Positions 1 to 64,000 of a stretch of DNA of 64,000 nt are shown one piece after another; position 1 is the first letter of the stretch, and each line of letters opens with the position of its first letter. Location of the stretch: the IMG/VR virus record IMGVR_UViG_3300046513_000217. One strand, 5' to 3'. The notes under the pieces were generated by a model. The model ran no database searches and had not been told where the DNA came from. It was given only the letters and a program-made list of their open reading frames with translations. A program made the translations under genes and the position numbers. The stretch is from an uncultured virus (IMG/VR IMGVR_UViG_3300046513_000217). Its lineage: Duplodnaviria; Heunggongvirae; Uroviricota; Caudoviricetes.

Positions 1-449
1 TGAACGCCGTCGCGGTCCACTCCCTGACCCTCAAGGCGATGGTGAAGGCCGACCTGATCGACTTCGTGCCCGACAGCCAGGGCAAGCTGACGGTCCCCAC
101 CTACCTCGGCAAGAGCGTCATCGTCGACGACGGCATGCCGGTTTCGGGCTCCGGCTCGACCCGCGTGTTCACCTCCTACATCTTTGGCCCCGGCGCCATC
201 GGCTACGGCGAGAAGTCGCCCAAGGTGCCGGTGGAAGTCGAGCGCCAGGCTCTGAAGGGCATGGGCCAGGAGTACATCGTCAACCGCCGTCAGTGGGTCA
301 TGCATCCGCGCGGCGTGAAGTGGCTCGGCGGCACCCAGGTCGGCGTGACCCCGGCGAACTCCGAGTTGGCGACCACGACCAACTGGCAGCGCGTGTACGA
401 TCCCAAGATCGTCCGCATCGTCGCCTTCAAGCACATGCTGGCGTCGTAA
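1..449 (+). CDS. Major capsid protein, C-terminal part (begins before window)
   Basis: Open frame from window start; YLGKSVIVDDGMP...RRQWVMHPRGVKW...NWQRVYDPK typical of HK97-fold capsid C-termini; followed by hairpin and neck genes. Confidence 0.8.
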   Translation, partial: NAVAVHSLTLKAMVKADLIDFVPDSQGKLTVPTYLGKSVIVDDGMPVSGSGSTRVFTSYIFGPGAIGYGEKSPKVPVEVERQALKGMGQEYIVNRRQWVMHPRGVKWLGGTQVGVTPANSELATTTNWQRVYDPKIVRIVAFKHMLAS

Positions 450-461
450 GCTGAAACACAA

Positions 462-491
462 GACCCTCCTCGGGAAACCGGGGAGGGCTCT
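462..491 (+). terminator. Hairpin after capsid gene
   Basis: gaccctcctcgg-gaaa-ccggggagggctc stem-loop; weak U-tract. Confidence 0.5.
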
Positions 492-512
492 GTGTGACCT
501 CTGGAGATTTTC

Positions 513-944
513 ATGAATGGAACGAAGGGTTTTCGGACCCGCGAGGCGGCTGCATACCGCAAGAACCGCTCGCATCGTCTGACCTCGGAAGAGATCAGGG
601 CAGCTCGTTTCGCCAACCTGCACGGCAATGCCGAAGCGCCGGTTGTCGCTGCTGAGCCCGTCGAGCCCGTCGTTGACGTGGTCGGAACGGAAGTGATCGC
701 AGACGCGCCGGCCGACGAGACCATCGTCGCTGACGAAGCTGGCGATCAGACCGGTGACGAAGCCGGCGAAGGTGCTGGTGACGAAGCTGGTGACGAAGCT
801 GCCGACGAGGCGGGTGACGAGACTGGCGATGAAGCCGGTGACGAGGACAGCGACGAGGATGAGGCTGAGGCTGATGCCGGCGCCGACAAGTCCAAGAAGA
901 CTGCCGCCAAGAAGAAGGCCAAAGCCAAGGCCAAGGCCAAGTAA
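513..944 (+). CDS. Acidic low-complexity protein (GDEA repeats, Lys/Ala tail)
   Basis: GGAG RBS; 12-nt repeats encoding GDEA; position between capsid and neck genes. Confidence 0.65.
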   Translation: MNGTKGFRTREAAAYRKNRSHRLTSEEIRAARFANLHGNAEAPVVAAEPVEPVVDVVGTEVIADAPADETIVADEAGDQTGDEAGEGAGDEAGDEAADEAGDETGDEAGDEDSDEDEAEADAGADKSKKTAAKKKAKAKAKAK

Positions 945-950
945 GGAACT

Positions 951-1382
951 GTGATGGGCTACGCCAGCAAGGAAGATATCGACGAGCTTTACGGCACCGA
1001 TCTCCTGGTCCGCGTAGCCGATTACAATCGAGACGGCGCGCCGGACCCCGAGGTTATTTCCAAGGGGCTCCAGGCGGCCGACGAAATTTGCGACGCCTAC
1101 CTGTCAGCCGCATATACGATCCCTGTTGTTCCCACGCCCGGCGTGGTGAAGAACTGCGCGATCGACATTGCCGTCTACAAGATGGCGCTCGGCCGCACCA
1201 GTCGCACCGACGAAATGCGGGTTCGCTACGAGGACGCGCTGGCGCTGCTGGATAAGATCTCCACCGGCAAGGTTGGTCTGGGCCTGCCGCCCGAGACAAC
1301 CGACAACGGTGACGGCACCTCGACCACGACCAACCCGAACATCCGGCGCTCCGGAGGGTCGTTCGACTGCGGTAGGGCGTAA
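951..1382 (+). CDS. Head-tail adaptor (Mu gp36/DUF1320-like)
   Basis: YASKEDI...ADEICDAYL..Y.IP...CAIDIAVY...RYEDALALL..I..GK pattern. Confidence 0.8.
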   Translation: MMGYASKEDIDELYGTDLLVRVADYNRDGAPDPEVISKGLQAADEICDAYLSAAYTIPVVPTPGVVKNCAIDIAVYKMALGRTSRTDEMRVRYEDALALLDKISTGKVGLGLPPETTDNGDGTSTTTNPNIRRSGGSFDCGRA

Positions 1383-1870
1383 TGGCCGACCTGCAAGTCA
1401 AGATCGACTCCGGCGATATCCGGAAGCTGAACAAGCGCATCGCCCAGCTGATGCACGACACGCTCCACCTCGAAGAGGTCTATGCGGAAGCCGCCGAATA
1501 CATGAAGCGGTCGACGGTCAATCGCATCGTGCGGTCCAAGACCGGCCCTGACGGCGATCGTTGGGCGGCGCTGCGCGAAGTTACGATCAAGCTCAAAGAG
1601 GGCAACGACAGCATCCTGTTCGATAGCGGCGACCTCTCCCGAGGCATCCAGATCGAGGACGTGAACCACGACGGTTTCGTGCTCGCATCGACCGCTTTGA
1701 ACAAGGAAGGTGAGCCCTTCTCTTCGTACCTGCAGGACGGCGTCAAGCGCACCCGGGGTATGATCAAGGGCAAGAAAATTCCGCCTCGGCCCTTCATGGG
1801 CTTCTCTGACGAAAACAAGCGACGGATCGCCAAGATGATCCGCGATTATCTGGCGCATGGAGGCGACTGA
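1382..1870 (+). CDS. Virion morphogenesis/tail completion protein (Mu gpG/P2 gpS-like)
   Basis: GPDG.RW..L, L.DSG.L, IPPRPFMGFS motifs. Confidence 0.8.
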   Translation: MADLQVKIDSGDIRKLNKRIAQLMHDTLHLEEVYAEAAEYMKRSTVNRIVRSKTGPDGDRWAALREVTIKLKEGNDSILFDSGDLSRGIQIEDVNHDGFVLASTALNKEGEPFSSYLQDGVKRTRGMIKGKKIPPRPFMGFSDENKRRIAKMIRDYLAHGGD

Positions 1871-2451
1871 TGAGTAAGATCGTCGACTTCCGGAACCGGA
1901 TCATCGAGACGATCAAGGCCATGTACCCCGACATGGATGTCGACTGGTACGACGGCCTGTTCGACGAACACGACATCGCCGAGTGGACAGTGAAGACGCC
2001 GAGCGCTCGCGTGGCCGTCATGAACGCGCCGGGCGAGCACGAGACGACGGGCGAACTGAATGCCCGCCTCCGCTGCGTGGTTGTCATCATCGACGAGAAC
2101 CGGTTTGCCGCCCTCGACGGCGACGCTCGCGCCTGGGAGTACGTCGAGAGCATCGCCATCAAGGTGAACCTGAACAAATTCGGCGACCCGAATGCGGCGC
2201 CAGCAACCATGGTCAAATTCCGCCGGATCAGCCAGCCGGTCCTGCGCCGAGAAGGCGTGTCGGTCGGCGTCGTTGAGTGGGAGAGCGCTCTCACCATCGG
2301 CCACAACCGAGTCCGTGAGCGCGACTTCTTCTACCGCCCGGACGGCTCAGAGATCACGCAGGTGCCGCGAAGCACCCACACGCGCGGCTATGTGCATAAC
2401 GCGGCCGGCATGGAGAACAACGAAACGACGGACTTCGACGTCGAGGAGTAA
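1870..2451 (+). CDS. Putative tail terminator/neck protein (Mu gp37-like)
   Basis: Synteny and size; stop/start overlap with upstream gene. Confidence 0.5.
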   Translation: MSKIVDFRNRIIETIKAMYPDMDVDWYDGLFDEHDIAEWTVKTPSARVAVMNAPGEHETTGELNARLRCVVVIIDENRFAALDGDARAWEYVESIAIKVNLNKFGDPNAAPATMVKFRRISQPVLRREGVSVGVVEWESALTIGHNRVRERDFFYRPDGSEITQVPRSTHTRGYVHNAAGMENNETTDFDVEE

Positions 2452-2454
2452 ACG

Positions 2455-3936
2455 ATGAAGGCGCTTCTCTCGATCGAGCGCAGGATGCAGGATCTCGAAC
2501 GCAAGTTCGAGAACAAGGAGCGTCTCGGCAAGATCACCGCGGTCAAATACGAAAAGGACCGCTGGTACGTCAAAATGAACGACGGCGAGGACCAGACCCC
2601 CAGCGGGTCTCAGTCCGGCGCCGATCCCATGGGCGGAGAGGGCACCTTCAAGAGCGACTGGCAGCCCTGGCAGAGCCACTCGCACGGCACCATCAAGTTC
2701 TCTGTCCCGCCGAAAGTCGGGCAGCAGGCGCTACTGCGATCGAGCGGTGGCAATGCCGAGCTGTCCACGGTTGAGCCGCACCACTACGGTCCGCAGGCTC
2801 CATCGCCACACGGCAAGCAGGACGAGACTGTCGGCCTGATCCACGAGAAAGAGGATCAGCAGCACTGGCAGCACCAGACCAAAGACACGCACCACCTCAT
2901 CATCAAGTCCAAGAAGAAGTCGGGCGGCATTGGCGGCCTCGGCGACATCGGCGGCCTTGGTGATCTCGCTGGCATCAGCCAGATGGCCGGCCTGAGCGGC
3001 ATGGACTTCGGCGGCATGATGGGCAACCTGGGCAGCCTGGGTGACCTCGGCAGCCTCGCCAACCTCGACATCTCGAACATCGCCAACATGGCCGGTCTCG
3101 AAGGTCTCGGGCTCGGCAATCTGACGCAGCTCGCGAACGTCGGCGCCATGGCCAACCTGGCCGGATTGCCCGGCCTGTCGCAGCTCGGCAACCTGGTCGG
3201 CATCGCCAAGCAGGTTCAGTCAGGCGGCTTCATGGGCGCGGTTGGCGGCATGATCGGCGGCGGTGCCGGCGGCGGCGCGGGCGTACCGGCCAGCCAAGGC
3301 GGCGGGCAGAAAGCCCAGGCCCCCAAGCTTCCGGAGCCGCCCGAGAACGGCGACGACGGCGTCACGCAGATCAAGTCGACCAAAGAGTTCATCCTCAAGA
3401 CGGTCGGCAAGGACAAGTCCTACTACCGCCAGGACGAGAAGAAGGTCCACCTCCGCTTCGGCGAGGACAAAGAAAAAGCCGACATGCTCATGGACGAGAA
3501 CCAGGTCAAGGTTCAGTTCAAAGAGAAGAAGGCGATGGTCAAATGGACCGAGGAAGATCTCACCGTCCAGATGGGCGATGACGACAAGTCCAAGATCCAC
3601 ATGACCGAAGAAGCCGTTCACCTTTCGCAGGGCGAAAACGCCCACATCGAGATGAAGGAAGACGGCATCCTCTACAAAGTCGGCGATGCGTCGATGTATC
3701 TGGAGGATGGCGGCCTGACCGTCACGGTCGGCGGCACCTTCTGGAAATTCTCAGGCAGTGGCCTGCATCAGACCGGCGGCGACGTCGGCCACAATGGCAA
3801 GGCCATCGGCGACAAACACATCCACGGCTCCACGCCGCCCCCGAGTTTGCCCTTCACGGGTGATATGGGCTCGGCGCATTCCGGCGGCCCAACAGACGCT
3901 GGCGGCGGCCCCGACACCGGGACCGGCACCGCCTAA
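2455..3936 (+). CDS. Baseplate spike protein (gpV-like) with long Gly-rich insertion
   Basis: OB-fold motif SDWQPW...PPKVGQQALL; beta-repeat C-terminal half; HxH metal motif (DKHIH). Confidence 0.75.
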   Translation: MKALLSIERRMQDLERKFENKERLGKITAVKYEKDRWYVKMNDGEDQTPSGSQSGADPMGGEGTFKSDWQPWQSHSHGTIKFSVPPKVGQQALLRSSGGNAELSTVEPHHYGPQAPSPHGKQDETVGLIHEKEDQQHWQHQTKDTHHLIIKSKKKSGGIGGLGDIGGLGDLAGISQMAGLSGMDFGGMMGNLGSLGDLGSLANLDISNIANMAGLEGLGLGNLTQLANVGAMANLAGLPGLSQLGNLVGIAKQVQSGGFMGAVGGMIGGGAGGGAGVPASQGGGQKAQAPKLPEPPENGDDGVTQIKSTKEFILKTVGKDKSYYRQDEKKVHLRFGEDKEKADMLMDENQVKVQFKEKKAMVKWTEEDLTVQMGDDDKSKIHMTEEAVHLSQGENAHIEMKEDGILYKVGDASMYLEDGGLTVTVGGTFWKFSGSGLHQTGGDVGHNGKAIGDKHIHGSTPPPSLPFTGDMGSAHSGGPTDAGGGPDTGTGTA

Positions 3937-3948
3937 CGAAAGAGACCA

Positions 3949-4239
3949 ATGCAGAAAAAGAAGAGCTACATCGTTGCCGCATCCTTTTGGCATGACGGCA
4001 TCCTGCTTCCGGTCGGCAAGGAAATCTGGCTGTTCCCCTCCGAAGCCAAATATCGCGGCCACGCGCTGACGGACCCGGATGCTGTCCAGGCCGTTGCGCC
4101 GGCTCCCGCCGACGAGCAGCCTGCTGCCCCCGTCCAAGCTGAGCCCGAACTCACCGTCGAGGTGAGCGAGGTGGTCGATCCGAAGCCCGCGCGCACCAAG
4201 CGCGTGAAGGCCGCGGGTGCCGAAGATGGCGCAGAGTAA
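3949..4239 (+). CDS. Hypothetical baseplate-region protein
   Basis: ORF between gpV and gpW with genome-typical codon use. Confidence 0.55.
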   Translation: MQKKKSYIVAASFWHDGILLPVGKEIWLFPSEAKYRGHALTDPDAVQAVAPAPADEQPAAPVQAEPELTVEVSEVVDPKPARTKRVKAAGAEDGAE

Positions 4240-4588
4240 CACCACTGAGCACCTGATCGACATCGACCGGTTTACGGGCGAGCTGATCCAGGGATGGGAT
4301 CGCATCAAGCAAAGCATCTACGTGATCCTCACCACCAGGCTGCGTTCACGTTTGATGCGCCTGTGGTGGGGCTCGAAGTTCATCGACATGCAGGACAAGC
4401 CGGGAAACCAGGAAGTCCTCATGGCCGGCATGATGGCTGCGATTGCGGCGATCAACACCTATGAGCCCGAGTTCAAAGTCACCCGCGTCACGATCGACGA
4501 GTTCGATGCCTCGGGAGAGATCACCATCACGATTGAGGGTGTCGACCTCGTGGATGCAGCGCTTCGGCGCGTCAAAGTAGCAATCTAG
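4226..4588 (+). CDS. Baseplate wedge protein (gpW/gp25-like)
   Basis: IKQSI..ILTT...SR.MR...GS...YEP motif. Confidence 0.85.
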   Translation: MAQSNTTEHLIDIDRFTGELIQGWDRIKQSIYVILTTRLRSRLMRLWWGSKFIDMQDKPGNQEVLMAGMMAAIAAINTYEPEFKVTRVTIDEFDASGEITITIEGVDLVDAALRRVKVAI

Positions 4589-4598
4589 CGAGGGTCAA

Positions 4599-5477
4599 AT
4601 GCCCAACTACACGTCGCCCGCGCTGTACATCGACTTCGCGCGGCTGCCGCCTCCGGACGTCATCGAGACGCTCGACTACGAGGATCTCGTCGCCCGATAC
4701 CGGGCTGAAGTCCTCCAGAAGAACAGCAAGCTCGAAGCGGCGCTGAACCTTGAGCAGTCGCCCACCAACATCATCCTGGAGGCGGAAGCGTACGGCGAGT
4801 TGCTGGTGCGTGCCCGCGTCAATGCGGCGGCTCGCGCCGTCATGCTGGCGTTCTCCAAGGGCGCCGATCTCGCCAACCTGGCGGCCTTCTTCGGCGTCGA
4901 ACGCGCTACCGGAGAGACTGATGACAGCCTCCGCCGCCGCGCGCAGCTCGCGCCCGAGGCGTTCAGCACGGCCGGCTCGGAGGGCGCCTACATCTTCCAG
5001 GCCCTGACGGCTGACCCGTCAGTTATTCGGGACGCCACCGCGGTCAAGGTCGACGACAGGGGCCGAGTGAAAATCTGCGTCATGGCCATCGGATCTGATC
5101 CGGTGCCGACGCAAGCGACGATCCTGAAAGTCAGGGATCGCCTCAATTCGAAGGGCATTCGACCGCTCACTGACGTGATCAGCGTCGTGCCGGTGAAGCC
5201 GCTTCGCCAGCAGATCATCGCGAACGTCTCGCTGTACCCCGGCCCGGACTCCGGACTGGTCATGAACGACATCGGCATCGCCCTCAACAAGGTGCGCGCC
5301 AACGTCTCTCTGATCGGCCGAGACCTGACCCGCTCCGCAATAATTTCAGCCCTCAACCAAGAGGGCGTCCAGTCCGTCGACCTGATCTCGCCGGCCGCAA
5401 ACGTCGTGGTTGGCACTGACCAGTGCGCGCTCATCGAGAGCGCAACGATCACGCCGCTTCCGCTCAGGGTGGAGTAA
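4599..5477 (+). CDS. Baseplate J-like protein
   Basis: LPPPDVIETLDYE, ETDDSLRRRAQLAPEAFSTAG, RPLTD motifs. Confidence 0.9.
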   Translation: MPNYTSPALYIDFARLPPPDVIETLDYEDLVARYRAEVLQKNSKLEAALNLEQSPTNIILEAEAYGELLVRARVNAAARAVMLAFSKGADLANLAAFFGVERATGETDDSLRRRAQLAPEAFSTAGSEGAYIFQALTADPSVIRDATAVKVDDRGRVKICVMAIGSDPVPTQATILKVRDRLNSKGIRPLTDVISVVPVKPLRQQIIANVSLYPGPDSGLVMNDIGIALNKVRANVSLIGRDLTRSAIISALNQEGVQSVDLISPAANVVVGTDQCALIESATITPLPLRVE

Positions 5478-5482
5478 GGATT

Positions 5483-6691
5483 ATGGCGACGTTCCCGACG
5501 CGCTTGATGGACCACATCCTGGCGCCGAACGCTACCGAGTATGAGCGTACGCTGGCTTCCCAGGTCGACCGTCTGCTCGATCTGAACATTCCCATCCGGC
5601 TCCTCTGGAACCCGTGGGAGTGTCCCGAGCACCTGCTGCCCTATCTGGCGTGGGCTCTCTCGATCGACCTTTGGGACTCGAGCTGGCCGGTCACCAAACG
5701 ACGCAGTGTCGTGGCGAACGCGGTCAAGCACCATCGCATGAAGGGGACGCTGCAGGGGATTGAGACCTATCTCAATCTCGTGGACAGCAAATTGCTCAAG
5801 GCCAGCGTGCCGCCGAGCACTCTCTTCTCGGGACCGTCCCTGTCCCGGGACCAGCGCGAAGCCTGGCTTGCCAAGCTGCCGCAGGTGAGGGTCTGGCGGC
5901 AGTACGAAAACTCGGTCAAAGGCCGGCGCATCTTCTCCGGTGGCAGCCGCTACAACAGCTTCCTCGCAGGACACTTTCCTGGTCCGAACGATGCCCTGAC
6001 CCGCATGGCGCGCCGCGCCCGCTGGGTGGTCAACGGCACCGAAACGGATACCAGGGTCGAGAACTTCGAGGGACACTTCCGGCTCTTCATCAAGGCGCAG
6101 CGACCCTATTCGGATTTCTGCAACAGGCCCTTCAATCTGAAGAAGAAGTTCCCCCTTCCTTCGACGGCTTACCAGCGCGTCGTTACCATCGAGCCGACCG
6201 TTATCAGCCCCTGGCGCAATTCGATCACGCCTTCGCTGCAAGCAGTCACTTCCGAGCCCGAGCTGATCGCCGTGCCGGGAAACGAAGGTCACGCCGTCTA
6301 CAGCAACCGCATCAACCATGGCCGGTTCTTCATTCCCTCGCGGTCAGGCTTCCGCCTCTACGAGCGGTATGCGGTCAATGACGGGTCGGCGGTCACCAAG
6401 CGTCCTTCGATCCAGTTCATGGGTGTCGGCCGGTACGGCCTCAAGCCCAAGACCGCGGAGCTGAAGGTCCAGATGCAGTCGAAGTGGCCGACGTGGAAGG
6501 CGCGCCTCAATGAGGCCACCTACCCGAAGTCGCGCTTCTTCACGCCGCATGACGGAACGCTGATGGCCAAGAACAGGCAGGCAGTCATCGCAGCCAAGCG
6601 GCTGAGCGACCAGATCCTGCTCGACACGAACACCAAGCCTGGGTTCCTCGCGGGACTGCCGCGCTTCGCAGGCGATCCAATCGTCATCTGA
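5483..6691 (+). CDS. Baseplate/tail protein I (P2 gpI-like N-terminus) with C-terminal extension
   Basis: LWNPWECPEHLLPYLAWALSIDLW...HRMKGT motif. Confidence 0.85.
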   Translation: MATFPTRLMDHILAPNATEYERTLASQVDRLLDLNIPIRLLWNPWECPEHLLPYLAWALSIDLWDSSWPVTKRRSVVANAVKHHRMKGTLQGIETYLNLVDSKLLKASVPPSTLFSGPSLSRDQREAWLAKLPQVRVWRQYENSVKGRRIFSGGSRYNSFLAGHFPGPNDALTRMARRARWVVNGTETDTRVENFEGHFRLFIKAQRPYSDFCNRPFNLKKKFPLPSTAYQRVVTIEPTVISPWRNSITPSLQAVTSEPELIAVPGNEGHAVYSNRINHGRFFIPSRSGFRLYERYAVNDGSAVTKRPSIQFMGVGRYGLKPKTAELKVQMQSKWPTWKARLNEATYPKSRFFTPHDGTLMAKNRQAVIAAKRLSDQILLDTNTKPGFLAGLPRFAGDPIVI

Positions 6692-6766
6692 TTTTAACCC
6701 GACGCATGACGGCCCACTGTTCCGCGGGGAACGGTGGGCTTTGTCGTGCCCAACGTGAGGCCCTCC

Positions 6767-9034
6767 ATGGACCGCCAAGTTCTCTTCCGCGACTATCAGG
6801 AACAGGTCGCGACCGACCACAACAACCTGCAGGACTACGTGCAGAACGCGATGGACAACATCGTGTCCGACGCGGTCAGCAAGGTTCGCAAATACTCCGG
6901 CATGATGATCACCAAGACCGGCCAGGTCGAAGTGACCGTGGGCGCAGGTCGCGTCTATGATACCGGCGCCGTCTATGGTCGACGCGCAGTCCTGACCCAG
7001 TCGCTGGCCACCTACGTGGCCGCCGCCGCCAAGCGCATCGTCACCATCTCGGCCTTCGGCCAGGAAGTGGAGACCGATGTCGAGACCCGCGACTACCTGA
7101 CGGACGTCGACACCGGAACCGTCGAGCCGCGCGCAGTCGCGATGACGCGCTCCCGCGACGCCCAGATCGTGTTCACGGCCGGCGCCGAGGCTGCCGATCC
7201 AGTGCCGCCCGCGGTGCCCGCCACCCATGTGGCGATCGCCAACGTCGTCCTCGACACCACGCAGATCGTTTCGATCGAGATGCTGGACCAGAACGCGGTC
7301 GTCTCGACCGACGCCCTGGATATCCGCACCGATCTGCTCGAAGCCTTCCGTGCCATCATCGAGCCGCGGGTCACCTCGCTGGCTTCCGATCTGGCCGACC
7401 TCGCCAACCGCATCACCGGCCTCAGCAGCCAGTCTGACCTTTCCCGCGTGTACCTCGATCTGGCGCGCGTGAAGGAGAGCCTGCGCTATCCGGAAGACGC
7501 TTCCGGCTTCGACGCCGACTTCTTCCTGCTGGACAACAAGTCGGACTACACCAACGCCAAGCTGCTTGGATACGACGCGAAGGTCCAGGAAGGCATTCGC
7601 TTCAACGACGCCAACGCGAACCAGTTTGAAATTTCGCTGTTCTCGGCGAACGACCCGAACGCGGCTCTGGCCGGCGGCTATCTGATGCCGAAGTACAGCA
7701 GCGTGCTGAAGATCCAGACCGGCTCCTACACCGAGTCGCTCGGCATCGCTCAGTACGGTTACCAGGTGCATTCGATGAAGGTGGGATACATGTCCCGCTC
7801 TCGCGTCCGGTACGGCGGCAGCTACACGGTCTGCACCAACGGCAACAGCTACGGCACGCCCGGTGAAGCCGTCCCCGCGACCAACCTGTACGACTTCCAC
7901 ACGACCCAGTTCAGCACCGTGCAGTCGAACGGCGCGACTTGGGATCATCCCTACGCATGGTCGCGCACGGATTACTACTGGCTCGACACCTGGCAAGAGC
8001 CGTTCATGTACGAGGTCACGACTGATCTCGCCATCACGGGCGCTCAGATTGCTCAGACCTTCCTGGTCTCGAACGACATGATCGCGACCCAGCTCGGCTT
8101 CTACATCACGCAGAAGGCGGCGAACGAAGACATCCACATCGCTCTCTGCGAGGTGATTGCCGGTCAGCCCGACCTCAGCAGGGTTGCTCTGAAGACGACC
8201 TACGCGCAAGCGAACATCGTCACGGGTTGGAACAAGTGTCCGATCCAGCCGACGGCTCTGGCGAAGGGCAAGCGGTACGCCTTCGTGTTCATCTCGAACG
8301 CGAACCACCAGGTGGGCATGACCTCCGGTCAGTCTTATCTGGACGGCACGTTCTTCTACTCGACGGACGGCATCTACTACATGGGCGACCTGACCAAGGA
8401 CATGATGATCCAGGTCTACGGCGCTCAGTTCGCTTCGTCTCAGGTCGCGCTCGAGTTCGCTCCGATCAACCTGGACGGCGGCTTCCGCGATATCGACATC
8501 CTGACCGAACAGTGGGTGCCGGGATCGTGCGAACTCGTCTACGAGATGCGTCCGAACGGCACCGGAGAATGGCAGCCGCTGATCAAGGACAACGCGGGCG
8601 TGCTCGCAGTTGCCCCGCCGCTGGCTCAGTTCAGGGCTCGCTTCATCGGCACGACCGACATGATGCCGATCCTGCATCTGACCGGCTCTCGCGTGACGGT
8701 CTCGCGGCCGAAGACGGCTTTCAAGCACGTCTCGACGACGATGAACGTGCCTGCGTTGGCCAGCGTCGCCAATAACGTGACGTTCGTGAACCTTCTCGAA
8801 ATGTTCGACCCGACGCCGCACACGTACGGCATCACGGTTCGAGTCGGATCGACGGACTACAACCCGGTCACGACCGTGACTGAGGTGAAAGACGCCACGG
8901 CGAAGCGCTACCAGAAGACCTACACGTTCAGTCTCCCGGGCGGCACGACGCAGTTCACGATCCAGCAGACCGGAACGACGAACTCTCCGCAGGTCACGTA
9001 CCACGTCGCCGAGCGGACCTTCTACACCAAGTAA
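6767..9034 (+). CDS. Large baseplate/tail-fibre attachment protein
   Basis: 755-aa beta-rich ORF after gpI with GAGG RBS; synteny. Confidence 0.6.
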   Translation: MDRQVLFRDYQEQVATDHNNLQDYVQNAMDNIVSDAVSKVRKYSGMMITKTGQVEVTVGAGRVYDTGAVYGRRAVLTQSLATYVAAAAKRIVTISAFGQEVETDVETRDYLTDVDTGTVEPRAVAMTRSRDAQIVFTAGAEAADPVPPAVPATHVAIANVVLDTTQIVSIEMLDQNAVVSTDALDIRTDLLEAFRAIIEPRVTSLASDLADLANRITGLSSQSDLSRVYLDLARVKESLRYPEDASGFDADFFLLDNKSDYTNAKLLGYDAKVQEGIRFNDANANQFEISLFSANDPNAALAGGYLMPKYSSVLKIQTGSYTESLGIAQYGYQVHSMKVGYMSRSRVRYGGSYTVCTNGNSYGTPGEAVPATNLYDFHTTQFSTVQSNGATWDHPYAWSRTDYYWLDTWQEPFMYEVTTDLAITGAQIAQTFLVSNDMIATQLGFYITQKAANEDIHIALCEVIAGQPDLSRVALKTTYAQANIVTGWNKCPIQPTALAKGKRYAFVFISNANHQVGMTSGQSYLDGTFFYSTDGIYYMGDLTKDMMIQVYGAQFASSQVALEFAPINLDGGFRDIDILTEQWVPGSCELVYEMRPNGTGEWQPLIKDNAGVLAVAPPLAQFRARFIGTTDMMPILHLTGSRVTVSRPKTAFKHVSTTMNVPALASVANNVTFVNLLEMFDPTPHTYGITVRVGSTDYNPVTTVTEVKDATAKRYQKTYTFSLPGGTTQFTIQQTGTTNSPQVTYHVAERTFYTK

Positions 9035-9046
9035 GGAAATCACCTC

Positions 9047-9241
9047 ATGGCAGGCAAACAGAACGGAGCCGCTCCGGCGGCTCCCGCTATCGACCCGGAG
9101 AAGATCTACCGGCTGACGCTCGCTCGGCCAGTCGAGATCGCACCCAAAATCTGGGCGCGGCCCGGAACGCACGACGTGACCGTCAAGGGCGAGCTGATCG
9201 CCGGCTACGGCGACGCGGTCTCCAGCTACGAAGAGGTCTAA
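9047..9241 (+). CDS. Small tail-associated protein
   Basis: AAGGA RBS; short ORF between tail genes. Confidence 0.55.
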   Translation: MAGKQNGAAPAAPAIDPEKIYRLTLARPVEIAPKIWARPGTHDVTVKGELIAGYGDAVSSYEEV

Positions 9242-9244
9242 TCC

Positions 9245-10570
9245 ATGGCGCGCCGGTACGACACGGTCTACCGGGTGAAGCCGAGGGATAACCTCGGCGA
9301 CCCCGACTATTGGAACCGGCGCTTCGAGGATCTCGATCGTCGAGTTTCATCCAACGAAGATGGACTCGACGCCATCGGCGGGTTGACGACGTACGTTGAG
9401 GGCCTGGCCCTCAATCGACTCGACCTCGTTCTCGCGCCCGCTCTCGACAAGATCGCGCTGGTGTCCGAGCAGGGCTTCCTGCTCGCTCACTCCGGCTCCA
9501 CGGTGACGCTCGACCTCGCTACGTCTCAGACGTTTGCAATCCCCGACGCTGCCGAACGTGAGCTATTCGCGCCGTCGCCGTATCTGACGATCTGTCGCGA
9601 AAACAGCATGACTGACTATGCGTTCGCCAAGCTGCTGTCCTGGAACAGGACCAGTGGCCAGCTCGTCGTCCAGCCGTTGCAGATTTACGGCAATGCCGGT
9701 CCGTTCTCGGACTGGGTCATCTATGTTGGAACGGCCATTTCTCAGGCCGTCGCCGACGTTCTGACCCAGACCAAAGCTGCGCGTGACGCGGCGTTCACCT
9801 ATCGCGATCAGGCCGGAACGAACGCGGGTCTCACCGCGGCTGACAAGGCCGACGTGGCCCAGATGAAGGCCGACACGCTCGCGGCTCGCGACCAGGCGCA
9901 GACGGCTGCCGACAACGCCGGAACGTTCGATCCGACCAACTACGCCAACAAGACGTATGTCGACGGCAAGATCGCCAACCTCATCAATGCGGCTCCTGCC
10001 GCGCTCGATACGCTCAAAGAGCTGTCGGACGCGCTCGGCGGGGACGCAAGTTTCTCGGCGACGGTCACCGCTTCGCTGGGCAATCGCCTTCGGGTGGACG
10101 TCAATAGCCAAGGGCTCGACACCACCAAACAGCAGAACGGCCGGACCAACCTCGGTCTCGGTACGATCTCGACGAAGAACGTCGCGACCACCGCGGAGAT
10201 CAGGAGCAACACCAACCTTGGCGCCCTCACGGTCGATGGAGCTTGGGCTGCCGCCGCCTGGGTCGACCTGGGTAACAGCGGGAGCGGAAACGTCAACATC
10301 GACTGCAGCCTGGGAGTTCGCTTCCGCGTCGTCTTGACCGGAAACGTCGTCGTCAACTTCCTCAATGCGAAGGATGGGCAGACGGTCGACGTGATCTTCA
10401 CGCAGGACGCGACTGGCGGCCGGACGCTGAGCTGGAACTCCAATGTCCGCTTTCCCAATGGAGTCGTTCCGACTGTGGCTACGGCTGCGAGTGGATGGGC
10501 TCTCGTCTACACGGGGGTCTACAGCTCGATCTTCAATCAGTGGCTTGGCGCAGGATGGAAAAACACCTGA
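9245..10570 (+). CDS. Tail fibre protein
   Basis: APAALDTLKELSDALGGD fibre motif; C-terminal TQDATGGRTLSW domain. Confidence 0.8.
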   Translation: MARRYDTVYRVKPRDNLGDPDYWNRRFEDLDRRVSSNEDGLDAIGGLTTYVEGLALNRLDLVLAPALDKIALVSEQGFLLAHSGSTVTLDLATSQTFAIPDAAERELFAPSPYLTICRENSMTDYAFAKLLSWNRTSGQLVVQPLQIYGNAGPFSDWVIYVGTAISQAVADVLTQTKAARDAAFTYRDQAGTNAGLTAADKADVAQMKADTLAARDQAQTAADNAGTFDPTNYANKTYVDGKIANLINAAPAALDTLKELSDALGGDASFSATVTASLGNRLRVDVNSQGLDTTKQQNGRTNLGLGTISTKNVATTAEIRSNTNLGALTVDGAWAAAAWVDLGNSGSGNVNIDCSLGVRFRVVLTGNVVVNFLNAKDGQTVDVIFTQDATGGRTLSWNSNVRFPNGVVPTVATAASGWALVYTGVYSSIFNQWLGAGWKNT

Positions 10571-11142
10571 TGTCGTTCCTCCCATTCCTCAATCGCGTCC
10601 GAGTCGGATCACTGAAGCCACCGGTATTCCCTGGATCTCAGAGCTACGGTTACGGCAGCTATAGTCCAGTAATCCCCGAGTACAACTCCATAACCATGGA
10701 GATCTGGGGTGCTGGCGGCGGCAGCAGTAATGCTGCGCAAGGCAGCATCCAGGCGACGGACGGTGGCACCAGCTACTTCGCAGCGCCTTCCGGTACGATT
10801 ATCGCCTACGGCGGGACTCACAGTTACTTTGACGCCGGCGGAGAAGAGGTAGTGCCAGTTGCTGGGTCACACGGATCTGCGTCTGGTGGCGACGTCAATA
10901 CGACCGGCGGCGGCAATCCAGGCGGCTCTGCGGCCGTTTGGAACACCATCGCTGGCGCACCAGGAGGAAATGGCGGCTACGTCAGGAAGACGTGGACATT
11001 CGGTCAGGCCGGTGCGCCAGTTGTTGGATCTGCCTACACGCTCGTTTGCGCTGGCGGAGGCGCTGGCGGCGTCTACGAATTTAACCAGGAGCTAAACGGC
11101 CATCCTGGATCAAACGCATCAGCCAGACTAACTTGGAGTTAA
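10570..11142 (+). CDS. Gly-rich fibre tip/receptor-binding subunit
   Basis: EIWGAGGG...GGNGGY...GGGAGG Gly-rich domain; stop/start overlap with fibre gene. Confidence 0.65.
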   Translation: MSFLPFLNRVRVGSLKPPVFPGSQSYGYGSYSPVIPEYNSITMEIWGAGGGSSNAAQGSIQATDGGTSYFAAPSGTIIAYGGTHSYFDAGGEEVVPVAGSHGSASGGDVNTTGGGNPGGSAAVWNTIAGAPGGNGGYVRKTWTFGQAGAPVVGSAYTLVCAGGGAGGVYEFNQELNGHPGSNASARLTWS

Positions 11143-11143
11143 C

Positions 11144-11623
11144 GTGGACATCATCGTAGTCCGCGAGACCTCACCCAATTTGTTCGAAGAGCTGCCGTGG
11201 GGCGCAACCATCGTCAATGGCGATGTTCTGCACCCGTGGCAGATCATTGAACTTTGGAGTGATGCAGATCTCGCTGCCGAAAATATCTACCGGGTCGAAC
11301 GAGCCACGGTCCCATCGGACAAGAAGCTGATCAACTCGACCTTTGTGCGAAACGCGCAGGGCGTTGTCGAGAATGTGTTGACGCTGGAGGACTTGCCTCC
11401 GCCGTCTGTCACTCCTTGGCAGATCCGGAAAGCTTTGAGTGCGACCGGTCTCAGGCAAGCGGTCGAAGACTTCGTCATGAGCCAGGACGTGGAAGTTCAG
11501 GACGCCTGGCACTACGCCTCATCGTTCGAGATCGAAAATCCCTTCTGGGAGCCAGGAATGGCGGCGCTCGGCAAGACTCACGACGACCTCGTGAACCTCT
11601 TTCGTCTGGCGGCGTCTCTCTGA
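11144..11623 (+). CDS. Tail fibre assembly-like protein
   Basis: SVTPWQIRKAL...AWHYA...LFRLAASL pattern; position after fibre. Confidence 0.6.
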   Translation: MDIIVVRETSPNLFEELPWGATIVNGDVLHPWQIIELWSDADLAAENIYRVERATVPSDKKLINSTFVRNAQGVVENVLTLEDLPPPSVTPWQIRKALSATGLRQAVEDFVMSQDVEVQDAWHYASSFEIENPFWEPGMAALGKTHDDLVNLFRLAASL

Positions 11624-11662
11624 CCTAACCGCTCGCTCGTAACCATCAACATCCACCCCTTC

Positions 11663-11691
11663 GGCCGCCCCCTCACCGGGCGGCTTTTTTC
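11663..11691 (+). terminator. Rho-independent terminator
   Basis: gccgccc...gggcggc stem followed by tttttt. Confidence 0.75.
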
Positions 11692-11708
11692 GTTTGGGAG
11701 AACCCTAC

Positions 11709-13145
11709 GTGACTCTTCAATATCTCCACGGCATCGAGACGATCGAACTCGACAGCCCCTCCGGTCCGGTCGAGACCGTCAAGTCCAACGTCATCGGACT
11801 CGTCGGCACCGCGCCTGACGCTGACCCGGATCTCTTCCCGCTCAACACTCCGGTGCCGGTGTTCGCCGACGCACTGAAGGCGGGTCAGCTGAAATCCACG
11901 GGCACTCTGCTCGACGGCATCGACGCGATCTACAGCCAGAAGTCGGCCGTTGTCGTGGTTGTCCGCGTCGCGGAAGGCCAGAGCCAGGAAGAGACCTGGT
12001 CCAACGCTGTGGGTTCGCCCAGCGGAAAGACCGGCGTCTGGTCGCTGCTCAAGTCCCGCCCGATGCTCGGCCTGGTGCCGAAGCTTCTGGTCGCCCCCGG
12101 CCTCACCTCGGGCCGTCCGACCAACGGCGTGAAGGGCTTCGTCATCGGCACCCAGGGTGCTGGCTACGTGCTCGCCACCACGAGCGTGTCCGTCGCGGCT
12201 CCCCAGGCTGGCGGTCGCCAGGCTCAGGCTGTCCCGCAGGTTGTCGGCGGCAAGCTGACCGGCATCATCCTCACCGACCCCGGCTACGGCTACACGTCGG
12301 CTCCGGTCGTCACCATCACGGGCGCGGGCACGGGCGCTGCGGCGACCGCTACCCTCGGCCACGTTGCCAACCCGGTCGGCGTCGCCTTCGCCTCGATCGT
12401 CGATCGCCTCCGCGCGGTGGCGTTCCTCGATGGCCCCGGCACCTCGTACGAGGATGCTGTCGAGTACCGTCAGGACTACGGCAGCCAGCGCATCTCGATC
12501 GTCGACCCCGGCGTTCTGAGCTGGGACATCGAGAACTCCATCTACACGACCAAGCCCGCCTCCGCTTACGCGGCCGGCATCCAGGCTCGGATCGATGAGG
12601 AGAAGGGCTTCTGGTACTCGTTCTCGAACGAGCTGATCCAGAACATCGGTGGCCCCGGCCGCCCGGTGGACTTCATGCCGAACGATCGCGACTGCGAAGC
12701 CAACCAGCTGAACAGCCAGCAGATCACGACCATCATCCACGATGACGGTTTCCGGTTCTGGGGTCTGCGTAACACCGGCACCGACCCGCTCTGGGCCCAG
12801 CTCTCCGTGCGCCGTACGGCGGACATGGTCTACGAGAGCCTGGAGCGCGCCGAGCGCAACCGCCTCGACAAGCCCTTCAGCCTCCAGCTGCTGGCCGGCA
12901 TCCAGGGCGACGTCAACAAGTACCTCCGACTGCTCCGCTCCCGCGGCGCGCTGGTCGGCGGCAAGGCCTGGATCGACCCGACCATCAACACCCCGGCGAC
13001 GTTCGCTGCGGGCGAGCTGACGGTGGACTTCGATCTCGAGCCCCCGGCGTGCTTGGAGCACCTGCAGTTCCGTGCTCGACGCAACCCGAACTACTACACC
13101 GACTTCATCGAAGAGTTCACGCGCACGATCGCCAACAACGCCTAA
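11709..13145 (+). CDS. Tail sheath protein (P2 FI-like)
   Basis: YLHGIETIE, VIGLVGTAPDAD..FPLNTPV, GFRFWG.R, VRRTADM motifs. Confidence 0.92.
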   Translation: MTLQYLHGIETIELDSPSGPVETVKSNVIGLVGTAPDADPDLFPLNTPVPVFADALKAGQLKSTGTLLDGIDAIYSQKSAVVVVVRVAEGQSQEETWSNAVGSPSGKTGVWSLLKSRPMLGLVPKLLVAPGLTSGRPTNGVKGFVIGTQGAGYVLATTSVSVAAPQAGGRQAQAVPQVVGGKLTGIILTDPGYGYTSAPVVTITGAGTGAAATATLGHVANPVGVAFASIVDRLRAVAFLDGPGTSYEDAVEYRQDYGSQRISIVDPGVLSWDIENSIYTTKPASAYAAGIQARIDEEKGFWYSFSNELIQNIGGPGRPVDFMPNDRDCEANQLNSQQITTIIHDDGFRFWGLRNTGTDPLWAQLSVRRTADMVYESLERAERNRLDKPFSLQLLAGIQGDVNKYLRLLRSRGALVGGKAWIDPTINTPATFAAGELTVDFDLEPPACLEHLQFRARRNPNYYTDFIEEFTRTIANNA

Positions 13146-13244
13146 GGCGCAGGCGCTCCGCAACAACCCTTCAACCACACAGCTAGTCGCAAGCCGCTCG
13201 GTCCTCACGGGGCCGGGCGTGCTTCTGGCTGGCCGGAGAGATAA

Positions 13245-13769
13245 ATGAGCAATCTTCGCGACTCCAACATTTTCCAGGACTTCACGGTCTGGATCGACGA
13301 CATCGGCAAGATCGGTGAAGCCCCGAACTTCCAGCCGCCCGAAATCAACATCCAAACGGAAGAGTTCCGCGGCGGTGGCATGGACGGCACGGCTGAGATC
13401 CCCATGGGGATCGAGAAGATCGAGTTCGACTTCAACCTCCACACCTGGGACGAGCAGGTCTGGCAGAACCTCGGCTACGGCCCGGGCTCGCTCGACGTGC
13501 CGATCACCTTCCGTGGCTACCTGCTCACCGCGAGCGGCGCCGAGAAGGGCGTGGTCATCGAAACCCACAGCTTGATCAAGTCCCTCAAGCCCAGCCGGGT
13601 CGAGGCCGGCAAGAAGGCGGACCTCGCGGTCAGCCTGGTGGCGAACTATTACCGTCACGAGATCAATGGCGTCACCGTCACTGAGATCGACGTGTTCAAC
13701 AAGATCACGATCATCGGCGGAACGGACCAGAGCGCAAACGCTCGGCGGATCCTTGGCTTCACCTACTAA
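13245..13769 (+). CDS. Tail tube protein (P2 FII-like)
   Basis: EEFRGGGMDG...MGIEK...EIDVFN motifs. Confidence 0.92.
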   Translation: MSNLRDSNIFQDFTVWIDDIGKIGEAPNFQPPEINIQTEEFRGGGMDGTAEIPMGIEKIEFDFNLHTWDEQVWQNLGYGPGSLDVPITFRGYLLTASGAEKGVVIETHSLIKSLKPSRVEAGKKADLAVSLVANYYRHEINGVTVTEIDVFNKITIIGGTDQSANARRILGFTY

Positions 13770-13798
13770 GGCGTAGTCAGAGAGATCAAACCAAACTG

Positions 13799-13831
13799 AG
13801 GCCTCGCCCTAACCGGCGGGGCCTTTTTTTC
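13799..13831 (+). terminator. Rho-independent terminator
   Basis: aggcctcgcc-ctaacc-ggcggggcct followed by T run. Confidence 0.75.
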
Positions 13832-13860
13832 TGTGCAAAGAAACAAGGCGTGCAAACCAA

Positions 13861-14142
13861 ATGGCTACCGAAAAGACGAACTTCCCCCTGAAATATCCCT
13901 TCGAACACCGCGGTGCGACCTACAGCGAGTTCAATGCTCGCCGCCCGAAGGTCCGCGACATCCGCACGTTCATCAAGAACGTCGAGAAGGACGGCATGGT
14001 CGCGATGGAGAAGGCCCTGGCCGATCTCATGGAGATCGACAACGTGATCGTCGCTGAGATCGACTCCGAAGACTTCGGCCCCATGAAGGCGTGGTTCGAA
14101 GGTTTTTTGGAGCTAATGGCGGGCGGATCCAAAGAATCCTAA
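13861..14142 (+). CDS. Tail assembly chaperone (P2 gpE-like)
   Basis: L.YP...RRPKVRD...D.EDF motif; between tube and tape measure. Confidence 0.85.
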   Translation: MATEKTNFPLKYPFEHRGATYSEFNARRPKVRDIRTFIKNVEKDGMVAMEKALADLMEIDNVIVAEIDSEDFGPMKAWFEGFLELMAGGSKES

Positions 14143-14306
14143 TCGACAGCTTCCCGATCTTCGAGCGCTTCCACTGGACGCTCGAAGACGTGGAGCGACT
14201 GGATTGGGACGACTTTATCCTGATCGCTGACAGCGTTCAGGAACTCAACAGGCGCGACGCTGAAGAAATAGCGCGATTGCGTGCGGCTCAGGGCGGCGGA
14301 AAGTAG
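14103..14306 (+). CDS. Frameshift extension of tail chaperone (gpE'-like, -1 frame)
   Basis: Slippery T TTT TTG at 14103-14109; -1 frame encodes FHWTLEDVERLDWDDF. Confidence 0.75.
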   Translation, partial: FFGANGGRIQRILIDSFPIFERFHWTLEDVERLDWDDFILIADSVQELNRRDAEEIARLRAAQGGGK

Positions 14307-14345
14307 CCCTGAGTCCCCATTTTTTTTGACTCTCGGGGAGCGGCA

Positions 14346-17300
14346 ATGTCCGACAACAATCTCGACATCAGGGCACGCCTCACTGGCGAAGATCGGCTGT
14401 CCCCGACCGTCGTGAAGCTCTTGGCGAAGATCAAGAGCCTCGAAGAACAGATGAAGAAGCTCGGCAAGGCCGGCTCCAGCATCGACGTCATCCCGATGGA
14501 GAAGTACGTCCAGGCCGCCAACAAGGCTGGCCGGTCGCTCAACGGTCTGACGAAAAAGCACTACGACTGGGCGAAGGCCAACGGCGTCCAGACGGACAAG
14601 GCCGCGCTCGGGTGGGGCAAGCTCACCAACCGCATCATCGAGCTCAAAGAGCAGCACGAAGCCTACGTGAACTCGCACAAGCGCGGGCACGCCACGATGG
14701 CCAAGAACATCGAGAAGCAGCTCCGCAACGAGTACAAGAACGCCGTAGCGTATCGGTATCTGTACAACAAGACCAACGACGAGCGCGTCGGGATGCAGCG
14801 TCGCGTCACCGAGCAGCTCTCCAACCTCGAAGCAACCCACCTCAGGAACGAGGAAAAGCGCCACCGCGCCCATCTCGGCAACATCAGCCGAATGCGGAGC
14901 GATGCGCTGCGCAGCATGCGATCGATGGGCAACCTCGGCAATCGAGCGATCCCGTACGCGGCGGCAGCGGCTGGCGCCACCGGTTATGCCGGCGTAAGCG
15001 CGTTCCGCACGCGCATGAAGACCGACACCGCCGAGACGAACATGCGAATGTTCGGCGACATGAGCCAGGACGATGTCCGGGCCTGGCGCAAGTCGTTCGG
15101 CAACCGCTCGGCCATCAAGTATGGCATGAAGCCCGACGAGATGATCAACGCTCAGACCGAGGTGATCAAGGCCGGTATTCCGAAGGAAAAGGCCAACTCC
15201 GTCACCGAAACGATCCTCAAGGCCGGAGCCGGCCTCGATCTCGACCTGAAGGAAACGACCAGGTTCGCAACCCGACTCGCGACCCTCACCCAGGACATGA
15301 GCAACCTGGATCCCGAGAAGCTGAAGAAGATGCTCAACTCGGTCGCCATCGCCGGCATCGCCACGGCGGCTGACCCGAACGAGATCATTGCGGCCAACAG
15401 GCGCGCATCCGGTGCTTTCGCCTCCTCGAAGATGAGCCCGAACGATCTGTCGGCGTTCACGTCGGCAGGCATCTCGGCAGGCTTGCCTTCGTCGAAGACC
15501 GGTACCTTCCTCGGCTTCCTCGTCAACGAGTTGGTGGGAGGAAAGTTCGCCAAGGGCCAGCGTGCTCAGGACCTGAACAAGGCTTCCAACCTGCTCGGCA
15601 TGGGCGGACGTCAGAACATGTCCGCCAAGATGGCGGCAGACCCGACCAACACCATGATGTCCATCTTCGAAAAGATGGGCGGCATGAATGAGCAGAAGCA
15701 GGCGCAGGTTGCGACCTTGCTCGGCATGCGCGAGTGGCGCGACGAACTGCAGACCTTCGTCCAGGTTCGTGACGATATCGCCAGGACGCTGAAGGAGATC
15801 AACGACCCGAAGAAGCAGGCTGAGATCGACCGCATCAGCGACTCCAAGCTGAAGTCGCTCGCCGGCCGGTGGAAGTCTCTCGTTTCGGCCATGACCCTCG
15901 TTTGGGAAGCGGTCGGCTCAGGGCTGGAGAAAGCCTTCGGTCAGGTATCCGAGTTCTTCACCGACTACCTCGGGAATTTCGACACCGCGAAGATTACCAA
16001 AACGGTCGAGGCCTTCACTGACGGCATCGTCGCCGGTCTTGGCTTCGACAGCTGGTCGGACATGCTCAAGGCAGCGTTCGGCGATCCCAGCACCGTCAAG
16101 GAATACTCCAAGGAGGTGTTCGGCTTCGTCAAGGGCTTCATGAGCCAGATGAAGGAGATGTGGACCACGGCGACGACGATCTGGAGCGGTCTGATGAAGG
16201 CGGCCGGCGTCAACACCGCGGACCCGGAAGCGATCGGCAGGTTCACCGGCAAGCTGGTGGAGCTGGGCGTTGCGCTCAAGGGTATCGGCATGCTCGGCGA
16301 GGCGCTCGCTGGCATCACCACGTTCGTCAAGGGCTTGGCCGGTTTGGCCAGCATGTTCCTGAGCATCCCGGGTCTTGCGACCTTGGGCGCCGTGTTCAAC
16401 AACCTTGGCGTATCGAGCAGCGCTCAGAAGCAGTCCGGCGAGACGACGAGTGAGTGGCGCGAGCGGCAGCAGAAGCTGAAGGAGCTGCGCACCTACAAGA
16501 CTCCGTCCGGCGCTGATCCGCTGTTCCAGCCTTCGAGCTACACGGGAGCGACTGACTTCTCCGGTCGCCGACGTTCCAGTGACTTGTCTGACAACCTCAA
16601 CAAGTTCACCGGCAAGGTCGAGCGCGCGGCGTTCATCAACAGCGGCGGTCTCGGTGGCGGCCTGCAATACGCAGCGATGGGAGGCTCCGGTCGGGGCCTC
16701 TCCGGCGGCGGTGGCGGTGGTGGCGGCCTCGGCGGCATGATCGGCGGCATTCCCAGCCTGCTGAACAGCACGCCTGGCTCGGCTCTGCCTGACATCGGTG
16801 TTGGGCGCAGCGGCGCTATCATCGGTCGAGACAGGGTTGGAGCCCTCACGGGCGCCAGCAAGGTCCCGTCGATCGGAGGCGCTCCTGGAAGTGCAGCTGC
16901 GGACATGACCGCCGGTCAGGGTCTCAGCGGCAACGCCTTCTTGGCTGCTCGTCGCGCAAGGTTTGGTGAGGAGCTGAACAACGACCCGAACCTGAGACTG
17001 CATCTGGCCGCCATGCAGGCGACTGAAGGTGCAAGCAGGGGTGGGACGATCGAAAGCCTCATGAACCGTTCGGACATGCAGGGCAAGTCGATGCGTCAGA
17101 TGCTCGGCTACAGCGCTGATGGCAAGATCAACCCGAGAAGCTTCTACGGTCCCATCCGTCGAGGTGAACTCGGCCCGACGATCGAGAGGTTGAAGCGTAA
17201 CCCGGCAGAGTTTGCCAAGTACGACGCTCTCACCAACCGAGCGCTCTCGGGAAGCCACATCATCGGAGGCTACACCGACCAAGGACTACCGACCGATCCC

Positions 17301-17708
17301 AACGGATCTGCGCGAACGGGCATCCCCGGGCTTAGGCTCAAGGACCCGCGTACCGGCAAGACGGACGGCAACGAGTTCACGGACTGGGTTGGCCCCGGAT
17401 CGAGTTTCGGACGTGGTCGCAACGGTGCGATCAACTATCGCAAGTTCCTTGAGAACGGCATCAACGGAAGCGGTGACAGCCCCATCGGTGCTGTTCCGTC
17501 TCCGAGCGATGCCATCAAGAACGTCCCGATGGGTCCGGCAGCAACGCCGGGCGTTGGCGCGGGCGACATCCGCTCCAGCGGCGGACCGGTGGCGATCCAC
17601 ATCAACGGCTCGTCTCACGATCCGGAAGCACTGGCAACGCTGGTGCAGCGCCGGGTCGACGAAAGCATGAACTGGCGAACCCACGATACCGCGTCGGAAT
17701 ACTCCTAA
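14346..17708 (+). CDS. Tape measure protein
   Basis: 1120 aa, Ala/Gly-rich helical, directly after chaperone. Confidence 0.88.
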   Translation: MSDNNLDIRARLTGEDRLSPTVVKLLAKIKSLEEQMKKLGKAGSSIDVIPMEKYVQAANKAGRSLNGLTKKHYDWAKANGVQTDKAALGWGKLTNRIIELKEQHEAYVNSHKRGHATMAKNIEKQLRNEYKNAVAYRYLYNKTNDERVGMQRRVTEQLSNLEATHLRNEEKRHRAHLGNISRMRSDALRSMRSMGNLGNRAIPYAAAAAGATGYAGVSAFRTRMKTDTAETNMRMFGDMSQDDVRAWRKSFGNRSAIKYGMKPDEMINAQTEVIKAGIPKEKANSVTETILKAGAGLDLDLKETTRFATRLATLTQDMSNLDPEKLKKMLNSVAIAGIATAADPNEIIAANRRASGAFASSKMSPNDLSAFTSAGISAGLPSSKTGTFLGFLVNELVGGKFAKGQRAQDLNKASNLLGMGGRQNMSAKMAADPTNTMMSIFEKMGGMNEQKQAQVATLLGMREWRDELQTFVQVRDDIARTLKEINDPKKQAEIDRISDSKLKSLAGRWKSLVSAMTLVWEAVGSGLEKAFGQVSEFFTDYLGNFDTAKITKTVEAFTDGIVAGLGFDSWSDMLKAAFGDPSTVKEYSKEVFGFVKGFMSQMKEMWTTATTIWSGLMKAAGVNTADPEAIGRFTGKLVELGVALKGIGMLGEALAGITTFVKGLAGLASMFLSIPGLATLGAVFNNLGVSSSAQKQSGETTSEWRERQQKLKELRTYKTPSGADPLFQPSSYTGATDFSGRRRSSDLSDNLNKFTGKVERAAFINSGGLGGGLQYAAMGGSGRGLSGGGGGGGGLGGMIGGIPSLLNSTPGSALPDIGVGRSGAIIGRDRVGALTGASKVPSIGGAPGSAAADMTAGQGLSGNAFLAARRARFGEELNNDPNLRLHLAAMQATEGASRGGTIESLMNRSDMQGKSMRQMLGYSADGKINPRSFYGPIRRGELGPTIERLKRNPAEFAKYDALTNRALSGSHIIGGYTDQGLPTDPNGSARTGIPGLRLKDPRTGKTDGNEFTDWVGPGSSFGRGRNGAINYRKFLENGINGSGDSPIGAVPSPSDAIKNVPMGPAATPGVGAGDIRSSGGPVAIHINGSSHDPEALATLVQRRVDESMNWRTHDTASEYS

Positions 17709-17766
17709 CGAATTGACCCTGGCCCTACGGGGCCGGGGTCCTCCACTCAAACCCGCGAGGAAATAG

Positions 17767-18273
17767 ATGGCGGACGTTCTACTCGGTCTTGGCTCCCAAG
17801 ATCCCAATGCCAGCGACCAGACCGGACTGATCCTCTTCTACGTGCCGTCGCAGGGCAACGACACTCCCAACTTCGAGTCGCTTCAGCGCGACGCTCAATA
17901 CACCTGGACCTCGGCCGATCGCCTCTCGCGCGATCCTGCAATGCAGTTCACCGGTCCCGGCGAGGACAATGTGGTCATCGAAGGCCGCATGTTCCCCTAC
18001 CATTTCGGCGGCCTGTCCACCCTTGAGCGCATGCGCCAGGCGGGACGCGCGGGCAAGCCCATGATGCTCGTTCGTTTCTATCCACTGACAAATCCTGCCG
18101 GGTACGGCTCAGAGGTGATCGGAAACTACGCCATCAAGCGAGTCCGCACCGCGGAGTCCAAGATCGGTCGCATCGGCATCGCGCACAAGATCGACTTTAC
18201 TCTGGAGCTGCAGCGCTACGGGGACGATCTCACGCAGACCTCGAGTCTGCTCAACCAGTTCACGGCGACCTAA
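17767..18273 (+). CDS. Tail tube initiator (P2 gpU-like)
   Basis: R....W....R....PA.QFTGPGED...IEG motif. Confidence 0.85.
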   Translation: MADVLLGLGSQDPNASDQTGLILFYVPSQGNDTPNFESLQRDAQYTWTSADRLSRDPAMQFTGPGEDNVVIEGRMFPYHFGGLSTLERMRQAGRAGKPMMLVRFYPLTNPAGYGSEVIGNYAIKRVRTAESKIGRIGIAHKIDFTLELQRYGDDLTQTSSLLNQFTAT

Positions 18274-18494
18274 TGTCGATTTACATCACCAAGCTTTACG
18301 ATCGGCTCGATCGCATCTGCTACGAGCGATACGGGTCGACGGCGAACCAGATCGTTGAGTGGGTCATCGAGCAGAACGACGGCATCGAGCTGCACGGCAT
18401 CCTCTTGCCTCTCGGCATCGAGATCAACCTGCCAGAGGCGCCGCGCCAACTGACGCAGCCTCCCGTCATCCCACAAGTCTTCCTCTGGAAGTAA
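18273..18494 (+). CDS. Tail protein X (LysM-like)
   Basis: D.LD.IC..RYG...VE.V...N...LP.G..I.LP motif. Confidence 0.85.
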   Translation: MSIYITKLYDRLDRICYERYGSTANQIVEWVIEQNDGIELHGILLPLGIEINLPEAPRQLTQPPVIPQVFLWK

Positions 18495-18496
18495 CC

Positions 18497-18540
18497 TATA
18501 CGCGCTCGCGTATAACCAGCATTTATACGCGATCGCGTAT
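18497..18540. repeat. Two tandem ~18-bp near-perfect palindromes forming a larger inverted repeat
   Basis: TATACGCGCTCGCGTATA (18497-18514) and TATACGCGATCGCGTAT (18524-18540). Confidence 0.85.
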
Positions 18541-18542
18541 CG

Positions 18543-18568
18543 GGCCGTCCTTCGGGGCGGCCTTTTTG
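18543..18568 (+). terminator. Rho-independent terminator
   Basis: ggccgtcc-ttcg-gggcggcc followed by ttttt. Confidence 0.7.
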
Positions 18569-18584
18569 CGTTAGGAGGCACTGC

Positions 18585-19754
18585 GTGTCCACGGGCTACA
18601 CCCCGATCTACCGGGTCTTCAGGAACGGCGAAGATATCACCGGTCAATTCAACGATCGGACTCTTCAGATCAAGGTCGATCTCCAGTCCGGCAACGGAAA
18701 CGACGACCAATGCACCATCCTGGTCGACGACCGCGACTGGCGCATCGCGCGGCCGACGACCGGAGAGAGCTTGCAGATCTGGCTCGGGTACACCGAGGTC
18801 GGCATCGCCTACATGGGATCCTTTGAGATCGACGACGTCACGTTCCTCGGGCCGCCGCGGCAGATCAAGCTGCTCGGCAAGTCGACCGGGTCAAGCGATA
18901 TCCAGAAGGCCCCGGCGATCCGCGAGTTCGACAACAAGAGCGTCAGCGACATCCTCGGCCAGATGGCCGGGCAGACCGGGCTTGGCGTGTCGATCGGCAG
19001 TGGCCTCGGGGACATCAAGATCCCCTTCAAGAACCAAGGCGTCAGCAACCTGCATCTGATCCATGAGCTGGAGCGCCTGTCTGGCGCTGTGGCGAAGGTC
19101 GTGGACGGCAAGCTGATGTTCGTCAAGCGCGACGGCGGAGAGACGGCAAGCGGCATCGCGTTGCCGACGTTGGTGCTGCTGCCCGAGCACTTCGGCACCT
19201 GGCAGGTGCGGTACACCAGCAAGCCAGGTTACGGCCAGGTCAAGGCAGCCTGGTTCGACAAGGACGAAATGGTCCGCAAGTGGGTCGGCTCAGCCGTCAC
19301 GGGCGGAGACGGAGGAGTCGGACTCTCCAATAAGTTCGGCGGCGCATTCAACATCGGACAGCTCTTCAATTCGGAAGCCGAAGCCAAGGCAGCGGCTGGA
19401 TCGCAGGCTGAGAACTTCAAGCGTGCAGAAGTTCAAGCCATCTTCGATCTTGCGAAGGGTGACCCCTGGATCAGGGATCAGCAGACGCTGATCGTGTCCG
19501 GAATGAGGGACGGCATCAATGGCTCGTACGTCATCGACAAGGTGACCCACACGTACATCAAGAGCACGGGCATCAAGTCCCAGATGGAATGCAAGACGCC
19601 GGGTGACGGCGCCAACTACGAGGAAGCTTCCAAAGAGTTCATGCGGCCAGGACCGGGCGAGACGCTCGGAGAATACCTCCGCACCCACCCTGACGTCAGT
19701 CGCTGGGATCTGTCCCAGGACGACATCAACGCCATCAGTCAAGGCGGGTTCTAA
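18585..19754 (+). CDS. Baseplate hub (P2 gpD-like)
   Basis: DITGQFNDR...DQCTILVDD...WLGY...MGSF.ID....GPP motif. Confidence 0.85.
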   Translation: MSTGYTPIYRVFRNGEDITGQFNDRTLQIKVDLQSGNGNDDQCTILVDDRDWRIARPTTGESLQIWLGYTEVGIAYMGSFEIDDVTFLGPPRQIKLLGKSTGSSDIQKAPAIREFDNKSVSDILGQMAGQTGLGVSIGSGLGDIKIPFKNQGVSNLHLIHELERLSGAVAKVVDGKLMFVKRDGGETASGIALPTLVLLPEHFGTWQVRYTSKPGYGQVKAAWFDKDEMVRKWVGSAVTGGDGGVGLSNKFGGAFNIGQLFNSEAEAKAAAGSQAENFKRAEVQAIFDLAKGDPWIRDQQTLIVSGMRDGINGSYVIDKVTHTYIKSTGIKSQMECKTPGDGANYEEASKEFMRPGPGETLGEYLRTHPDVSRWDLSQDDINAISQGGF

Positions 19755-19771
19755 CCCCCAACGAGTATCAC

Positions 19772-20944
19772 ATGTTCAGTCAAGAGATCATCGACGCCAT
19801 CGTGCAGGCGGCGAAGGCCAACGGTTGGCCTGCTTCTGCGCTGCTGGCCGTCGTGGAATGCGAAACGTCCGGCAAGCCGTTCGAGCAGGACAACCACACC
19901 CCGTCGCTGCTCTTCGAGCGGCACAAGTTCTATTCCGAGCTGCAGGCGCACCAGCCGAGCAAGCTCAAGACCGCCATCGCTGCCGGCCTCGCCATCCCCA
20001 AGTGGAGCCGCAGCACCCAGTACAAGGACCAGGGCACCTCAGCCGGCCGCCTCGCAGTGATTGCGAAGGCAAGGGCGGTAGACGAGGAAGTCGCCAACAG
20101 AGCGGCGTCCTGGGGCCTTGGACAGACCATGGGCTTCAACGCTGAGCGCCTGAAGTATCCCAACGCCACGGAGATGGTGGAGGAGCTGTCCAAGGGAATC
20201 GACGAGCAGATCGATGCGCTTGTTCGCGAGATCAAGAGCAGCCACCTCGACAAGTTCCTCATCGCGAAGAACTTCGCCTCGTTTGCGCGCGGCTACAACG
20301 GCGCCGGCTACAAGCAGAACAACTACGACACCCGGATGAAGACTGCGGACGAGCGCTGGCAGCGGCGTCTGGCGCAGATCTCGGGCGGCGAGTTCTATCC
20401 CAAGCCCGGCAAGACCGTTACGATGGTCTACCAAACCAAGCTGAAAGAGCTTGGCTTCGCCATCGGCAAGGTCGACGGCGACTGGGGCGATTTGACCACG
20501 GGCGCTTGTTCCGCTTTCCAGCGGCGCGAAGGCCTGAAGATCACCGGCCACCCCAACGACGAGACCACGGCGGTGCTCGACAAGAGCAACGACAAACGAG
20601 AAGTCTCTCCCGATCGCGCCAACGCTACCGTCGATGACCTGCGCTCTGCGGGCTCGCAGACGGTTGCCGCGGCCGACAAGGGCTCGCTGATGTCGAAGAT
20701 CATGGTCGGTGCTGGCGCTCTCGGCGGCGCCTCGCAGACCGGTGCGCTCGATAAGGCGCAGGAGATGGTCGACAAGGTCCAGCAGTTCCAGGGGATCATG
20801 GACAGCGTCCACACCCTGGCCCATGCGCTCGCGCCCTACTGGTGGGTTGGAGTGCTCGTCGCCGGCTTCATCACCTGGAAGCTCTACGGCAACGTCATCA
20901 AGCAGCGTCTGCACGACCACCAGACGGGAGTCAATCTTGGATAA
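19772..20944 (+). CDS. Endolysin: N-acetylmuramidase (DUF3380-like) + peptidoglycan-binding domain + C-terminal hydrophobic segment
   Basis: LLFERHKF, ASWGLGQTMGFN, FARGYNGAGY; VDGDWG.LT...AFQ...GL..TG. Confidence 0.88.
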   Translation: MFSQEIIDAIVQAAKANGWPASALLAVVECETSGKPFEQDNHTPSLLFERHKFYSELQAHQPSKLKTAIAAGLAIPKWSRSTQYKDQGTSAGRLAVIAKARAVDEEVANRAASWGLGQTMGFNAERLKYPNATEMVEELSKGIDEQIDALVREIKSSHLDKFLIAKNFASFARGYNGAGYKQNNYDTRMKTADERWQRRLAQISGGEFYPKPGKTVTMVYQTKLKELGFAIGKVDGDWGDLTTGACSAFQRREGLKITGHPNDETTAVLDKSNDKREVSPDRANATVDDLRSAGSQTVAAADKGSLMSKIMVGAGALGGASQTGALDKAQEMVDKVQQFQGIMDSVHTLAHALAPYWWVGVLVAGFITWKLYGNVIKQRLHDHQTGVNLG

Positions 20945-21407
20945 CGCAATGGAAAAGGCCGCAGCTGTCAGGGCTGCGGCCATCTACTACTGGGTGAAAG
21001 CCCAGCAGTGGTTCACCGGCACGAAGGGCAAGGTCATCGCGGCCTTGGTCATCCTCGCCGTCGTCGCTGGCTACGCCCACCACAAGGGCGCCGCCGGCAA
21101 ATCGGAACTGAGCGCGGAGATCGTGCTGCTCAAGAAGCAGCTCGCCGACGCTGTGGCCAAGCCGGCCCCGCAGCCCGAGATCCCATACTGGCAGTGCAAC
21201 GGTCCGAAAGAGACCAGGCACCCGCAGTGCCGGGATGAAGATGCTGAGGCCGACACGGCTGATCGCCTGAGCAAGGCGGAAACGGCGAAAGCCAATCTCG
21301 AAAAAAAGGTCAAGGACTATGAAACGCAGCTGGCTCGCCGGCCTGCGAAAGGCGGCGGCCATATTCTGTCTCCCGCTGATGCTCGCAGCTTGTCAAACAT
21401 TCGGTGA
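20937..21407 (+). CDS. Putative i-spanin (Rz-like)
   Basis: N-terminal TM helix then coiled-coil; overlaps lipoprotein gene. Confidence 0.6.
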   Translation: MDNAMEKAAAVRAAAIYYWVKAQQWFTGTKGKVIAALVILAVVAGYAHHKGAAGKSELSAEIVLLKKQLADAVAKPAPQPEIPYWQCNGPKETRHPQCRDEDAEADTADRLSKAETAKANLEKKVKDYETQLARRPAKGGGHILSPADARSLSNIR

Positions 21408-21612
21408 GACCACGGTGCAGGATCGAGTTGATCTCGATACCTGCATGCGTCTCGCCAGCACCATCAAGCTTCCGCCCATCAAGGCCGGCATGGATGCCCG
21501 GGCCGTGATCGCCCGCTATCGGGCGGCCCTGGTGAGCGCGAACGCCAACATCCACGACACGAAGGCCTGTATGGCCCTGCTCGACCGAGCAGAGAAAGAC
21601 GGTTCCTTCTAA
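21319..21612 (+). CDS. Putative o-spanin lipoprotein (Rz1-like)
   Basis: Lipobox LAAC after hydrophobic signal; overlaps i-spanin in another frame. Confidence 0.65.
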   Translation: MKRSWLAGLRKAAAIFCLPLMLAACQTFGETTVQDRVDLDTCMRLASTIKLPPIKAGMDARAVIARYRAALVSANANIHDTKACMALLDRAEKDGSF

Positions 21613-21950
21613 TGGATTTCAACCAAGCTCTTCCCTACGTGATGCCGCTCCTCGGCCTCTTCGGCATGATCTCCGGCATCTGGTACCGGGTGGAAGGCAA
21701 GATCAATGCTGGCGTCGCTGATGCGAAAGCTGCTGGCCTTGTCGCCCACAAGAGGGCCGAGGATGCCGAGAAGGCGCTCAACGAATTTCGGCTTGAAGTG
21801 GTTCGGGAGTACGCCTCCTGGGACACGGTCAAGGCGATCGAGTCCCGCCTCACTGAGCGCATGGACAATCTGTCGGGCCAGGTCATGAAGATGCCGGACC
21901 AGATCGTCGAGCGCATGGTCAACATGCTCAGGCTTTCCCAGAATAAATAG
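21612..21950 (+). CDS. Membrane-anchored lysis-cassette protein (holin-like)
   Basis: One N-terminal TM segment plus coiled-coil; last gene of lysis block. Confidence 0.45.
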   Translation: MDFNQALPYVMPLLGLFGMISGIWYRVEGKINAGVADAKAAGLVAHKRAEDAEKALNEFRLEVVREYASWDTVKAIESRLTERMDNLSGQVMKMPDQIVERMVNMLRLSQNK

Positions 21951-21951
21951 C

Positions 21952-21993
21952 TTGACCGCTCTGTTTGCATTCGATAATTTGCACGAATGCAAA
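21952..21993 (+). promoter_or_regulatory. Candidate sigma70 promoter overlapped by two copies of the 16-bp motif
   Basis: TTGACC-N17-TAATTT; TTTGCATTCGATAA and TTTGCACGAATGCAAA. Confidence 0.55.
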
Positions 21994-22074
21994 TTGTGTG
22001 CTACCCCCGGGACCATAGATCTCGGGGGCAGCCGCGCCCCTTGAGATGGGTTCCCCCACCATCAATAGGGTCAA

Positions 22075-24069
22075 ATGACGTTTCAACCGCTCGCCACCGA
22101 AGAACGCGCTCGCAGAAAGCAGGTCGTTGAGGATCTGCTGAAGCAGGGCTATCACCCGCAGGGCTCGCGTGGGGGCATCGCCTCCGCCACGAAGACCGCG
22201 GAGCGCGTCGAAGGCATCAACTATCCGAACTGGGTCCGCGCTGAAGAGGCGCTGAAGCGCAAGCGCAAAGAGAACTTCGCGATCGACTGGTCGCTGTACG
22301 TTCCGCCTGTCCCGAAGGCTACCGTCACCTCTGGTGGCGAAGAACTGTCCGCCGAAGAAGTCGACCCGTTGATCCGGGCGAAGCTCCTCTCGGCCGAGGT
22401 TACGCAACTCATCACCCAATCGAAATACCCGGTCATCAACCCGGAAGCCGTCATCGTCGACACGCCGATGCTGCGCCGCTGGAGCCACAAGAAGCGTGGC
22501 TACGAGGAGAAGGAAGGCCGTCCGCGAACCTGGATGGTCGACACCCTCAAGGTCGAAGCCATCAAGGACTCCCGCAACCGGAGCTTCATCTTCACGGGCG
22601 CGCAGAACGACGCGCTGCTCCACGAGGAGTTCTGGGTCAACCTCCAGGCCTATGCGGCCTACATCGGCGCCGAGATCGTCGTCGGTCCCTGGACCTACGA
22701 GACCCAGTGGTGGTCCGAGAACGACCCCCAGGCGCGCGAGTATGCGCCCGAGCTGGCTGAGCATCTGTGCTTCGGCCAGATGAAGATCGGCACCAACTTC
22801 GTGTTCTGCGGCGAGATGAACACGCTTCCGACCGCGTCGCAGCCCGTTTCCGACCTGGTCACCTACAGCCGGGGCCGCTGGGCCGTGTTCCCGCACGCCA
22901 AGCGCCAGCTGAAGTCCGTGCCGTCGACCGACCCGACGATCCAGGCCCACCAGGTCATGACGTCGGGCGCCTGCACGCGACCGAAGATCATCCCGCGCAA
23001 GGCCGGCGTGAAGTCGATCTTCCACCAGATCATCGGCGCCACCGTAGTGCAGTTCGACGACGAGGGCGACATCTTCTGCCGTCAGATCACCGCGAACGAC
23101 GACGACGGCTCGTTCTACGACCTGGACGCCTACGTGGCGAACGCCGAGGTGACTGTTGGTCACCGCGTGCGTGCGATCACCATGCCCGATCTGCACGTCC
23201 GCAAGATGGATCAGGCCAACTGCATGGCCATCTTCGGGTGGGACATGCGCGGCGGCCGGGCGCAGCTCCGCAACAGCATGATGGACGTTCTCGATCCCGA
23301 GAACATCATCGGCCACGACATCTTCGACAACGAAGCGCGGAACCACCACCACGTCCACGACAATGCCTACAGCTACGAAATGGCCATCCGTGGCCGCGAT
23401 AGCGTGGAGGAGGAAGTCGAGCAGTGCGGTCAGTTCCTGCTGACGGCGATCGGCGAGGGCGCTCTCGACCACATGAAGGTCACCGTTGGCGACCGCACCT
23501 TCATCGTCGCCGAGGGGAATCACGACATCGCGCTGGAGAAGTATGCTCGCGAGGGCCGATACCGGAACGACGGCAAGAACGTCCGCTTCGGTCTGCAGCT
23601 CGAAGACGCATACCTGGACTACGTCGAACGGCGCTCGATCGCCATCGACAATGACCAGCCCGTGCCGCGCTTCTCGCTGCTCGAACACGCCATCCGGCTG
23701 AAGTATCCGCAGCTCGGCGACAAGGTGGTCTGGTGCCATGACGGCTACAGCCATCTGCTCGACGGAATCGAGGTCGGCAACCACGGCTTCCGCGGTGCGA
23801 ACGGGGCCAAGGGGACGGTGGCCGGTTTCGCGCGAGCAGGCCGCAAGATGTCGATCGGCGACAAGCACTCTCCCGAGATCATGGAGGGCGTGTACGTGGC
23901 CGGCGTTATGAACCTGCGCCACGGCTACAACAAGGGCCTGTCGGGCTGGGCGGTCACCGTGACCATTCAGTATCCGGACGGGAAGCGCTCGCTGCTGACC
24001 ATGCAGAAGGGCAAGTGGCGTCCGGGACGGCGGGTCATCCGCGTGCCGGCCGGGTCTTTTGCTGCCTGA
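22075..24069 (+). CDS. Calcineurin-like metallophosphoesterase, T5 A1-like
   Basis: PDLH, GHDIFD, GNHD, NHG motifs; FIFTGAQND segment resembles A1-family proteins from recall. Confidence 0.65.
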   Translation: MTFQPLATEERARRKQVVEDLLKQGYHPQGSRGGIASATKTAERVEGINYPNWVRAEEALKRKRKENFAIDWSLYVPPVPKATVTSGGEELSAEEVDPLIRAKLLSAEVTQLITQSKYPVINPEAVIVDTPMLRRWSHKKRGYEEKEGRPRTWMVDTLKVEAIKDSRNRSFIFTGAQNDALLHEEFWVNLQAYAAYIGAEIVVGPWTYETQWWSENDPQAREYAPELAEHLCFGQMKIGTNFVFCGEMNTLPTASQPVSDLVTYSRGRWAVFPHAKRQLKSVPSTDPTIQAHQVMTSGACTRPKIIPRKAGVKSIFHQIIGATVVQFDDEGDIFCRQITANDDDGSFYDLDAYVANAEVTVGHRVRAITMPDLHVRKMDQANCMAIFGWDMRGGRAQLRNSMMDVLDPENIIGHDIFDNEARNHHHVHDNAYSYEMAIRGRDSVEEEVEQCGQFLLTAIGEGALDHMKVTVGDRTFIVAEGNHDIALEKYAREGRYRNDGKNVRFGLQLEDAYLDYVERRSIAIDNDQPVPRFSLLEHAIRLKYPQLGDKVVWCHDGYSHLLDGIEVGNHGFRGANGAKGTVAGFARAGRKMSIGDKHSPEIMEGVYVAGVMNLRHGYNKGLSGWAVTVTIQYPDGKRSLLTMQKGKWRPGRRVIRVPAGSFAA

Positions 24070-24099
24070 TCGCTTGCACGAATGCAAAAGGAAGACACG

Positions 24100-24564
24100 A
24101 TGCTCGTCTATCTCGCCGGCCCGATCTCAGGCCTGAACTTCGAGGGCGCCACCGACTGGCGGGAGTACGCGAAGGCGGAACTCTCGCAGTTCGGGATCAA
24201 GGGGCTCTCGCCGCTCCGCGAGCAGGAGCACATGAAGGCGATCGGTGTGTTCACCGACGCCGCCAAGGAGACCGAGCGGCTGAAGTCGCCCATGTCCACG
24301 CCGAAGGGCCTCACGGTCCGCGACCGCTGGGACGCGATGCGCTGCGACGTGCTGCTGGTCAACCTGCTGGGTGCCACGAAGGTCTCGATCGGCACCGTGC
24401 TTGAGCTGGCCTGGGCCGACTCCAAGGGCATCCCGATCGTGGTGGCCATGGAAGACGACGGGTCCAACCCGCACGAGCACGCGATGGTCAACCACATCAT
24501 CGGCTACCGCGTCACCACGCTGTGGGACGCCATCGATCTGACGCGGCAGCTGCTTGCTGCCTGA
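24100..24564 (+). CDS. Nucleoside 2-deoxyribosyltransferase-like protein
   Basis: VYLAGPI, RD..D...CD, SIGT..ELAWA motifs. Confidence 0.8.
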   Translation: MLVYLAGPISGLNFEGATDWREYAKAELSQFGIKGLSPLREQEHMKAIGVFTDAAKETERLKSPMSTPKGLTVRDRWDAMRCDVLLVNLLGATKVSIGTVLELAWADSKGIPIVVAMEDDGSNPHEHAMVNHIIGYRVTTLWDAIDLTRQLLAA

Positions 24565-24597
24565 ACGCTTGTTTGAATGCAAAGGAAGGAATTGCAA

Positions 24598-25278
24598 ATG
24601 ACGGTTATCGGTCTCTCGGGTTTCGCGCAGTCGGGCAAGACGACAGCGGCTCTGTACCTGGAGAAGAAGTACGGAGTCCGCCGCAAGCACATCGCCGAGC
24701 CGCTGCGGGCGATGCTGGCTGTGCTGCTTCAAGCGAATGGCATGTCGTCAGACATGATCACGCGCTACCTGGAAGGCGATCTGAAGGAAGAGCTGATCCC
24801 CGAGCTGGGAGTCACCTCGCGCTATGCGCAGATCACCCTGGGCACCGAGTGGGGCCGCCAGATGATCAACCAGAACCTCTGGGCCTGGACCTGGGCGCGC
24901 GGTGTGCAGGACGGCGAATCCGTCATGAACGACTCCGTCCGCTTTCCGAACGAAGCTGCGGCGATCCGCGAACTCGGCGGCGTGGTCATCATGATCAAGC
25001 GCCCGGGCACGCGGCCGGCGAAGTTCAAGAACAAGATCGGCGAGTTCCTGTTCGACAAGTTCGGCATCATGTGGGGGGTGCATCCGAGCGAGCGCATCGA
25101 CCTGATCAAGCCGGATTTCATCATCCACAACGACGCGGACCTGGAGACGCTCTACGCAGACCTGGACAACGCCATGGCGGCGCATTTCAGCCGCGTCCAG
25201 CAGACCAGCTTCGCCAACTCCAAGAAGGCCGTCGCAGCGGCCACGGGGCTGGCGCTGGCGGTGGGGCTCGGCCGCTGA
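24598..25278 (+). CDS. Deoxynucleoside monophosphate kinase
   Basis: IGLSGFAQSGKTT P-loop, LGTEWGR, VRFPNE, HPSE. Confidence 0.85.
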   Translation: MTVIGLSGFAQSGKTTAALYLEKKYGVRRKHIAEPLRAMLAVLLQANGMSSDMITRYLEGDLKEELIPELGVTSRYAQITLGTEWGRQMINQNLWAWTWARGVQDGESVMNDSVRFPNEAAAIRELGGVVIMIKRPGTRPAKFKNKIGEFLFDKFGIMWGVHPSERIDLIKPDFIIHNDADLETLYADLDNAMAAHFSRVQQTSFANSKKAVAAATGLALAVGLGR

Positions 25279-25450
25279 TGCTGCTGGGTATCATCGTTCT
25301 GGTGAGGAAGCTGTTGGGGCGCCCTGAAGCGCAGGGCCCCCGGTTTCCTGACTTTTACACCACGCCGGCCGACTGGTCGAAGTGCAAGAACCTGCGGGAG
25401 GACGGGCCGACGCCGTGCTGGCATCCGCATTGCGACTGTCAGGAGAAGAA

Positions 25451-25732
25451 ATGAAGGGGATGTTTTCTGACACGCGGCCTCAGCGATATGGCTGGGCGCC
25501 CGGTGGCTACATGAACCGTTGTCATGCTTCAGGCTGCGCCAGCAAGTCTGACGAGGACAGGATTTTCATCGGGGACAAGCGGGCGATAATATGCGCCGAC
25601 TGCGCCTACGCGATGCCGGACCCGCTGCCGGAGCCGCCGTTCGAAGTGCGCCTACGCGCCCAGGTCACGGATCTGCTCCGCCGAGCCCGGCAGCTGGAGA
25701 TCGAGCTTGAGAAATGGGAGAAGGGGAAATGA
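25451..25732 (+). CDS. Small Cys-containing hypothetical protein
   Basis: WAPGGY..RC...FIGDKRA..CADCA; AGGAG RBS. Confidence 0.55.
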   Translation: MKGMFSDTRPQRYGWAPGGYMNRCHASGCASKSDEDRIFIGDKRAIICADCAYAMPDPLPEPPFEVRLRAQVTDLLRRARQLEIELEKWEKGK

Positions 25733-26207
25733 GGGCCTGTCTCATCGTCACCTGGATGACGGCCTGCTTGGCGGTCATCGCGTTCGACGTATGGATGGCG
25801 TGGCCCGCGATTGCGGAGCTGCTGTCGTGAGGCTGATCAACATGAAGCTGACCAGGGGTGACGCAGAGGTCATCACCCCGGAGCAGGTATGGGCCGAGAT
25901 CGGCAAGATATTCGTCCAGCGGGCGACCGGAGAGCTGAAGCCCACCGGTCCGGTCAGGACTAATCGACCTCAGGTCGATGTGCGGGAGCTGGTGAAGGGG
26001 CTGTAAGCCCGTTCATCGCCGCTGCCAACGCCTCGGCCATTGGCCGGGCCATGAAGCAGCCAAGGGAATTGCAGGTCTTGTTCCGCACGATCCAGTGCGG
26101 CCAGTCCAGATTTCCCTTGGAGCTTCCGGTCTCGGCATAGAAGGGCGGCACCATCCCGATGCCGCGCTTCGTCGCCAGCATGTCCTTCGCCAGCTTTTCG
26201 ATATCCA

Positions 26208-26498
26208 TCAGAAGATCCACAGCTTCGCCCGCGAGATCTTGTCCGGGAGGAAGCCCTTTGGCATGTCCCGGAGCCGCTCGGTCTCGAACCTCAGATCGTC
26301 CAGCGTGATCTGTTGCCGGATGCGCTCCAGCGCCTCCTGCTTGAACAGCTCCTCGCCCTTGTCGCCACCCGGCAGCGGGTGCGTGCGGCCGAACTCCAGC
26401 TTGCGCTTGCCCTCGGTCTTGTGGCGCACCTCGTAGCCCATAAAACCCAGGACGGTGATCACGTCGAGGAGGGGGTATCCGTAAACTGTCTCTCTCAT
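26208..26498 (-). CDS. Hypothetical protein
   Basis: Coupled ORF in minus-strand chain. Confidence 0.5.
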   Translation of the reverse strand: MRETVYGYPLLDVITVLGFMGYEVRHKTEGKRKLEFGRTHPLPGGDKGEELFKQEALERIRQQITLDDLRFETERLRDMPKGFLPDKISRAKLWIF

Positions 26499-26743
26499 GC
26501 TGCTTGGTTCCATCCATCGAGTGCTGCGTGGTGTCGTCCGTAATAGTCGTCGCGGCTGCGCAATTTCGAGATCGGGCCGTCCGCTCCGCATTGCAGGCAG
26601 GTGACGTGGGGGTTCGGCCCCATGTAGAGGCCGACGTGGCTGCCCTTGCAGAAGGGACAGCGCCCCATATTCTTGCCGAATTGGTGCTTGACCTCCGCGG
26701 GGCACATGACGTTTGCGCTGCTGTATTGTGTCCACCCGCTCAC
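26495..26743 (-). CDS. Lar-like zinc-ribbon protein (restriction alleviation family)
   Basis: CPFC...V.C..CGA.GP...A...WN. Confidence 0.6.
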   Translation of the reverse strand: MSGWTQYSSANVMCPAEVKHQFGKNMGRCPFCKGSHVGLYMGPNPHVTCLQCGADGPISKLRSRDDYYGRHHAALDGWNQAA

Positions 26744-26915
26744 GAAGGCTTCCTCTCGCCGGTCTCGTACAGCTCGCGCTGATCCATGCTGTTGTGGACG
26801 ATGATGCCGTCCTCGGTCACTTCGGGACGGCACCAGCACGGCTTATTAGAGTCCATGCTGTGATCTCGCAGATCGTTGATTGGGACGACGTGATAGATAT
26901 CAGGGTCGGGTCCGA

Positions 26916-27299
26916 TCACGTCGTACGCTCCTTGAACCAGTTGTTGATGAAGGCATTCAGCCGCGGAGCAACCACGGGAAGGCGCGCTCGCCCCGTCCCG
27001 ATTCCATCCTCTGGCACCACGACCGTCTTGCCGCGATCCAGCGCTTGCTGGACGGCGACCAGATCGTGATCGACCTGCTTTTTGCAGATCACGGTGTCGC
27101 TGAAGAATGCGTTCGGTCGATTGCTCGGCTCCCACTTCGTGGCGACTCCGATCGCGTTGGGCTCGCCGCGCATCTCATGGGCCTGGCCCGCCCGCGGTCC
27201 TCGACCGATGCGACGCACGTTGTCACCGAACACATAGACGTGGTCTGGGTTGTCGCGCAGGTCCTGCCTGCGGATGAACTTTTGGTAGATTACTGGCAT
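26916..27299 (-). CDS. Macro-like phage protein
   Basis: YVFGDN..R.G.G..GQA..R.EPNA.G..TK...GIGTGRA.L. Confidence 0.55.
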   Translation of the reverse strand: MPVIYQKFIRRQDLRDNPDHVYVFGDNVRRIGRGPRAGQAHEMRGEPNAIGVATKWEPSNRPNAFFSDTVICKKQVDHDLVAVQQALDRGKTVVVPEDGIGTGRARLPVVAPRLNAFINNWFKERTT

Positions 27300-27300
27300 G

Positions 27301-27582
27301 TCACCATCCGAAATAGATCCAGTAGTCGGTGTCGCGTTCGAGCAGGTCGCAGAGGTGGAGGAAGCGATCGGGCTGCTCCAGGCTGCTCTCTCGAATGCCG
27401 GCGCGGAGCTGGTCGACGAAGGCAGGGCGAACCATCTCCTCGTCTCCAGGCTTCGTGATCGTCCTGCAGTTCGAGAGCACGGCCGAAAACTGGCTGTCGC
27501 CGGAGTGGCGACAAAAATCCCACTCCGGATGATTGTCGCAGGTGTTGCGGTAGAGACTGATGTGGATGCCCATGCTACCCAA
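27301..27582 (-). CDS. Hypothetical protein
   Basis: Coupled ORF in minus-strand chain. Confidence 0.45.
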   Translation of the reverse strand: MGSMGIHISLYRNTCDNHPEWDFCRHSGDSQFSAVLSNCRTITKPGDEEMVRPAFVDQLRAGIRESSLEQPDRFLHLCDLLERDTDYWIYFGW

Positions 27583-27995
27583 ACTCCTCCTGCAGCCTCG
27601 CCCGCGCCTGCTCGCGGAATCCCTCCGCTGCGAGCACCGCTTGCTTGCTGGTGTCGAAGCAGTCTTCCTCTGCCTCCGAGAGCTGGCAGATCATCCCGCC
27701 GACAGAAGGCAGGTACTTGATCCGGCCATCGAAGCTTCGTGGCACAGAGCGGCATTTGCCCTGTGCCACGATCCGCAGTTTGACCTCGCGGGCCACCATC
27801 AGCTCACCTTGAGCTGATCGAGGGAGGTCTTGAGCTGGGGGTCATTCGCCATGTGGGTCATGATCCCGCTGGAGACCGATGAGGTGATGCGGTTGATCGT
27901 CTCCCGTGACCGCCATCCCTTCTTGGAATTGACCTCGACCGTGACCTTCACCCTGGTGCCGTAGGCGTCTTGGACGCTGATGCGCTTCACCCTCT

Positions 27996-28520
27996 TCATG
28001 ACGCGGACACCCACGCGCGGATGCGGCTGCGGGCGTAGACGGACTCCTGCACGCGGCCATTGTGGTTGCCGCTGATTACGATCGGATCGCCATTCGGTTT
28101 GAAGCCGGAGACCACACCGACGTGCCCGCCGCCGCGACGGCCCATGGTGACGATGGCGCCGACCTGAGGTGCGATGTGCTGATGCTTCTCCCAGGAGAGC
28201 GCGCGGTCGTCGACGTCGGTAGCGCCCGTGACCTTGCGGAGGAATGCCGAGCACCACAGGGTGCCGCGGACACCGACCTGGTGTGCGGTCTCGCCCATGA
28301 ACTGACGGGCACGGCTCACGACGCCGCTGCCGGCGCTCATTCCGCTCTGGAAGTCAGACTGCAGACCGCCGAAGAACGACTGCTCCTGGGGAGCGGTGAC
28401 GCTGATCTTGGCCACGCGGGCGTGGTGATGATGGTGATGGTGCCTCGGGCGGGCCTCAGCTGCTGAAAAGGATGCAGCGAGGAGGGCGGCGCCGATCAGC
28501 GCCGTGCTCAGTTTTCTCAA
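27996..28520 (-). CDS. Secreted CHAP/NlpC-P60-like protein (TIGR02594-like)
   Basis: Signal peptide, His7 tract, LWCSAF...GGGHVGVV...ISGN; AGGAG RBS. Confidence 0.75.
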   Translation of the reverse strand: MRKLSTALIGAALLAASFSAAEARPRHHHHHHHARVAKISVTAPQEQSFFGGLQSDFQSGMSAGSGVVSRARQFMGETAHQVGVRGTLWCSAFLRKVTGATDVDDRALSWEKHQHIAPQVGAIVTMGRRGGGHVGVVSGFKPNGDPIVISGNHNGRVQESVYARSRIRAWVSAS

Positions 28521-28556
28521 AATACTCTCCTGTTTATGCGAAATGCTGGTGCGGCC

Positions 28557-28874
28557 TCAGAAAGGCGCGTTGTTCACTTCGTTGGATTGGCGCTGCTCAG
28601 AGGCAGCGCGGAAGGCAGCCGAGGTGGCTGCGTAGGTCGGCGACTGGCGGATCCATTCGTCCTCGTAGGACTTCACGAACACCTGCTGCGCCTGCTCGAT
28701 GAAGAAGCGAGCTGCTGCTTCACCCATCCTCGCGACCGGCTCACCGGCAACGAGCATGTCGAACTGGATGGGGTGCTTCTTGCCGTTATCCTCTTCGAGC
28801 CGGGCGGCGCGGAAGGTGATCAGACCCTGCTCCACGTTGGCGAGCGGAACGGCTTTCATTCGGGAGATGGTCAT
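28557..28874 (-). CDS. Hypothetical protein
   Basis: ATGA-coupled ORF. Confidence 0.5.
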   Translation of the reverse strand: MTISRMKAVPLANVEQGLITFRAARLEEDNGKKHPIQFDMLVAGEPVARMGEAAARFFIEQAQQVFVKSYEDEWIRQSPTYAATSAAFRAASEQRQSNEVNNAPF

Positions 28875-29503
28875 GCGGCCTCTGCTTCTTCTGCGGGGTG
28901 GTTGTCGTTGGCGAACTTGTTGGTCTCGTTGCCCCAGGCGTCCCAGCCGGGCCGCTGCACGCGGGCGAAGATGTCGGCCTTCGGATATGGCCCAGCCATC
29001 TTTGCTGCCTCGACGTAGCCCTGCTCGGGCTTGCGCGAGTGCTCGCGGCGCGGCTCAAGGATCGCGGAGCGGATGTTGCGGGCGTGGATGCGCGGCTTGC
29101 CGATCTTCCCGATGAGGAAGGGCTCATGGCAGTTGCGCAGGACGTAGCCCGTGCCGAAGGTCGGACGGCTGTTGTCCTTGACCATCTTCACCCAGACGCC
29201 CTGGGTGACGTAGGTGACGTCCCACTTGTCGAAGCAGGCGCGAGCGGCGTCGTACATGGGAGCGGTGGCGTAGAGCCAAACCCACATGCCGTCGTCGTGC
29301 GCGAGACGCTCGACATCGAGATCGAAGATGTCGTCAAGCGTCATGCAGTCGTAGTGCTGCTCTGCCGACTTGCCCTTGCCGGCGTCGGAGTAGGTCTTGA
29401 ACGACCACGGCGGGTCGATCTTCGCGAGCCCGTAGTGGTTCTCCTTCAGCGGAGCGAGGTTGAACTCCGGGGCGGGCATGATGGGGAAGGGGGAGATTTG
29501 CAT
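28871..29503 (-). CDS. MT-A70 family adenine methyltransferase
   Basis: DPPW motif, HYDCM, W.K, R.CHE, REHSRKP, FAR..RPGWDAWGN. Confidence 0.9.
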   Translation of the reverse strand: MQISPFPIMPAPEFNLAPLKENHYGLAKIDPPWSFKTYSDAGKGKSAEQHYDCMTLDDIFDLDVERLAHDDGMWVWLYATAPMYDAARACFDKWDVTYVTQGVWVKMVKDNSRPTFGTGYVLRNCHEPFLIGKIGKPRIHARNIRSAILEPRREHSRKPEQGYVEAAKMAGPYPKADIFARVQRPGWDAWGNETNKFANDNHPAEEAEAA

Positions 29504-29694
29504 TCAAGCAAACCTCCGGGCATGCCAAGGCGAGCCCTGGCTCTCGATGGCCCTGATCTGGTACATGATGATCCCTGAGCCGCGGCTCTCGGTCAGCTCG
29601 ACCGCAGCGACGCTGTCCTTCTCCAGGATCTCGATCACTCTGCGCTTCGTGGCGCACATGTTCCGGCGCTTGAAGCGCTTCAGCAGTCTCAGCA

Positions 29695-30000
29695 TCAACC
29701 CAACCCCAACTTTCCGCGCCACTCTTTCGCCTCGGCCAACAGCTCCGGCTTGATCACGACCTCGCTCGGCGTCGCCATAATCGCTTGCACCAGCAGGGCG
29801 TCCGGAAGGATCGACATGCAGGGCTGTTTCTTGTCGTCCCGCTTGCACCCGGGCTCCGTCAGCTTCTCGCGGACGGTGAACATCTCGCGCTCAGGGCCGA
29901 AGCGCTCGATCAGGCCGGCCATGTTCAGCCGACCCTCCCGATCGCACTTCGCGCACTTCACGCGGACGTAGGGCAGAGGCCACTCAGCGAGCTTCATCAC
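29695..30000 (-). CDS. Small zinc-ribbon protein
   Basis: VRVKCAKCDREGR...LIERFG. Confidence 0.6.
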   Translation of the reverse strand: MMKLAEWPLPYVRVKCAKCDREGRLNMAGLIERFGPEREMFTVREKLTEPGCKRDDKKQPCMSILPDALLVQAIMATPSEVVIKPELLAEAKEWRGKLGLG

Positions 30001-30467
30001 GCCTCCGCCGGCTTGGTGGTGTCGATCAGCTGACAGGTCACTCCAGCCTCCGCGTAGAGCGCCTGCGCGGCTTCGAGCGATGCCTTCCAGCGGACCCGGC
30101 GCTCCTCGTCCAGCTCAGGCGCAACGACGCGCTTGATGCCGGCCTGGATCACATGCAGGGCGCAACGCTCGCAGGTGAGGAACGGCCAGGTGTAGAGGGT
30201 GTAGCCGTGCAGCGGCTCGCGAGCCGTCAGGATGGCGTTGATCTCGCCATGGACCACGAGACCCATCTTTACGTCCCGGTCTTTCAGTCTGTCGGCTGTG
30301 TCGGCGATGCCACGCGGGAACCCGTTGTAGCCAAGCGAAGCAACCGTGCGGTCCGGGCGCGTGATGGCGGCGCCGACCTTCGTGCTCGGGTCTTTCGACG
30401 CAGCCGAGACCGACTGTGCGATGCCGAGGAAGTAGTGATCCCACCAGAGCTGCGAGCGCGCGTTCAT
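29997..30467 (-). CDS. dCMP deaminase
   Basis: SKDPSTKVGA, GYNGFPRG, HGEINA, CERC. Confidence 0.9.
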   Translation of the reverse strand: MNARSQLWWDHYFLGIAQSVSAASKDPSTKVGAAITRPDRTVASLGYNGFPRGIADTADRLKDRDVKMGLVVHGEINAILTAREPLHGYTLYTWPFLTCERCALHVIQAGIKRVVAPELDEERRVRWKASLEAAQALYAEAGVTCQLIDTTKPAEA

Positions 30468-30733
30468 GCAACCACCTTCAGGCTGAGGATGCAGTAGCCC
30501 GGCGACAGCACAGCGCTGGAGAAGGCGCACGGCACGGTGCGGTTGGTGATGTAGGTGACCTCCACTTCGATCTCCTCGCCCGTGTAGGCGCCGTTGATGT
30601 TGTCGTATTCCTGGAGGATCATGGTGTCCCCGACCTGAAAGCCTTCGTCCTCGCGCACGTCGTGCAGCTTGCGGCCGGCCTTGATCGCCTGGAAGAAATG
30701 GGTCCAGGACTTCTTGCGCCACTGCTGTCCCAT
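30464..30733 (-). CDS. ASCH/DUF3850 domain protein
   Basis: K.W..FFQAI..G.K..DVR....FQVGD...LQEY...YTG. Confidence 0.8.
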   Translation of the reverse strand: MGQQWRKKSWTHFFQAIKAGRKLHDVREDEGFQVGDTMILQEYDNINGAYTGEEIEVEVTYITNRTVPCAFSSAVLSPGYCILSLKVVA

Positions 30734-31410
30734 TACTTGGCGTCCTCCTGCGTGAAGTGATTGAAGCCGTCGCTGCCGACGAAGGGCTCGCACTTGGTGA
30801 CCTTGCCCTCCTTCACCGCGCGCTCGACCAAATCGAGCATCTCGGCGGTGATCGCGCCCTTATGGCCCTTGGCGCGGTAGCTCGACACAGCACGAGCCCG
30901 GAGCTGGATGCGGGGCGACAGCGTCTCGACCAAATCCATTGTCTGCGCGGGCTTCGCCGGCTCTGCGGGGCGCTCGACGTAGATCTTCTTCGGCAGCTGA
31001 GGCTGCGAAACTTCGAGACCACGGCGGCGCATGGCGTCTTCACGGCTCAACCCGAGACGGATCTCTTCGACCGTGCGACGGAAGCGCTTCGCCTTATCAT
31101 CGCCACGCTTGGTGGGTTGGGTGACGGACACCTTGGCGACGACCTTCGTTTCCGCCTGTGGTGTTGCAGCAAAGACACGAGCGGCCTTCGCCTGATCGAC
31201 GGTCAGGCCCAGCTCGATCTCCTTCGCGGTGCGCTTGAAGAAGTCCGTGCGCTTGGTTCCACGCCGAGCGACGACCGCTGTCGTTTGCGTCTCATTAACG
31301 ACTTGAGTTGCTGCCACGTCAGCAATGCTGACCTTTACTTCGGGCGCTCGGATCGCCTGGAAAACCGGCAAAACCCACTCAACTACTGATCTAAATACGT
31401 TTCGGAACAC
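30733..31410 (-). CDS. Hypothetical protein with two internal RT..EI.LGL repeats
   Basis: Long ORF with GGAAGGGA RBS; repeated peptide. Confidence 0.65.
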   Translation of the reverse strand: MFRNVFRSVVEWVLPVFQAIRAPEVKVSIADVAATQVVNETQTTAVVARRGTKRTDFFKRTAKEIELGLTVDQAKAARVFAATPQAETKVVAKVSVTQPTKRGDDKAKRFRRTVEEIRLGLSREDAMRRRGLEVSQPQLPKKIYVERPAEPAKPAQTMDLVETLSPRIQLRARAVSSYRAKGHKGAITAEMLDLVERAVKEGKVTKCEPFVGSDGFNHFTQEDAK

Positions 31411-31665
31411 CGGTCAAAATCCCTTCCCCGTTTGCATTCTTCGTTTGCATTAAAGCAAATCGAAGGGGAAAGCAAGAAGTCGTGGTTGTTCCTACCTGAA
31501 CAGGCGTTCAGTCCAAAATGCCCTGTGGAGAAGGATGTTTCAGTTTGGTTTATGCACATGCCGTAATTCTACGGAACCGAAGTCCCGCTTGCATTTTGAT
31601 GCAAACATCATTAGCAATAACCCGGAAGGCGCCCTGTAGGCCCCAAGGCAACGAGAACCATAAAA

Positions 31666-31974
31666 ATGAACACGTCGTTCCAGTACCGCTCCTACGCCGT
31701 CACCCATGATGGGAGCGCGTTCTGCGCAAAGCCGGAGGATGGGGAACCTCTGCAACTCAGATCGAAAAACCTGCTTCGGCTGACCCGTGCCATCGACACG
31801 ATGTGGAACGCTCTGGAAGGGAAGGTCACTGCGCCGTCGTGGCTGCTGGGCGATACCGATCTCGTGGATATCGATGCCGCAGCGGAAGCGATGCTGATCA
31901 TCAACCGCGCCAACAAGGTGCCGTCGTTCCCTTTGGAGCCGACGTTCGGACTGCCCGCCCGCGCCGCAGCCTGA
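31666..31974 (+). CDS. Hypothetical protein (soluble copy of duplicated domain)
   Basis: Counter-oriented ORF; similar to N-terminus of next gene. Confidence 0.7.
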   Translation: MNTSFQYRSYAVTHDGSAFCAKPEDGEPLQLRSKNLLRLTRAIDTMWNALEGKVTAPSWLLGDTDLVDIDAAAEAMLIINRANKVPSFPLEPTFGLPARAAA

Positions 31975-31982
31975 GAGGCGTC

Positions 31983-32588
31983 ATGACGACGATCTACCGG
32001 AACTACATGATCGCCCGCCTCGGCGACAAATTCGTTGCCCGGTCAACTGACGACGAGTGCCTGCTGGTCTCAACCAGCCAGCAGCGCCTCAACTCAGCGA
32101 TCGATGACTTGTGGGACTCGTTGGAGAGGGGCCGCGAGCCAGCCTGGTTCACCGGCAGCTCGGCCATCGATCTCGATACGTTTGGCCCGGAGTCGGTGCC
32201 GTCGAGCGCTGATCCTCCAGCGTCGGCCGTTCGGAAAGAGAAAACGGTCAGCTATTTGACGTTCGTCGTCACAGCTTTACTCGTCGCCGGCCCGCTTTCC
32301 TTCATTGTGGAGTGCTACTTCCCGAAAAGGGTGGACACCATGCTGACGTTGGGCGTTTGTGCTGTCGCCGTGGCGTTCGGTCGAAACTACGCTCTGCTGC
32401 TGACCGCCATAGCCGGCATCATGTACAATTTCTTCGTAGTTGAGCCTCTTTGGGATTTTTCGATCCCGACCTTAAGCGAGGCAGTCCTTTGGTGCTTTGA
32501 CGCTGTCGCAGCGCTCGGCATTCCGGAACTGCTCAAGCTGCGATGTCTGCAATCCCTACGGGGGAAAGACCGAACTCCATGCACCTGA
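31983..32588 (+). CDS. Duplicated domain fused to DUF4118/KdpD-like TM region
   Basis: GAGG RBS; AVAVAFG...ALL.AI.....YNFFVVEPL..F.I pattern; 3-4 hydrophobic helices. Confidence 0.7.
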   Translation: MTTIYRNYMIARLGDKFVARSTDDECLLVSTSQQRLNSAIDDLWDSLERGREPAWFTGSSAIDLDTFGPESVPSSADPPASAVRKEKTVSYLTFVVTALLVAGPLSFIVECYFPKRVDTMLTLGVCAVAVAFGRNYALLLTAIAGIMYNFFVVEPLWDFSIPTLSEAVLWCFDAVAALGIPELLKLRCLQSLRGKDRTPCT

Positions 32589-33186
32589 TCGTCATGTCAC
32601 TGGTGCCCGTTCCTCCCGGGCACCCCACCGCGAATTGCGGCCGACCTTCTCGGAGCATCTGTTCATTGCGTACGTGGCCGGCGAGCGCATCGTAGAGCTT
32701 GCCGTACTTGTTTCTTCTGACCGCCGCGCCCGGCCGCTCGATGTTGTCCCAGTCGGCCGGGTAGGGATCAAACGCAACACCGCGGTCCTCAGCCCACTGA
32801 CGGGCCATCCTATCAGCTCCCGAAGCCTCCCCCTCGACGATGCAGGTGATGCGCCGACGAGCATGGAGCGTGTCCAGGCCGCGATACAGCGTGGTCCTGT
32901 CGGCATAGTTGCGGCCACCGAACACGACCACGCGGAAGTTCGCCTTCAACAGGATCGAGTCGCCGTGGCAGCGGTGCGGAGCGCAGTAGCACTTCAGGTT
33001 CATGCCGGCGAGCGCCGGGACGTCCATGTCCGGCAGTTGCTCGCAGTCGAACTGATTGCACACCTGGTCGCGGTCGCCGTGCGCCCCGATGATGAACCGG
33101 TTGCCATAGGGTGAGCCCCGGCCGATGTAGATCGCATCAAGCGGAGCATCGCCGTGGTGGATGTTGAAGACTCGCGGCCCAGCCAT
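32533..33186 (-). CDS. DUF4326 + YspA/SLOG-like (DUF2493) fusion
   Basis: IYIGRGSPYGN.F, L.C.CAP..CHGD; RVVVFGGRNY, GEASGAD, RN..ML, PGG.GT.DM. Confidence 0.8.
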   Translation of the reverse strand: MAGPRVFNIHHGDAPLDAIYIGRGSPYGNRFIIGAHGDRDQVCNQFDCEQLPDMDVPALAGMNLKCYCAPHRCHGDSILLKANFRVVVFGGRNYADRTTLYRGLDTLHARRRITCIVEGEASGADRMARQWAEDRGVAFDPYPADWDNIERPGAAVRRNKYGKLYDALAGHVRNEQMLREGRPQFAVGCPGGTGTSDMTIRCMEFGLSPVGIADIAA

Positions 33187-33256
33187 CACCACATCCCCGT
33201 CACTGAAACGAACGTCACGAAGATGCTCAGCGGCAAGATCCAATACAGAAGGTCCA

Positions 33257-33553
33257 TCATCGCTTCATGTCGCAGGCGTGGCTGACGCCGTTCAACTCGA
33301 AGTCGGCGAAGCCCTGGGTGGCCGTGCAGAAGTCGAACCCGACGCCATCCTTCTCGGCGTGCCAACCATACCGACCGCAGTCCTCTATGACCTTGATGCT
33401 GTAGGTCACGCCCTTCCAAGTCAGGGTGTTCGTCGTCTCGTCGATCTTTACGGGCAGCCTTTGGCCCTTCTCCTTGCACATGTAGGTGTAGGTAGGGGCT
33501 GCGTTAGCCTGGGTGACGCCAAGGGCGAGGGTGATCAGTAGAATTTTCTTCAT
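33257..33553 (-). CDS. Small secreted protein
   Basis: Signal peptide MKKILLITLALGVTQANA; four Cys. Confidence 0.6.
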   Translation of the reverse strand: MKKILLITLALGVTQANAAPTYTYMCKEKGQRLPVKIDETTNTLTWKGVTYSIKVIEDCGRYGWHAEKDGVGFDFCTATQGFADFELNGVSHACDMKR

Positions 33554-33555
33554 CG

Positions 33556-33975
33556 TTAAGCTCCAAGTGCATTCTTCATCCAGCTGAGCTGCTCGCCCAT
33601 CTGGAGACCTTCCATCGGGATTTGAACTTTCTCGAATCGGATCGCAAGTCTGTTCATCAGGAACTCCCGGTATTGCTTGCCAGCGAGGACGAACGCCAGA
33701 TCGCCCTTCGCCCGGAGATCGTCCATCTGCCATTCGACGTGGCGTGCCCAGTCCTTGCGCTCGTGGATCGGCATCCGATTCAACGTCTTCTCGTACGGCT
33801 CGACCAACTTGTTCGGTTTGATCAGCCCGTGCTCGGCCGACAGGATGTACCAGCGGTCGGCGTTGCGGCGCGCCCACTCCCTCGCCATGCGGAACCATGG
33901 AGAGATGTAAAGGTGCTCGGCCAGCTCCGGCGTCGTCGACTTGGTCTTGACGCAGGAGACGAATGCGACCCTCAT
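33556..33975 (-). CDS. DUF6884-like protein
   Basis: VSC.K.K....A..LY.S..F, ILSAEHGL, PYE.TL, LAG..Y, G..L.W. Confidence 0.75.
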   Translation of the reverse strand: MRVAFVSCVKTKSTTPELAEHLYISPWFRMAREWARRNADRWYILSAEHGLIKPNKLVEPYEKTLNRMPIHERKDWARHVEWQMDDLRAKGDLAFVLAGKQYREFLMNRLAIRFEKVQIPMEGLQMGEQLSWMKNALGA

Positions 33976-34367
33976 GAATCATCCCTCCAAGGGTAGCGGC
34001 AATCCTTCAGGGCCTCTGTGAGACGGCCCATGATGACCGGGTCTTTGCGGATAGCGGACCACACGCGCTCGCGGGCACGAAACATGGTCTCTTCGTCCAG
34101 GGCCGGGGACTGCTCATCGTCCCAGATCATGGCGTCAATCGGCGTGACGACCTCAGCCGGCAGTTGAGGCTTCATCGGCGCCAGGTAGCGCCAGGTGATG
34201 CTCCGGTCGATGTTGGTGAACCCGAGAGACCTCAGCTCGCCTTCGATCTTGTCGGCGACCTCCCTGTCCCAGGCCGCGTAGGACACCGTGGAGTTGTCGC
34301 TGGGATCGACGGCCTCGATCAGGTGGTAATCCTCGAAGTGGTGTTCCTTGAACCAGTCTTTGGTCAT
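33972..34367 (-). CDS. Hypothetical protein
   Basis: ATGA-coupled ORF. Confidence 0.5.
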   Translation of the reverse strand: MTKDWFKEHHFEDYHLIEAVDPSDNSTVSYAAWDREVADKIEGELRSLGFTNIDRSITWRYLAPMKPQLPAEVVTPIDAMIWDDEQSPALDEETMFRARERVWSAIRKDPVIMGRLTEALKDCRYPWRDDS

Positions 34368-34750
34368 GATGCCAGTCCTGCCCAGTGGAGTTGATGGGTG
34401 TCGTCGAAGGTCCAGTTGTTGATGCGGCCGACCTGCGACGGCTGTACCCGGTTCTGCCGCATCCACGCATAGGCGCCGTTCTCTGCGGCGTGCGTGACCT
34501 TCACATGGTAGCCGCTGGCCCGGATTGCGCCAGGCGAGCCCAGCATGAACTGCCGGACCGGGTCGAGTCCGTTCCAGGCACCGGCAACGCGCCGGCACAT
34601 CAGATCGAAGGTCTCGTCGGTCATGAACGAGTGGTCGTGCCGGTAGTAGAGCAGGGACGCCACGACGATCTGCCGGGCGCAGAGGTCGAGCGACGGCCCA
34701 GCCTCCTTCGCTTTCGGCAGGTCGGCGAACAGATCCAGCGTCTCGCTCAT
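34364..34750 (-). CDS. Stand-alone NAD+-ligase domain Ia-like protein
   Basis: Q..VASLLYYRHD...MTDETFD matches ligase Ia YY..D....D..YD pattern. Confidence 0.6.
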   Translation of the reverse strand: MSETLDLFADLPKAKEAGPSLDLCARQIVVASLLYYRHDHSFMTDETFDLMCRRVAGAWNGLDPVRQFMLGSPGAIRASGYHVKVTHAAENGAYAWMRQNRVQPSQVGRINNWTFDDTHQLHWAGLAS

Positions 34751-35049
34751 CGCGGCCTCTTCGGCGGCGCCGGCCGGCGCATCCAGTGCGTTGGCTTGAC
34801 GTCGGGTGCGAGCGGGAAGCCTAGTCCGCCGCTCGGGTACCAGTTCGGCGAGTTCGGGGGCCTGTGGCCAAACCACATGTCGGTCACCCGGCCAGCGAGC
34901 AACCCACCCTCGATCCTCATGGCATTCGGGCAATAGAACTTGACCGTGCTCTGGTCGGCATCGGGCCCGGCGCTCTCGATCCAGAGATCGACCACCTCGC
35001 CCTTCGGCGCGGTCTCGATCGGCTGCCATTCCTTCGTGTCGTTCGTCAT
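34747..35049 (-). CDS. Phage protein with WQPIETAP motif (DUF551-like)
   Basis: WQPIETAPK...PTHWM..P.PP. Confidence 0.7.
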   Translation of the reverse strand: MTNDTKEWQPIETAPKGEVVDLWIESAGPDADQSTVKFYCPNAMRIEGGLLAGRVTDMWFGHRPPNSPNWYPSGGLGFPLAPDVKPTHWMRRPAPPKRPR

Positions 35050-35107
35050 CGCTTCGTCCTTGATTGGGGGAGTGGAGCCCGCCGCCGACGCGGCGAGCCC
35101 CAACGCT

Positions 35108-35341
35108 TCACGCGCTTGCGGTCCAGGGGTTTGCGAGCTTCTTCATCGAGCGCTTCCAGCTCGCCAGCGCCTCCTTCGCCGCCTTGGGTGCCGCCGCCCC
35201 CAGTTGCGTTACGACGTCCTCCAGGTCCTTCCATTCGGTCATGGAGTTGCTCCAGGGCTTCTTCGACAGGGCGACTGCCTGGGCGTGCAGCTCGGCGTTA
35301 CCGCGCCGGCTGGTCTTGGTCTTAGGCTTGGCCTTGGCCAT
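35108..35341 (-). CDS. Hypothetical basic protein
   Basis: Coupled ORF. Confidence 0.45.
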   Translation of the reverse strand: MAKAKPKTKTSRRGNAELHAQAVALSKKPWSNSMTEWKDLEDVVTQLGAAAPKAAKEALASWKRSMKKLANPWTASA

Positions 35342-35604
35342 CAGCGGAACTCCTTGCAGGCGTCGCCGCTCCGGAAGGTCCCTGACGGGCAGGTCTTTCC
35401 CGGGATCACCGGGTAGGCTCGGGGCGTGTCCTGGTGGAGCGCCTCGCACTTGTCGCCCTTGCCGACGTAGCCAGTCGGGCAGGTGCCTGTCCGCTGGATG
35501 CGCTCTCGGCCGTCGCGAGTTGGGGTTGGATAGGGGCTCTCGGCTGACGCCTGAGCGATGGAAAAGAGTGCTACGCAAGCGCCAGCGATGATCGACTTGA
35601 TCAT
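35341..35604 (-). CDS. Small secreted Cys-rich protein next to attP
   Basis: Signal peptide; two TCP.G....G..C repeats; GAGGA RBS. Confidence 0.65.
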   Translation of the reverse strand: MIKSIIAGACVALFSIAQASAESPYPTPTRDGRERIQRTGTCPTGYVGKGDKCEALHQDTPRAYPVIPGKTCPSGTFRSGDACKEFR

Positions 35605-35662
35605 GATTTTGTCCTCGAATTTTGGGTAAGATGTGGGGCGCAGGTTCAGTAGAACGAAGCGC

Positions 35663-35890
35663 TACCCCACGAAAACCCCCCGTGGAATAAGGGGAACGAA
35701 ACGGGAAACCGCGGTCTGAAACGGTTCAAAAAAGTCAATAAAATCAATAGAGACCTAGCAGAGGCCCACGTTCGGGACGCAGGGGTCGCAGGTTCGAATC
35801 CTGCCACTCCGACCAAGAATATCAGATACTTAGCGATTTCCATTTCTTCAACCCCACGAAATACCCCACGAAGAATAGCCGCCCCCCGTA
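35663..35890. mobile_element. attP site: tRNA core flanked by arm-type repeats and an IHF-like site
   Basis: ACCCCACGAA at 35664, 35851 and 35863; TATCAGATACTTA (35820-35832) fits WATCARNNNNTTR; adjacent to integrase 3' end. Confidence 0.8.
35769..35815 (+). tRNA. 3' half of tRNA-Pro(CGG), att core; not a complete tRNA
   Basis: CGTTCGGGACG anticodon arm, GCAGGTTCGAATCCTGC T-arm, ends in CCA; no D-arm or 5' acceptor strand upstream. Confidence 0.85.
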
Positions 35891-35891
35891 T

Positions 35892-37109
35892 TTAGGCTGC
35901 GGCCTTCTTCTTGACGGTCTTCTTCGAAATCTTGTCGACAGCGTCGGCCATGTAGTCCGGATGATGGTGGCCGTAGTTGCGCTCCAGCACCTCGACGCTC
36001 ATGCCAAGGTAGCCAGCGGCGGTATAGAGGTTGGCGCCCTGCTGCATTAGCCAGGTCGCAGCCGTGTGCCGCAGCGTGTGCGGCGTGACGTTGCCGCCGG
36101 AAGCCACAGTGGTGTCGACCTCGGCTCCCTTGATCACCGTCCTGAACGCCTTCTTGACGCTCTGGATGGGCTTTCCATTCCACTCGACGAAGTGCTCCTT
36201 GGCGATGCCAACGCGCACCCAGCGCCGCATGTGGGCCAGCAACCCGGGCGGAATCGGAGCGGGCGGCTGCCGCTTGTTCGTCGCCTTCTTGCCGACCGGT
36301 TTGCGGTAGAACAGGCCGCGCTCCAGGTCGACGAAGGCCTTGCCGACCGCCCGCGTCGTGGCCGCAGCCGCCAGGGAACCTGCTCGGGTTCCGGTGTAGC
36401 AGCCCATCAGCATGAAGCGGGCCACATGCCGGAGCGGCCGGCGCCCGGTAATGACCTTCTCACCCTTGTGCGGCCCGACATGGATGGTCTGCACCTCACG
36501 GTACCGGTAGGCGTACCAGATCGCAGCGGCGGCCTCGTCTCGCGTAAGCCACCGCTCGCGAGCCTCGCCCTTGTCCGGAAGCCAGACGCTGACGTTGCCG
36601 CGGTGCAGGTTCTCCTTTGCGTGGTGATTGATCGCGGCCCGGAACGCTTCCAGGTCGCGGCGGGCGCCGCCCTGGCCGCCGCCGTTCTTCTGGCGATGGG
36701 AGACGTAGCCCTTGCACAGTTTCGTGTTCACCTCGGCCAGCATCTTGCCGCTGAAGTACGCATCGAGCCGGGAGATGCGCTGCTCAAACTCGCGCTCGTC
36801 GGCGTCCTTCTCTTCGTCTGGCTTGTCGTGGTCGATCTTGTGGTCGAGGTAGACCAGCAACACCGACGCGCAGGTAATCGCCTTGATGTCGTCGGTGGTG
36901 TGCGCCTCGTGCTGATGCTTCGTGATGTAGTCGCTTAGCGCTTGTTTCGCTTCGATTGGAGGCTGCGACTGAGACGGGCTCGTAGCAACTCCTGTGGAGA
37001 CCTCGGTGGCTCCATCTCGGATGACCCAGACGGCTCGGGTGTCGAGCTTGCCTGCCTTGTAACGAGCTTTCCTCCGGGCGAGGTGCGGGCCTTGGCCGGT
37101 ACGCGACAT
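35892..37109 (-). CDS. int: Tyrosine integrase
   Basis: YTGTR, HTLRHTAATW, LGMS...Y catalytic motifs. Confidence 0.93.
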   Translation of the reverse strand: MSRTGQGPHLARRKARYKAGKLDTRAVWVIRDGATEVSTGVATSPSQSQPPIEAKQALSDYITKHQHEAHTTDDIKAITCASVLLVYLDHKIDHDKPDEEKDADEREFEQRISRLDAYFSGKMLAEVNTKLCKGYVSHRQKNGGGQGGARRDLEAFRAAINHHAKENLHRGNVSVWLPDKGEARERWLTRDEAAAAIWYAYRYREVQTIHVGPHKGEKVITGRRPLRHVARFMLMGCYTGTRAGSLAAAATTRAVGKAFVDLERGLFYRKPVGKKATNKRQPPAPIPPGLLAHMRRWVRVGIAKEHFVEWNGKPIQSVKKAFRTVIKGAEVDTTVASGGNVTPHTLRHTAATWLMQQGANLYTAAGYLGMSVEVLERNYGHHHPDYMADAVDKISKKTVKKKAAA

Positions 37110-37345
37110 AACTTCCTCATTTCATCAATATCGGCGAGCGTTGTGTACTGCTTGCCTGCGATCACTTCAATGTTGAGACGACCCTTCGCCGCCTCTCTTC
37201 TAAGTCCACGCAGCCCAATCGATCCGTCCGGGAAGGCGATGCGAGCAGCGAACTCCAGTCGCATCGGCGTGTCTCGATAGATGACGCCGATCTCAGTCTG
37301 GATTCCTCCAGACTGGATCTTATTGTCGTTCGCGTGGTCAGGCAT
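36935..37345 (-). CDS. Excisionase-like protein
   Basis: FPDGS...GLRREA.KGRL....IAGK.YTT; immediately upstream of int. Confidence 0.7.
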   Translation of the reverse strand: MPDHANDNKIQSGGIQTEIGVIYRDTPMRLEFAARIAFPDGSIGLRGLRREAAKGRLNIEVIAGKQYTTLADIDEMRKLCRVPAKARTSPGGKLVTRQASSTPEPSGSSEMEPPRSPQELLRARLSRSLQSKRNKR

Positions 37346-37619
37346 CGCCCGCCTCGAAGAGCGGATCGCGGATCAGTTTGCAGTCGGCCCTGATCCGCTC
37401 GGCCTCCTCGTTCTCGCCATAGTCACAGTCACCGCAGCGGGTGCATTTGTGGACCGGTACCGAGCAGATGCAGGTGTCCTGCCTGTCGTCGCAGCTGGCA
37501 CAGCACCCGCCGAACGACTTCATGTCGCAGCCCAGCTCCCGGCATGTGGCCGTCGCTGCGATCCGTTCGAGCCGGGCTACCTCCGCCTTGGCTGCCTCGA
37601 TCTGCTCAGTCAGGCTCAC
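37338..37619 (-). CDS. Cys-rich hypothetical protein
   Basis: Cys-rich ORF coupled to neighbours. Confidence 0.55.
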   Translation of the reverse strand: MSLTEQIEAAKAEVARLERIAATATCRELGCDMKSFGGCCASCDDRQDTCICSVPVHKCTRCGDCDYGENEEAERIRADCKLIRDPLFEAGDA

Positions 37620-37794
37620 TGCGCCTCTCCGATCAGGATGCGTCCCTCGTCGCGGGTGTTACCCATCCAGCAGTTCGAGATGCCGACGAAACCGATGATG
37701 TCCTTATAGTGGATCCGGGCTTCGGCCTCGGACTGGTAGGGACCGGCCTGATAGTCCTTCCCGCTGACGGTGTAGTTGACGTAATGCTGATGGC

Positions 37795-38118
37795 TCATGG
37801 CTTTTTCCCAAATACGCTTTCGACGCTGGGGCCTCGCTCGGGCGGCGCCGACCAGCTCTTGATCCTGTTCTTCGGAACGAAGCGCTCGCCTCGGACCTGG
37901 AAGTCCTGCGTCTGGCGAGCGCGGTTGAGTTTGGCAACCAAGACCTTGAAGCCAGCGAGCACGGCTTCGTCCTGAGACCGGAAGTTCTTGGGCTTGCCGT
38001 CCGTATCGTTGACCCACATGGGCGGTTCGCCCGGAATGCCAAAGGTCGCCTGATACAGCCCGTCGATCTCCTTGTGGTTGACCGCTGACGAGTAAAAGGC
38101 GCTGGCAATCTTCGTCAT
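37795..38118 (-). CDS. Hypothetical protein
   Basis: ATGA-coupled to thyA. Confidence 0.55.
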
Positions 38119-38954
38119 ACGGACACCTGAGCCTTTATGCTGGGATGGGGGTCGTAATCGACCAACTCGAAGTCCTCGTAGCGGAACGAGAAGATGTCCT
38201 TCACGTCGGCGTTGAGCTTCATGGTTGGCAAGGGGCGCGGATCTCGCGTCAGCTGAAGTCGAGCCTGGTCGAGATGGTTGAGGTAGAGGTGCGTGTCGCC
38301 GAACGAATGCACGAAGTCGCCGGGCTCGAGTCCGGTTACCTGGGCAATCATCATGGTGAGCAGCGCATAGGACGCGATGTTGAAGGGCACGCCGAGGAAC
38401 ACGTCGGCCGAGCGCTGATAGAGCTGGCACGACAGCTTGTCGTTGGCGACGTAGAACTGGAACAGGCAATGGCACGGCGGCAGCGCCATCTGATCGACCT
38501 CAGACGGATTCCATGCCGATACGATCAGGCGCCGAGAGTTCGGATTATTCTTGATCATGTCGACGACGTTGGCGATCTGGTCGATGCTGCGACCGACGTA
38601 GGCGACCTGGAGCGCATCCTGCATGTGATCAGGCGCTCGGTCATAAGCGGGCCAGGAGCGCCATTGTGCGCCATAGACGGGGCCGAGGTTGCCGAACTCG
38701 TCCGCCCACTCGTCCCAGATCGTGACGCCGTTGTCGCGCAGGTACCTGATGTTGGTGTCGCCCCGCAGGAACCACAGCAGCTCGTGGATGATGGCCTTCA
38801 GCGGCAGCTTCTTCGTCGTTAGGAGGGGGAATCCCTCGGACAGGTCGAAGCGCATCTGGTGGCCGAAGATCGACATCGTGCCGGTGCCGGTGCGGTCGCC
38901 TTTGAGGACGCCCTCGTTGAGGATTTTCGCGAGCAGTTGTTTGTATGCGAGCAT
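38115..38954 (-). CDS. thyA: Thymidylate synthase
   Basis: [36 protein letters not shown]. Confidence 0.97.
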
Positions 38955-39018
38955 GTTCAGATCCAAGAGCTAGTAGGTTGCATTCGCGTTCAAATTGCGC
39001 TTTGCTTCGGCCATGGTT

Positions 39019-39507
39019 TCAAACGGCCTCCGGGGGGATCGGGATCGACTTAAGGAGCAGATCAACCTGTGCCTTGAGCTGCCGGATCTCGTCGCGCTGA
39101 GCCCGGTTCTCAAAAAGCTTCTCGTTGTTGGACGTGATCAGCTCCTTGATGCGATCCTCCGCGACCGTGGCATCGACGAGCAGATCCTCCACCGCATCAA
39201 GCACGCGCGGTAGCGACCGCATCATGCCCGTCAGGAAGCGAGCGCGCTCGGCGGCGTCCGGCGTGTTGCCGGTCATCGCCAGTACCAAGCCGTTTCCAGC
39301 GATCCGGACCGAGTGCATCACGGTCTTCTCGGGCAACGAGGTGTTCTCGCGGGTCTTGGCGAGATGGGTCTTCATCTCATCGACATGACCTTCGTCCGTC
39401 AGCTCGGCTGAGCCAACCCATTCCGGGTCCGCTACAAACTTCAGGAACTTCCTCGCTTCGCGAACGAACGAGAGCATCTCTTGGTCGGTGTTCTGTTTGT
39501 CTGACAT
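39019..39507 (-). CDS. Hypothetical coiled-coil protein
   Basis: 162-aa ORF with typical codon use. Confidence 0.6.
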   Translation of the reverse strand: MSDKQNTDQEMLSFVREARKFLKFVADPEWVGSAELTDEGHVDEMKTHLAKTRENTSLPEKTVMHSVRIAGNGLVLAMTGNTPDAAERARFLTGMMRSLPRVLDAVEDLLVDATVAEDRIKELITSNNEKLFENRAQRDEIRQLKAQVDLLLKSIPIPPEAV

Positions 39508-39579
39508 TTTGATGCCTTATGCTGCTTCGCGTAGTTCGCGGGGTGAAGGAGTCGAAGTGATCTGGAAAATTGACAAATG

Positions 39580-39623
39580 AAAAAAGGTGACGCGCCCCAG
39601 GGACAGAAAACCTGGGGCGCGTC
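39580..39623 (-). terminator. Rho-independent terminator after TAXI gene
   Basis: gacgcgccccagg/cctggggcgcgtc stem with A-run on + strand. Confidence 0.7.
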
Positions 39624-39668
39624 GGGGACGGCAGAGTTAGCGCTCGCCGGCCCTCCCCGCGGGGGTCG

Positions 39669-40553
39669 TTACTTCGGCTGAACGAGCTTCGCGATGTCGG
39701 GCTTGGCGTTGGCGAAGCCGTCAACGATCTTCTCGAAGTCGTTGCTGTGAGCCGCGATCCAGTCGCGGTTGGCAACGAACACGGCGTCGACCTGGATGGT
39801 GTCGACCGACTTCGAACCACCGAACATGCCGGTCGGCTGGATACCCTTGTAGGTGTTGGCCGGGATCTCGCCGTAGGTGTAGACGGGCTGACCGCGGCTA
39901 TCCTTGGCGTTCTTCGTCATGTCGCGGTCGTCGGTGGCGACCAGGGCAACGCTGTCGGCGTACTTCGGCGCTTCGTTCTTGAGGAACGATGCATTCAAAG
40001 CCGTGACGATCAGGGCGCACTGCACTTCCGAACCGTCGTTGACGGCGCTCAGGGCGAGGGTGCCGGCCAGGTCGGACGTGCGAACCTTGCCGTAGCGCGC
40101 CTTGTCGGCTGCAACGAACGCGGCCCACGTCGTGTTGGCGCCCGAACCTTCGGGACCGATGGCGACCGTGAAGTTGGAGTTCAGGTCGACCATGCGGGCG
40201 GAGGTGTAGGCCTTGCGGTTGCAGATCAGGTTGGCCTGCTCCTGGTAGAGCACGCCGGCACGCTGGAGCGCCGAGATCGCCTTGGCGTTGCGGCTGGAGT
40301 AAACGAGCAGCGCGTCGGACTGGACGAACGCGCCGTCGCACTCGCCAGCCGTGACCTTGTCGAGGTTGTCCAGCGAACCCTTGGTCTCGACGACCTCGAC
40401 CGCCGGAGCGTGACGCTTCAGGTGCTGACCAGCAGCGTAGTAGTTGAGCTTCTGATTACCGGTGCAGAGACGGAACTTGTCCGCAGCCTGCGCCGAGGTG
40501 GCCGCCGAGAGGCCGATGGTTGCTGCGGCGATCAACAGAAAGAGCTTCTTCAT
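39669..40553 (-). CDS. TAXI-family periplasmic solute-binding protein
   Basis: Signal peptide; TG....NYY..G, ETKGSLDNL, AFVQSD, LY.E, AIGPEGSG. Confidence 0.8.
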   Translation of the reverse strand: MKKLFLLIAAATIGLSAATSAQAADKFRLCTGNQKLNYYAAGQHLKRHAPAVEVVETKGSLDNLDKVTAGECDGAFVQSDALLVYSSRNAKAISALQRAGVLYQEQANLICNRKAYTSARMVDLNSNFTVAIGPEGSGANTTWAAFVAADKARYGKVRTSDLAGTLALSAVNDGSEVQCALIVTALNASFLKNEAPKYADSVALVATDDRDMTKNAKDSRGQPVYTYGEIPANTYKGIQPTGMFGGSKSVDTIQVDAVFVANRDWIAAHSNDFEKIVDGFANAKPDIAKLVQPK

Positions 40554-40723
40554 GTAGTTCTCCTTGCCTGCATTTGCAGGCGTTGCATTCAAACAAACGC
40601 GAGGGGACTAAAAAAACCAGCGGGAGATGGGCTTCCGCATGGTGATCTTGATGGCGGCGGTGACGATCAGATAGAGACCGCACGCATCGAGAAGGTGGTT
40701 GGCGAGAAAGACACCGTACATGG

Positions 40724-41113
40724 CTAAGCCTCGATGGCGTTGGGCAGGCCCGTTGCCGCGTTGTAGGTCTGGTCTGCGGTGCGGGCGAGCCGGGTCGGGT
40801 CTTCGCCGTTCATCAGCAGACGCTTGATCTCCTGGACCAGGAACGCCACGCCGACGACGATGTTCGGGATGTCGCCGCCGTAGCTGCGGAAGCCGCTCCA
40901 GTCCTTCGGATAGCAGTCCGGGATTTCCTTGAAGGCCCACTCCATATCGAAGCGGTGATCAAAGGTCGCTTCCAGCTGGGCGAAACCGGCTGCGAAGAGC
41001 TGGCCCCTGGTTACGTCGGCTCTCTCGTTCTGCTGGCCCCACATCTTGTTCTGAAGGCCGATCTCGCCAAGTACCAGTTCGAGGGCCTTCGTCTCTGCTT
41101 CAGTTGCGTTCAA
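40724..41113 (-). CDS. Conserved phage hypothetical protein
   Basis: ...A.LVQEI.RL C-terminal pattern; AGGAG RBS with TTG start. Confidence 0.55.
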   Translation of the reverse strand: MNATEAETKALELVLGEIGLQNKMWGQQNERADVTRGQLFAAGFAQLEATFDHRFDMEWAFKEIPDCYPKDWSGFRSYGGDIPNIVVGVAFLVQEIKRLLMNGEDPTRLARTADQTYNAATGLPNAIEA

Positions 41114-41183
41114 GGTCAGTCTCCTTTTGCAGTGGTGTATTTGCATTCAAGCGCACGAGAAAGCAAGCGAAAAGTTCGCTCGC

Positions 41184-41597
41184 TCAGTACTTCTTTCCAC
41201 CCGCCTTTGCGCGGTTCTCCAGCTTGTGGTCCGGCCGGGTCGCGTTGACCAAAGCCTTCGCCACGGCCGGCGCGCCCAGGTCGTAGCCCATGGCACCTGC
41301 CAAGTCGCCGACGCGGAACAGAACGTCGACCAGCTCAACGGCAATGCCGGGAAACTGGGGCAGCTTGTCGTCCATGGCGTCCGTGCGATGCGCTTCGAGT
41401 GCCTCGGAAGCTTCGCGCATGACGAGGGCCAACTTGACCGGAACCATCAGAGGGTTCTTGCGCAGATCTTCTCCGGTCACTGGGTCGATCCACCAATGGG
41501 CGGCCATCTTGTGGGTGATGCGGACGAGGGAGTTGATGGATCTCTGCAGCTCCTCGACGTCCGCTTGGTTGAAGTTGTCGTTCGCTACTACGGTCAT
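41184..41597 (-). CDS. MazG-like NTP pyrophosphohydrolase
   Basis: KLALV..EASEALEA.R...VELVD...R..D. Confidence 0.75.
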   Translation of the reverse strand: MTVVANDNFNQADVEELQRSINSLVRITHKMAAHWWIDPVTGEDLRKNPLMVPVKLALVMREASEALEAHRTDAMDDKLPQFPGIAVELVDVLFRVGDLAGAMGYDLGAPAVAKALVNATRPDHKLENRAKAGGKKY

Positions 41598-41923
41598 GAT
41601 GCCTCCTTAAATCGGAACTCGTCAGCCAGGTCCTGGAACATCCGGACCACCTCTTGCTGATTACGTCCAGTCTGGTCGTTCCAATCGAATGGATGCTTGC
41701 CCAGCTGGGTCTTTATCAATGGGACGAAGCGCGCATACGCGCCTCGGTCGTCTTCGCCAGCTGCTCGGCGGATCGCGCCCTCAATGTCGAAGGTGCGAGC
41801 CTCACGGCTGAATACGGGGACCGGCTTACCAAGCCCATCCCGTGCGCAGGTCTTCTGCGTCCACCGTCCGCGCTTTGAAAACAGCAACAGGCACCGTTCC
41901 ACAATTTCGAGTTCGGAGAACAT
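41594..41923 (-). CDS. Hypothetical protein (DUF6197-like)
   Basis: WTQ...ARD, ..EGAI, WND..GR...EV. Confidence 0.55.
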   Translation of the reverse strand: MFSELEIVERCLLLFSKRGRWTQKTCARDGLGKPVPVFSREARTFDIEGAIRRAAGEDDRGAYARFVPLIKTQLGKHPFDWNDQTGRNQQEVVRMFQDLADEFRFKEAS

Positions 41924-42206
41924 TGCGCTTGCTGAACTCCCATTCGAATGATGCGATACGGCTGATGTCGCGGCGGCCGAGCCTCATGAGGTCGAACGCC
42001 AGGGTGTGGAGGGGGACTCTCGACGGGAGGGAGACGAAATCAGGCGGGGTGTAGACCGCCTGATCCGTTTCCTTGTCGATGATCCAGAAGCGCTTGTGCC
42101 TCTTGGCTACGAAGAGGTGCATCAGTGACCTGCAATGCAGCGGGCGACCCCGTAGGCGCAGATGCACCAAACGAACAGGATCGCCAACCACCTCAGCTGG
42201 TCTGCA

Positions 42207-42878
42207 TCAGGCAGCCTCAGCAACGACCTCTTCCTTCTTGAAGAAGCGGACGCCGAAGCCGATGAGCAGGACCAGAGCCGTTCCCGAAGCGGCGGCCAGG
42301 TAGTGGCTCGCGTAGGGCGCTGCCCACGGGTCAGCAGCGATGATGCCGCCAGCAACCCAGCCCAGCAGAGCCGCGCCGGCCCAGGTCAAGATCGGGAATC
42401 GGCCGATGACCGCTGAGATGATGGCGCTGCCGGCGATCACGAGCGGGATCGACAGGAGCACGCCGAGTGCCATCAACAGGGTTGACCCATTCGACAGGGC
42501 GGCGATGGCCATGACGTTGTCGAGGCTCATGCTGGCGTCCGCGACCGCGATGGTCCAGATCGCTGCGCCCAGACTGATCACCTTCTTGGCGGGACCGGCT
42601 TCGTCGTCGCCACCCATGACCAGCTTGGCCGCGACCCAGAGCAGGAAGAGTCCGCCGATGATGCTCAGGGCAGGCACGCCCAGAAGGAAGGAGGCGAAGA
42701 ACGACATGATGACGCGCAGGCCGATGGCCGCCGCGGTGCCGCCGACGATGCCCCACTTCTGTTGGTTCTCCGGGAGCTGCCGGCTGACGAGGGCGATGAC
42801 GACCGCATTGTCGCCGGAGAGCAGAAGGTCGATCCACACGATGCCAAGCAGCGCGACCCAGAAGATATGGTCAAACAT
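42207..42878 (-). CDS. TerC/YjbE family membrane protein
   Basis: DLLLSGDNAVVIAL, AVADASMSLDNVMAIA. Confidence 0.9.
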   Translation of the reverse strand: MFDHIFWVALLGIVWIDLLLSGDNAVVIALVSRQLPENQQKWGIVGGTAAAIGLRVIMSFFASFLLGVPALSIIGGLFLLWVAAKLVMGGDDEAGPAKKVISLGAAIWTIAVADASMSLDNVMAIAALSNGSTLLMALGVLLSIPLVIAGSAIISAVIGRFPILTWAGAALLGWVAGGIIAADPWAAPYASHYLAAASGTALVLLIGFGVRFFKKEEVVAEAA

Positions 42879-42941
42879 TGTAGACTCCAAAAAATGAAAG
42901 AGGGTCGGGCGGCCCGAAGACCGCCCGTGGTTCTCGTTCGC

Positions 42942-43379
42942 TTAGGCGGCGAGCAGCTTGTCGGCGTCGACGTTGATCAGCTTGCCGATCTCGACGAGCA
43001 CAACCTTCTCCTCGGGTCCGATGCCGCCCTGGTCGGCGGTGTCAGCCGCGATCAGGAACACGTCCTGGCGCACGCCGATGTCGCGGGTCTGGAGCGCCTC
43101 GATTGCACGCTTGTTCTCCATGCGGCCGGCACGGGACTTGGCGCGGGTGAGGGCGGCGTTCAGAGCCTCCTCGATCTGCGAGCCGCTGTAGGAGGCGGAC
43201 ACGATCGGGTTGGCCTGCATGCCGGAGATGGCAGCATCGACCTCGGAGTCGTCGATCGAACCGTCAGCCGCGGTCACGTTGGCAGCCGCCGCAGCAACAC
43301 CAGCGAGGAACACCTTGTCGCCCGTGTAGCTGACGAGGGACTTGTTGGCCTGGTCGAGGAATTTCTTGAAGAAGCTCAT
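42942..43379 (-). CDS. TerB family protein
   Basis: AADGSIDDSE...AD.GGI.PEE..VL..I. Confidence 0.8.
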   Translation of the reverse strand: MSFFKKFLDQANKSLVSYTGDKVFLAGVAAAAANVTAADGSIDDSEVDAAISGMQANPIVSASYSGSQIEEALNAALTRAKSRAGRMENKRAIEALQTRDIGVRQDVFLIAADTADQGGIGPEEKVVLVEIGKLINVDADKLLAA

Positions 43380-43500
43380 GTTGGTTTCCTTTCGATTTGC
43401 AGGCTTCCGGCCTGCACGGTTTGCATTCACGCACGTCGTGGTGCATGGGTCGTCGACCGGACCCGTAGATCCGGCTATTCGTGTGGGAAGCGGGTTGCCG

Positions 43501-44229
43501 TTACCCGGCGCGCTGCTTGTTCAGCTCAATCGCTTCCTTCTCGATCACGCTGTGGAGGGAGGCCGGGAACTCGTCCCTGGTCCGATATGCCTCAGCCATC
43601 ACGTTGACCGCTTTGTTGAAGACGCTCATGAAGCCATTTGCCTCCACGGTCCGGCGAACCGGACTCGGAGCGACCGGAGCAACCGTCTTTCGAACTTCGG
43701 GTTGCTTCACCACCGGCTCGAGAGTCATCTGCTCCTGTACGGGCGCCTGCTCCCCCTTCATTCGCTTGCGACGTGGCACTGCAGCCTCGGAGAGTGCGAG
43801 GTCGTGCTGGAGCTTCAGCTGGCCGATTTTCCTCCAATAGTCCCACCAAACGTTGGTGTCGTAATCCATCTCCGTCGCGGAGCACAATTTTTCAACGAGC
43901 AGATCGGCATCTGCTTTGATTGCCGGGTACAGGTCTTCCTGCATCTCCATGAAGTGCTTCGGTCGCAGATCGGAGAGCAGATCAAATTCCACGAAGACGC
44001 CGCGATTGCCGCGGAGGTGGAGAGAATGCGGAACTTCGCCGTGGAGCGTTACGGCGATGTCACTGTTGAGTTTGCCCAGCGCCTGAAAACGCACGATATG
44101 TGCGCTCATCATCCGCTCCAGGTCGCGGGCCATGTAGAACAGGCGACTCGGCTTCCCTGCTTCTGCCGCTTGGCTGAAGCCTCTGACGAGATGGTTGTCC
44201 GGGAGCTTAAAAAGTTTTGCTTGTCGCAT
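43501..44229 (-). CDS. Hypothetical protein
   Basis: 242-aa ORF downstream of nrdJ. Confidence 0.55.
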   Translation of the reverse strand: MRQAKLFKLPDNHLVRGFSQAAEAGKPSRLFYMARDLERMMSAHIVRFQALGKLNSDIAVTLHGEVPHSLHLRGNRGVFVEFDLLSDLRPKHFMEMQEDLYPAIKADADLLVEKLCSATEMDYDTNVWWDYWRKIGQLKLQHDLALSEAAVPRRKRMKGEQAPVQEQMTLEPVVKQPEVRKTVAPVAPSPVRRTVEANGFMSVFNKAVNVMAEAYRTRDEFPASLHSVIEKEAIELNKQRAG

Positions 44230-44296
44230 AGGTCTTTCCCATGAGGTTCAATGGAGTGGTGGCTCCCGGATCGCTCCGGGAACCGTTATTGTCGTG

Positions 44297-47200
44297 TTAG
44301 GAGCAGCCCGTCGTCTCGCCGCACGACTCGCACTTCAGGCAGGTGCCGTTCCGCACCATCTGGAAGCTTGAGCAGTTGCCGCAGCTGTCGCCCGTGTAAC
44401 CGGACATCTTCGCGACCGCGCGCTTATCAGGCAACACCGTCGTTTTGACCTGCGAGACGATCTTCTCCAGGACAGCGTCCGACGCATCAGCCACGTTGAC
44501 CGTGATCTGATTGCTGACGTTGACCACCGGCATGGCCATCCCGACCGAGGTATTCTCGCTCTCGTCGGGGGTGACGTGAGCCAGATCATCGCGGCCGGCG
44601 TAGTTGATGCCGAGGTCTCGCCAGACGAAGTCGATGATCGACGACGCGCTCTTGACCCGCTCGTGCGACTGGACAAAGCCAGCCGGCTCGAACTTGAAGA
44701 ACGTGAAGGCGTCCACATACTCCTCGACCGGAACTCCGTACTGGAGGCCGATGCTGATGGCGATCGCGTAGGCGTTCATCATGGATCGGAAGGCGGCGCC
44801 CTCCTTATGCATGTCGATGAAGATCTCACCGAGCCGACCATCCGGGTACTGCCCGGTGCGGAGGTAGACCTTGTGACCTGCCACGATGGACTTCTGCGTG
44901 TAGCCAACGCGCTTGTCCGGCATCCGCTCGCGCTTCCGCACGATCTTCTCGACCACCTTGATGACGTCCTGCTTGACCTCAACGATCGAGGGCTCGTCAA
45001 CTTCGTCCTGATCATCGACCAGAGCAGAGCTGAGCGGCTGGGACAGCTTCGAACCATCGCGATAGATCGCGTTGGCCTTCAGTCCCAGCTTCCACGACAT
45101 CATGTAGGCCTTGCTGATGTCCTCCACCGTAGCATCGTTCGGCATGTTGATCGTCTTGGAGATTGCACCCGAGATGAACGGCTGAACCGCAGCCATCATC
45201 TTGATGTGACCCTTCCAGTGGATCGATCGCGTGCCGCTCTTGCCGCACGGGGTCGCGCAGTCGAAGACCGAATAGTCGGCGACGTCCAGACCCGGAGCGC
45301 CCTCCAACGTCATCGTTCCGCAGGCGTAGATGTTGGCCTGTTCGATCTCCGGCTCGGAGAAGCCCAACTTGTCCCATTCCGCGAGGAAGCGGATGTCGAA
45401 GGTGGACCGAACATCCTGCTCGGTGATCGTCAGGCCAGCAGCTTTCGCAGCCAGCTCGAACTTCGCCGGCAAGCTGCCGTGCCCCGTGGCGTACGTCGTG
45501 ATAGCGTCGATGTCCGCCGCGGTGTAGCCAAGCACATTCAGGGCCGCCGTGACCGACTGGTTGATGATCTTGAAGTAGCCACCGCCGGCCAGCTTCTTGA
45601 ACTTCACCAGTGCATAGTCCGGCTCGATGCCCGTCGTGTCGCAGTCCATCACCAGGCCGATCGTCCCGGTCGGGGCGATCACCGTCGTCTGGGCGTTGCG
45701 GAAACCGCTGTAGGCACCCATACGCAGGACCTCGTCCCAGATGTCGCTGGCCGTCTGCGCCAGGCCGTCCTGATACTCGTGCTCCCAATCGAGACCTTCC
45801 GGCCGGATGGAGAGACCAGCATAGGGGACCGAGCCGCTCTTTTCGGCAGCCGCATGATGGTTGTGCATCACCCGCATCATGGATGCGGCGTTCTCCTCGT
45901 ATTTGGGGAACGCACCCAGAGCTTCAGCCATCTCAGCCGACGTGCGATAGGCCACGCCGGTCATGATCGCAGAGATTGCCCCGGCGAGAGCACGAGCCTC
46001 GTCGGAGTCGTACGCGATGCCAGCCTGCATCAGCATGCCGCCCAGGTTGGCAAAGCCGAGACCCGTGGTGCGGTACTGATAGGAGAGCAGCGCGATCTCC
46101 TTCGACGGGAACTGAGCCATGGTGATCGAGATGTCGAGCACGATTTCGATCAGACGGCAGGCATGGATGAAGCTGCTGTCGTCGAACACGAGCGGACCGT
46201 TGCCGTGCCGCGTCGTGAACTTCATCAGGTTGGCCGAGGCCAGGTTGCACGCCGTGTCGTCCAGGAACATGTACTCCGAGCACGGGTTGGACGCGCGGAT
46301 GCGACCGCCGGCCGGGCAGGTGTGCCAGTCGTTCATGGTCGTGTTGAAGTGCAGACCCGGGTCAGCAGACTCCCAGGCAGCACGACAGATCTGGTCCCAG
46401 AGGGCTCGGGCCTTGACGGTCTTCATGACCTTGCCGTCTTTGCGAGACTTCAACTCCCAATCCATGCCGAGCTGAACGGCCTGCAGGAAGTCGTCCGTCA
46501 CCGACACCGTGTTGTTCGAGTTCTGACCCGACACGGTCTCGTAGGCTGCCGACTGCCAATCGACATCGAACTCGGGGAAGTCGAACCCTTCGCCTTCTTC
46601 AGCGAGCTGCAAGACACGCTTGATGTACGTGTCCGGCAGGAAGGCAGCGCGAGCCTGACGGATCGCTTCCTTCGTCTTGGGGTCCTTATCGCCGCGGGCG
46701 ACGCACTGGTTGTATACCTCCTTCAGATACTTCTTGGCAGCCTTCGAACCGGCCACCAGAGCCGCAACCTTCTTCTCCTCCTCGACCTTCCAGCCGATGA
46801 ACTCCGGGACGTCCGGATGATCGACATCGACCACGACCATCTTGGCCGCGCGCCGCGTCGTCCCGCCCGACTTGATCGCGCCGGCTGCCCGGTCACCGAT
46901 CTTGAGGAACGACATCATTCCCGACGACGTGCCGCCGCCCGACAGCTTCTCACCCTTGCCACGCAGGCTCGAGAAATTGGTGCCGGTGCCGGAGCCGTAC
47001 TTGAACAGTCGAGCCTCTCGGACCCACAGGTCCATGATGCCGCCTTCCTTGATCAGGTTGTCGCCGATCGACTGGATGAAGCAGGCGTGAGGCTGCGGGC
47101 GCTCATAAGCGGAGGTCGAAGCCAGAACCTGCGGCATCATGGTGATGTCGCGGTCGTCAACGTAGAAGTGACCCTGGGCCGGTCCGTCGATGCCGTACGC

Positions 47201-47731
47201 CCAATGCAGACCGGTGTTGAACCACTGCGGAGAGTTGGGAGCGAACATCTGGGTGGCGAGCATGAAGCGCAGCTCGTCGAAGAAGGCGAGAGCGTTCGAC
47301 TCCCCATCCTCATTGAGGTCGGCGATGGTGACGTACTGGCTCATGGAGCCGGGCTTGAAGTAGCCGTGCTTCCAGCCCCAATAGGTCCAGCAGCCCGCGA
47401 GACGGTCGAACACCTGCTTGGCCGAGGTCTCGGAGGTCAGATAGTCCTTGGCGTATTCGGTCGGGTAGGGCATTGCGACGCTGCGCTGAAGCCACTCCGG
47501 AACGCCGTCCTCGGCGACCTTCGTCAGCTCACGCGGCACGCCGGCTTTGCGGAAATACTTCTGCGCCAGGACGTCGACCGCAACCTGCGACCATCCTTCG
47601 GGCACCTCGATGCCCTCCAGACGGAAGACGACAGAGCCATCCGTGTTCTTGATCTCGCTGACAGCATTGCGCCAGCCGATCATGGCGTAGGGTGAGACGC
47701 CGGCCTTCGTGTATCGTCGCTCAATTCTCAT
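44297..47731 (-). CDS. nrdJ: Class II (B12-dependent) ribonucleotide reductase
   Basis: [32 protein letters not shown]-terminal TSCPD-like domain and Zn ribbon. Confidence 0.95.
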
Positions 47732-47734
47732 TCG

Positions 47735-48019
47735 TCACTCGTCTTTCGGGAGGAAAACGCAATACGGCCAGTCGGCCGGGATCGGGTCGTAGTCGGACGT
47801 GGCCTTTGACGGCGGCGCCCAATCATTGATGCGGTAGATGTTGCCGGTCGCGGTCCGGAAGACGTTCGGCTCGATCTCTTCGACCACCTTGGCGGTGTAG
47901 ATGAACCAGCCGTCGCTATACTGGCTCTTGATGTCGCTCCAGATCGTGCCTCGCAGCGAGAAGCCGCCGCCCGGAATGGAGACTCGTTGGGCCTTCTTCA
48001 GCGTGCCGCGGACCTGCAT
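47735..48019 (-). CDS. Hypothetical protein
   Basis: G.IW.D....Y.DG..I.T...T.TG..Y pattern. Confidence 0.55.
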   Translation of the reverse strand: MQVRGTLKKAQRVSIPGGGFSLRGTIWSDIKSQYSDGWFIYTAKVVEEIEPNVFRTATGNIYRINDWAPPSKATSDYDPIPADWPYCVFLPKDE

Positions 48020-48020
48020 C

Positions 48021-48359
48021 TCAGTAGCCCTGGCGCTTGGAGGCGTAGGGATAGGTCTTCGAGCTGTCGATGCGCTGCTCGTGCTTCACGGGCACGAACT
48101 TCACAGGCAGCACGCTCAGCAGCTTCAGGATCGCCTGGGCTTGATCCTTGCTGGCCTCGTCACGCGGATTGAGAGCCTTCAGCTTGTCGAGGAGATCCTT
48201 GACCTGCTTCGACTCCAGCTTGGAGAGCGGGCGCGTGGCGTGAACATTGTTGCCCATCTCGCGGTAGAAGCGCTTCTGCTTCACCTGCCGCGACGACTGC
48301 TGGTTCACCAGCATTCCGAACGCCCGTAGGAGGCCGTCCTCTGTGGTTCTGACTTCCAT
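48021..48359 (-). CDS. Hypothetical protein
   Basis: AGGAG RBS directly after a motif copy. Confidence 0.55.
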   Translation of the reverse strand: MEVRTTEDGLLRAFGMLVNQQSSRQVKQKRFYREMGNNVHATRPLSKLESKQVKDLLDKLKALNPRDEASKDQAQAILKLLSVLPVKFVPVKHEQRIDSSKTYPYASKRQGY

Positions 48360-48391
48360 ATTGTCTTCTCCTTTTTGCATTCAAACAAACG

Positions 48392-48613
48392 TCACGGCAT
48401 GGCTCGGATGCGACGTCTGATCTGTTGTCGGGCGTAGTTGCTCGAATATGGAGTCCGAGGGGATTGGGCGACTGGCACCGACATCCACTTGCCTCGGACA
48501 CGAAACTCAATGAGGTGGTGCTTCCGGTCGTGGCCGAATGTGAAGGCCTCGATTTCTCCGCTCGCCTTCAGCTCCTCAGCTACCTTTTTGACCTCGCGAA
48601 CGTGCCTTTCCAT
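48392..48613 (-). CDS. Small basic protein, possibly HicA-like fold
   Basis: KHH..F......V...SP.....N...Q.RR pattern. Confidence 0.4.
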   Translation of the reverse strand: MERHVREVKKVAEELKASGEIEAFTFGHDRKHHLIEFRVRGKWMSVPVAQSPRTPYSSNYARQQIRRRIRAMP

Positions 48614-49064
48614 CTTTTCCCCGCTTCTCGAACGGCCGACTGGGCCACTGTTTTTTCCGTCGAGGCGGCGCGGGAGCCTCCACATCGGGGTCCACCTTCG
48701 CCAGCATTCGACGTCTGAACTCTTCGGTCTGTCTGGCGACCCGCTTGGTGTGGGCGATCTCTTGCACGTCACCGCGGGTCAGCTCCTCACTGGAGCCGAA
48801 CGTCTTCTTCGCGTGACAGTCTGCGTGTTTGGCAAAAATGAACTCCGGATCGTTGGACCTCGGATTCGTGTCCTTGATGTCGGCATCCCAGCAGCGGAGC
48901 TGGATCGCCGGGACGTGATCGAATTGCGTGTCGTCCAGCTTGCCCAGTCGCTCGCCACATTTGGCGCACAGACTGTGCTGTCTGATCACCACCTCCAGCT
49001 TCACGGTGACCGGGATGGCCTTCCGGAAGCCTGGAGGTGGGGCGAGGTCGAGGACGCTGGACAT
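48576..49064 (-). CDS. HNH endonuclease-like protein
   Basis: CAKCG...FDH.P...N......H..CH..KT. Confidence 0.7.
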   Translation of the reverse strand: MSSVLDLAPPPGFRKAIPVTVKLEVVIRQHSLCAKCGERLGKLDDTQFDHVPAIQLRCWDADIKDTNPRSNDPEFIFAKHADCHAKKTFGSSEELTRGDVQEIAHTKRVARQTEEFRRRMLAKVDPDVEAPAPPRRKKQWPSRPFEKRGKDGKARSRGQKGS

Positions 49065-49276
49065 TTGCTTTTCCTATTTGCATTCGAGCAAAAGGTCAAG
49101 CAAATGTTTAAGGCTCAGGCAGAGGGAGAGGTACTCTCCCAAGACAACCGTCAGGCGTGGGTAGCCCTTCGATCCAGCCTTTATCGCGAGCGCAGCCGTA
49201 ACTTTTTGGGCAGCCCTCGGGCGGGCAGTGCTTGCTGCCATCCCTATGGCAGAGCCAGATGGTCCAGTCGTCTGCT

Positions 49277-49720
49277 TCAGCCATCGCGGCGATCCGGATC
49301 GAGATAGAGCCGATACTCCAGACCTTCGCGATGCCACTGACCATCGCACACGCCGATGACCTGGTTGGCGGCCAGGAAGTCCTCGTCGGTCATGTCGTCG
49401 TATTCGTACAGCTCCCGCAGTTCCTTGGCGGGAACGAGGTCATTGGACCAGATCAGCTCCGTATTTCCGACCTTGATCTTGGCAAGGCCCGTGATCGAGT
49501 TCTCGATCGTGGAGATGGCGTGGCGCAGGTCTGCCATCTCCGACAGGAGCAGCGCCGCGTTGTTCGGGCCACCGCTAGGGTGAGCGCTCTCGAAGCCAAA
49601 CCGGCCGATCTTGCCATTGGCGCGCAGGACTCTGCCGATGACCTCGACAACCTCGCCGGCTTCCTCGCCGAGGCGATCGACCATGCCCTGGGGCGTGGTG
49701 GGTAGCAGCTTCGGGTTCAT
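49277..49720 (-). CDS. MazG-like domain protein
   Basis: LGEEAGEV...R.G......N...L..E.ADL. Confidence 0.6.
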   Translation of the reverse strand: MNPKLLPTTPQGMVDRLGEEAGEVVEVIGRVLRANGKIGRFGFESAHPSGGPNNAALLLSEMADLRHAISTIENSITGLAKIKVGNTELIWSNDLVPAKELRELYEYDDMTDEDFLAANQVIGVCDGQWHREGLEYRLYLDPDRRDG

Positions 49721-49949
49721 TCGTTCCTCATGGCGCGTTCGACCTGCTCTGGGGTCAGTTGCTTGAACAGGATGCAGATCGCGATCATCCGCTTGGCGTT
49801 CGCATAGAGCTTGATCTGCTCCGGCAGGAGATCGACATCGTAGAGCAGAGATGTCAGGGCCGGAGTGTCGTTGATCTGCTGACGGAAGGGCGCGATGACC
49901 GCGTCAACCGCGGCGGTTTCCTCGTCCGTGACGGTATAGTTGATGACCG

Positions 49950-50495
49950 TCATGCCCGTGCCACCTTCAGTGCGGTTTGGAGGGCTGCCTGGACGCGCCG
50001 GTCGATCTCCTCGTTGGTGATGGCGCTGATCTTGCGGTTGATGCGGTCGTCGATGTTGGCCATGGCCTTCTCATTGACGCGCTCGAAGGCGGCTTGGGCT
50101 GCCGCTGCGACCATCTGCTCGCCCGTGATCGCGTATTCCTTCATCAGGGCACTGATCTGCGTGGATACGGCGTCGTCCAGCCTCTTCTTTGCCTCGGGCT
50201 TGAGGGTGTAGGAGTCGCCGCGCCAAACGTCCTTCTTGACGTTGATCAGGGCAGTCTCGAACATCTGCTCGAAGCGCTTCTTGAAGGTCTCGTTCTCCTT
50301 GATCATGTCGACCAGGGAGTTGGCCTCGCCGCCGAACACGGCCTCGACGAGCTTCAGCACGTCCTTGCTGATGTATTTCTCGAACAGGCGGCGGCAGATC
50401 TCGGCGATGACAGCCTGTTGGAGATCCACCTTGGCTTCGTCGGAGGCGAACAGTGCAGAGACGGCACCGGCATCAAGTTTCAATGCGATAGTCAT
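49950..50495 (-). CDS. Hypothetical helical protein
   Basis: Coupled ORF. Confidence 0.55.
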   Translation of the reverse strand: MTIALKLDAGAVSALFASDEAKVDLQQAVIAEICRRLFEKYISKDVLKLVEAVFGGEANSLVDMIKENETFKKRFEQMFETALINVKKDVWRGDSYTLKPEAKKRLDDAVSTQISALMKEYAITGEQMVAAAAQAAFERVNEKAMANIDDRINRKISAITNEEIDRRVQAALQTALKVARA

Positions 50496-50751
50496 CAGAT
50501 CCAGATCCTTCGGAAGCGAGTTTGATAAGGTTGTTGGCCACGAGCCAGGCCAGCAGGTTGAATGCCGACATCCAGCGGATGCGAGTGCCGTCCTCTTTGA
50601 CCTGGAGGAGCTTGCCTCGCGGAAACTTCGGTGGTGGCTTGAAGCCCTTTGGCAAGGTCAGGACGGTGCCGGCCTCCTTCGCGGGGAGGCCAAGCTTCTT
50701 GGCTGCGTTCAGCGAATTGACGCACAGCTGGGCGAGATCGGCTGGGTTCAT
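50473..50751 (-). CDS. Hypothetical protein
   Basis: Coupled ORF. Confidence 0.5.
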   Translation of the reverse strand: MNPADLAQLCVNSLNAAKKLGLPAKEAGTVLTLPKGFKPPPKFPRGKLLQVKEDGTRIRWMSAFNLLAWLVANNLIKLASEGSGSDDYRIET

Positions 50752-51197
50752 GCGGCTTCCTGCTGCGGAAATCGCGCCCTCAGTTCAGCCTTCACACGAT
50801 CTATGACGCGGCCGGAGAAGTTGTCCGGGTGGCGCGGATCGGTGATGATGCCGTCCGTCAGCTCATTGTCCTCCGCCTCGGTGTAGGGGTTGTTCGCATG
50901 CCACATGCCGTAGTAGTTCCGGATCGACATCGGGGAGAACAGCAAGCAGCCGGCGTGCTCCGGCACCTCCACCTTCGGAGCGAACGGGATCACCCGGTCT
51001 CCGAGCGGCGGGAAGCGCCAGCTCCACGGATCGAGCCAGCGCTGCACAGCGACCGGGTCGGCGCTGACGCGCTTGAGCACGTCGGCGACGACACCGTCCT
51101 CGTCCAGATACTTGCCGAACCACGGATCTTGCTGCGGCTTCTCGTCCTTTCCGACGCCTCGCAGCAGGTTCGAAAGCTTCTTCAGGATTTCCATCAC
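50748..51197 (-). CDS. Hypothetical protein
   Basis: M.IRN.YG.W...NP...HPD..S..VI pattern; coupled ORF. Confidence 0.55.
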   Translation of the reverse strand: MMEILKKLSNLLRGVGKDEKPQQDPWFGKYLDEDGVVADVLKRVSADPVAVQRWLDPWSWRFPPLGDRVIPFAPKVEVPEHAGCLLFSPMSIRNYYGMWHANNPYTEAEDNELTDGIITDPRHPDNFSGRVIDRVKAELRARFPQQEAA

Positions 51198-51712
51198 GCA
51201 ACCTCTTGGTCGGAACGCTCGTCGTTGTCGTTGGCGGCGTCTTTGTAGTTGGATTTGGCCCGAGCCTCTTTCATCAGCTCTTCGAGATCGAGCCCGGGGA
51301 TGACGGCACTGGCAATGATCTCCATCGCCGTATCGAAGTAGACCTTGAACTCCTCTTCCGGCATCGCATCGAACGCCGTGGAGGAGGGGAAGTAGATGAA
51401 CTCGCCTGCCATGGTCACGACCGGCTCGGTGACATTGCAGGCCAGCAGCAGCGATTTGTGGAGCGCGTCCTCGGTAGAGAACTTGTCGGTGTTATCGACG
51501 ACGATCCTCAGAGCCACTCGGTACAGGCGGTGCCTCGGACCACTGCGGGGCTGTGCAAGCTGGATGCGGAGGGGAACGCCCTCCGGAAACCGCTCCAGCA
51601 TTTCGACGTCGTAGGGAGCGTGCGGCACCAGCACAGGAGAGCTGAAGCCATCCACGAACGTCTTTCTGAAGAGCATCCACATGCTCTTGGACTTGTTACT
51701 TGCCTTGCTCAT
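51194..51712 (-). CDS. DUF1367/NinB-like recombination accessory protein
   Basis: PRS...HRLY, P.S.AFDAM.EEEF..YF. Confidence 0.65.
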   Translation of the reverse strand: MSKASNKSKSMWMLFRKTFVDGFSSPVLVPHAPYDVEMLERFPEGVPLRIQLAQPRSGPRHRLYRVALRIVVDNTDKFSTEDALHKSLLLACNVTEPVVTMAGEFIYFPSSTAFDAMPEEEFKVYFDTAMEIIASAVIPGLDLEELMKEARAKSNYKDAANDNDERSDQEVA

Positions 51713-52108
51713 TGCGTCCTCAGATCAGCGGGAGTTGCCGCGCCTTGTGCTTGCGCGGGGCCGGCGGCGGCGGTGCGTCCTTGGCAATCTCACCAAGATC
51801 CCGGATGTGGTCGCGGCAGGCGTTGGCCAGCGCGTCGATCTGCTCCTGGGACAGCTCGTACTTCTCCCGGTGGGCGGTCTCGTCCGACCACCAGGCACGA
51901 AGAGCGCTGGCGCTGCGCGCAGTCTTGATTGCGAACAGCGCCATCTGGCAGTAAGCCTCAGCTCGGGTCATGCCACTTGCCGAGAAATCTCGCCGCCTGC
52001 TCGTAGAAGGGCAACCAGCCACCTTGATGCACGGTGCTCTGGTTGGCCTTGAGCCAGTTGCGGTACAGCTTCTTGGCCAGCTGCACCGCCTTGTCGTCGT
52101 GCTTCGGA

Positions 52109-52957
52109 TTAGCCATTCGCGGCTTCCTTCGCCGGCTTGGACCAGCCGAGATCCTTCAGGCGCTGGGTAGCGAAGGCACGCAGCTCCGAGACCTCGTCCT
52201 TCGACATCTCAGCCATCAAGGCCTTCACGTCCTTGCTGTTCATGAAGTCCGTGACCTGCTTGATCTCCTTGCAGTTCCGCAGGTCGGTCTCGGCCTTGAT
52301 GATCTGGTCCTCGATGCGATTGCCGCCACGCTGCTCGCCGCCATCGCTGCGGTTGTCGTTGCTGGCCTGATCGCGGCGATCATCGCGGCGGTTGTCCTGA
52401 CGATCATCACGACGGTCGTCACGGTCGTCACGGTCGCCCCGGTCATCACGGCTATCGCCACGCGCCGGGCTCTTGAAGTCGTCAGCTTCCTCGGACGAGT
52501 AGGCGTCGCCGTGCAGATCGGCCAGCTTGAGGATGACGCGATCCTTCGCCCGCTTCTCGGCCATGGCGTACGGATAGGCAGCCTGGGAACCGCTGACGAT
52601 GTAGTTGCCGAAGCAGCCATCCTTCGGCTCCTTGATCGGCTTGTTCCAGTTGTTCTTCCTGCCGGTGTCGATCAGCTGGGTGATCTTGGCCTCGCCGATG
52701 GACCACTCCATCTTGTCACCGACGCTGCCGAACACGATGATCACAGCCTCGTCAGCCTCAGCGCGGATGATCTGCGGCTTGTCGTAGCGGATGCCCATCG
52801 CAGCACCGAGGCGCTCGACGTCCTTGTGCTTGACGACCGGAGTGCCCTGGACTTCCCAGATGGCATCCTTGTCGATGTCGACCTTGTGCTTGTCGAAGAC
52901 GTCGTAGATCTTGTCGAGCCGGGCGCGATTGTTCCCGTTGTTGTTCTGACGTGCCAT
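52109..52957 (-). CDS. Putative single-strand annealing protein with RD-rich linker
   Basis: WSIGEA...YPYAMAEKRAKDRVILKL..L.G..YS.EEADDF; adjacent to exonuclease. Confidence 0.65.
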   Translation of the reverse strand: MARQNNNGNNRARLDKIYDVFDKHKVDIDKDAIWEVQGTPVVKHKDVERLGAAMGIRYDKPQIIRAEADEAVIIVFGSVGDKMEWSIGEAKITQLIDTGRKNNWNKPIKEPKDGCFGNYIVSGSQAAYPYAMAEKRAKDRVILKLADLHGDAYSSEEADDFKSPARGDSRDDRGDRDDRDDRRDDRQDNRRDDRRDQASNDNRSDGGEQRGGNRIEDQIIKAETDLRNCKEIKQVTDFMNSKDVKALMAEMSKDEVSELRAFATQRLKDLGWSKPAKEAANG

Positions 52958-52968
52958 CGTGGCCTCCG

Positions 52969-53940
52969 TTATGCCGCTTCTTCAGCGGCGGGTTTCTCGT
53001 TGGTGTTGGCGGCTTCCGGCTTCTTGCGGGAGGCCCGGGGTTTCGGCGCAGGCTTCTCTTCCTCAACCGGCGGCGGCAGGTTCGCGGCGTCAGCCACGGC
53101 CTCCTTGATGGCCTCCTCGTCGAACTTGATCAGCTGCTTGCCGTCCTTCGACAGGTTGATCGCAACGCCCTTGCCGGCTGCCGACTTAGCGTCGGCCGGG
53201 AAGAGCTTCTTGATCGCCTTCTTCGCCTTCTCGTGCCTCTCGACAGACGGCTTCGTGCTGAGCAGCGTGAAGGCCAGATCGCACCACTCGTTGTTGGTGG
53301 TCATGTCGTGGATCTTGATGCGCTCGGCGATCGGGATCTCGATCTTCGGCGCGCCCGGCGTGCGGCCGGTGACGACGCAGTCCCAGAAGTCCTTCTCGGC
53401 TTCGAGCAGGGCGAGCTGGTAGAACAGGTCAGCCTCGACATCGAGAATGACGTGCTGAGCGGCGCCGGTCAGGATCGACAGGTATCCCTTCGGCAGATCC
53501 GTCACCATCATGTTGTGCTGGACCTGCGGGTAATACTTCTCGTACGCCTCCTGCTTGTTGAAGCCGAAGGGGAACATGAACTTGAACTCGACGATGGCGA
53601 TCGGGTCCGACTCCGGCGTCCGGCGCACCAAGCCGTCGAGCGTCGTGTGAGCCAGCTCCCAGGCGTAGTAGTGGACCTTCTTCTGCTCGTCGGTGACGTG
53701 CATATCCATCTCGTCCTCGAACAAGTCGGCGTTCAGAGGCTCGGTCAGGTTGCCAAGGTTGATCAGGATCACCTCGTCGAGGTTCTCCGGAACAGCTTCG
53801 CCGCGCTTCTCCAGCCACAGGCGCTCGATCGCGTCCTGGTCGCCGGACATGATGATCTTGGCGTCGGATCCGCCGATCGACTTCATACGGGCGGCGCGAG
53901 CCTCTTCGCTCATGCCGATGTGGCCAGTTCGCTTCCTCAT
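52969..53940 (-). CDS. YqaJ-like (lambda-exonuclease family) nuclease
   Basis: IGGSDA, LW.EK.G, G...EP, TLDG, EFK, Y.PQVQH.M.V. Confidence 0.85.
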   Translation of the reverse strand: MRKRTGHIGMSEEARAARMKSIGGSDAKIIMSGDQDAIERLWLEKRGEAVPENLDEVILINLGNLTEPLNADLFEDEMDMHVTDEQKKVHYYAWELAHTTLDGLVRRTPESDPIAIVEFKFMFPFGFNKQEAYEKYYPQVQHNMMVTDLPKGYLSILTGAAQHVILDVEADLFYQLALLEAEKDFWDCVVTGRTPGAPKIEIPIAERIKIHDMTTNNEWCDLAFTLLSTKPSVERHEKAKKAIKKLFPADAKSAAGKGVAINLSKDGKQLIKFDEEAIKEAVADAANLPPPVEEEKPAPKPRASRKKPEAANTNEKPAAEEAA

Positions 53941-53969
53941 GGTGCAAATCCTTGCATTCAAACAAATGG

Positions 53970-54644
53970 TTAGACGTACTCGCGCCAGATGGCCTTATCG
54001 CCGAGCGTCTCGACGAAAGCCCTATGGGCGGTGATTTCCTCGTTGGTCAGGCGCTTCGACAGCGGCGTGGGCCGCTGCAGAGTCTTTGGCGTTGCGAACT
54101 GCTCCTCTTCCTTGAGGAGGTCCATCTGCATTCCGAATTGCCGGCCGCCGCACATCTCCACGTAGACCTGAGCCAGAAGCTCGGAGTCGAGGAGAGCGCC
54201 GTGCGTCGTTCTTCTCGATGCGTCGATGCCGTAGACCGAGCAGAGCGCATCAAGGGTGTGCCGGCGTCGAGGATGGATCTTCTTCGCCAACTCCAGAGTG
54301 TCGACCACCTCGTTCTCAAGCGGGGCAATGTCGAGCCTGTCCAGCTCTTCATTGATCATCCCCATGTCGAAGGACGCATTGTGGATCACCAGCCTGGCGC
54401 CCTCGATAAAGCTCAAGAACCGGTTGTGGATCCGCTTGAAGGTCGGCTTCGTGCGAAGAAAGACGTCGCTGAGGCCGTGGACCTTGTAGGCTTCCTTGTG
54501 AACGGGGACGGTCGGGTTGCAGTATTGGTGGTAGACCCGTTCGGTCGGCACCATGTCGACCATCTCGACACAGCCGATCTCGCAGATTCGATCGGTCTTC
54601 CGGTCGAGCCCCGTGGTCTCTGTGTCGAGAATGATTTCCCTCAT
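53970..54644 (-). CDS. dnaQ: DNA polymerase III epsilon-like 3'-5' exonuclease
   Basis: LDTETTGL, HNASFD, HGALLDS; C-terminal H..F......AIW. Confidence 0.9.
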   Translation of the reverse strand: MREIILDTETTGLDRKTDRICEIGCVEMVDMVPTERVYHQYCNPTVPVHKEAYKVHGLSDVFLRTKPTFKRIHNRFLSFIEGARLVIHNASFDMGMINEELDRLDIAPLENEVVDTLELAKKIHPRRRHTLDALCSVYGIDASRRTTHGALLDSELLAQVYVEMCGGRQFGMQMDLLKEEEQFATPKTLQRPTPLSKRLTNEEITAHRAFVETLGDKAIWREYV

Positions 54645-54878
54645 CGTCGCGATACTCTCCTGGTGAACGGGTCGATCCCGTCCTCACGCATCTGGACGTT
54701 CATTTGGTGATGCACCCGATCCAAGACGGCTTCGGATGCAGCGAGATAGGCGGACCGCGCCAGGTCGATTTCGTGCGGCGATGCTCCAGCGAGGACCGCC
54801 GCCTGAAACCGTGCCAGAGTGGACGTCTGAACATGCAAAGCGGAATGCATGTTCAGGTAGGCGTCCGCCCCTTCCTGG

Positions 54879-55514
54879 CTACGCTGCGCCACGAGCCGCG
54901 GTCTTTTCGAGCTCGATGCCGGTCCGCACTTCAAAGCGGCGCAGCAGCGCGATGACTTCGTCCGCGTTGAACTTCGAGTAGAGACCGTCCAGCGACGCCG
55001 GCTGATCCTTGAAGAAGGTCGAGGTCGGCTTCTCGATCGGATAGATGTCCTCGAACTGGACCAGCATCAGCACCGTGTCGTTGCCGGCGATGCGGATGGT
55101 GTGCAGGTCATCGGCCTGCATGTAGTAGGACTCGCCGTTGATGAACCGGCTGCGGTGAGCCTCGTACAGCATCTCCTCACCAGCGAAGGTGAAGCCGTTG
55201 CCGCCGTTCATCGGGGTGCGGTATTCGAACCAGTTGAAGATCTTGCCCAGTTCGTCGTTCATGGTCCGGCGGAACCAGACGTTCTCGACCGCGCCGGCCG
55301 CGACGTAGGTCTCGAAGTCGTAGCGATGATCGTGCGGCGCGATGACCTCGGGCATGGAGTTCACGTCGCCGTCGAAGAAGTACAGCTTGACCGTCTCCGT
55401 CTCCGAACGCTGGAGGCAGAGATAGTGGAAGCCCTTGGTGTGGAGGTCCTTGAAGGAATGCTCGACGATATGGTCGATATCCAGTCTCTGGGGGATCGGC
55501 AGATCACGCAGCAT
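54879..55514 (-). CDS. Cupin-fold protein
   Basis: PHDHRYDF...LHTI His motif; overlaps radical SAM gene. Confidence 0.6.
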   Translation of the reverse strand: MLRDLPIPQRLDIDHIVEHSFKDLHTKGFHYLCLQRSETETVKLYFFDGDVNSMPEVIAPHDHRYDFETYVAAGAVENVWFRRTMNDELGKIFNWFEYRTPMNGGNGFTFAGEEMLYEAHRSRFINGESYYMQADDLHTIRIAGNDTVLMLVQFEDIYPIEKPTSTFFKDQPASLDGLYSKFNADEVIALLRRFEVRTGIELEKTAARGAA

Positions 55515-56457
55515 CGATAGCTCCTGGGGTGTGAACGAGGGGAAGGCCGCGGCCGATGCTCGGCTTGGCCAATTCGGGGTGTTCCTTCATCCAGTTCTGG
55601 ACGAACCAGAGCTGGCCGCAGCCGCCGCCGATGGTGTCCTGGCCGGCAGGATCGAACACACGGACGTCGAAGCCGCGCTCGACCAGCTTGATGCTGAAGT
55701 CGCTCGCCAGCCCGCGCTGGTGGTCGTTGGTGGCCGGCAGGCCTTCGGAGCGCTCGCAGACCACGCTGACGGTGGCGTTCCAGATCTGCGGATCGAACAG
55801 CGCCAACAGCCGATCAGCGTCCTCTGCCGAGGAGTTGCCGTCGTGGGCGCAGTAGTTGAAGAACGGGTGGCGGCCGGTGACCTCGTTCCAGATCTTGCCT
55901 TCGCGGGCGATCTGAGCGAGCGTCAGCTTTGCCTTGAACGGAACCAGGGCGTCACGGGCAGCGTCCGTCGACTCGTGGACGGAGAACTGCAGGCCGATCG
56001 TCGGGATCTCCATCGAGATTTCCCGCACCATCTCGTAGTTGATGCTGGGCGCCGAGGTCGAGATCAGCAACGCGGCGTTGGGATAGTTCTTGTAGAGCTG
56101 GCGGAGCGCCGGGATCAGGCCCTTCAGGTTCAGGAGCGGCTCGCCCATGGACATGAACATGATCTGGAGACGCTTCATCTCCGAAGCGCGGATGCCGGTC
56201 TGCTCGATGGAGTGGCCGACCTGGTCGACGATCTCCTCGGTGGACAGCGATCTGACGAAGTTGTCGCCGGCACCGCAGAAGCGGCAGCCGACCGGGCAGC
56301 CCGATTGCGTCGAGCAGCAGATCACGGTGCGCGTGGCATAGTCGGGGTACTTGTAGAGCACCGACTCCGCGACTGCGGTGGCGCTGCTGAACACGAACTT
56401 CGCAACGTTCTGGGCAGCATCGTCGATGCGCCTCACGTTGGTCCAGGTCTGTCTCAT
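55504..56457 (-). CDS. RlmN/Cfr-like radical SAM methyltransferase
   Basis: CCSTQSGCPVGCRFC, MSMGEPLLN, GGCGQL. Confidence 0.85.
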   Translation of the reverse strand: MRQTWTNVRRIDDAAQNVAKFVFSSATAVAESVLYKYPDYATRTVICCSTQSGCPVGCRFCGAGDNFVRSLSTEEIVDQVGHSIEQTGIRASEMKRLQIMFMSMGEPLLNLKGLIPALRQLYKNYPNAALLISTSAPSINYEMVREISMEIPTIGLQFSVHESTDAARDALVPFKAKLTLAQIAREGKIWNEVTGRHPFFNYCAHDGNSSAEDADRLLALFDPQIWNATVSVVCERSEGLPATNDHQRGLASDFSIKLVERGFDVRVFDPAGQDTIGGGCGQLWFVQNWMKEHPELAKPSIGRGLPLVHTPGAIDAA

Positions 56458-57044
56458 GCGTAAAATTCCTTGAAAGCGATACCGTCCGCCGGAACGATGC
56501 CGGGGGTTTTCTTCAGGCCGGTCAGGATGAAACCGATCGTCCTGGTGCGAATGTCGTAGGAGACCTGCCGATCCCGCGTGCGGGGGCTGGTCGGCCGGTA
56601 GATCTTGTGGACCAGCTCGGAGTCGCCGCCGCGAGCGAGGGCGATTGCAGCCTTGCTCAGGCGCTCCGGGATGCGGGCAGAGTTGAGGAAGCGCATCCAG
56701 GCGAGGACGCCGAGAGCGCGATCAACGTCGTTCCGCTGCGGCGAGGTCTTGGCCTTGCCGTCGAATGGCTTCATGGCGCAGAGCAGCCTGATCTTCTCGA
56801 TCTCGACCATCTCGGCACGCGACATGCCGACCATGTTCCAGCCGCCAGATCTCTGACCGGACGTAAGCCATCGCCGCTCAGTGTCCGGCGTCTTGTCGAT
56901 GACCTCGACGGCCTCGACGAGAAGTTGCCAGATCACGTCGGAATGACGCGCTTGATCACCCTTCAGCGCCACAGCCAGCTCGCCACCATGGGCGAGCCAG
57001 CCGAGCGTGTTCGTGCGATCCTCAAGCAGGGACGAAGTTGTCAT
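56454..57044 (-). CDS. Hypothetical protein
   Basis: Coupled ORF. Confidence 0.55.
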   Translation of the reverse strand: MTTSSLLEDRTNTLGWLAHGGELAVALKGDQARHSDVIWQLLVEAVEVIDKTPDTERRWLTSGQRSGGWNMVGMSRAEMVEIEKIRLLCAMKPFDGKAKTSPQRNDVDRALGVLAWMRFLNSARIPERLSKAAIALARGGDSELVHKIYRPTSPRTRDRQVSYDIRTRTIGFILTGLKKTPGIVPADGIAFKEFYA

Positions 57045-57372
57045 TCCTGATATCCGAGCCCGTGGTTTTGCTGCCGGAGACCCGGCGGCGGGTTGCGCGG
57101 TATTCGAAGAGGTTCGCGCCGATGCGGAGCTGCGTCAGATGAAGCAGGCCCTGCTTCGAGTCCTTGAAGGCTCGATCGGCAACGAAGTGGAGAGCGCTGA
57201 TGCGAGCGCGCTCGGTTGAGCGGAGGACGTCATCGGCCGAGACCACCACCTGACGGTCGTACTGGAGGTCGCCCTGCCAGTAGACGAGGACGTCGCCATC
57301 GGCAGCGCCCTTCATCCAGTCGTAGTATTCAGCCAACGCGCCCGGACCGATTTCCAGGACGGTTCTCGTCAT
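57022..57372 (-). CDS. Hypothetical protein
   Basis: W...A..GD..VY..G.L...L.Q.R.....FEY.A.R. Confidence 0.55.
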   Translation of the reverse strand: MTRTVLEIGPGALAEYYDWMKGAADGDVLVYWQGDLQYDRQVVVSADDVLRSTERARISALHFVADRAFKDSKQGLLHLTQLRIGANLFEYRATRRRVSGSKTTGSDIRNDNFVPA

Positions 57373-57779
57373 TGCGCCACCAGCTCCGTCAGCAGAGCTG
57401 CGTGGATCTCGACGACCGTCGTCAGGCCCTCGATGATGCGACCGAGCTGAGCGACAGCCTCGATCTTGTCATCCTGGGACATTTCGATCGGATCGAAGTC
57501 GAAGTCCGGCTCGAACACGACTTCCAGCTCGTCCTCGTCGTCCTCGTCGGCGGGGTCGGTCTCGTCGCCGCTGTCGCGGGCGAGGCCGGGATCGAACTGC
57601 GCGGTCAGGAAGTCGGGGAAGCCCGAGCCCTCACCGAGGCACAAGCCGGGCGGGCAGTCGCACAGCTCAGGCTTCTCGCCGAAGGCGCCGAGCAGGGTCA
57701 GGAAGCTGAGCAGCTCCGGGGACCAGCCAGCCTTGGCCAGGGCGTCCGCGCTGATGTCTTCCGGGTTGAAGGCTTTCAT
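57369..57779 (-). CDS. Acidic hypothetical protein
   Basis: GGAG RBS following a motif copy. Confidence 0.5.
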   Translation of the reverse strand: MKAFNPEDISADALAKAGWSPELLSFLTLLGAFGEKPELCDCPPGLCLGEGSGFPDFLTAQFDPGLARDSGDETDPADEDDEDELEVVFEPDFDFDPIEMSQDDKIEAVAQLGRIIEGLTTVVEIHAALLTELVAQ

Positions 57780-57817
57780 TCGTACTCCGTTTGCAATCGT
57801 GCAAATCATTGGATGTG

Positions 57818-57860
57818 AAAAAGGGGCGCCCTGGCACGCACAACCAAAACAGGGCGCCCC
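57818..57860 (-). terminator. Terminator after ssb
   Basis: ggggcgccctg/cagggcgcccc stem with A-run on + strand. Confidence 0.65.
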
Positions 57861-57933
57861 TCGATATTCCCCGCTCAACGGGGAAGCTCAGATCAGTCCG
57901 AACCGCATCCGGTCCAGGGTCGACAGCCGTTCA

Positions 57934-58593
57934 TCAAAACGGAATGTCGTCGTCCATGTCCTTGTTGCGACCCGAGGAGGCGGTGTTGCCACCGCGGCCG
58001 CCGCCACGGTCGTCACGGCCACGGTCGTTGTCACGGTCATTGCCACGGCTGCCACCACGGCTGCTGCCACGGTCATCGCCGCCACGGTCGTCGTCGCGGG
58101 AGTTGCCACGGCTCGACGAGGAACCGCGGCTGCCGCGGTCATCCTTGCCGCCGCGATCGTCGCGGTCACGGCTGTTGCCGCTGCTGCGGGAGCTTCCGCC
58201 ACGATCGTCACGGTCGCCGCCGCTCTTGTTGTCGTTGTCGAACGACAGCTTCATCAGCGCATCGATCGGGGCGAAGGCGGGGATGACGATCTCGGTCGAG
58301 TAGCGATCCTTGCCGTCCTGATCTTCCCATTTGCGGGTCTGGATCTTGCCTTCGAGGCGGACGAGGTCACCCTTCTTCAGGTACTTCTCGACGAACTCGA
58401 TCGTCTTCTCGTTCCAGACGACGATGTTGTGCCACTCGGTCTTCTCCTGCTTTTCGCCGGAGCGCTTGTCCTTCCAGCTCTCGCTGGTGGCGACGCTGAA
58501 GTTGGCGACGGAAGAACCGTTCGAGAGGTTCTTCACCTCGGGGTCCTTGCCGAGGCGGCCGATCAGCTCAACCTTGTTCAAACTTGATGCCAT
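57934..58593 (-). CDS. ssb: Single-stranded DNA-binding protein
   Basis: [27 protein letters not shown]-terminal DDDIPF. Confidence 0.95.
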
Positions 58594-58651
58594 TGGTCTC
58601 TCCTTCTGTGGTTTGCATTAGCAGTTCGTTTGCATTCAAGCAAGCGTTATT

Positions 58652-60205
58652 TCAAAAAAGTGGCTTCACGAACAGTCCGGTGGTCTCGTTGAACGACATG
58701 ATCGCCGAACCGGTGTTGCCGGCGATACGCTTGAGACGCACCTTCGGGATCATGATCTTGCGCGAGTTCGGATCCTCAGCGTCGTCCGCGTGGACGATGA
58801 TGCCGAGGTCCGGCTTGTTCGCCCAGTGAGCGGAGTCCGAGATGCTGTACAGGCCGGGGATTGCTCCCGGGTCCAGCTTGGTGGGGTGAGCCACCACGAT
58901 GACGCAGACACCGAACTGCTTGGCGAACCTCTTCAGCTGCTTGATCGCCTTCCCGACATACTCGGTCAGCGACATCGCCCCGGGCCGGTTGTGCTCAAGC
59001 TCGTTCCACGGATCGATGATCAGGCACTTGACGCCATCGCGGAACACCGCGGCGGCTGCCGTGTCGATCAGGAACTTCACGTCGATCTCGAAGTCCTTGC
59101 TGTCGTCGTAGTCGATGAACTGGAAGTAGCGCTCGACGAAGGCCTCCGCTTTCTTCTTCTCCTCGAACGACCATGCCTTGCGCTCCTTGTCGAGGAACGC
59201 GGTCATCAGCTCGTGTGCCAGGAACGGCTTGACGTCCTTCTCACCCGAGAAGATGGCGATCGGCCATTTGTGCTTCTTCGCCAGCAGCACCGCGACCTGG
59301 TTGATCAGGGTCGACTTGCCGACGTTGGGCGTGCCGGTGCAGACGACGAACTGGCCGCCGTAGAACTTCATCAGCGTGTCCAACTCCTCGGACAGGCCGA
59401 TTTCGCACATGGTCGGGATGTCCAGCTCCGGATAGTCGGAGAGACGGAACAGGCCCTTGACCGGCCACGGCTTCACGTTGTCGAGCATCTCCTGGACGCG
59501 CTCGGCGCCGAGATACTTCTTGACCTCGTTCAGATCCTTGCACGATCTGAACTCGCCCTTGTTCTTCTTGTCGGGAACGACCTGGTCATCCGGGAACGTG
59601 ACCCAGAAGCACTTGGCTGCACCGAGACGTCTGACCAATTCCTTGGCGAGGCGCTGGCCGGGCTCGTCGGCGTCGGTGCAGATGATGTGGTGCTTGACCT
59701 CCATCAGCTCGTTCATCAGCCGGCCCATGAAGGCGAACTTGTCGTCGTCCTCGGGATCGATATCTCGATCGTCATCCGGCACGTTGATCAGCTTGCCCTT
59801 GGCGTCGCGAGCCGGCGGCGCGCCATCGGGGACCGAGACGATCGTGTCGTAGCCGCATTCCTTACCGGCTTGGACGTCGAACTCGCCCTCGACCCAGATC
59901 AGCGACTCCGCCCCGCAGGCGAGGGCGTCCATCAGACGCTTGTCGAACAGAACGTCCGCGTTGTAGAGCGTCTTGACCGCGTCCTTGCGCTGCATGAAGC
60001 GGCGCTGCCCGTCCTGCGACCACCGGTATTTGGTGTTCACCTCGACGCCGTGCTCGAAGTACGGGAAGCAGAGGATGTTGCCGTTCAGGTCAGCTTCGAT
60101 TGACCCATCGCGCAAGCGACGCCCGCTGTAGTGCCCCATAGCCGCCGACATTTCGACGCTCAGGCCGCGATCCTCGATCCCCCGTGCGTGCTTCTCGTTT
60201 AGCAT
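58652..60205 (-). CDS. Toprim primase + SF4 helicase (T7 gp4/Twinkle-like), lacking N-terminal Zn domain
   Basis: VEGEFD, SVPDGA, D.DEPG, CKDLNE, TGTPNVGKS, IIDPWN, VAHP.K. Confidence 0.88.
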   Translation of the reverse strand: MLNEKHARGIEDRGLSVEMSAAMGHYSGRRLRDGSIEADLNGNILCFPYFEHGVEVNTKYRWSQDGQRRFMQRKDAVKTLYNADVLFDKRLMDALACGAESLIWVEGEFDVQAGKECGYDTIVSVPDGAPPARDAKGKLINVPDDDRDIDPEDDDKFAFMGRLMNELMEVKHHIICTDADEPGQRLAKELVRRLGAAKCFWVTFPDDQVVPDKKNKGEFRSCKDLNEVKKYLGAERVQEMLDNVKPWPVKGLFRLSDYPELDIPTMCEIGLSEELDTLMKFYGGQFVVCTGTPNVGKSTLINQVAVLLAKKHKWPIAIFSGEKDVKPFLAHELMTAFLDKERKAWSFEEKKKAEAFVERYFQFIDYDDSKDFEIDVKFLIDTAAAAVFRDGVKCLIIDPWNELEHNRPGAMSLTEYVGKAIKQLKRFAKQFGVCVIVVAHPTKLDPGAIPGLYSISDSAHWANKPDLGIIVHADDAEDPNSRKIMIPKVRLKRIAGNTGSAIMSFNETTGLFVKPLF

Positions 60206-60410
60206 TTTCTGAACCTACCCATGAGCAATTCTTGCAGTTCCATACGACTCCGCTGGCGTCGATCTTGACGCTCAGGCAGCGGATCTTTTTGTGAGCGCCC
60301 TTCCGTTTGTGAGAACACTGCGGACAGAGCGCGTACTGGTTTCCGAATTTGACGGACCGAAGCTTGATCCCCTCCTCGGACAGAACCTTCTCGATATCCA
60401 CACTGGCCAT
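60090..60410 (-). CDS. Stand-alone primase zinc-binding domain
   Basis: CPQCS..RK......CLSV......WNCKNC.W.G. Confidence 0.75.
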   Translation of the reverse strand: MASVDIEKVLSEEGIKLRSVKFGNQYALCPQCSHKRKGAHKKIRCLSVKIDASGVVWNCKNCSWVGSENAKREARTGDRGSRPERRNVGGYGALQRASLARWVNRS

Positions 60411-60412
60411 GG

Positions 60413-61243
60413 TCAGATCGCCGTCATGCGCTTGCCATTGACACCAGCCCAGGCGTTCCCCGGAGCCTTCGGTGCCGGCGGTCGCTCGGTCTCCCACCTG
60501 GCGTTGTTGAGCCAGACGGAAGCTGCAGCGATGAACCGCTCGTTCTTGCGATCCTGTTGGACGTCGGCATTCATCCGGGCGGCGTAGTAGGTGAGGCCGG
60601 CCATGATGTCGGTGAACTCGACCTCGTCGTCGCGCTCGATCTTCTCCAGCTTGGCGTAGGCTGCCTTGCGGCTGTCTCCCGGCTTCTTCGGGTACAGCTT
60701 CCAGAACTGCTGCCGATAATCTTCCGGCCAGGCTTTCGTCGAGCGCGGCTTCGTGGTTCTAGCTTTAGGTTTAGGTGATGGTTCTAAGTGATGGTTTATG
60801 GTGTCATCCTGGTTGACACCCGCCTGTCGCTTCGGTTGACGAGCGGTGTCCACCGAGGAGTCACCCCTGTCATCCTCGTTGACACCCTCCGTGTCGCCCT
60901 CGTTGACACCCTCGTCGTCCTCCTCCGCCGGCACGGGGCCGTCGTAGAGGTTGAGGATGTCCATGTGCATCGTGTACTCGGATGACCGGGTGCCGCCATC
61001 GGGCCGGACGCGAGACTCAGCCGAGAGGAGACCGATCTCCTCCATCAGCTTGAGGTTCTTGTTCACGCATGCGCGGCTCAGGCCGGTGATGCGGGCGATG
61101 GTGTTCTGTCGCGGGTAGGCGCTGTCCTCGTCACCGGCAAAGTTGGCCAGGATCATGAGGATGTGCCGCATTGTTGGGGTGATCTTCTTCGGACTGACGT
61201 CGACGAAGGACTCGATCACCCAGTTGATCGCTCTGATGCTCAT
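60413..61243 (-). CDS. Replication initiator (N-terminal HTH, lambda O-like layout)
   Basis: LANFA....AYP.Q.TIA..TGLSR..V...L..MEE.GL; FW..YPKK...WLN..RW. Confidence 0.8.
   Translation of the reverse strand: MSIRAINWVIESFVDVSPKKITPTMRHILMILANFAGDEDSAYPRQNTIARITGLSRACVNKNLKLMEEIGLLSAESRVRPDGGTRSSEYTMHMDILNLYDGPVPAEEDDEGVNEGDTEGVNEDDRGDSSVDTARQPKRQAGVNQDDTINHHLEPSPKPKARTTKPRSTKAWPEDYRQQFWKLYPKKPGDSRKAAYAKLEKIERDDEVEFTDIMAGLTYYAARMNADVQQDRKNERFIAAASVWLNNARWETERPPAPKAPGNAWAGVNGKRMTAI
60801..60909. repeat. Five 19-bp iterons; probable replication origin
   Basis: STGTC-N7-TTGACAC-like units at 60801, 60824, 60846, 60867, 60891. Confidence 0.75.
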
Positions 61244-61371
61244 CTTGTTCCGTTGTGTGCTTGCCCGCCGGTTTGACACCGTCGAAGGGCTGGTGTATTT
61301 GCACGAATGCAAACTAAAATGCAAGCCACGAGATGTGGTTGCTGCGACTTTCGAGTCACACCAGGGAACTC

Positions 61372-61983
61372 ATGAGCAAAATCCTCGTCGCCGGCCTCGA
61401 TCCGGCATTCGCCGCCTTTGGCATCAGCAGATTTTGGCTCGACCTGAACACCCTGGAGTTCACGTTTGACCGGTTTCGGACCATCTGGACCGAGAAGCTG
61501 GCCGGCAAGAAGAAGGTCGTACGCCAGAACTCCGACGACCTGCGTCGGGCCACAGAGCTGCACGACACGCTCCACGAGGAGCTGGATGGCTGTATGGTCG
61601 CCTTCGCCGAGATCCCGTCAGGGTCACAGCGCGCCCGGGCCGCGTTCGCATTCGGTGCCGCCGTTGGCATCCTCGCGTCGATCAAGATCCCGTTGATCCA
61701 GATCATGCCCGTGGAGACGAAGCTGGCGTCCGTGGGGAGCAAGACCGCCGAGAAGCCAGAGATCATCGCCTGGGCGGCGGAGCGCTTCCCTGAGGCTCCC
61801 TGGCAGCGCTACGAGGCCGATACGAAGAACAAGAAGGGCGAGATCATCAACCGGGCCGGTGGCCTGCATACCGATAACGAACACGTCGCCGACGCCTGCG
61901 CCGTCCCCTTCGCTGGCATTCGGACCCCCGAATTTCGCCAGCTGCTTGCACTGTGGAAGGCCACGCAAACAAACCGTGGTTGA
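61372..61983 (+). CDS. RuvC-like Holliday junction resolvase
   Basis: AGLDPA...FG, FAEIP.GSQ, P.E.K, A.K..II.WA, EH.ADA. Confidence 0.8.
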   Translation: MSKILVAGLDPAFAAFGISRFWLDLNTLEFTFDRFRTIWTEKLAGKKKVVRQNSDDLRRATELHDTLHEELDGCMVAFAEIPSGSQRARAAFAFGAAVGILASIKIPLIQIMPVETKLASVGSKTAEKPEIIAWAAERFPEAPWQRYEADTKNKKGEIINRAGGLHTDNEHVADACAVPFAGIRTPEFRQLLALWKATQTNRG

Positions 61984-62008
61984 TAACTCGAGTTGGCGTT
62001 GACCGATT

Positions 62009-62037
62009 AAACCCCTGTTTTTGCAGGGGTTTTTTCG
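62009..62037 (+). terminator. Rho-independent terminator
   Basis: aaacccctg...caggggttt stem followed by T run. Confidence 0.7.
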
Positions 62038-62044
62038 TTTTCAG

Positions 62045-62059
62045 GAACGGATGTGGAAC
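62045..62059 (+). promoter_or_regulatory. Candidate alphaproteobacterial LexA box
   Basis: GAAC-ggatgtg-GAAC (GAAC-N7-GAAC). Confidence 0.45.
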
Positions 62060-62259
62060 AAAAAAACATTTGCAATCCTGCGAAACCTATCGTATTCCGC
62101 GTCGTTAGCATCCGAGCAAATGGTCAGGGTGCCGAGTCAATGAGTGCAAACAGTGTCGTTTTTCAGAACAATTTGAGTGTACGGAACAGCACACAACGCG
62201 ATCCTTCAGTGGATCATTTACGAACTTGTTATGCGAACCATGGTATTGGAGGATCGCAA

Positions 62260-62979
62260 ATGGCATTATCGGCATCGATGAAAAAAGCACAGACCCCGAA
62301 GGAAATCGTGATCGAGTGGATCGACCACATCCTCGAACGCAAGAGGTGGACTGGCACCGATCTCGCTCGGCATTCCGAGTTGGCTCCCTCGACGATCCTG
62401 CGGCTCCTCAACAATCCGAAGCATCAGTTCGTGCCGACTGTCGCGACGCTTCAGAAGATCGCGACCGGCTCGGGCTACCCCATCCCGAAGAAGGTCATGG
62501 CTGCGCTCGGCGCTGATGCTGATGAGCTGCCGACCCCGCCCGGTGAGATGGATTCGGACAACATTCGGTCAGTCCGGACTGTTCGCATGCCACGGCAGGC
62601 CACCGTTCAGCTGCGGCACATTTCGTCGCTGCCGGCCTCGCTGCAGTCCGCGGTGAGCGGAAACCGTGACTCGTACATCCCGGCTCCGCCTCAGCTTGAT
62701 GGGGATGAGACTGCCTTCGCGTTCCACATGCCGGACAATACGTTCGACCCGTGGTTCAAGTCTGGCTCGCTGATGTTCGCCACCAAGCGTCGCGATCCAG
62801 TGGCGGGTGACACCCTGCTGATCACGGATAAGGGGGAGCGGTCTCGCGTCCGCCTGCTGATGGACATCACGGAGAAGGGCCTGAAGCTCGCCAAAACCAT
62901 CCCGGCAGTGGAAGACGAGGTTGTGTCCTTCGACGATATCAAGGACATCGCCATCGTCACCATCTTCATCAAGGCGTAA
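62260..62979 (+). CDS. Repressor-like protein: XRE HTH + degenerate S24-like domain
   Basis: DLARHSELAPSTILRLL...P...TLQKIA; FAF.MPDNTF.P....G; GGAGG RBS. Confidence 0.75.
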   Translation: MALSASMKKAQTPKEIVIEWIDHILERKRWTGTDLARHSELAPSTILRLLNNPKHQFVPTVATLQKIATGSGYPIPKKVMAALGADADELPTPPGEMDSDNIRSVRTVRMPRQATVQLRHISSLPASLQSAVSGNRDSYIPAPPQLDGDETAFAFHMPDNTFDPWFKSGSLMFATKRRDPVAGDTLLITDKGERSRVRLLMDITEKGLKLAKTIPAVEDEVVSFDDIKDIAIVTIFIKA

Positions 62980-62981
62980 TC

Positions 62982-63013
62982 TGATCTGTAAGTCAGCATT
63001 GACTTACAGGTCA
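62982..63013. terminator. Hairpin between convergent genes
   Basis: tgatctgtaagtca-gcat-tgacttacaggtca. Confidence 0.55.
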
Positions 63014-63394
63014 CACGTCGAACAGCTTCTGGACGCGGGTCAACATCTCCCTGATCGTCTTCGGCGGCGACGTCATCACGTCGACATTGAAGTCTTCTTC
63101 GAGCTGAGCAAGTAGCTTCAGCCAGGCCTCAGCCTCCCGTACAGCTTCCAGGTCAACCTGCGGCTCCCACCGCAGCCGCTGGATATGGAGAGCTGTCTTC
63201 TGGATCTCGAAGTTGAGATAATCCAGGAACTCTCGCAGCTGAACCGTGACACGGTCGATCGCCGGTTCGATCACGAGCAGGGAGTCGCAGATCTCAGCCA
63301 TGATGCCAGGGATACGATCCTTGAACATCGGGTTGATTGGACGCACCACCTCAATGGGAGGTGGCGCAACGGTGTTGGCGCGTGTGCTCATCAC
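63011..63394 (-). CDS. Hypothetical protein
   Basis: Coupled to upstream HTH gene. Confidence 0.55.
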   Translation of the reverse strand: MMSTRANTVAPPPIEVVRPINPMFKDRIPGIMAEICDSLLVIEPAIDRVTVQLREFLDYLNFEIQKTALHIQRLRWEPQVDLEAVREAEAWLKLLAQLEEDFNVDVMTSPPKTIREMLTRVQKLFDV

Positions 63395-63678
63395 GTCTCC
63401 TTGTTGCGCAGTAGCTTCAGGCGCCCTTGGGTTTCGACCGCGCTGAAGTCAGCCTTGGTTGGCTTGAAGGGCTGCAGGCCCCGGTCGATCGCAGCCAAAG
63501 CCAGCGCCGTAGCTTTGGTGACCCCGCGGATTTCGTATTTGCCAACAGCTTGGGTCGTGAGACCGAGCCAGTCAGCCAGATCAGACTGGGTCAGATTTCG
63601 AGAAATCCGGAACGCCTTCACTTCCTCGCCTTTGAGGAATTTCTTCGATGCATTTCGACTGGGCGCCATGCTGGTCAT
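63391..63678 (-). CDS. XRE-family HTH protein
   Basis: KAFR....LTQSDLA.WLG.T...V.KYE. Confidence 0.8.
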   Translation of the reverse strand: MTSMAPSRNASKKFLKGEEVKAFRISRNLTQSDLADWLGLTTQAVGKYEIRGVTKATALALAAIDRGLQPFKPTKADFSAVETQGRLKLLRNKET

Positions 63679-63743
63679 CTCTCAACGCTCTTTGGTGCAT
63701 TCGCGCATCTTGTTCGATCTAAAAGGGCCAGACAGGCCCTAAT

Positions 63744-64000
63744 TCACTCAATACACTTTGGAACGGGGCGACTGAAAACTCCGCAGGAGGGGCACCACTT
63801 CCGTGCGCTCCCCCAGTTTTTCAACTTCCTCTCGAAGGTTCTCGACGCTCCCGGGTAGAAGTGGGCGACGTGTACCTGACTGCCGGCCGCAACTGCAGCC
63901 TTCACCAGGGGTGATCCGCGCCCCGTCATGTGCTCGTGGAGTCTGCGCTCCGGCGAATCGTCCTTGCAAAAGCCGATGTAGTGCCCAGCGTGCTGATAGC
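63744..64000 (-). CDS. GIY-YIG-like small endonuclease (runs off window)
   Basis: Frame reads HAGHYIGF...ERRLHEH..GRG..L...ER.LK...CP.C. Confidence 0.6.
   Translation of the reverse strand, partial: YQHAGHYIGFCKDDSPERRLHEHMTGRGSPLVKAAVAAGSQVHVAHFYPGASRTFERKLKNWGSARKWCPSCGVFSRPVPKCIE

Follow-up and report, generated by a model that had tools for sequence, protein, structure and literature searches.

Many non-virion proteins of the phage examined here carry, written into their own genes, the two parts of the Bradyrhizobium tmRNA tag that are conserved, its head and its end, probably as a two-part degradation signal for SspB and ClpX. The window analysed, a stretch of 64,000 nt, covers half of the 123-kb genome of a temperate phage. 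The phage is a relative of Bradyrhizobium phage BDU-MI-1, and its host is likely Bradyrhizobium. In total, 205 phage genes were called with custom scripts and compared with a host-genus set of 351 genes. No tmRNA gene was found in the phage, and no SspB homologue is encoded among its genes.

A first-pass annotation of the window had described tag-like C-termini on three proteins. All three are present on the minus strand at the positions given, and the end of a smaller protein was added here:

28871..29503, minus strand: MT-A70 family methyltransferase (Pfam PF05063, E 1e-23)
28871-28912, minus strand: methyltransferase tail ANDNHPAEEAEAA, i.e. ANDN-x7-AA
51194..51712, minus strand: NinB/Orf-like recombination mediator (PHROG phrog_319, E 1e-22)
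51194-51238, minus strand: NinB-like tail AANDNDERSDQEVA, i.e. AANDN-x7-VA, with ANDN at residues 160-163
52969..53940, minus strand: YqaJ-like exonuclease (Pfam PF09588, E 1e-12)
52969-53013, minus strand: YqaJ tail AANTNEKPAAEEAA, i.e. AANTN-x7-AA
57022..57048, minus strand: tail RNDNFVPA of a 116-aa protein (gene 57022-57372)

The earlier labels of the methyltransferase and the exonuclease are backed by Pfam; the NinB-like protein, previously called DUF1367-like, has no Pfam match and was relabelled on its PHROG match. The 116-aa protein matches no known family in Pfam or PHROG, and its close homologues retain NDN. The three longer proteins carry their tails as in-frame ends of long ORFs, i.e. 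gene-encoded and not added in trans. The methyltransferase and NinB-like tails match the host tag head ANDN exactly, YqaJ has ANTN instead, the Phe that follows ANDN in both the Bradyrhizobium and Caulobacter tags is absent from all three, and the last five residues are EAEAA, DQEVA, and AEEAA, respectively.

The tmRNA tag of the host genus is (A)ANDNFAPVAQAA in all three Bradyrhizobium genomes carrying related prophages, and (A)NDN is its invariant head. The sspB gene lies directly downstream of the tmRNA gene, and sspB and clpX are present in all three genomes. The comparison had originally been drawn with Caulobacter, whose tag is AANDNFAEEFAVAA and in which a tagged protein decays more slowly without sspB (PMC9393093). 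The match of the ANDN head and the AA end holds, but the relevant tag is that of Bradyrhizobium. Three phage sites share with the host tmRNA the 12-nt string encoding ANDN, and 56 of 121 sampled IMG/VR matches were real tmRNA genes on viral contigs, as would suit tails that are relics of captured tmRNA DNA (e.g. acquired when integrating at ssrA) or copies of a DNA or RNA repeat. However, no identity between phage and host tmRNA DNA was found beyond these 12 nt, which are the commonest codons; the phage has no tmRNA gene; and its likely attachment site is a tRNA-Pro gene:

35769..35818, plus strand: likely attP core, sharing 50 of 50 nt with the 3' part of a Bradyrhizobium tRNA-Pro(CGG) gene and its flank (blastn, ARAGORN)

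Related phage loci contain 44 distinct ANDN codon strings: 41 are read in frame within called genes, the remaining three lie within small uncalled ORFs, none is antisense or out of frame, and the strings differ by synonymous codons. Since all 44 lie in open frames, they point to a protein motif and not to captured tmRNA DNA, and the sequence comparisons support selection on (A)NDN at the protein level. Recent capture is largely refuted and an ancient one would leave the retention unexplained, so that an origin of this kind appears extremely unlikely.

The proposal that the tag-like pattern exceeds chance was borne out. ANDN occurs six times in the 205 called proteins, compared with 0.32 in 300 shuffles (maximum 3). 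NDN lies within the last 25 residues of seven phage proteins, versus 0.37 in 1000 whole-protein shuffles (maximum 3) and a mean of 0.54 in 2000 tail-only shuffles (maximum 4), and in none of the 351 host-genus genes. An AA or VA end is found in six of the eight families with C-terminal NDN and in 45 of the 334 that lack it (p=1.9e-4). In IMG/VR, approximately 280 protein-tail matches are expected by extrapolation from 28 of 121 sampled (estimated total 1200), whereas a permuted motif gave 13 and a frame-shifted spacer 11. The spacing, described earlier as tag-like, is not fixed: the distance from NDN to the end varies between 7 and 22 residues among relatives.

These counts bear on the possibility that the tails have no function, with NDN a by-product of disordered tails rich in Asp and Asn, and the EAA or EVA endings one of overlapping ribosome-binding sites and ATGA stop-start overlaps in a GC-rich genome. 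The methyltransferase stop codon indeed overlaps the start of the next gene (ATGA), GAGG is present in the methyltransferase and NinB-like tails just 5' of the next gene's start, and the E-A/V-A ending of both genes coincides with the downstream gene's likely ribosome-binding site. In addition, three of the five genes ending in EAA have a -4 overlap with the next gene, and many internal NDNs lie within low-complexity linkers. Nevertheless, the observed NDN count was reached in none of the 2000 tail-only shuffles, and permuted motifs are rare or absent. Terminal AA bears on the same question. All AA endings listed in the first-pass annotation were found, and these and further AA endings are as follows, all except that of the integrase being classed as AA only:

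35892..37109, minus strand: tyrosine integrase (Pfam PF00589), ending KKKAAA
22075-24069, plus strand: A1-like protein, ending SFAA
24100-24564, plus strand: nucleoside deoxyribosyltransferase-like protein, ending LLAA
31666-31974, plus strand: 102-aa protein, ending RAAA
32533-33186, minus strand: DUF4326-SLOG fusion, ending DIAA, with AA lost in BDU-MI-1
42207-42878, minus strand: TerC, ending AEAA
42942-43379, minus strand: TerB-like protein, ending LLAA
50748..51194, minus strand: 148-aa protein, ending QEAA, its stop overlapping the next start
54879-55514, minus strand: 211-aa protein without a named family match, ending RGAA
55504-56457, minus strand: radical SAM protein, ending IDAA

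Terminal AA was found in 23 of the 205 phage proteins, versus 2.7 expected from the internal AA frequency, but against the host-genus proteome, which is the fairer background (23 of 351, 6.6%), the overall difference gives p=0.057. Because it is frequent in the host, which also fits a lack of function, and in two non-alphaproteobacterial phages, of Pseudomonas and Bordetella (8-10% of genes), terminal AA alone is weak evidence. Among non-virion proteins of at least 120 aa, however, AA ends 18 of 67 in the phage versus 21 of 306 in the host (p=1.4e-5). It also ends a smaller share of genes with a close neighbour downstream (7 of 88) than of genes lacking one (15 of 72). In the latter group, restricted to genes of at least 120 aa, AA ends 13 of 36 in the phage and 20 of 262 in the host-genus set (p=1.5e-5), which argues against overlaps as the source of AA. 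For the motif as a class, a lack of function is disfavoured, and we rate it as highly improbable.

AA is retained in 16 of 17 BDU-MI-1 orthologues although their tails have diverged. It ends 43 of the 45 top methyltransferase homologues, of which eight carry NDN at the C-terminus and nine at the N-terminus, all 17 ending in AA; none of the next 75 homologues has a terminal NDN. NDN thus switches between protein ends in this family, mutual exclusion of the two positions being not significant (P=0.14). All 24 distinct YqaJ homologues end in AA, with NDN in six and NSN or NTN in 16. The gene-encoded AA-type end is therefore conserved beyond the adjacent sequence in the BDU-MI-1 orthologues and in the methyltransferase and YqaJ homologues, while NDN, missing in 9 of 23 NinB-like and 8 of 14 methyltransferase homologues, is dispensable. 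The signal is best read as modular and splittable with a free middle, and not as a copy of the whole tag.

N-terminal ANDN had been reported in two ORFs and is present in both; NDN also occurs within other proteins:

37322..37333, minus strand: N-terminal ANDN, residues 5-8 of ORF 36935-37345
41571..41585, minus strand: N-terminal ANDNF of a MazG-like pyrophosphatase (41184-41597; PHROG phrog_5658), which has no C-terminal AA
52352..52360, minus strand: NDN inside a 282-aa protein (52109-52957) that has no terminal AA, within its low-complexity linker
58228..58236, minus strand: NDN inside SSB (57934-58593; Pfam PF00436), where its linker begins; SSB ends in DDDIPF, without AA

ORF 36935-37345 overlaps the integrase start and is a putative excisionase by its position; Pfam and PHROG searches found no named family behind this earlier label or behind that of a cupin. 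The same MPxxANDN start is present in other small ORFs of four related loci. In the MazG-like protein, ANDNF agrees with the host tag head over five residues, and 7 of 10 distinct homologue rows have ANDNF or VNDNF. Motif carriers in this phage also include UvrD helicase, rIIA, and small proteins. The gene content suggests that the tagged proteins are early, as first annotated. In other phages, portal or head proteins carry the motif. The carriers are thus broader than the methylation, recombination, and integration proteins on which degrons had been proposed, and the integrase itself, although it ends in AA, contains no NDN and keeps its AA poorly (of five homologues at 51-54% identity, one ends in AA, one in VA, one in IA, and two in neither). 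Internal positions account for 66 of 122 NDN occurrences in related loci, many of them in D/N/R/G-rich linkers.

The carriers without terminal AA (SSB, the 52109-52957 protein, and the MazG-like protein) would be expected if NDN bound SspB mainly as a decoy or shield and terminal AA were a separate, ordinary ClpX degron. Abundant phage proteins would then occupy SspB, so that host substrates carrying the tmRNA tag or depending on SspB are turned over more slowly, or the SspB-bound phage protein would be protected from other proteases. Two reports describe the SspB part alone as binding without decay in E. coli (PMC8512704) and SspB as blocking ClpAP (PMC9963277). Such a role is nevertheless unlikely, as C-terminal NDN is coupled to AA or VA ends, every NDN-bearing methyltransferase homologue ends in AA, and a decoy would presumably have no need to be spread over many low-abundance enzymes.

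ANDN is predicted to dock on host SspB. For Bradyrhizobium SspB modelled together with the NinB-like tail, the score was 0.64, versus 0.02 for the best of three controls, where the mark for such scores is reached by 51 of 78 solved pairs and 2 of 108 mismatched pairs and the job is unlike the tool's calibration. At least 56% of contacts were shared between runs, the partner pLDDT was at least 50, and the lowest-error contacts involve residues 160-162 within ANDN. Close SspB relatives have solved structures (2nys, 2qas, and 2qaz), one of which we take to be an ssrA-peptide complex, so that the prediction may merely reproduce solved structures known to the model. A reader other than SspB, of host or phage origin, with the tag likeness incidental, would fit the conserved differences from the tag (the missing Phe, and NTN or NSN in YqaJ), the occurrence at any position, and the absence of C-terminal NDN from all four other sampled alphaproteobacterial phages. 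Such a reader is very unlikely in view of the exact match to the host tag head, the coupling to terminal AA, the predicted SspB contact, and the lack of an SspB of the phage's own.

In the two-part signal that we favour, NDN in a loose protein end would dock on host SspB, from which the protein would pass by its terminal AA to ClpXP and be degraded; we infer both this handover and a shortened half-life. Precedents in E. coli come from three reports: SspB binds the seven residues at the start of the tag while ClpX binds the four at its end (PMC9963277), the two parts work as modules, with the SspB part allowing weak ends to decay (PMC8512704), and terminal AA is insufficient, strong ends being neutral and hydrophobic (PMC10862746). 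An acidic residue is present in the last five positions of 13 of 27 viral protein tails but in none of 41 tmRNA tags, and tails with such ends would therefore be weak, SspB-dependent ClpX degrons. Gain or loss of NDN could tune the decay rate over a conserved AA, and N-terminal NDN with C-terminal AA would form a split tag. The likely purpose would be to clear the methyltransferase, exonuclease, NinB-like mediator, and helicase after transcription stops, which would be relevant to a temperate phage entering lysogeny.

Gene-encoded C-terminal Ala-Ala degrons of ClpXP include that of Caulobacter CtrA and those of E. coli ssrA-like substrates, e.g. the Mu repressor. Terminal AA is gene-encoded in these as it is here, but C-terminal NDN is absent from the sampled host proteins. 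The native ssrA tag of Bradyrhizobium and of Caulobacter (PMC9393093) has the same ANDN head and AA end; it is added on stalled ribosomes, however, whereas the phage tails are gene-encoded, with an unconstrained middle, mostly no Phe, often acidic ends, and parts that can sit at opposite protein ends. Closer in design are engineered SspB-dependent degrons, described as AANDENY, a linker, and a weak end such as DAS at variable distance (PMC8512704); the phage version would be natural, phage-evolved, and directed to an alphaproteobacterial adaptor. No paper on mimicry of the SspB site was found.

If the two-part signal is real, phages copy the adaptor-binding half of the tag across many proteins, and host SspB would thereby become a timer of phage DNA metabolism; an sspB mutant host should show altered phage growth or lysogeny. 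The dozens of natural variants (tail, N-terminal, or internal; NDN versus NSN or NTN; present or absent in close homologues) could help to define what SspB-alpha recognizes and to design tunable degrons for rhizobia. A wider and rather doubtful reading is that rhizobial phages evolved (A)NDN as a mobile short linear motif that can plug any phage protein into host SspB, whether it sits at the N-terminus, in a linker, or in the tail. An acidic AA end would then give adaptor-gated decay, and proteins without AA would titrate SspB. The phage proteome would be wired to the ribosome-rescue load, so that tmRNA-tagged host proteins competing under stress would stabilize phage DNA enzymes and feed into the lysis-lysogeny balance, and the proteins would form the first large set of natural gene-encoded SspB-alpha clients.

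Temperate mycobacteriophages with integration-dependent immunity (BPs, cluster P) likewise hard-code C-terminal ssrA-like degrons for host proteolysis, on the repressor and the integrase, as described in two reports (PMC4557955, PMC9635641). There the tag is confined to two proteins of the switch and attP interrupts the repressor gene, whereas here AA ends about a quarter of the larger non-virion proteins and is joined by a putative adaptor-binding half, beyond the borrowing of the ClpX end. The attP arrangement of BPs-type immunity does not apply to this phage: the attP core copies tRNA-Pro and lies downstream of the integrase, not inside the repressor gene, and the putative repressor, an HTH regulator (62278-62979), is 26 kb away and ends in IFIKA, without a tag. 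A 65-codon ORF across attP, uncalled as a gene, ends in ASFY.

All three C-terminal tails in which the first-pass annotation had seen mimicry of the tmRNA (ssrA) tag, together with every terminal Ala-Ala (AA) that it had listed, are present in the sequence. More cases of the pattern, with NDN as the predicted SspB site at the head of the tag, were found in the rest of the virus record (G000; 123,443 nt, of which the window is bases 1-64000). The features concerned are as follows:

Window 28871-29503 (-), MT-A70 methyltransferase, C-terminal tail
Window 51194-51712 (-), NinB/Orf-like protein, C-terminal tail
Window 52969-53940 (-), YqaJ-like exonuclease, C-terminal tail
Window 36935-37345 (-), excisionase-like ORF with a 175-nt overlap with the integrase start
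G000 66524-68029, outside the window, UvrD helicase, VNDN-x7-AA
G000 71796-73922, outside the window, rIIA, ANDN-x15-AA
G000 82277-82474, outside the window, 65-aa protein, NNDNQKAA
G000 95524-96210, outside the window, endonuclease-like protein, internal ANDN and an ANDD tail

The NDN part of the feature is real and lies well above chance. Among the called phage proteins (205 gene calls, made with our own codon-usage script), ANDN occurs 6 times versus 0.32 in shuffles, and 7 of the 205 have NDN among their final 25 residues. Shuffling whole proteins gave 0.37 such tails and shuffling the tails alone gave 0.54, with no tail-only shuffle in 2000 reaching seven. In 400 kb of host-genus DNA, none of 351 genes encodes NDN in the last 25 residues. 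Host ANDN was identified as 44 codon matches in 40 regions of two genomes, the majority internal or non-coding; the tail-like matches that end in AA or similarly comprise a few short ORFs and two NinB-like orthologues in prophages. One short chromosomal ORF, conserved between two Bradyrhizobium genomes (L284, G003:C4:355384; L303, G002:C1:662397), has ANDN 21 residues ahead of its stop and ends in AAC; it is a candidate host SspB-binding small protein. The MPxxANDN start of the excisionase-like ORF is also found on different 105-aa ORFs that lie upstream of a 361-codon frame (loci L042, L053, L057, and L058), indicating that this N-terminal motif persists while the remainder of the gene differs.

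The alpha-tmRNA tag of Bradyrhizobium is (A)ANDNFAPVAQAA in 3/3 genomes, in all of which sspB directly follows the two-piece tmRNA gene (L124-L129) and clpX is present. The Caulobacter tag was confirmed as AANDNFAEEFAVAA in PMC9393093, which also describes a tagged protein decaying more slowly when sspB is missing. The phage motif consists of the head and end common to the Bradyrhizobium and Caulobacter tags, and the middle differs. Identity as a native tmRNA tag was rejected, as was capture of tmRNA DNA, phage-host tmRNA identity being limited to 12-nt strings. No tmRNA or tRNA genes were found in the window, and neither alpha-tmRNA nor SspB was found across the whole phage (84 calls from a relaxed ARAGORN run were discarded as junk). 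Among 63 related loci and the phage genome, 41 of the 44 distinct ANDN codon strings lie in frame in called genes, the remaining 3 begin uncalled small ORFs, and no antisense or out-of-frame string occurs. This restriction to the reading frame, together with variation at the third codon positions of the strings, indicates that the motif acts at the protein level. The feature would work like a splittable, gene-encoded version of the alphaproteobacterial tag.

AA endings are present in 23/205 phage and 23/351 host-sample proteins (P = 0.057), with the host proteome substituted for internal AA frequency as the null, under which the effect shrinks; other phage regions gave 6/73 (Pseudomonas) and 8/77 (Bordetella). 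The excess sits in larger non-virion proteins (18/67 versus 21/306 in the host, P = 1.4e-5), and the virion block at 1-21950 has 0/25. The caveat attached to the original observation, that EAA endings can arise from an overlapping ribosome-binding site, holds for two of the three tails, those of the methyltransferase and the NinB-like protein; the YqaJ end is not affected. It fails as a general account of AA, because such endings are commoner in genes without a close downstream neighbour (15/72) than in coupled genes (7/88). The 282-aa protein whose tail lies at window 52109-52135 (-) has an EAANG end in most homologues. This end falls on the following gene's ribosome-binding site and start, and its EAA string is likely explained by this overlap.

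AA was kept in 16 of the 17 AA-ending proteins with a match in the related Bradyrhizobium phage BDU-MI-1, despite diverging tails, and NDN is retained in the BDU-MI-1 matches of the helicase, rIIA, NinB-like, and 65-aa proteins. In de-duplicated homologue sets (identity >38% for NinB-like, >60% for methyltransferase, and >50% for YqaJ), all 24 distinct YqaJ rows end in AA, with NDN in 6, NSN or NTN in 16, and neither in 2; NinB-like rows have either a long tail with NDN (14/23) or a short tail ending in EAA (9/23); and NDN is present in 6/14 methyltransferase rows. The trees require at least three changes (gain or loss of the NDN tail) for NinB-like and at least two for the methyltransferase, and these counts do not support a single origin for that tail. 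In a wider methyltransferase search, 43 of the top 45 homologues end in AA; 8 have NDN within 20 residues of the C-terminus and 9 within 20 of the N-terminus (as NDNF, NDNY, or ANDNF in 8 of these 9), and none of the 75 homologues ranked below has terminal NDN. No homologue has NDN at both ends, although strict mutual exclusion is not significant (P = 0.14). The 63 loci encode 1147 distinct proteins in 342 families, among which NDN occurs 40 times in the last 25 residues (8 families), 16 times near the start (5 families), and 66 times internally (11 families), many of the last within low-complexity linkers. An AA or VA end is found in 6 of the 8 families with C-terminal NDN versus 45 of 334 others (P = 1.9e-4). 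The retention of AA and the turnover of NDN among homologues indicate that AA is the stable part and NDN a mobile add-on.

IMG/VR was scanned for ANDN-x7-AA-stop, giving ~1200 raw matches (a total estimated from 7/64 parts); control scans with the spacer frame-shifted or the motif permuted gave 11 and 13, respectively. This raw count overstates the case, because tmRNA genes and short tag-like frames leave only 28 of 121 sampled matches as ends of long frames: 56 are tmRNA genes by ARAGORN, and 37 have <60 open codons and are mostly tag-like. One counted tail (L183) is also tmRNA-like. Extrapolation gives ~280 protein tails, some twentyfold more than in the control scans, which did not undergo the same filtering. 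Sixteen of the 28 were scanned for family, yielding 4 portals, 1 head morphogenesis protein, 3 methyltransferases, 3 phrog_704 nucleases, 1 Sak4-like protein, 1 unknown family, and 3 without a match. Virion assembly proteins can therefore carry the signal (portal and head-morphogenesis ends of other phages: L132, L133, L136, L147, and L157), which elsewhere extends beyond early proteins. Eight further named phages were sampled (four alphaproteobacterial, three infecting other proteobacteria, and one of unstated host; three were covered in part and one nearly whole). None had NDN in the last 25 residues of a protein, so the motif is patchily distributed and not a general trait of alphaproteobacterial phages. 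In a single case, a protein of Pseudomonas phage Dolphis (L343 13705-14838 (-)) has ANDE, the gammaproteobacterial tag head, near its C-terminus without a terminal AA. Many of the viral contigs (L130-L250) themselves encode a tmRNA with an ANDN-type tag (the 56/121 found by ARAGORN), mostly at 36-50% GC.

An acidic residue lies within the last five positions of 13/27 protein tails versus 0/41 true tags. In E. coli, the tag is engaged by SspB (its first seven residues) and by ClpX (its final four) at the same time (PMC9963277). The two parts are modular, an intervening linker is tolerated, and the SspB part enables weak ends to decay (PMC8512704); terminal AA is needed but insufficient, and strong ends are neutral and hydrophobic (PMC10862746). 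By analogy with E. coli, acidic AA ends are probably weak ClpX degrons that NDN would make SspB-dependent. Carriers of NDN that do not end in AA, such as SSB (57934-58593 (-)) and the MazG-like pyrophosphatase (41184-41597 (-)), suggest the main rival, in which NDN would serve as a decoy or shield, a reading that we regard as rather unlikely. The annotation's interpretation as hard-wired SspB/ClpXP degrons is borne out in part.

Two copies of Bradyrhizobium SspB residues 1-135 were modelled with the C-terminal 32 residues of the NinB-like protein. The complex scored 0.64 versus 0.02 for the best control, in a job unlike the calibration set, in which the mark was reached by 51/78 solved and 2/108 mismatched pairs. 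Runs had at least 56% of contacts in common, with partner pLDDT of at least 50; the confident predicted contacts are residues 156-165 of the NinB-like protein, and errors were lowest on the ANDN residues. SspB relatives with solved structures exist, one of them as a complex with the ssrA peptide, so the prediction shows likeness rather than binding.

In mycobacteriophage BPs and in cluster P, the repressor and the integrase are known to carry phage-encoded ssrA-like tags (PMC4557955 and PMC9635641). The defining feature of the BPs-type switch, attP inside the repressor, is absent in the phage described here. Phage mimicry of the SspB-binding half was not found in the full-text literature searched, a scope outside which most subscription papers fall.

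BDU-MI-1 is the nearest named relative (methyltransferase 82% and YqaJ 73% identity; 133 of the 205 called proteins matched), and three Bradyrhizobium genomes contain relatives of YqaJ. The likely attachment site is:

Window 35769-35818, likely attP core, 50 nt identical to the 3' part and flank of the tRNA-Pro(CGG) gene of one of these Bradyrhizobium genomes, downstream of the integrase

We infer a temperate phage of Bradyrhizobium. The major capsid gene is divided between the record ends, indicating that the record is circularly permuted. A cluster at window 39669-43379 (-) encodes an NMT1-like solute-binding protein, the MazG-like pyrophosphatase, TerC, and a TerB-like protein; the last two have no match in BDU-MI-1. 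Seven tRNA genes lie outside the window, in the genome's second half (G000 91755-120948).

Follow-up and report, generated by a model that had tools for sequence, protein, structure and literature searches.

The window, that is, the whole stretch of DNA analysed here, covers the opening 64 kb of a virus record of 123,443 bases. Two genes on its minus strand are the subject of this analysis: P0001 (55504..56457), which encodes a short RlmN/Cfr-like radical SAM enzyme of the class A type (317 aa), and P0002 (54879..55514), which encodes a phage cupin (211 aa, phrog_8313). The two same-strand ORFs overlap by 11 nt (55504-55514). The first-pass annotation had described a 317-residue frame with CxxxCxxC, MGEP and both RlmN-type cysteines, overlapping a 211-residue cupin gene by 11 nt, and both genes were confirmed as intact at these coordinates, the cupin call coming from the predicted fold. 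Upstream, a conserved hypothetical gene of 196 aa (56454..57044, minus strand), whose stop overlaps the P0001 start by 4 nt, borders a variable slot. The downstream border in most relatives is a small conserved ORF of about 70 aa with an uncertain start codon (54641..54871, minus strand). Locally, P0001 sits between ssb/primase and dnaQ/recombination genes. The pair had been placed between dnaQ and ssb, which is right for the region but not for the immediate neighbours: one small ORF separates the pair from the gene of a dnaQ-like 3'-5' exonuclease (53970..54644, minus strand; TIGR01406 over cut-off) and three ORFs separate it from ssb (57934..58593, minus strand). Both genes are under purifying selection, with dN/dS values of about 0.15-0.21 and 0.10-0.28 from 5 and 3 pairwise comparisons with relatives, respectively, and the closest named homologues of both come from Bradyrhizobium genomes. 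None of four proteins was matched in a PADLOC defence search. A scan of 53500-58800 found no sigma-70-like promoter, and terminator-like sites in this interval were at chance level.

RlmN is a dual-specificity methylase producing m2A2503 in 23S rRNA and m2A37 in tRNA (TIGR00048; PDB 3RFA, 5HR7, 6FZ6), and Cfr is the 23S rRNA m8A2503 methylase (TIGR04432/NF000424; PDB 9P0P). The P0001 protein contains the cluster motif CxxxCxxC (C54/C58/C61), MSMGEP at positions 102-107, S159/H161 and E31. Its C47 aligns with C118 of E. coli RlmN, and its C280, within GGGCGQL, with C355. In a residue alignment that took in 83 family members as well as 20 RlmN and 3 Cfr proteins, the core residues E105, C118, the three cluster cysteines, F131, M176, G179-E180-P181, S211, S233, H235 and C355 (E. 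coli RlmN numbering) are 99-100% conserved in the family members. P0001 matches PF04055 over the cut-off. Against TIGR00048 it scores 99.8 bits for a cut-off of 290, and against the two Cfr models it reaches 69.5 and 63.8 bits for cut-offs of 530 and 550. Judged by sequence, P0001 thus has the core of a class A radical SAM methylase but falls outside both RlmN and Cfr. Since the TIGR00048 match covers profile positions 71-342 of 355 and begins only at position 71, the N-terminal domain is missing, and the N-terminal helical RNA-binding domain PF21016 has no match in P0001. The protein is indeed shorter than RlmN and devoid of this domain, as first proposed. A split gene with the domain encoded separately was rejected, as nothing resembling the RlmN N-terminus turned up either upstream within the window or in the genome of the phage (best E 0.085).

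The AlphaFold model of P0001 (pLDDT 89) matches RlmN/Cfr structures first, with E values of 1.9e-19 to 1.6e-12, the next match reaching only 2e-6; RlmN structures align at TM 0.64-0.72 with 20-26% identity, in line with a partial TIM barrel bearing the cluster motif. Of 7996 candidates scored, 5707 proteins fall in the family at E<=1e-10, a count that may include ordinary RlmN, although identity is 67% or more for each of the best 120. Eighty representatives were retrieved at E<=1e-30 from a 50%-identity library, and viral members make up 67-84% of each of the three nearest Atlas clusters. In a quick, midpoint-rooted maximum-likelihood tree of 68 rows including 20 RlmN and 3 Cfr, RlmN and Cfr split from the family with a support of 99, and two more distant phage proteins group on the family side. 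The phylogenetic check against RlmN and Cfr clades therefore places the family on a separate long branch outside ordinary RlmN, and the alignments and tree indicate that P0001 is an RlmN/Cfr-type enzyme from a large clade that is mostly viral and forms a branch of its own. Among 24 genomes carrying the short form, 17 also encode a full-length RlmN over the cut-off, 2 contain RlmN fragments and 5 carry the short form alone. Four longer homologues (556-2000 aa) were found, three with inteins and one an ordinary RlmN. Some sources label P0001 homologues as RlmN or 23S rRNA methyltransferase.

P0001 could be a captured ordinary RlmN or Cfr methylating A2503 of 23S rRNA, since its top family and structure matches are RlmN and Cfr and some homologues are so named. 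This explanation is very improbable given the scores far below the curated cut-offs (99.8 versus 290 and 69.5 versus 530 bits), the separate branch and the fate of five Cfr residues needed for activity (PMC12887959, partial text): W101, S103, S151, Q329 and F330 correspond to R43, V45, Q98, P270 and A271 in P0001. P0001 has the catalytic cysteines and the fold in common with Cfr (structure match E 1.6e-12) but lacks these five residues and the N-terminal domain, while Y97 has a Tyr counterpart. We found no indication of a resistance function for P0001.

To compare the RNA contacts, we used sequence alignment, without model coordinates. Most of the residues known to hold RNA in Cfr appear replaced in P0001. 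In the structure obtained for Cfr by cryo-EM, the N-terminal domain binds rRNA and S103/S151/S153/S187 hold the phosphate 3' of the target (bioRxiv 10.64898/2026.02.27.707579). The N-terminal domain residues have no counterpart in the P0001 alignment, and the four serines correspond to V45/Q98/M100/L131, in 99-100% of the family. RlmN R206, which binds tRNA G29 (PMC5130265, partial text) and is R184 in Cfr, corresponds to A128, and Cfr R327 (RlmN R344, present in 100% of 20 RlmN) to F268 in 100% of the family. RlmN R347 and E278 are not kept either, and N307/N312 are lost in a region where the register differs between two alignments. With 90-100% fixation across the family, and with most of them still present in members at about 33% identity, the replacements indicate a different, conserved pocket. 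Invariant family-specific residues of this pocket are Y35, Y37, Q98, M100, S103, L131, Q157, N201 and F268, as well as C203 and C234. From the RlmN pocket, P0001 retains K94, E105 and R114, with an Arg in place of R249 and a Tyr in place of Y97, and this set is compatible with an adenine nucleotide substrate. The net charge of the core columns has a median of -8 in the family (-6 in P0001) versus -1 in RlmN. Compared with RlmN, P0001 thus shares the fold, CxxxCxxC, MxGEP, SxH, E105, C118, C355, K94 and R114, but has no N-terminal domain, has not kept R206, R344, R347, E278, N307 and N312, and displays new pocket residues; its family differs from RlmN by an acidic core, a mostly viral distribution and a NAD-salvage context. 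The first-pass suggestion that the enzyme has a substrate other than those of RlmN is supported as probable by the loss of the N-terminal domain and of most RNA contacts and by the separate branch.

Another explanation could be that P0001, its surface remodelled, methylates C2 or C8 of an adenine in tRNA or some other RNA, which might for instance shield tRNAs from anticodon nucleases, the NAD neighbours of the gene being due to shared accessory islands. RNA adenines are the target of all characterised relatives, tRNA or tmRNA genes lie near the methylase gene in 10 of 60 loci, and RNA ligases are found near several (L049, L061, L064, L073 and L082). The phage of P0001 has 7 tRNAs, away from the locus, and the 5 of 24 genomes with the short form alone are also in line with this explanation. 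It is nevertheless unlikely: P0001 has lost the N-terminal domain together with R206, R344 and the residues that bind phosphate, the core is acidic, and RlmN, which needs extended contacts, is inactive on a 17-mer anticodon stem-loop (PMC5130265, partial text). Moreover, chromosomal copies lie in purely NAD-related clusters, one of them fused to a nicotinamidase.

The first-pass annotation had coupled the cupin to the methylase as a tailoring oxygenase or partner. The predicted model of P0002 (pLDDT 92.8) shows a cupin fold, and 102 homologues show no variation at H61 and H63 and a conservation of at least 90% at H138, His61-x-His63...His138 being the probable metal site. P0002 resembles three-His cupins such as cysteine/thiol dioxygenases in its cupin barrel with HxH...H, but is only 10-20% identical to them and matches them no better than other cupins. 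The best Foldseek E value was 2.5e-6 and the best VIA Z score 9.8, no match being outstanding among cupins, and no Pfam cupin family matched P0002. An Atlas score of 0.76 to CDO_I was noted as a lead only. The neighbours of the cupin gene in three isolate phages gave nothing consistent as to its function.

The 11-nt overlap on the same strand, and the presence of both genes somewhere in 2 of 50 other records, would fit a methylase and a cupin acting together, the cupin tailoring a methylated base. We took a census of the slot, anchored on the 196-aa gene. Out of 28 loci of this phage family, 3 with a contig end in the slot were dropped, and the 25 informative ones comprised 3 with both genes, 4 with the methylase only, 10 with the cupin only and 8 with neither. 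Independence predicts 3.6 loci with both, although the phages are related and the samples so not independent. The cupin is adjacent in 3 of 80 IMG/VR loci found with P0001, a few of which have little downstream DNA, and the three methylases concerned are all at least 92% identical to P0001. No further methylase-adjacent cupin was detected in 4 isolate phages and 28 genome loci. Searches of isolate phages gave 40 records for P0001 and 42 for P0002, and the two sets do not overlap. The cupin profile matches 2 of 50 methylase-bearing whole records, chosen from 84 loci for long contigs, and neither match is adjacent; the cupin occurs near the methylase in 1 of 91 sequence groups. All five data sets agree in rejecting a methylase-cupin module, which is very improbable. 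P0002 is an independent cargo of the same slot and not a fixed partner of the methylase. The proposed coupling is thus not borne out, and the co-occurrence on which it depended fails, as the cupin does not travel with the homologues.

We then analysed the genes around the family. The 272 loci were reduced to 112 groups (75% identity, single linkage), of which 91 had at least 6 kb of flank. A core NAD gene (NAMPT/Namat, NadM, NadD, NadE, PncA, PncB or NadA) lies within 6 kb in 30 of these 91 groups, the other 61 being without one. The link was seen by neighbour clustering and confirmed by Pfam on 140, 84 and 112 neighbour ORFs. Recurrent neighbours were identified from representative sequences, and the most frequent were Nudix/NadM (22 groups), NAMPT (17), PncA (10) and PncB (10). 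In phage loci, nadE, nadD, pncA, pncB and nadA were found around the methylase gene. With the source group of the query left out, a NAD gene is present in 12 of 40 and 11 of 35 viral groups. In control loci, it was found in 6 of 74 for thymidylate-synthase-like and 0 of 63 for adenine-methylase-like genes, these controls being window genes named by motif and neither dereplicated nor matched for genome size. Among whole records, NAMPT/Namat (PF04095) is present in 17 of 50 and absent from 33, compared with 5.4% of sequenced phages for NARP1 and NARP2 together (bioRxiv 10.1101/2024.02.11.579819, partial text). Of the 17 PF04095 records, 8 have the gene within 2.5 kb of the methylase gene, where 0.94 would be expected, and 9 have it within 6 kb, where 1.9 would be; the expectations assume uniform placement, a null that is lax because accessory genes cluster in large phages. 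NAD-linked members are spread over the tree, including a supported set of 13 rows that contains P0001 (L020, L031, L033 and L043). The phage of P0001 itself has no NAD gene, as searched with a 23-protein NAD panel (E<=0.01) over the whole 123-kb genome.

DNA-modification and translation genes are absent from the top recurring neighbours of the family. Since the family-wide recurring neighbours are NAD salvage genes, tRNA and DNA are less likely substrates. The replication-module context, taken initially as a substrate clue, did not hold up, as it is limited to one phage lineage in which the slot is often empty. It could still be that P0001 methylates a free deoxynucleotide or the phage DNA, leading to a restriction-resistant base, as suggested by the setting from ssb/primase to dnaQ/recombination genes and by DNA methylase or HMUDK genes near a few loci. 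This is quite improbable in view of the single lineage with its often empty slot, the lack of a DNA-modification gene among the top recurring neighbours and the cellular copies in NAD clusters.

These cellular copies place the radical SAM gene (RS) inside NAD operon-like arrangements. In Ornithinimicrobium (L106), it belongs to an overlapping pncB-pncA-RS-nrtR series, and in two Saccharibacteria loci it lies between pncB-pncA and nrtR-nadE, within a housekeeping stretch. Another locus (L110) contains pncB, pncA, nadA, RS, an ADP-ribosylglycohydrolase gene and nadE. In L346, a nicotinamidase-like domain and RS are found in a single open frame of more than 500 aa (P0397), between pncB and nrtR. 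The RS part is 65% identical to P0001, and the PRK11609 match of the nicotinamidase-like part is under the cut-off. This fusion, seen on one metagenome contig, could have arisen in assembly by the merging of two overlapping genes, and as delimited it has no exact match in the protein collection. The P0001 model is also matched, at TM 0.80, by an Atlas cluster whose 58 members, of about 520 aa, all carry PF00857; this is taken as a lead only. A second type of fusion, P0270, joins the RS enzyme to a Nudix domain.

NrtR recognises a palindrome with the core GT-N7-AC (PMC2330246, partial text). In L098 and L101, 21-bp GT-N7-AC palindromes are located about 20-70 bp before the longest RS reading frame and recur before nadE, with 2 and 3 matches versus 0.01 and 0.03 expected; as the pattern was derived from these two loci themselves, the counts test recurrence only. 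The palindrome lies between divergent pncA and RS genes and may serve pncA only. Similar NrtR-type boxes precede pncB in L346 and L110. Overall, an NrtR-type box occurs within 300 bp upstream in only 4 of 272 loci, and none was found near P0001 in the window (54000-58700).

Taken together, the sequences make a strong case for a non-RNA, NAD-related substrate of P0001. As the parts that grip RNA are lost and relatives lie in, or are fused to, NAD recycling genes, the enzyme likely acts on a small NAD building block. We propose, with a probability of about 0.55, that P0001 C-methylates a small molecule of the NAD pathway, most likely on the pyridine ring, and not RNA, the cupin being an independent cargo. 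The pyridine is favoured because the nearest and fused partners (NAMPT, PncA and PncB) handle the pyridine base, and because the residues for the ribose and phosphate of the target adenosine are lost, the pocket is more hydrophobic, the protein is acidic and pyridines are good Minisci acceptors. Taken as a specific target, the pyridine of nicotinamide, nicotinate or their nucleotides is a tentative assignment. The adenine of NAD or ADP-ribose is a close alternative on the basis of the ancestral chemistry, the retention of K94/R114 and the Nudix neighbours and fusion, and as a target it is somewhat doubtful.

It could also be that P0001 belongs to the NAD pathway but uses another methyl-Cys radical chemistry, for instance to make or mend a precursor of the pyridine, which would then be salvaged via PncA/PncB. 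Salvage-cluster copies occur in genomes without a NadA or NadC match (G013, G015 and G020), nadA lies nearby in L043 and L110, and some invariant residues of the pocket, C203 and C234 among them, are peculiar to the family. However, the two mechanistic cysteines and E105 are retained just as methylation would require, genomes such as G013, G015 and G020 may be incomplete, and a bypass is unneeded in G023, which has NadA, NadB and NadC. This second chemistry is unlikely. The related idea of a NadA repurposed without NadB/NadC is not supported, given the same G023 genome.

The mechanism we propose for C-methylation of the NAD-pathway molecule follows that of RlmN and Cfr, in which a methyl-Cys is formed, a deoxyadenosyl radical abstracts a hydrogen, a Minisci-type addition follows and a second Cys resolves the product (PMC9692996 and PMC5130265, partial texts). 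A first SAM would methylate C280, and a second SAM bound to the C54/C58/C61 cluster would give the 5'-deoxyadenosyl radical. The resulting Cys-CH2 radical would add to an electron-poor ring carbon in a Minisci-type reaction, and C47 would resolve the adduct. Salvage enzymes would then carry the methylated product into methylated NAD. In the case of P0001 these would be those of the host, and its enzyme would use host metabolites, as its own phage has no NAD genes and most carriers are without NAMPT. There is a precedent for such a passage, 6-aminonicotinamide being a ring-substituted compound that goes through PncA-PncB into a NAD analogue (PMC2330245, partial text).

More speculatively, a methyl-NAD analogue could withstand the defence enzymes that cleave NAD or ADP-ribosylate, or could inhibit them. 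That the purpose is to protect against NAD-cleaving defence is plausible from what phage NAD pathways are known to do, but of all steps in the proposal this one has the least support. It seems more plausible that a slow radical enzyme makes an inhibitor acting at low concentration than that it converts the whole NAD pool. The full scenario, in which a methylated vitamin B3 pyridine yields a natural methyl-NAD that NAD-destroying defences cannot cut or are inhibited by, so that the cofactor is changed and not rebuilt, is possible but doubtful.

Depleting NAD is among the major defences of bacteria, and phages have been described to respond by restoring ordinary NAD or by blocking the effectors. 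NARP1 (Adps-Namat), NARP2 (Nampt-Nmnat) and NARP3 are restoring pathways, and relatives of P0001 adjoin NARP1/NARP2-type and Preiss-Handler salvage genes, so that the setting is likely the same conflict over NAD. However, NARPs rebuild ordinary NAD and, by the main texts searched, contain no radical SAM enzyme, whereas the P0001-type enzyme often occurs alone, as in the phage of P0001, which is without a NARP-type gene set while many relatives have NARP genes. A radical SAM enzyme is not mentioned in the main texts, supplements aside, of the viral NAD survey (PMC9503650), the NARP3 article (PMC13464706) and the NARP1/2 preprint (bioRxiv 10.1101/2024.02.11.579819). In the passages considered, PMC5062987 and PMC4689488 cover RlmN, Cfr and a clostridial Cfr-like clade only. 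We found no description of the P0001 clade or of a natural methyl-NAD in a literature search mostly outside subscription journals, and the supplements of Iyer 2022 and Osterman 2024 might list the gene.

In the surveyed literature, class A radical SAM methylases are represented by RlmN and Cfr, each with large RNAs as substrates. That a large viral clade combines this chemistry with a remodelled pocket and a link to NAD salvage suggests a methylated metabolite of the NAD pathway not described so far. If true, P0001 would be the first RlmN/Cfr-type methylase acting on a small molecule, and would represent an anti-defence by changing the cofactor, a strategy spread across phages of many hosts as well as small-genome bacteria and archaea. 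The 23S rRNA methyltransferase labels currently carried by P0001 homologues would accordingly call for correction.

On a metagenome contig (L346), pncB is followed by a gene encoding a nicotinamidase-radical SAM fusion and then by nrtR (L346:4124-7640), with an NrtR-type palindrome at position 4091. This fusion is the clearest natural construct on which the radical SAM family of P0001, the short RlmN/Cfr-like protein of this phage, could be tested. The methylase gene was also found on Saccharibacteria chromosomes, in two NAD salvage clusters (L098:4034-9586 and L101:2195-7736) that are flanked by metG and tatD and in which NrtR-type boxes are repeated. In genome G013, canonical RlmN was absent and NadA/NadC gave no matches. 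A UDP-glucose/GDP-mannose dehydrogenase-like gene lies next to the methylase and NadM-Nudix genes in three groups (L024:6995-9310, L056:3121-4059 and L078:3711-4829), L024 containing in addition an O-methyltransferase.

In three family members (P0243, P0244 and P0245), a LAGLIDADG intein adjoins the cluster motif. A broader set of subfamilies is formed by other short RlmN-like phage proteins, from a Moorella phage (L115:4833-5657), a Pectobacterium phage (L116:4830-5705) and several of P0252-P0391, in which at least one of the two mechanistic cysteines is missing and the pocket residues are different. P0355 (759 aa) carries a short RlmN-like domain more distant from the family, fused to an HD/HD_assoc phosphohydrolase that we take to be dGTPase-like; it may belong to a further small-nucleotide branch or act in defence.

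The cupin family (window 54879-55514 and L152-L163) comprises 131 homologues, with Gordonia and Mycobacterium phages among the carriers, and its HxH motif is invariant across the conserved family. Elsewhere in this phage, a 1144-aa gene product (window 44297-47731) resembles a class II (B12-dependent) ribonucleotide reductase, a putative assignment, and seven tRNA genes are located in the genome part beyond the window (G000:C1:91755-120948).
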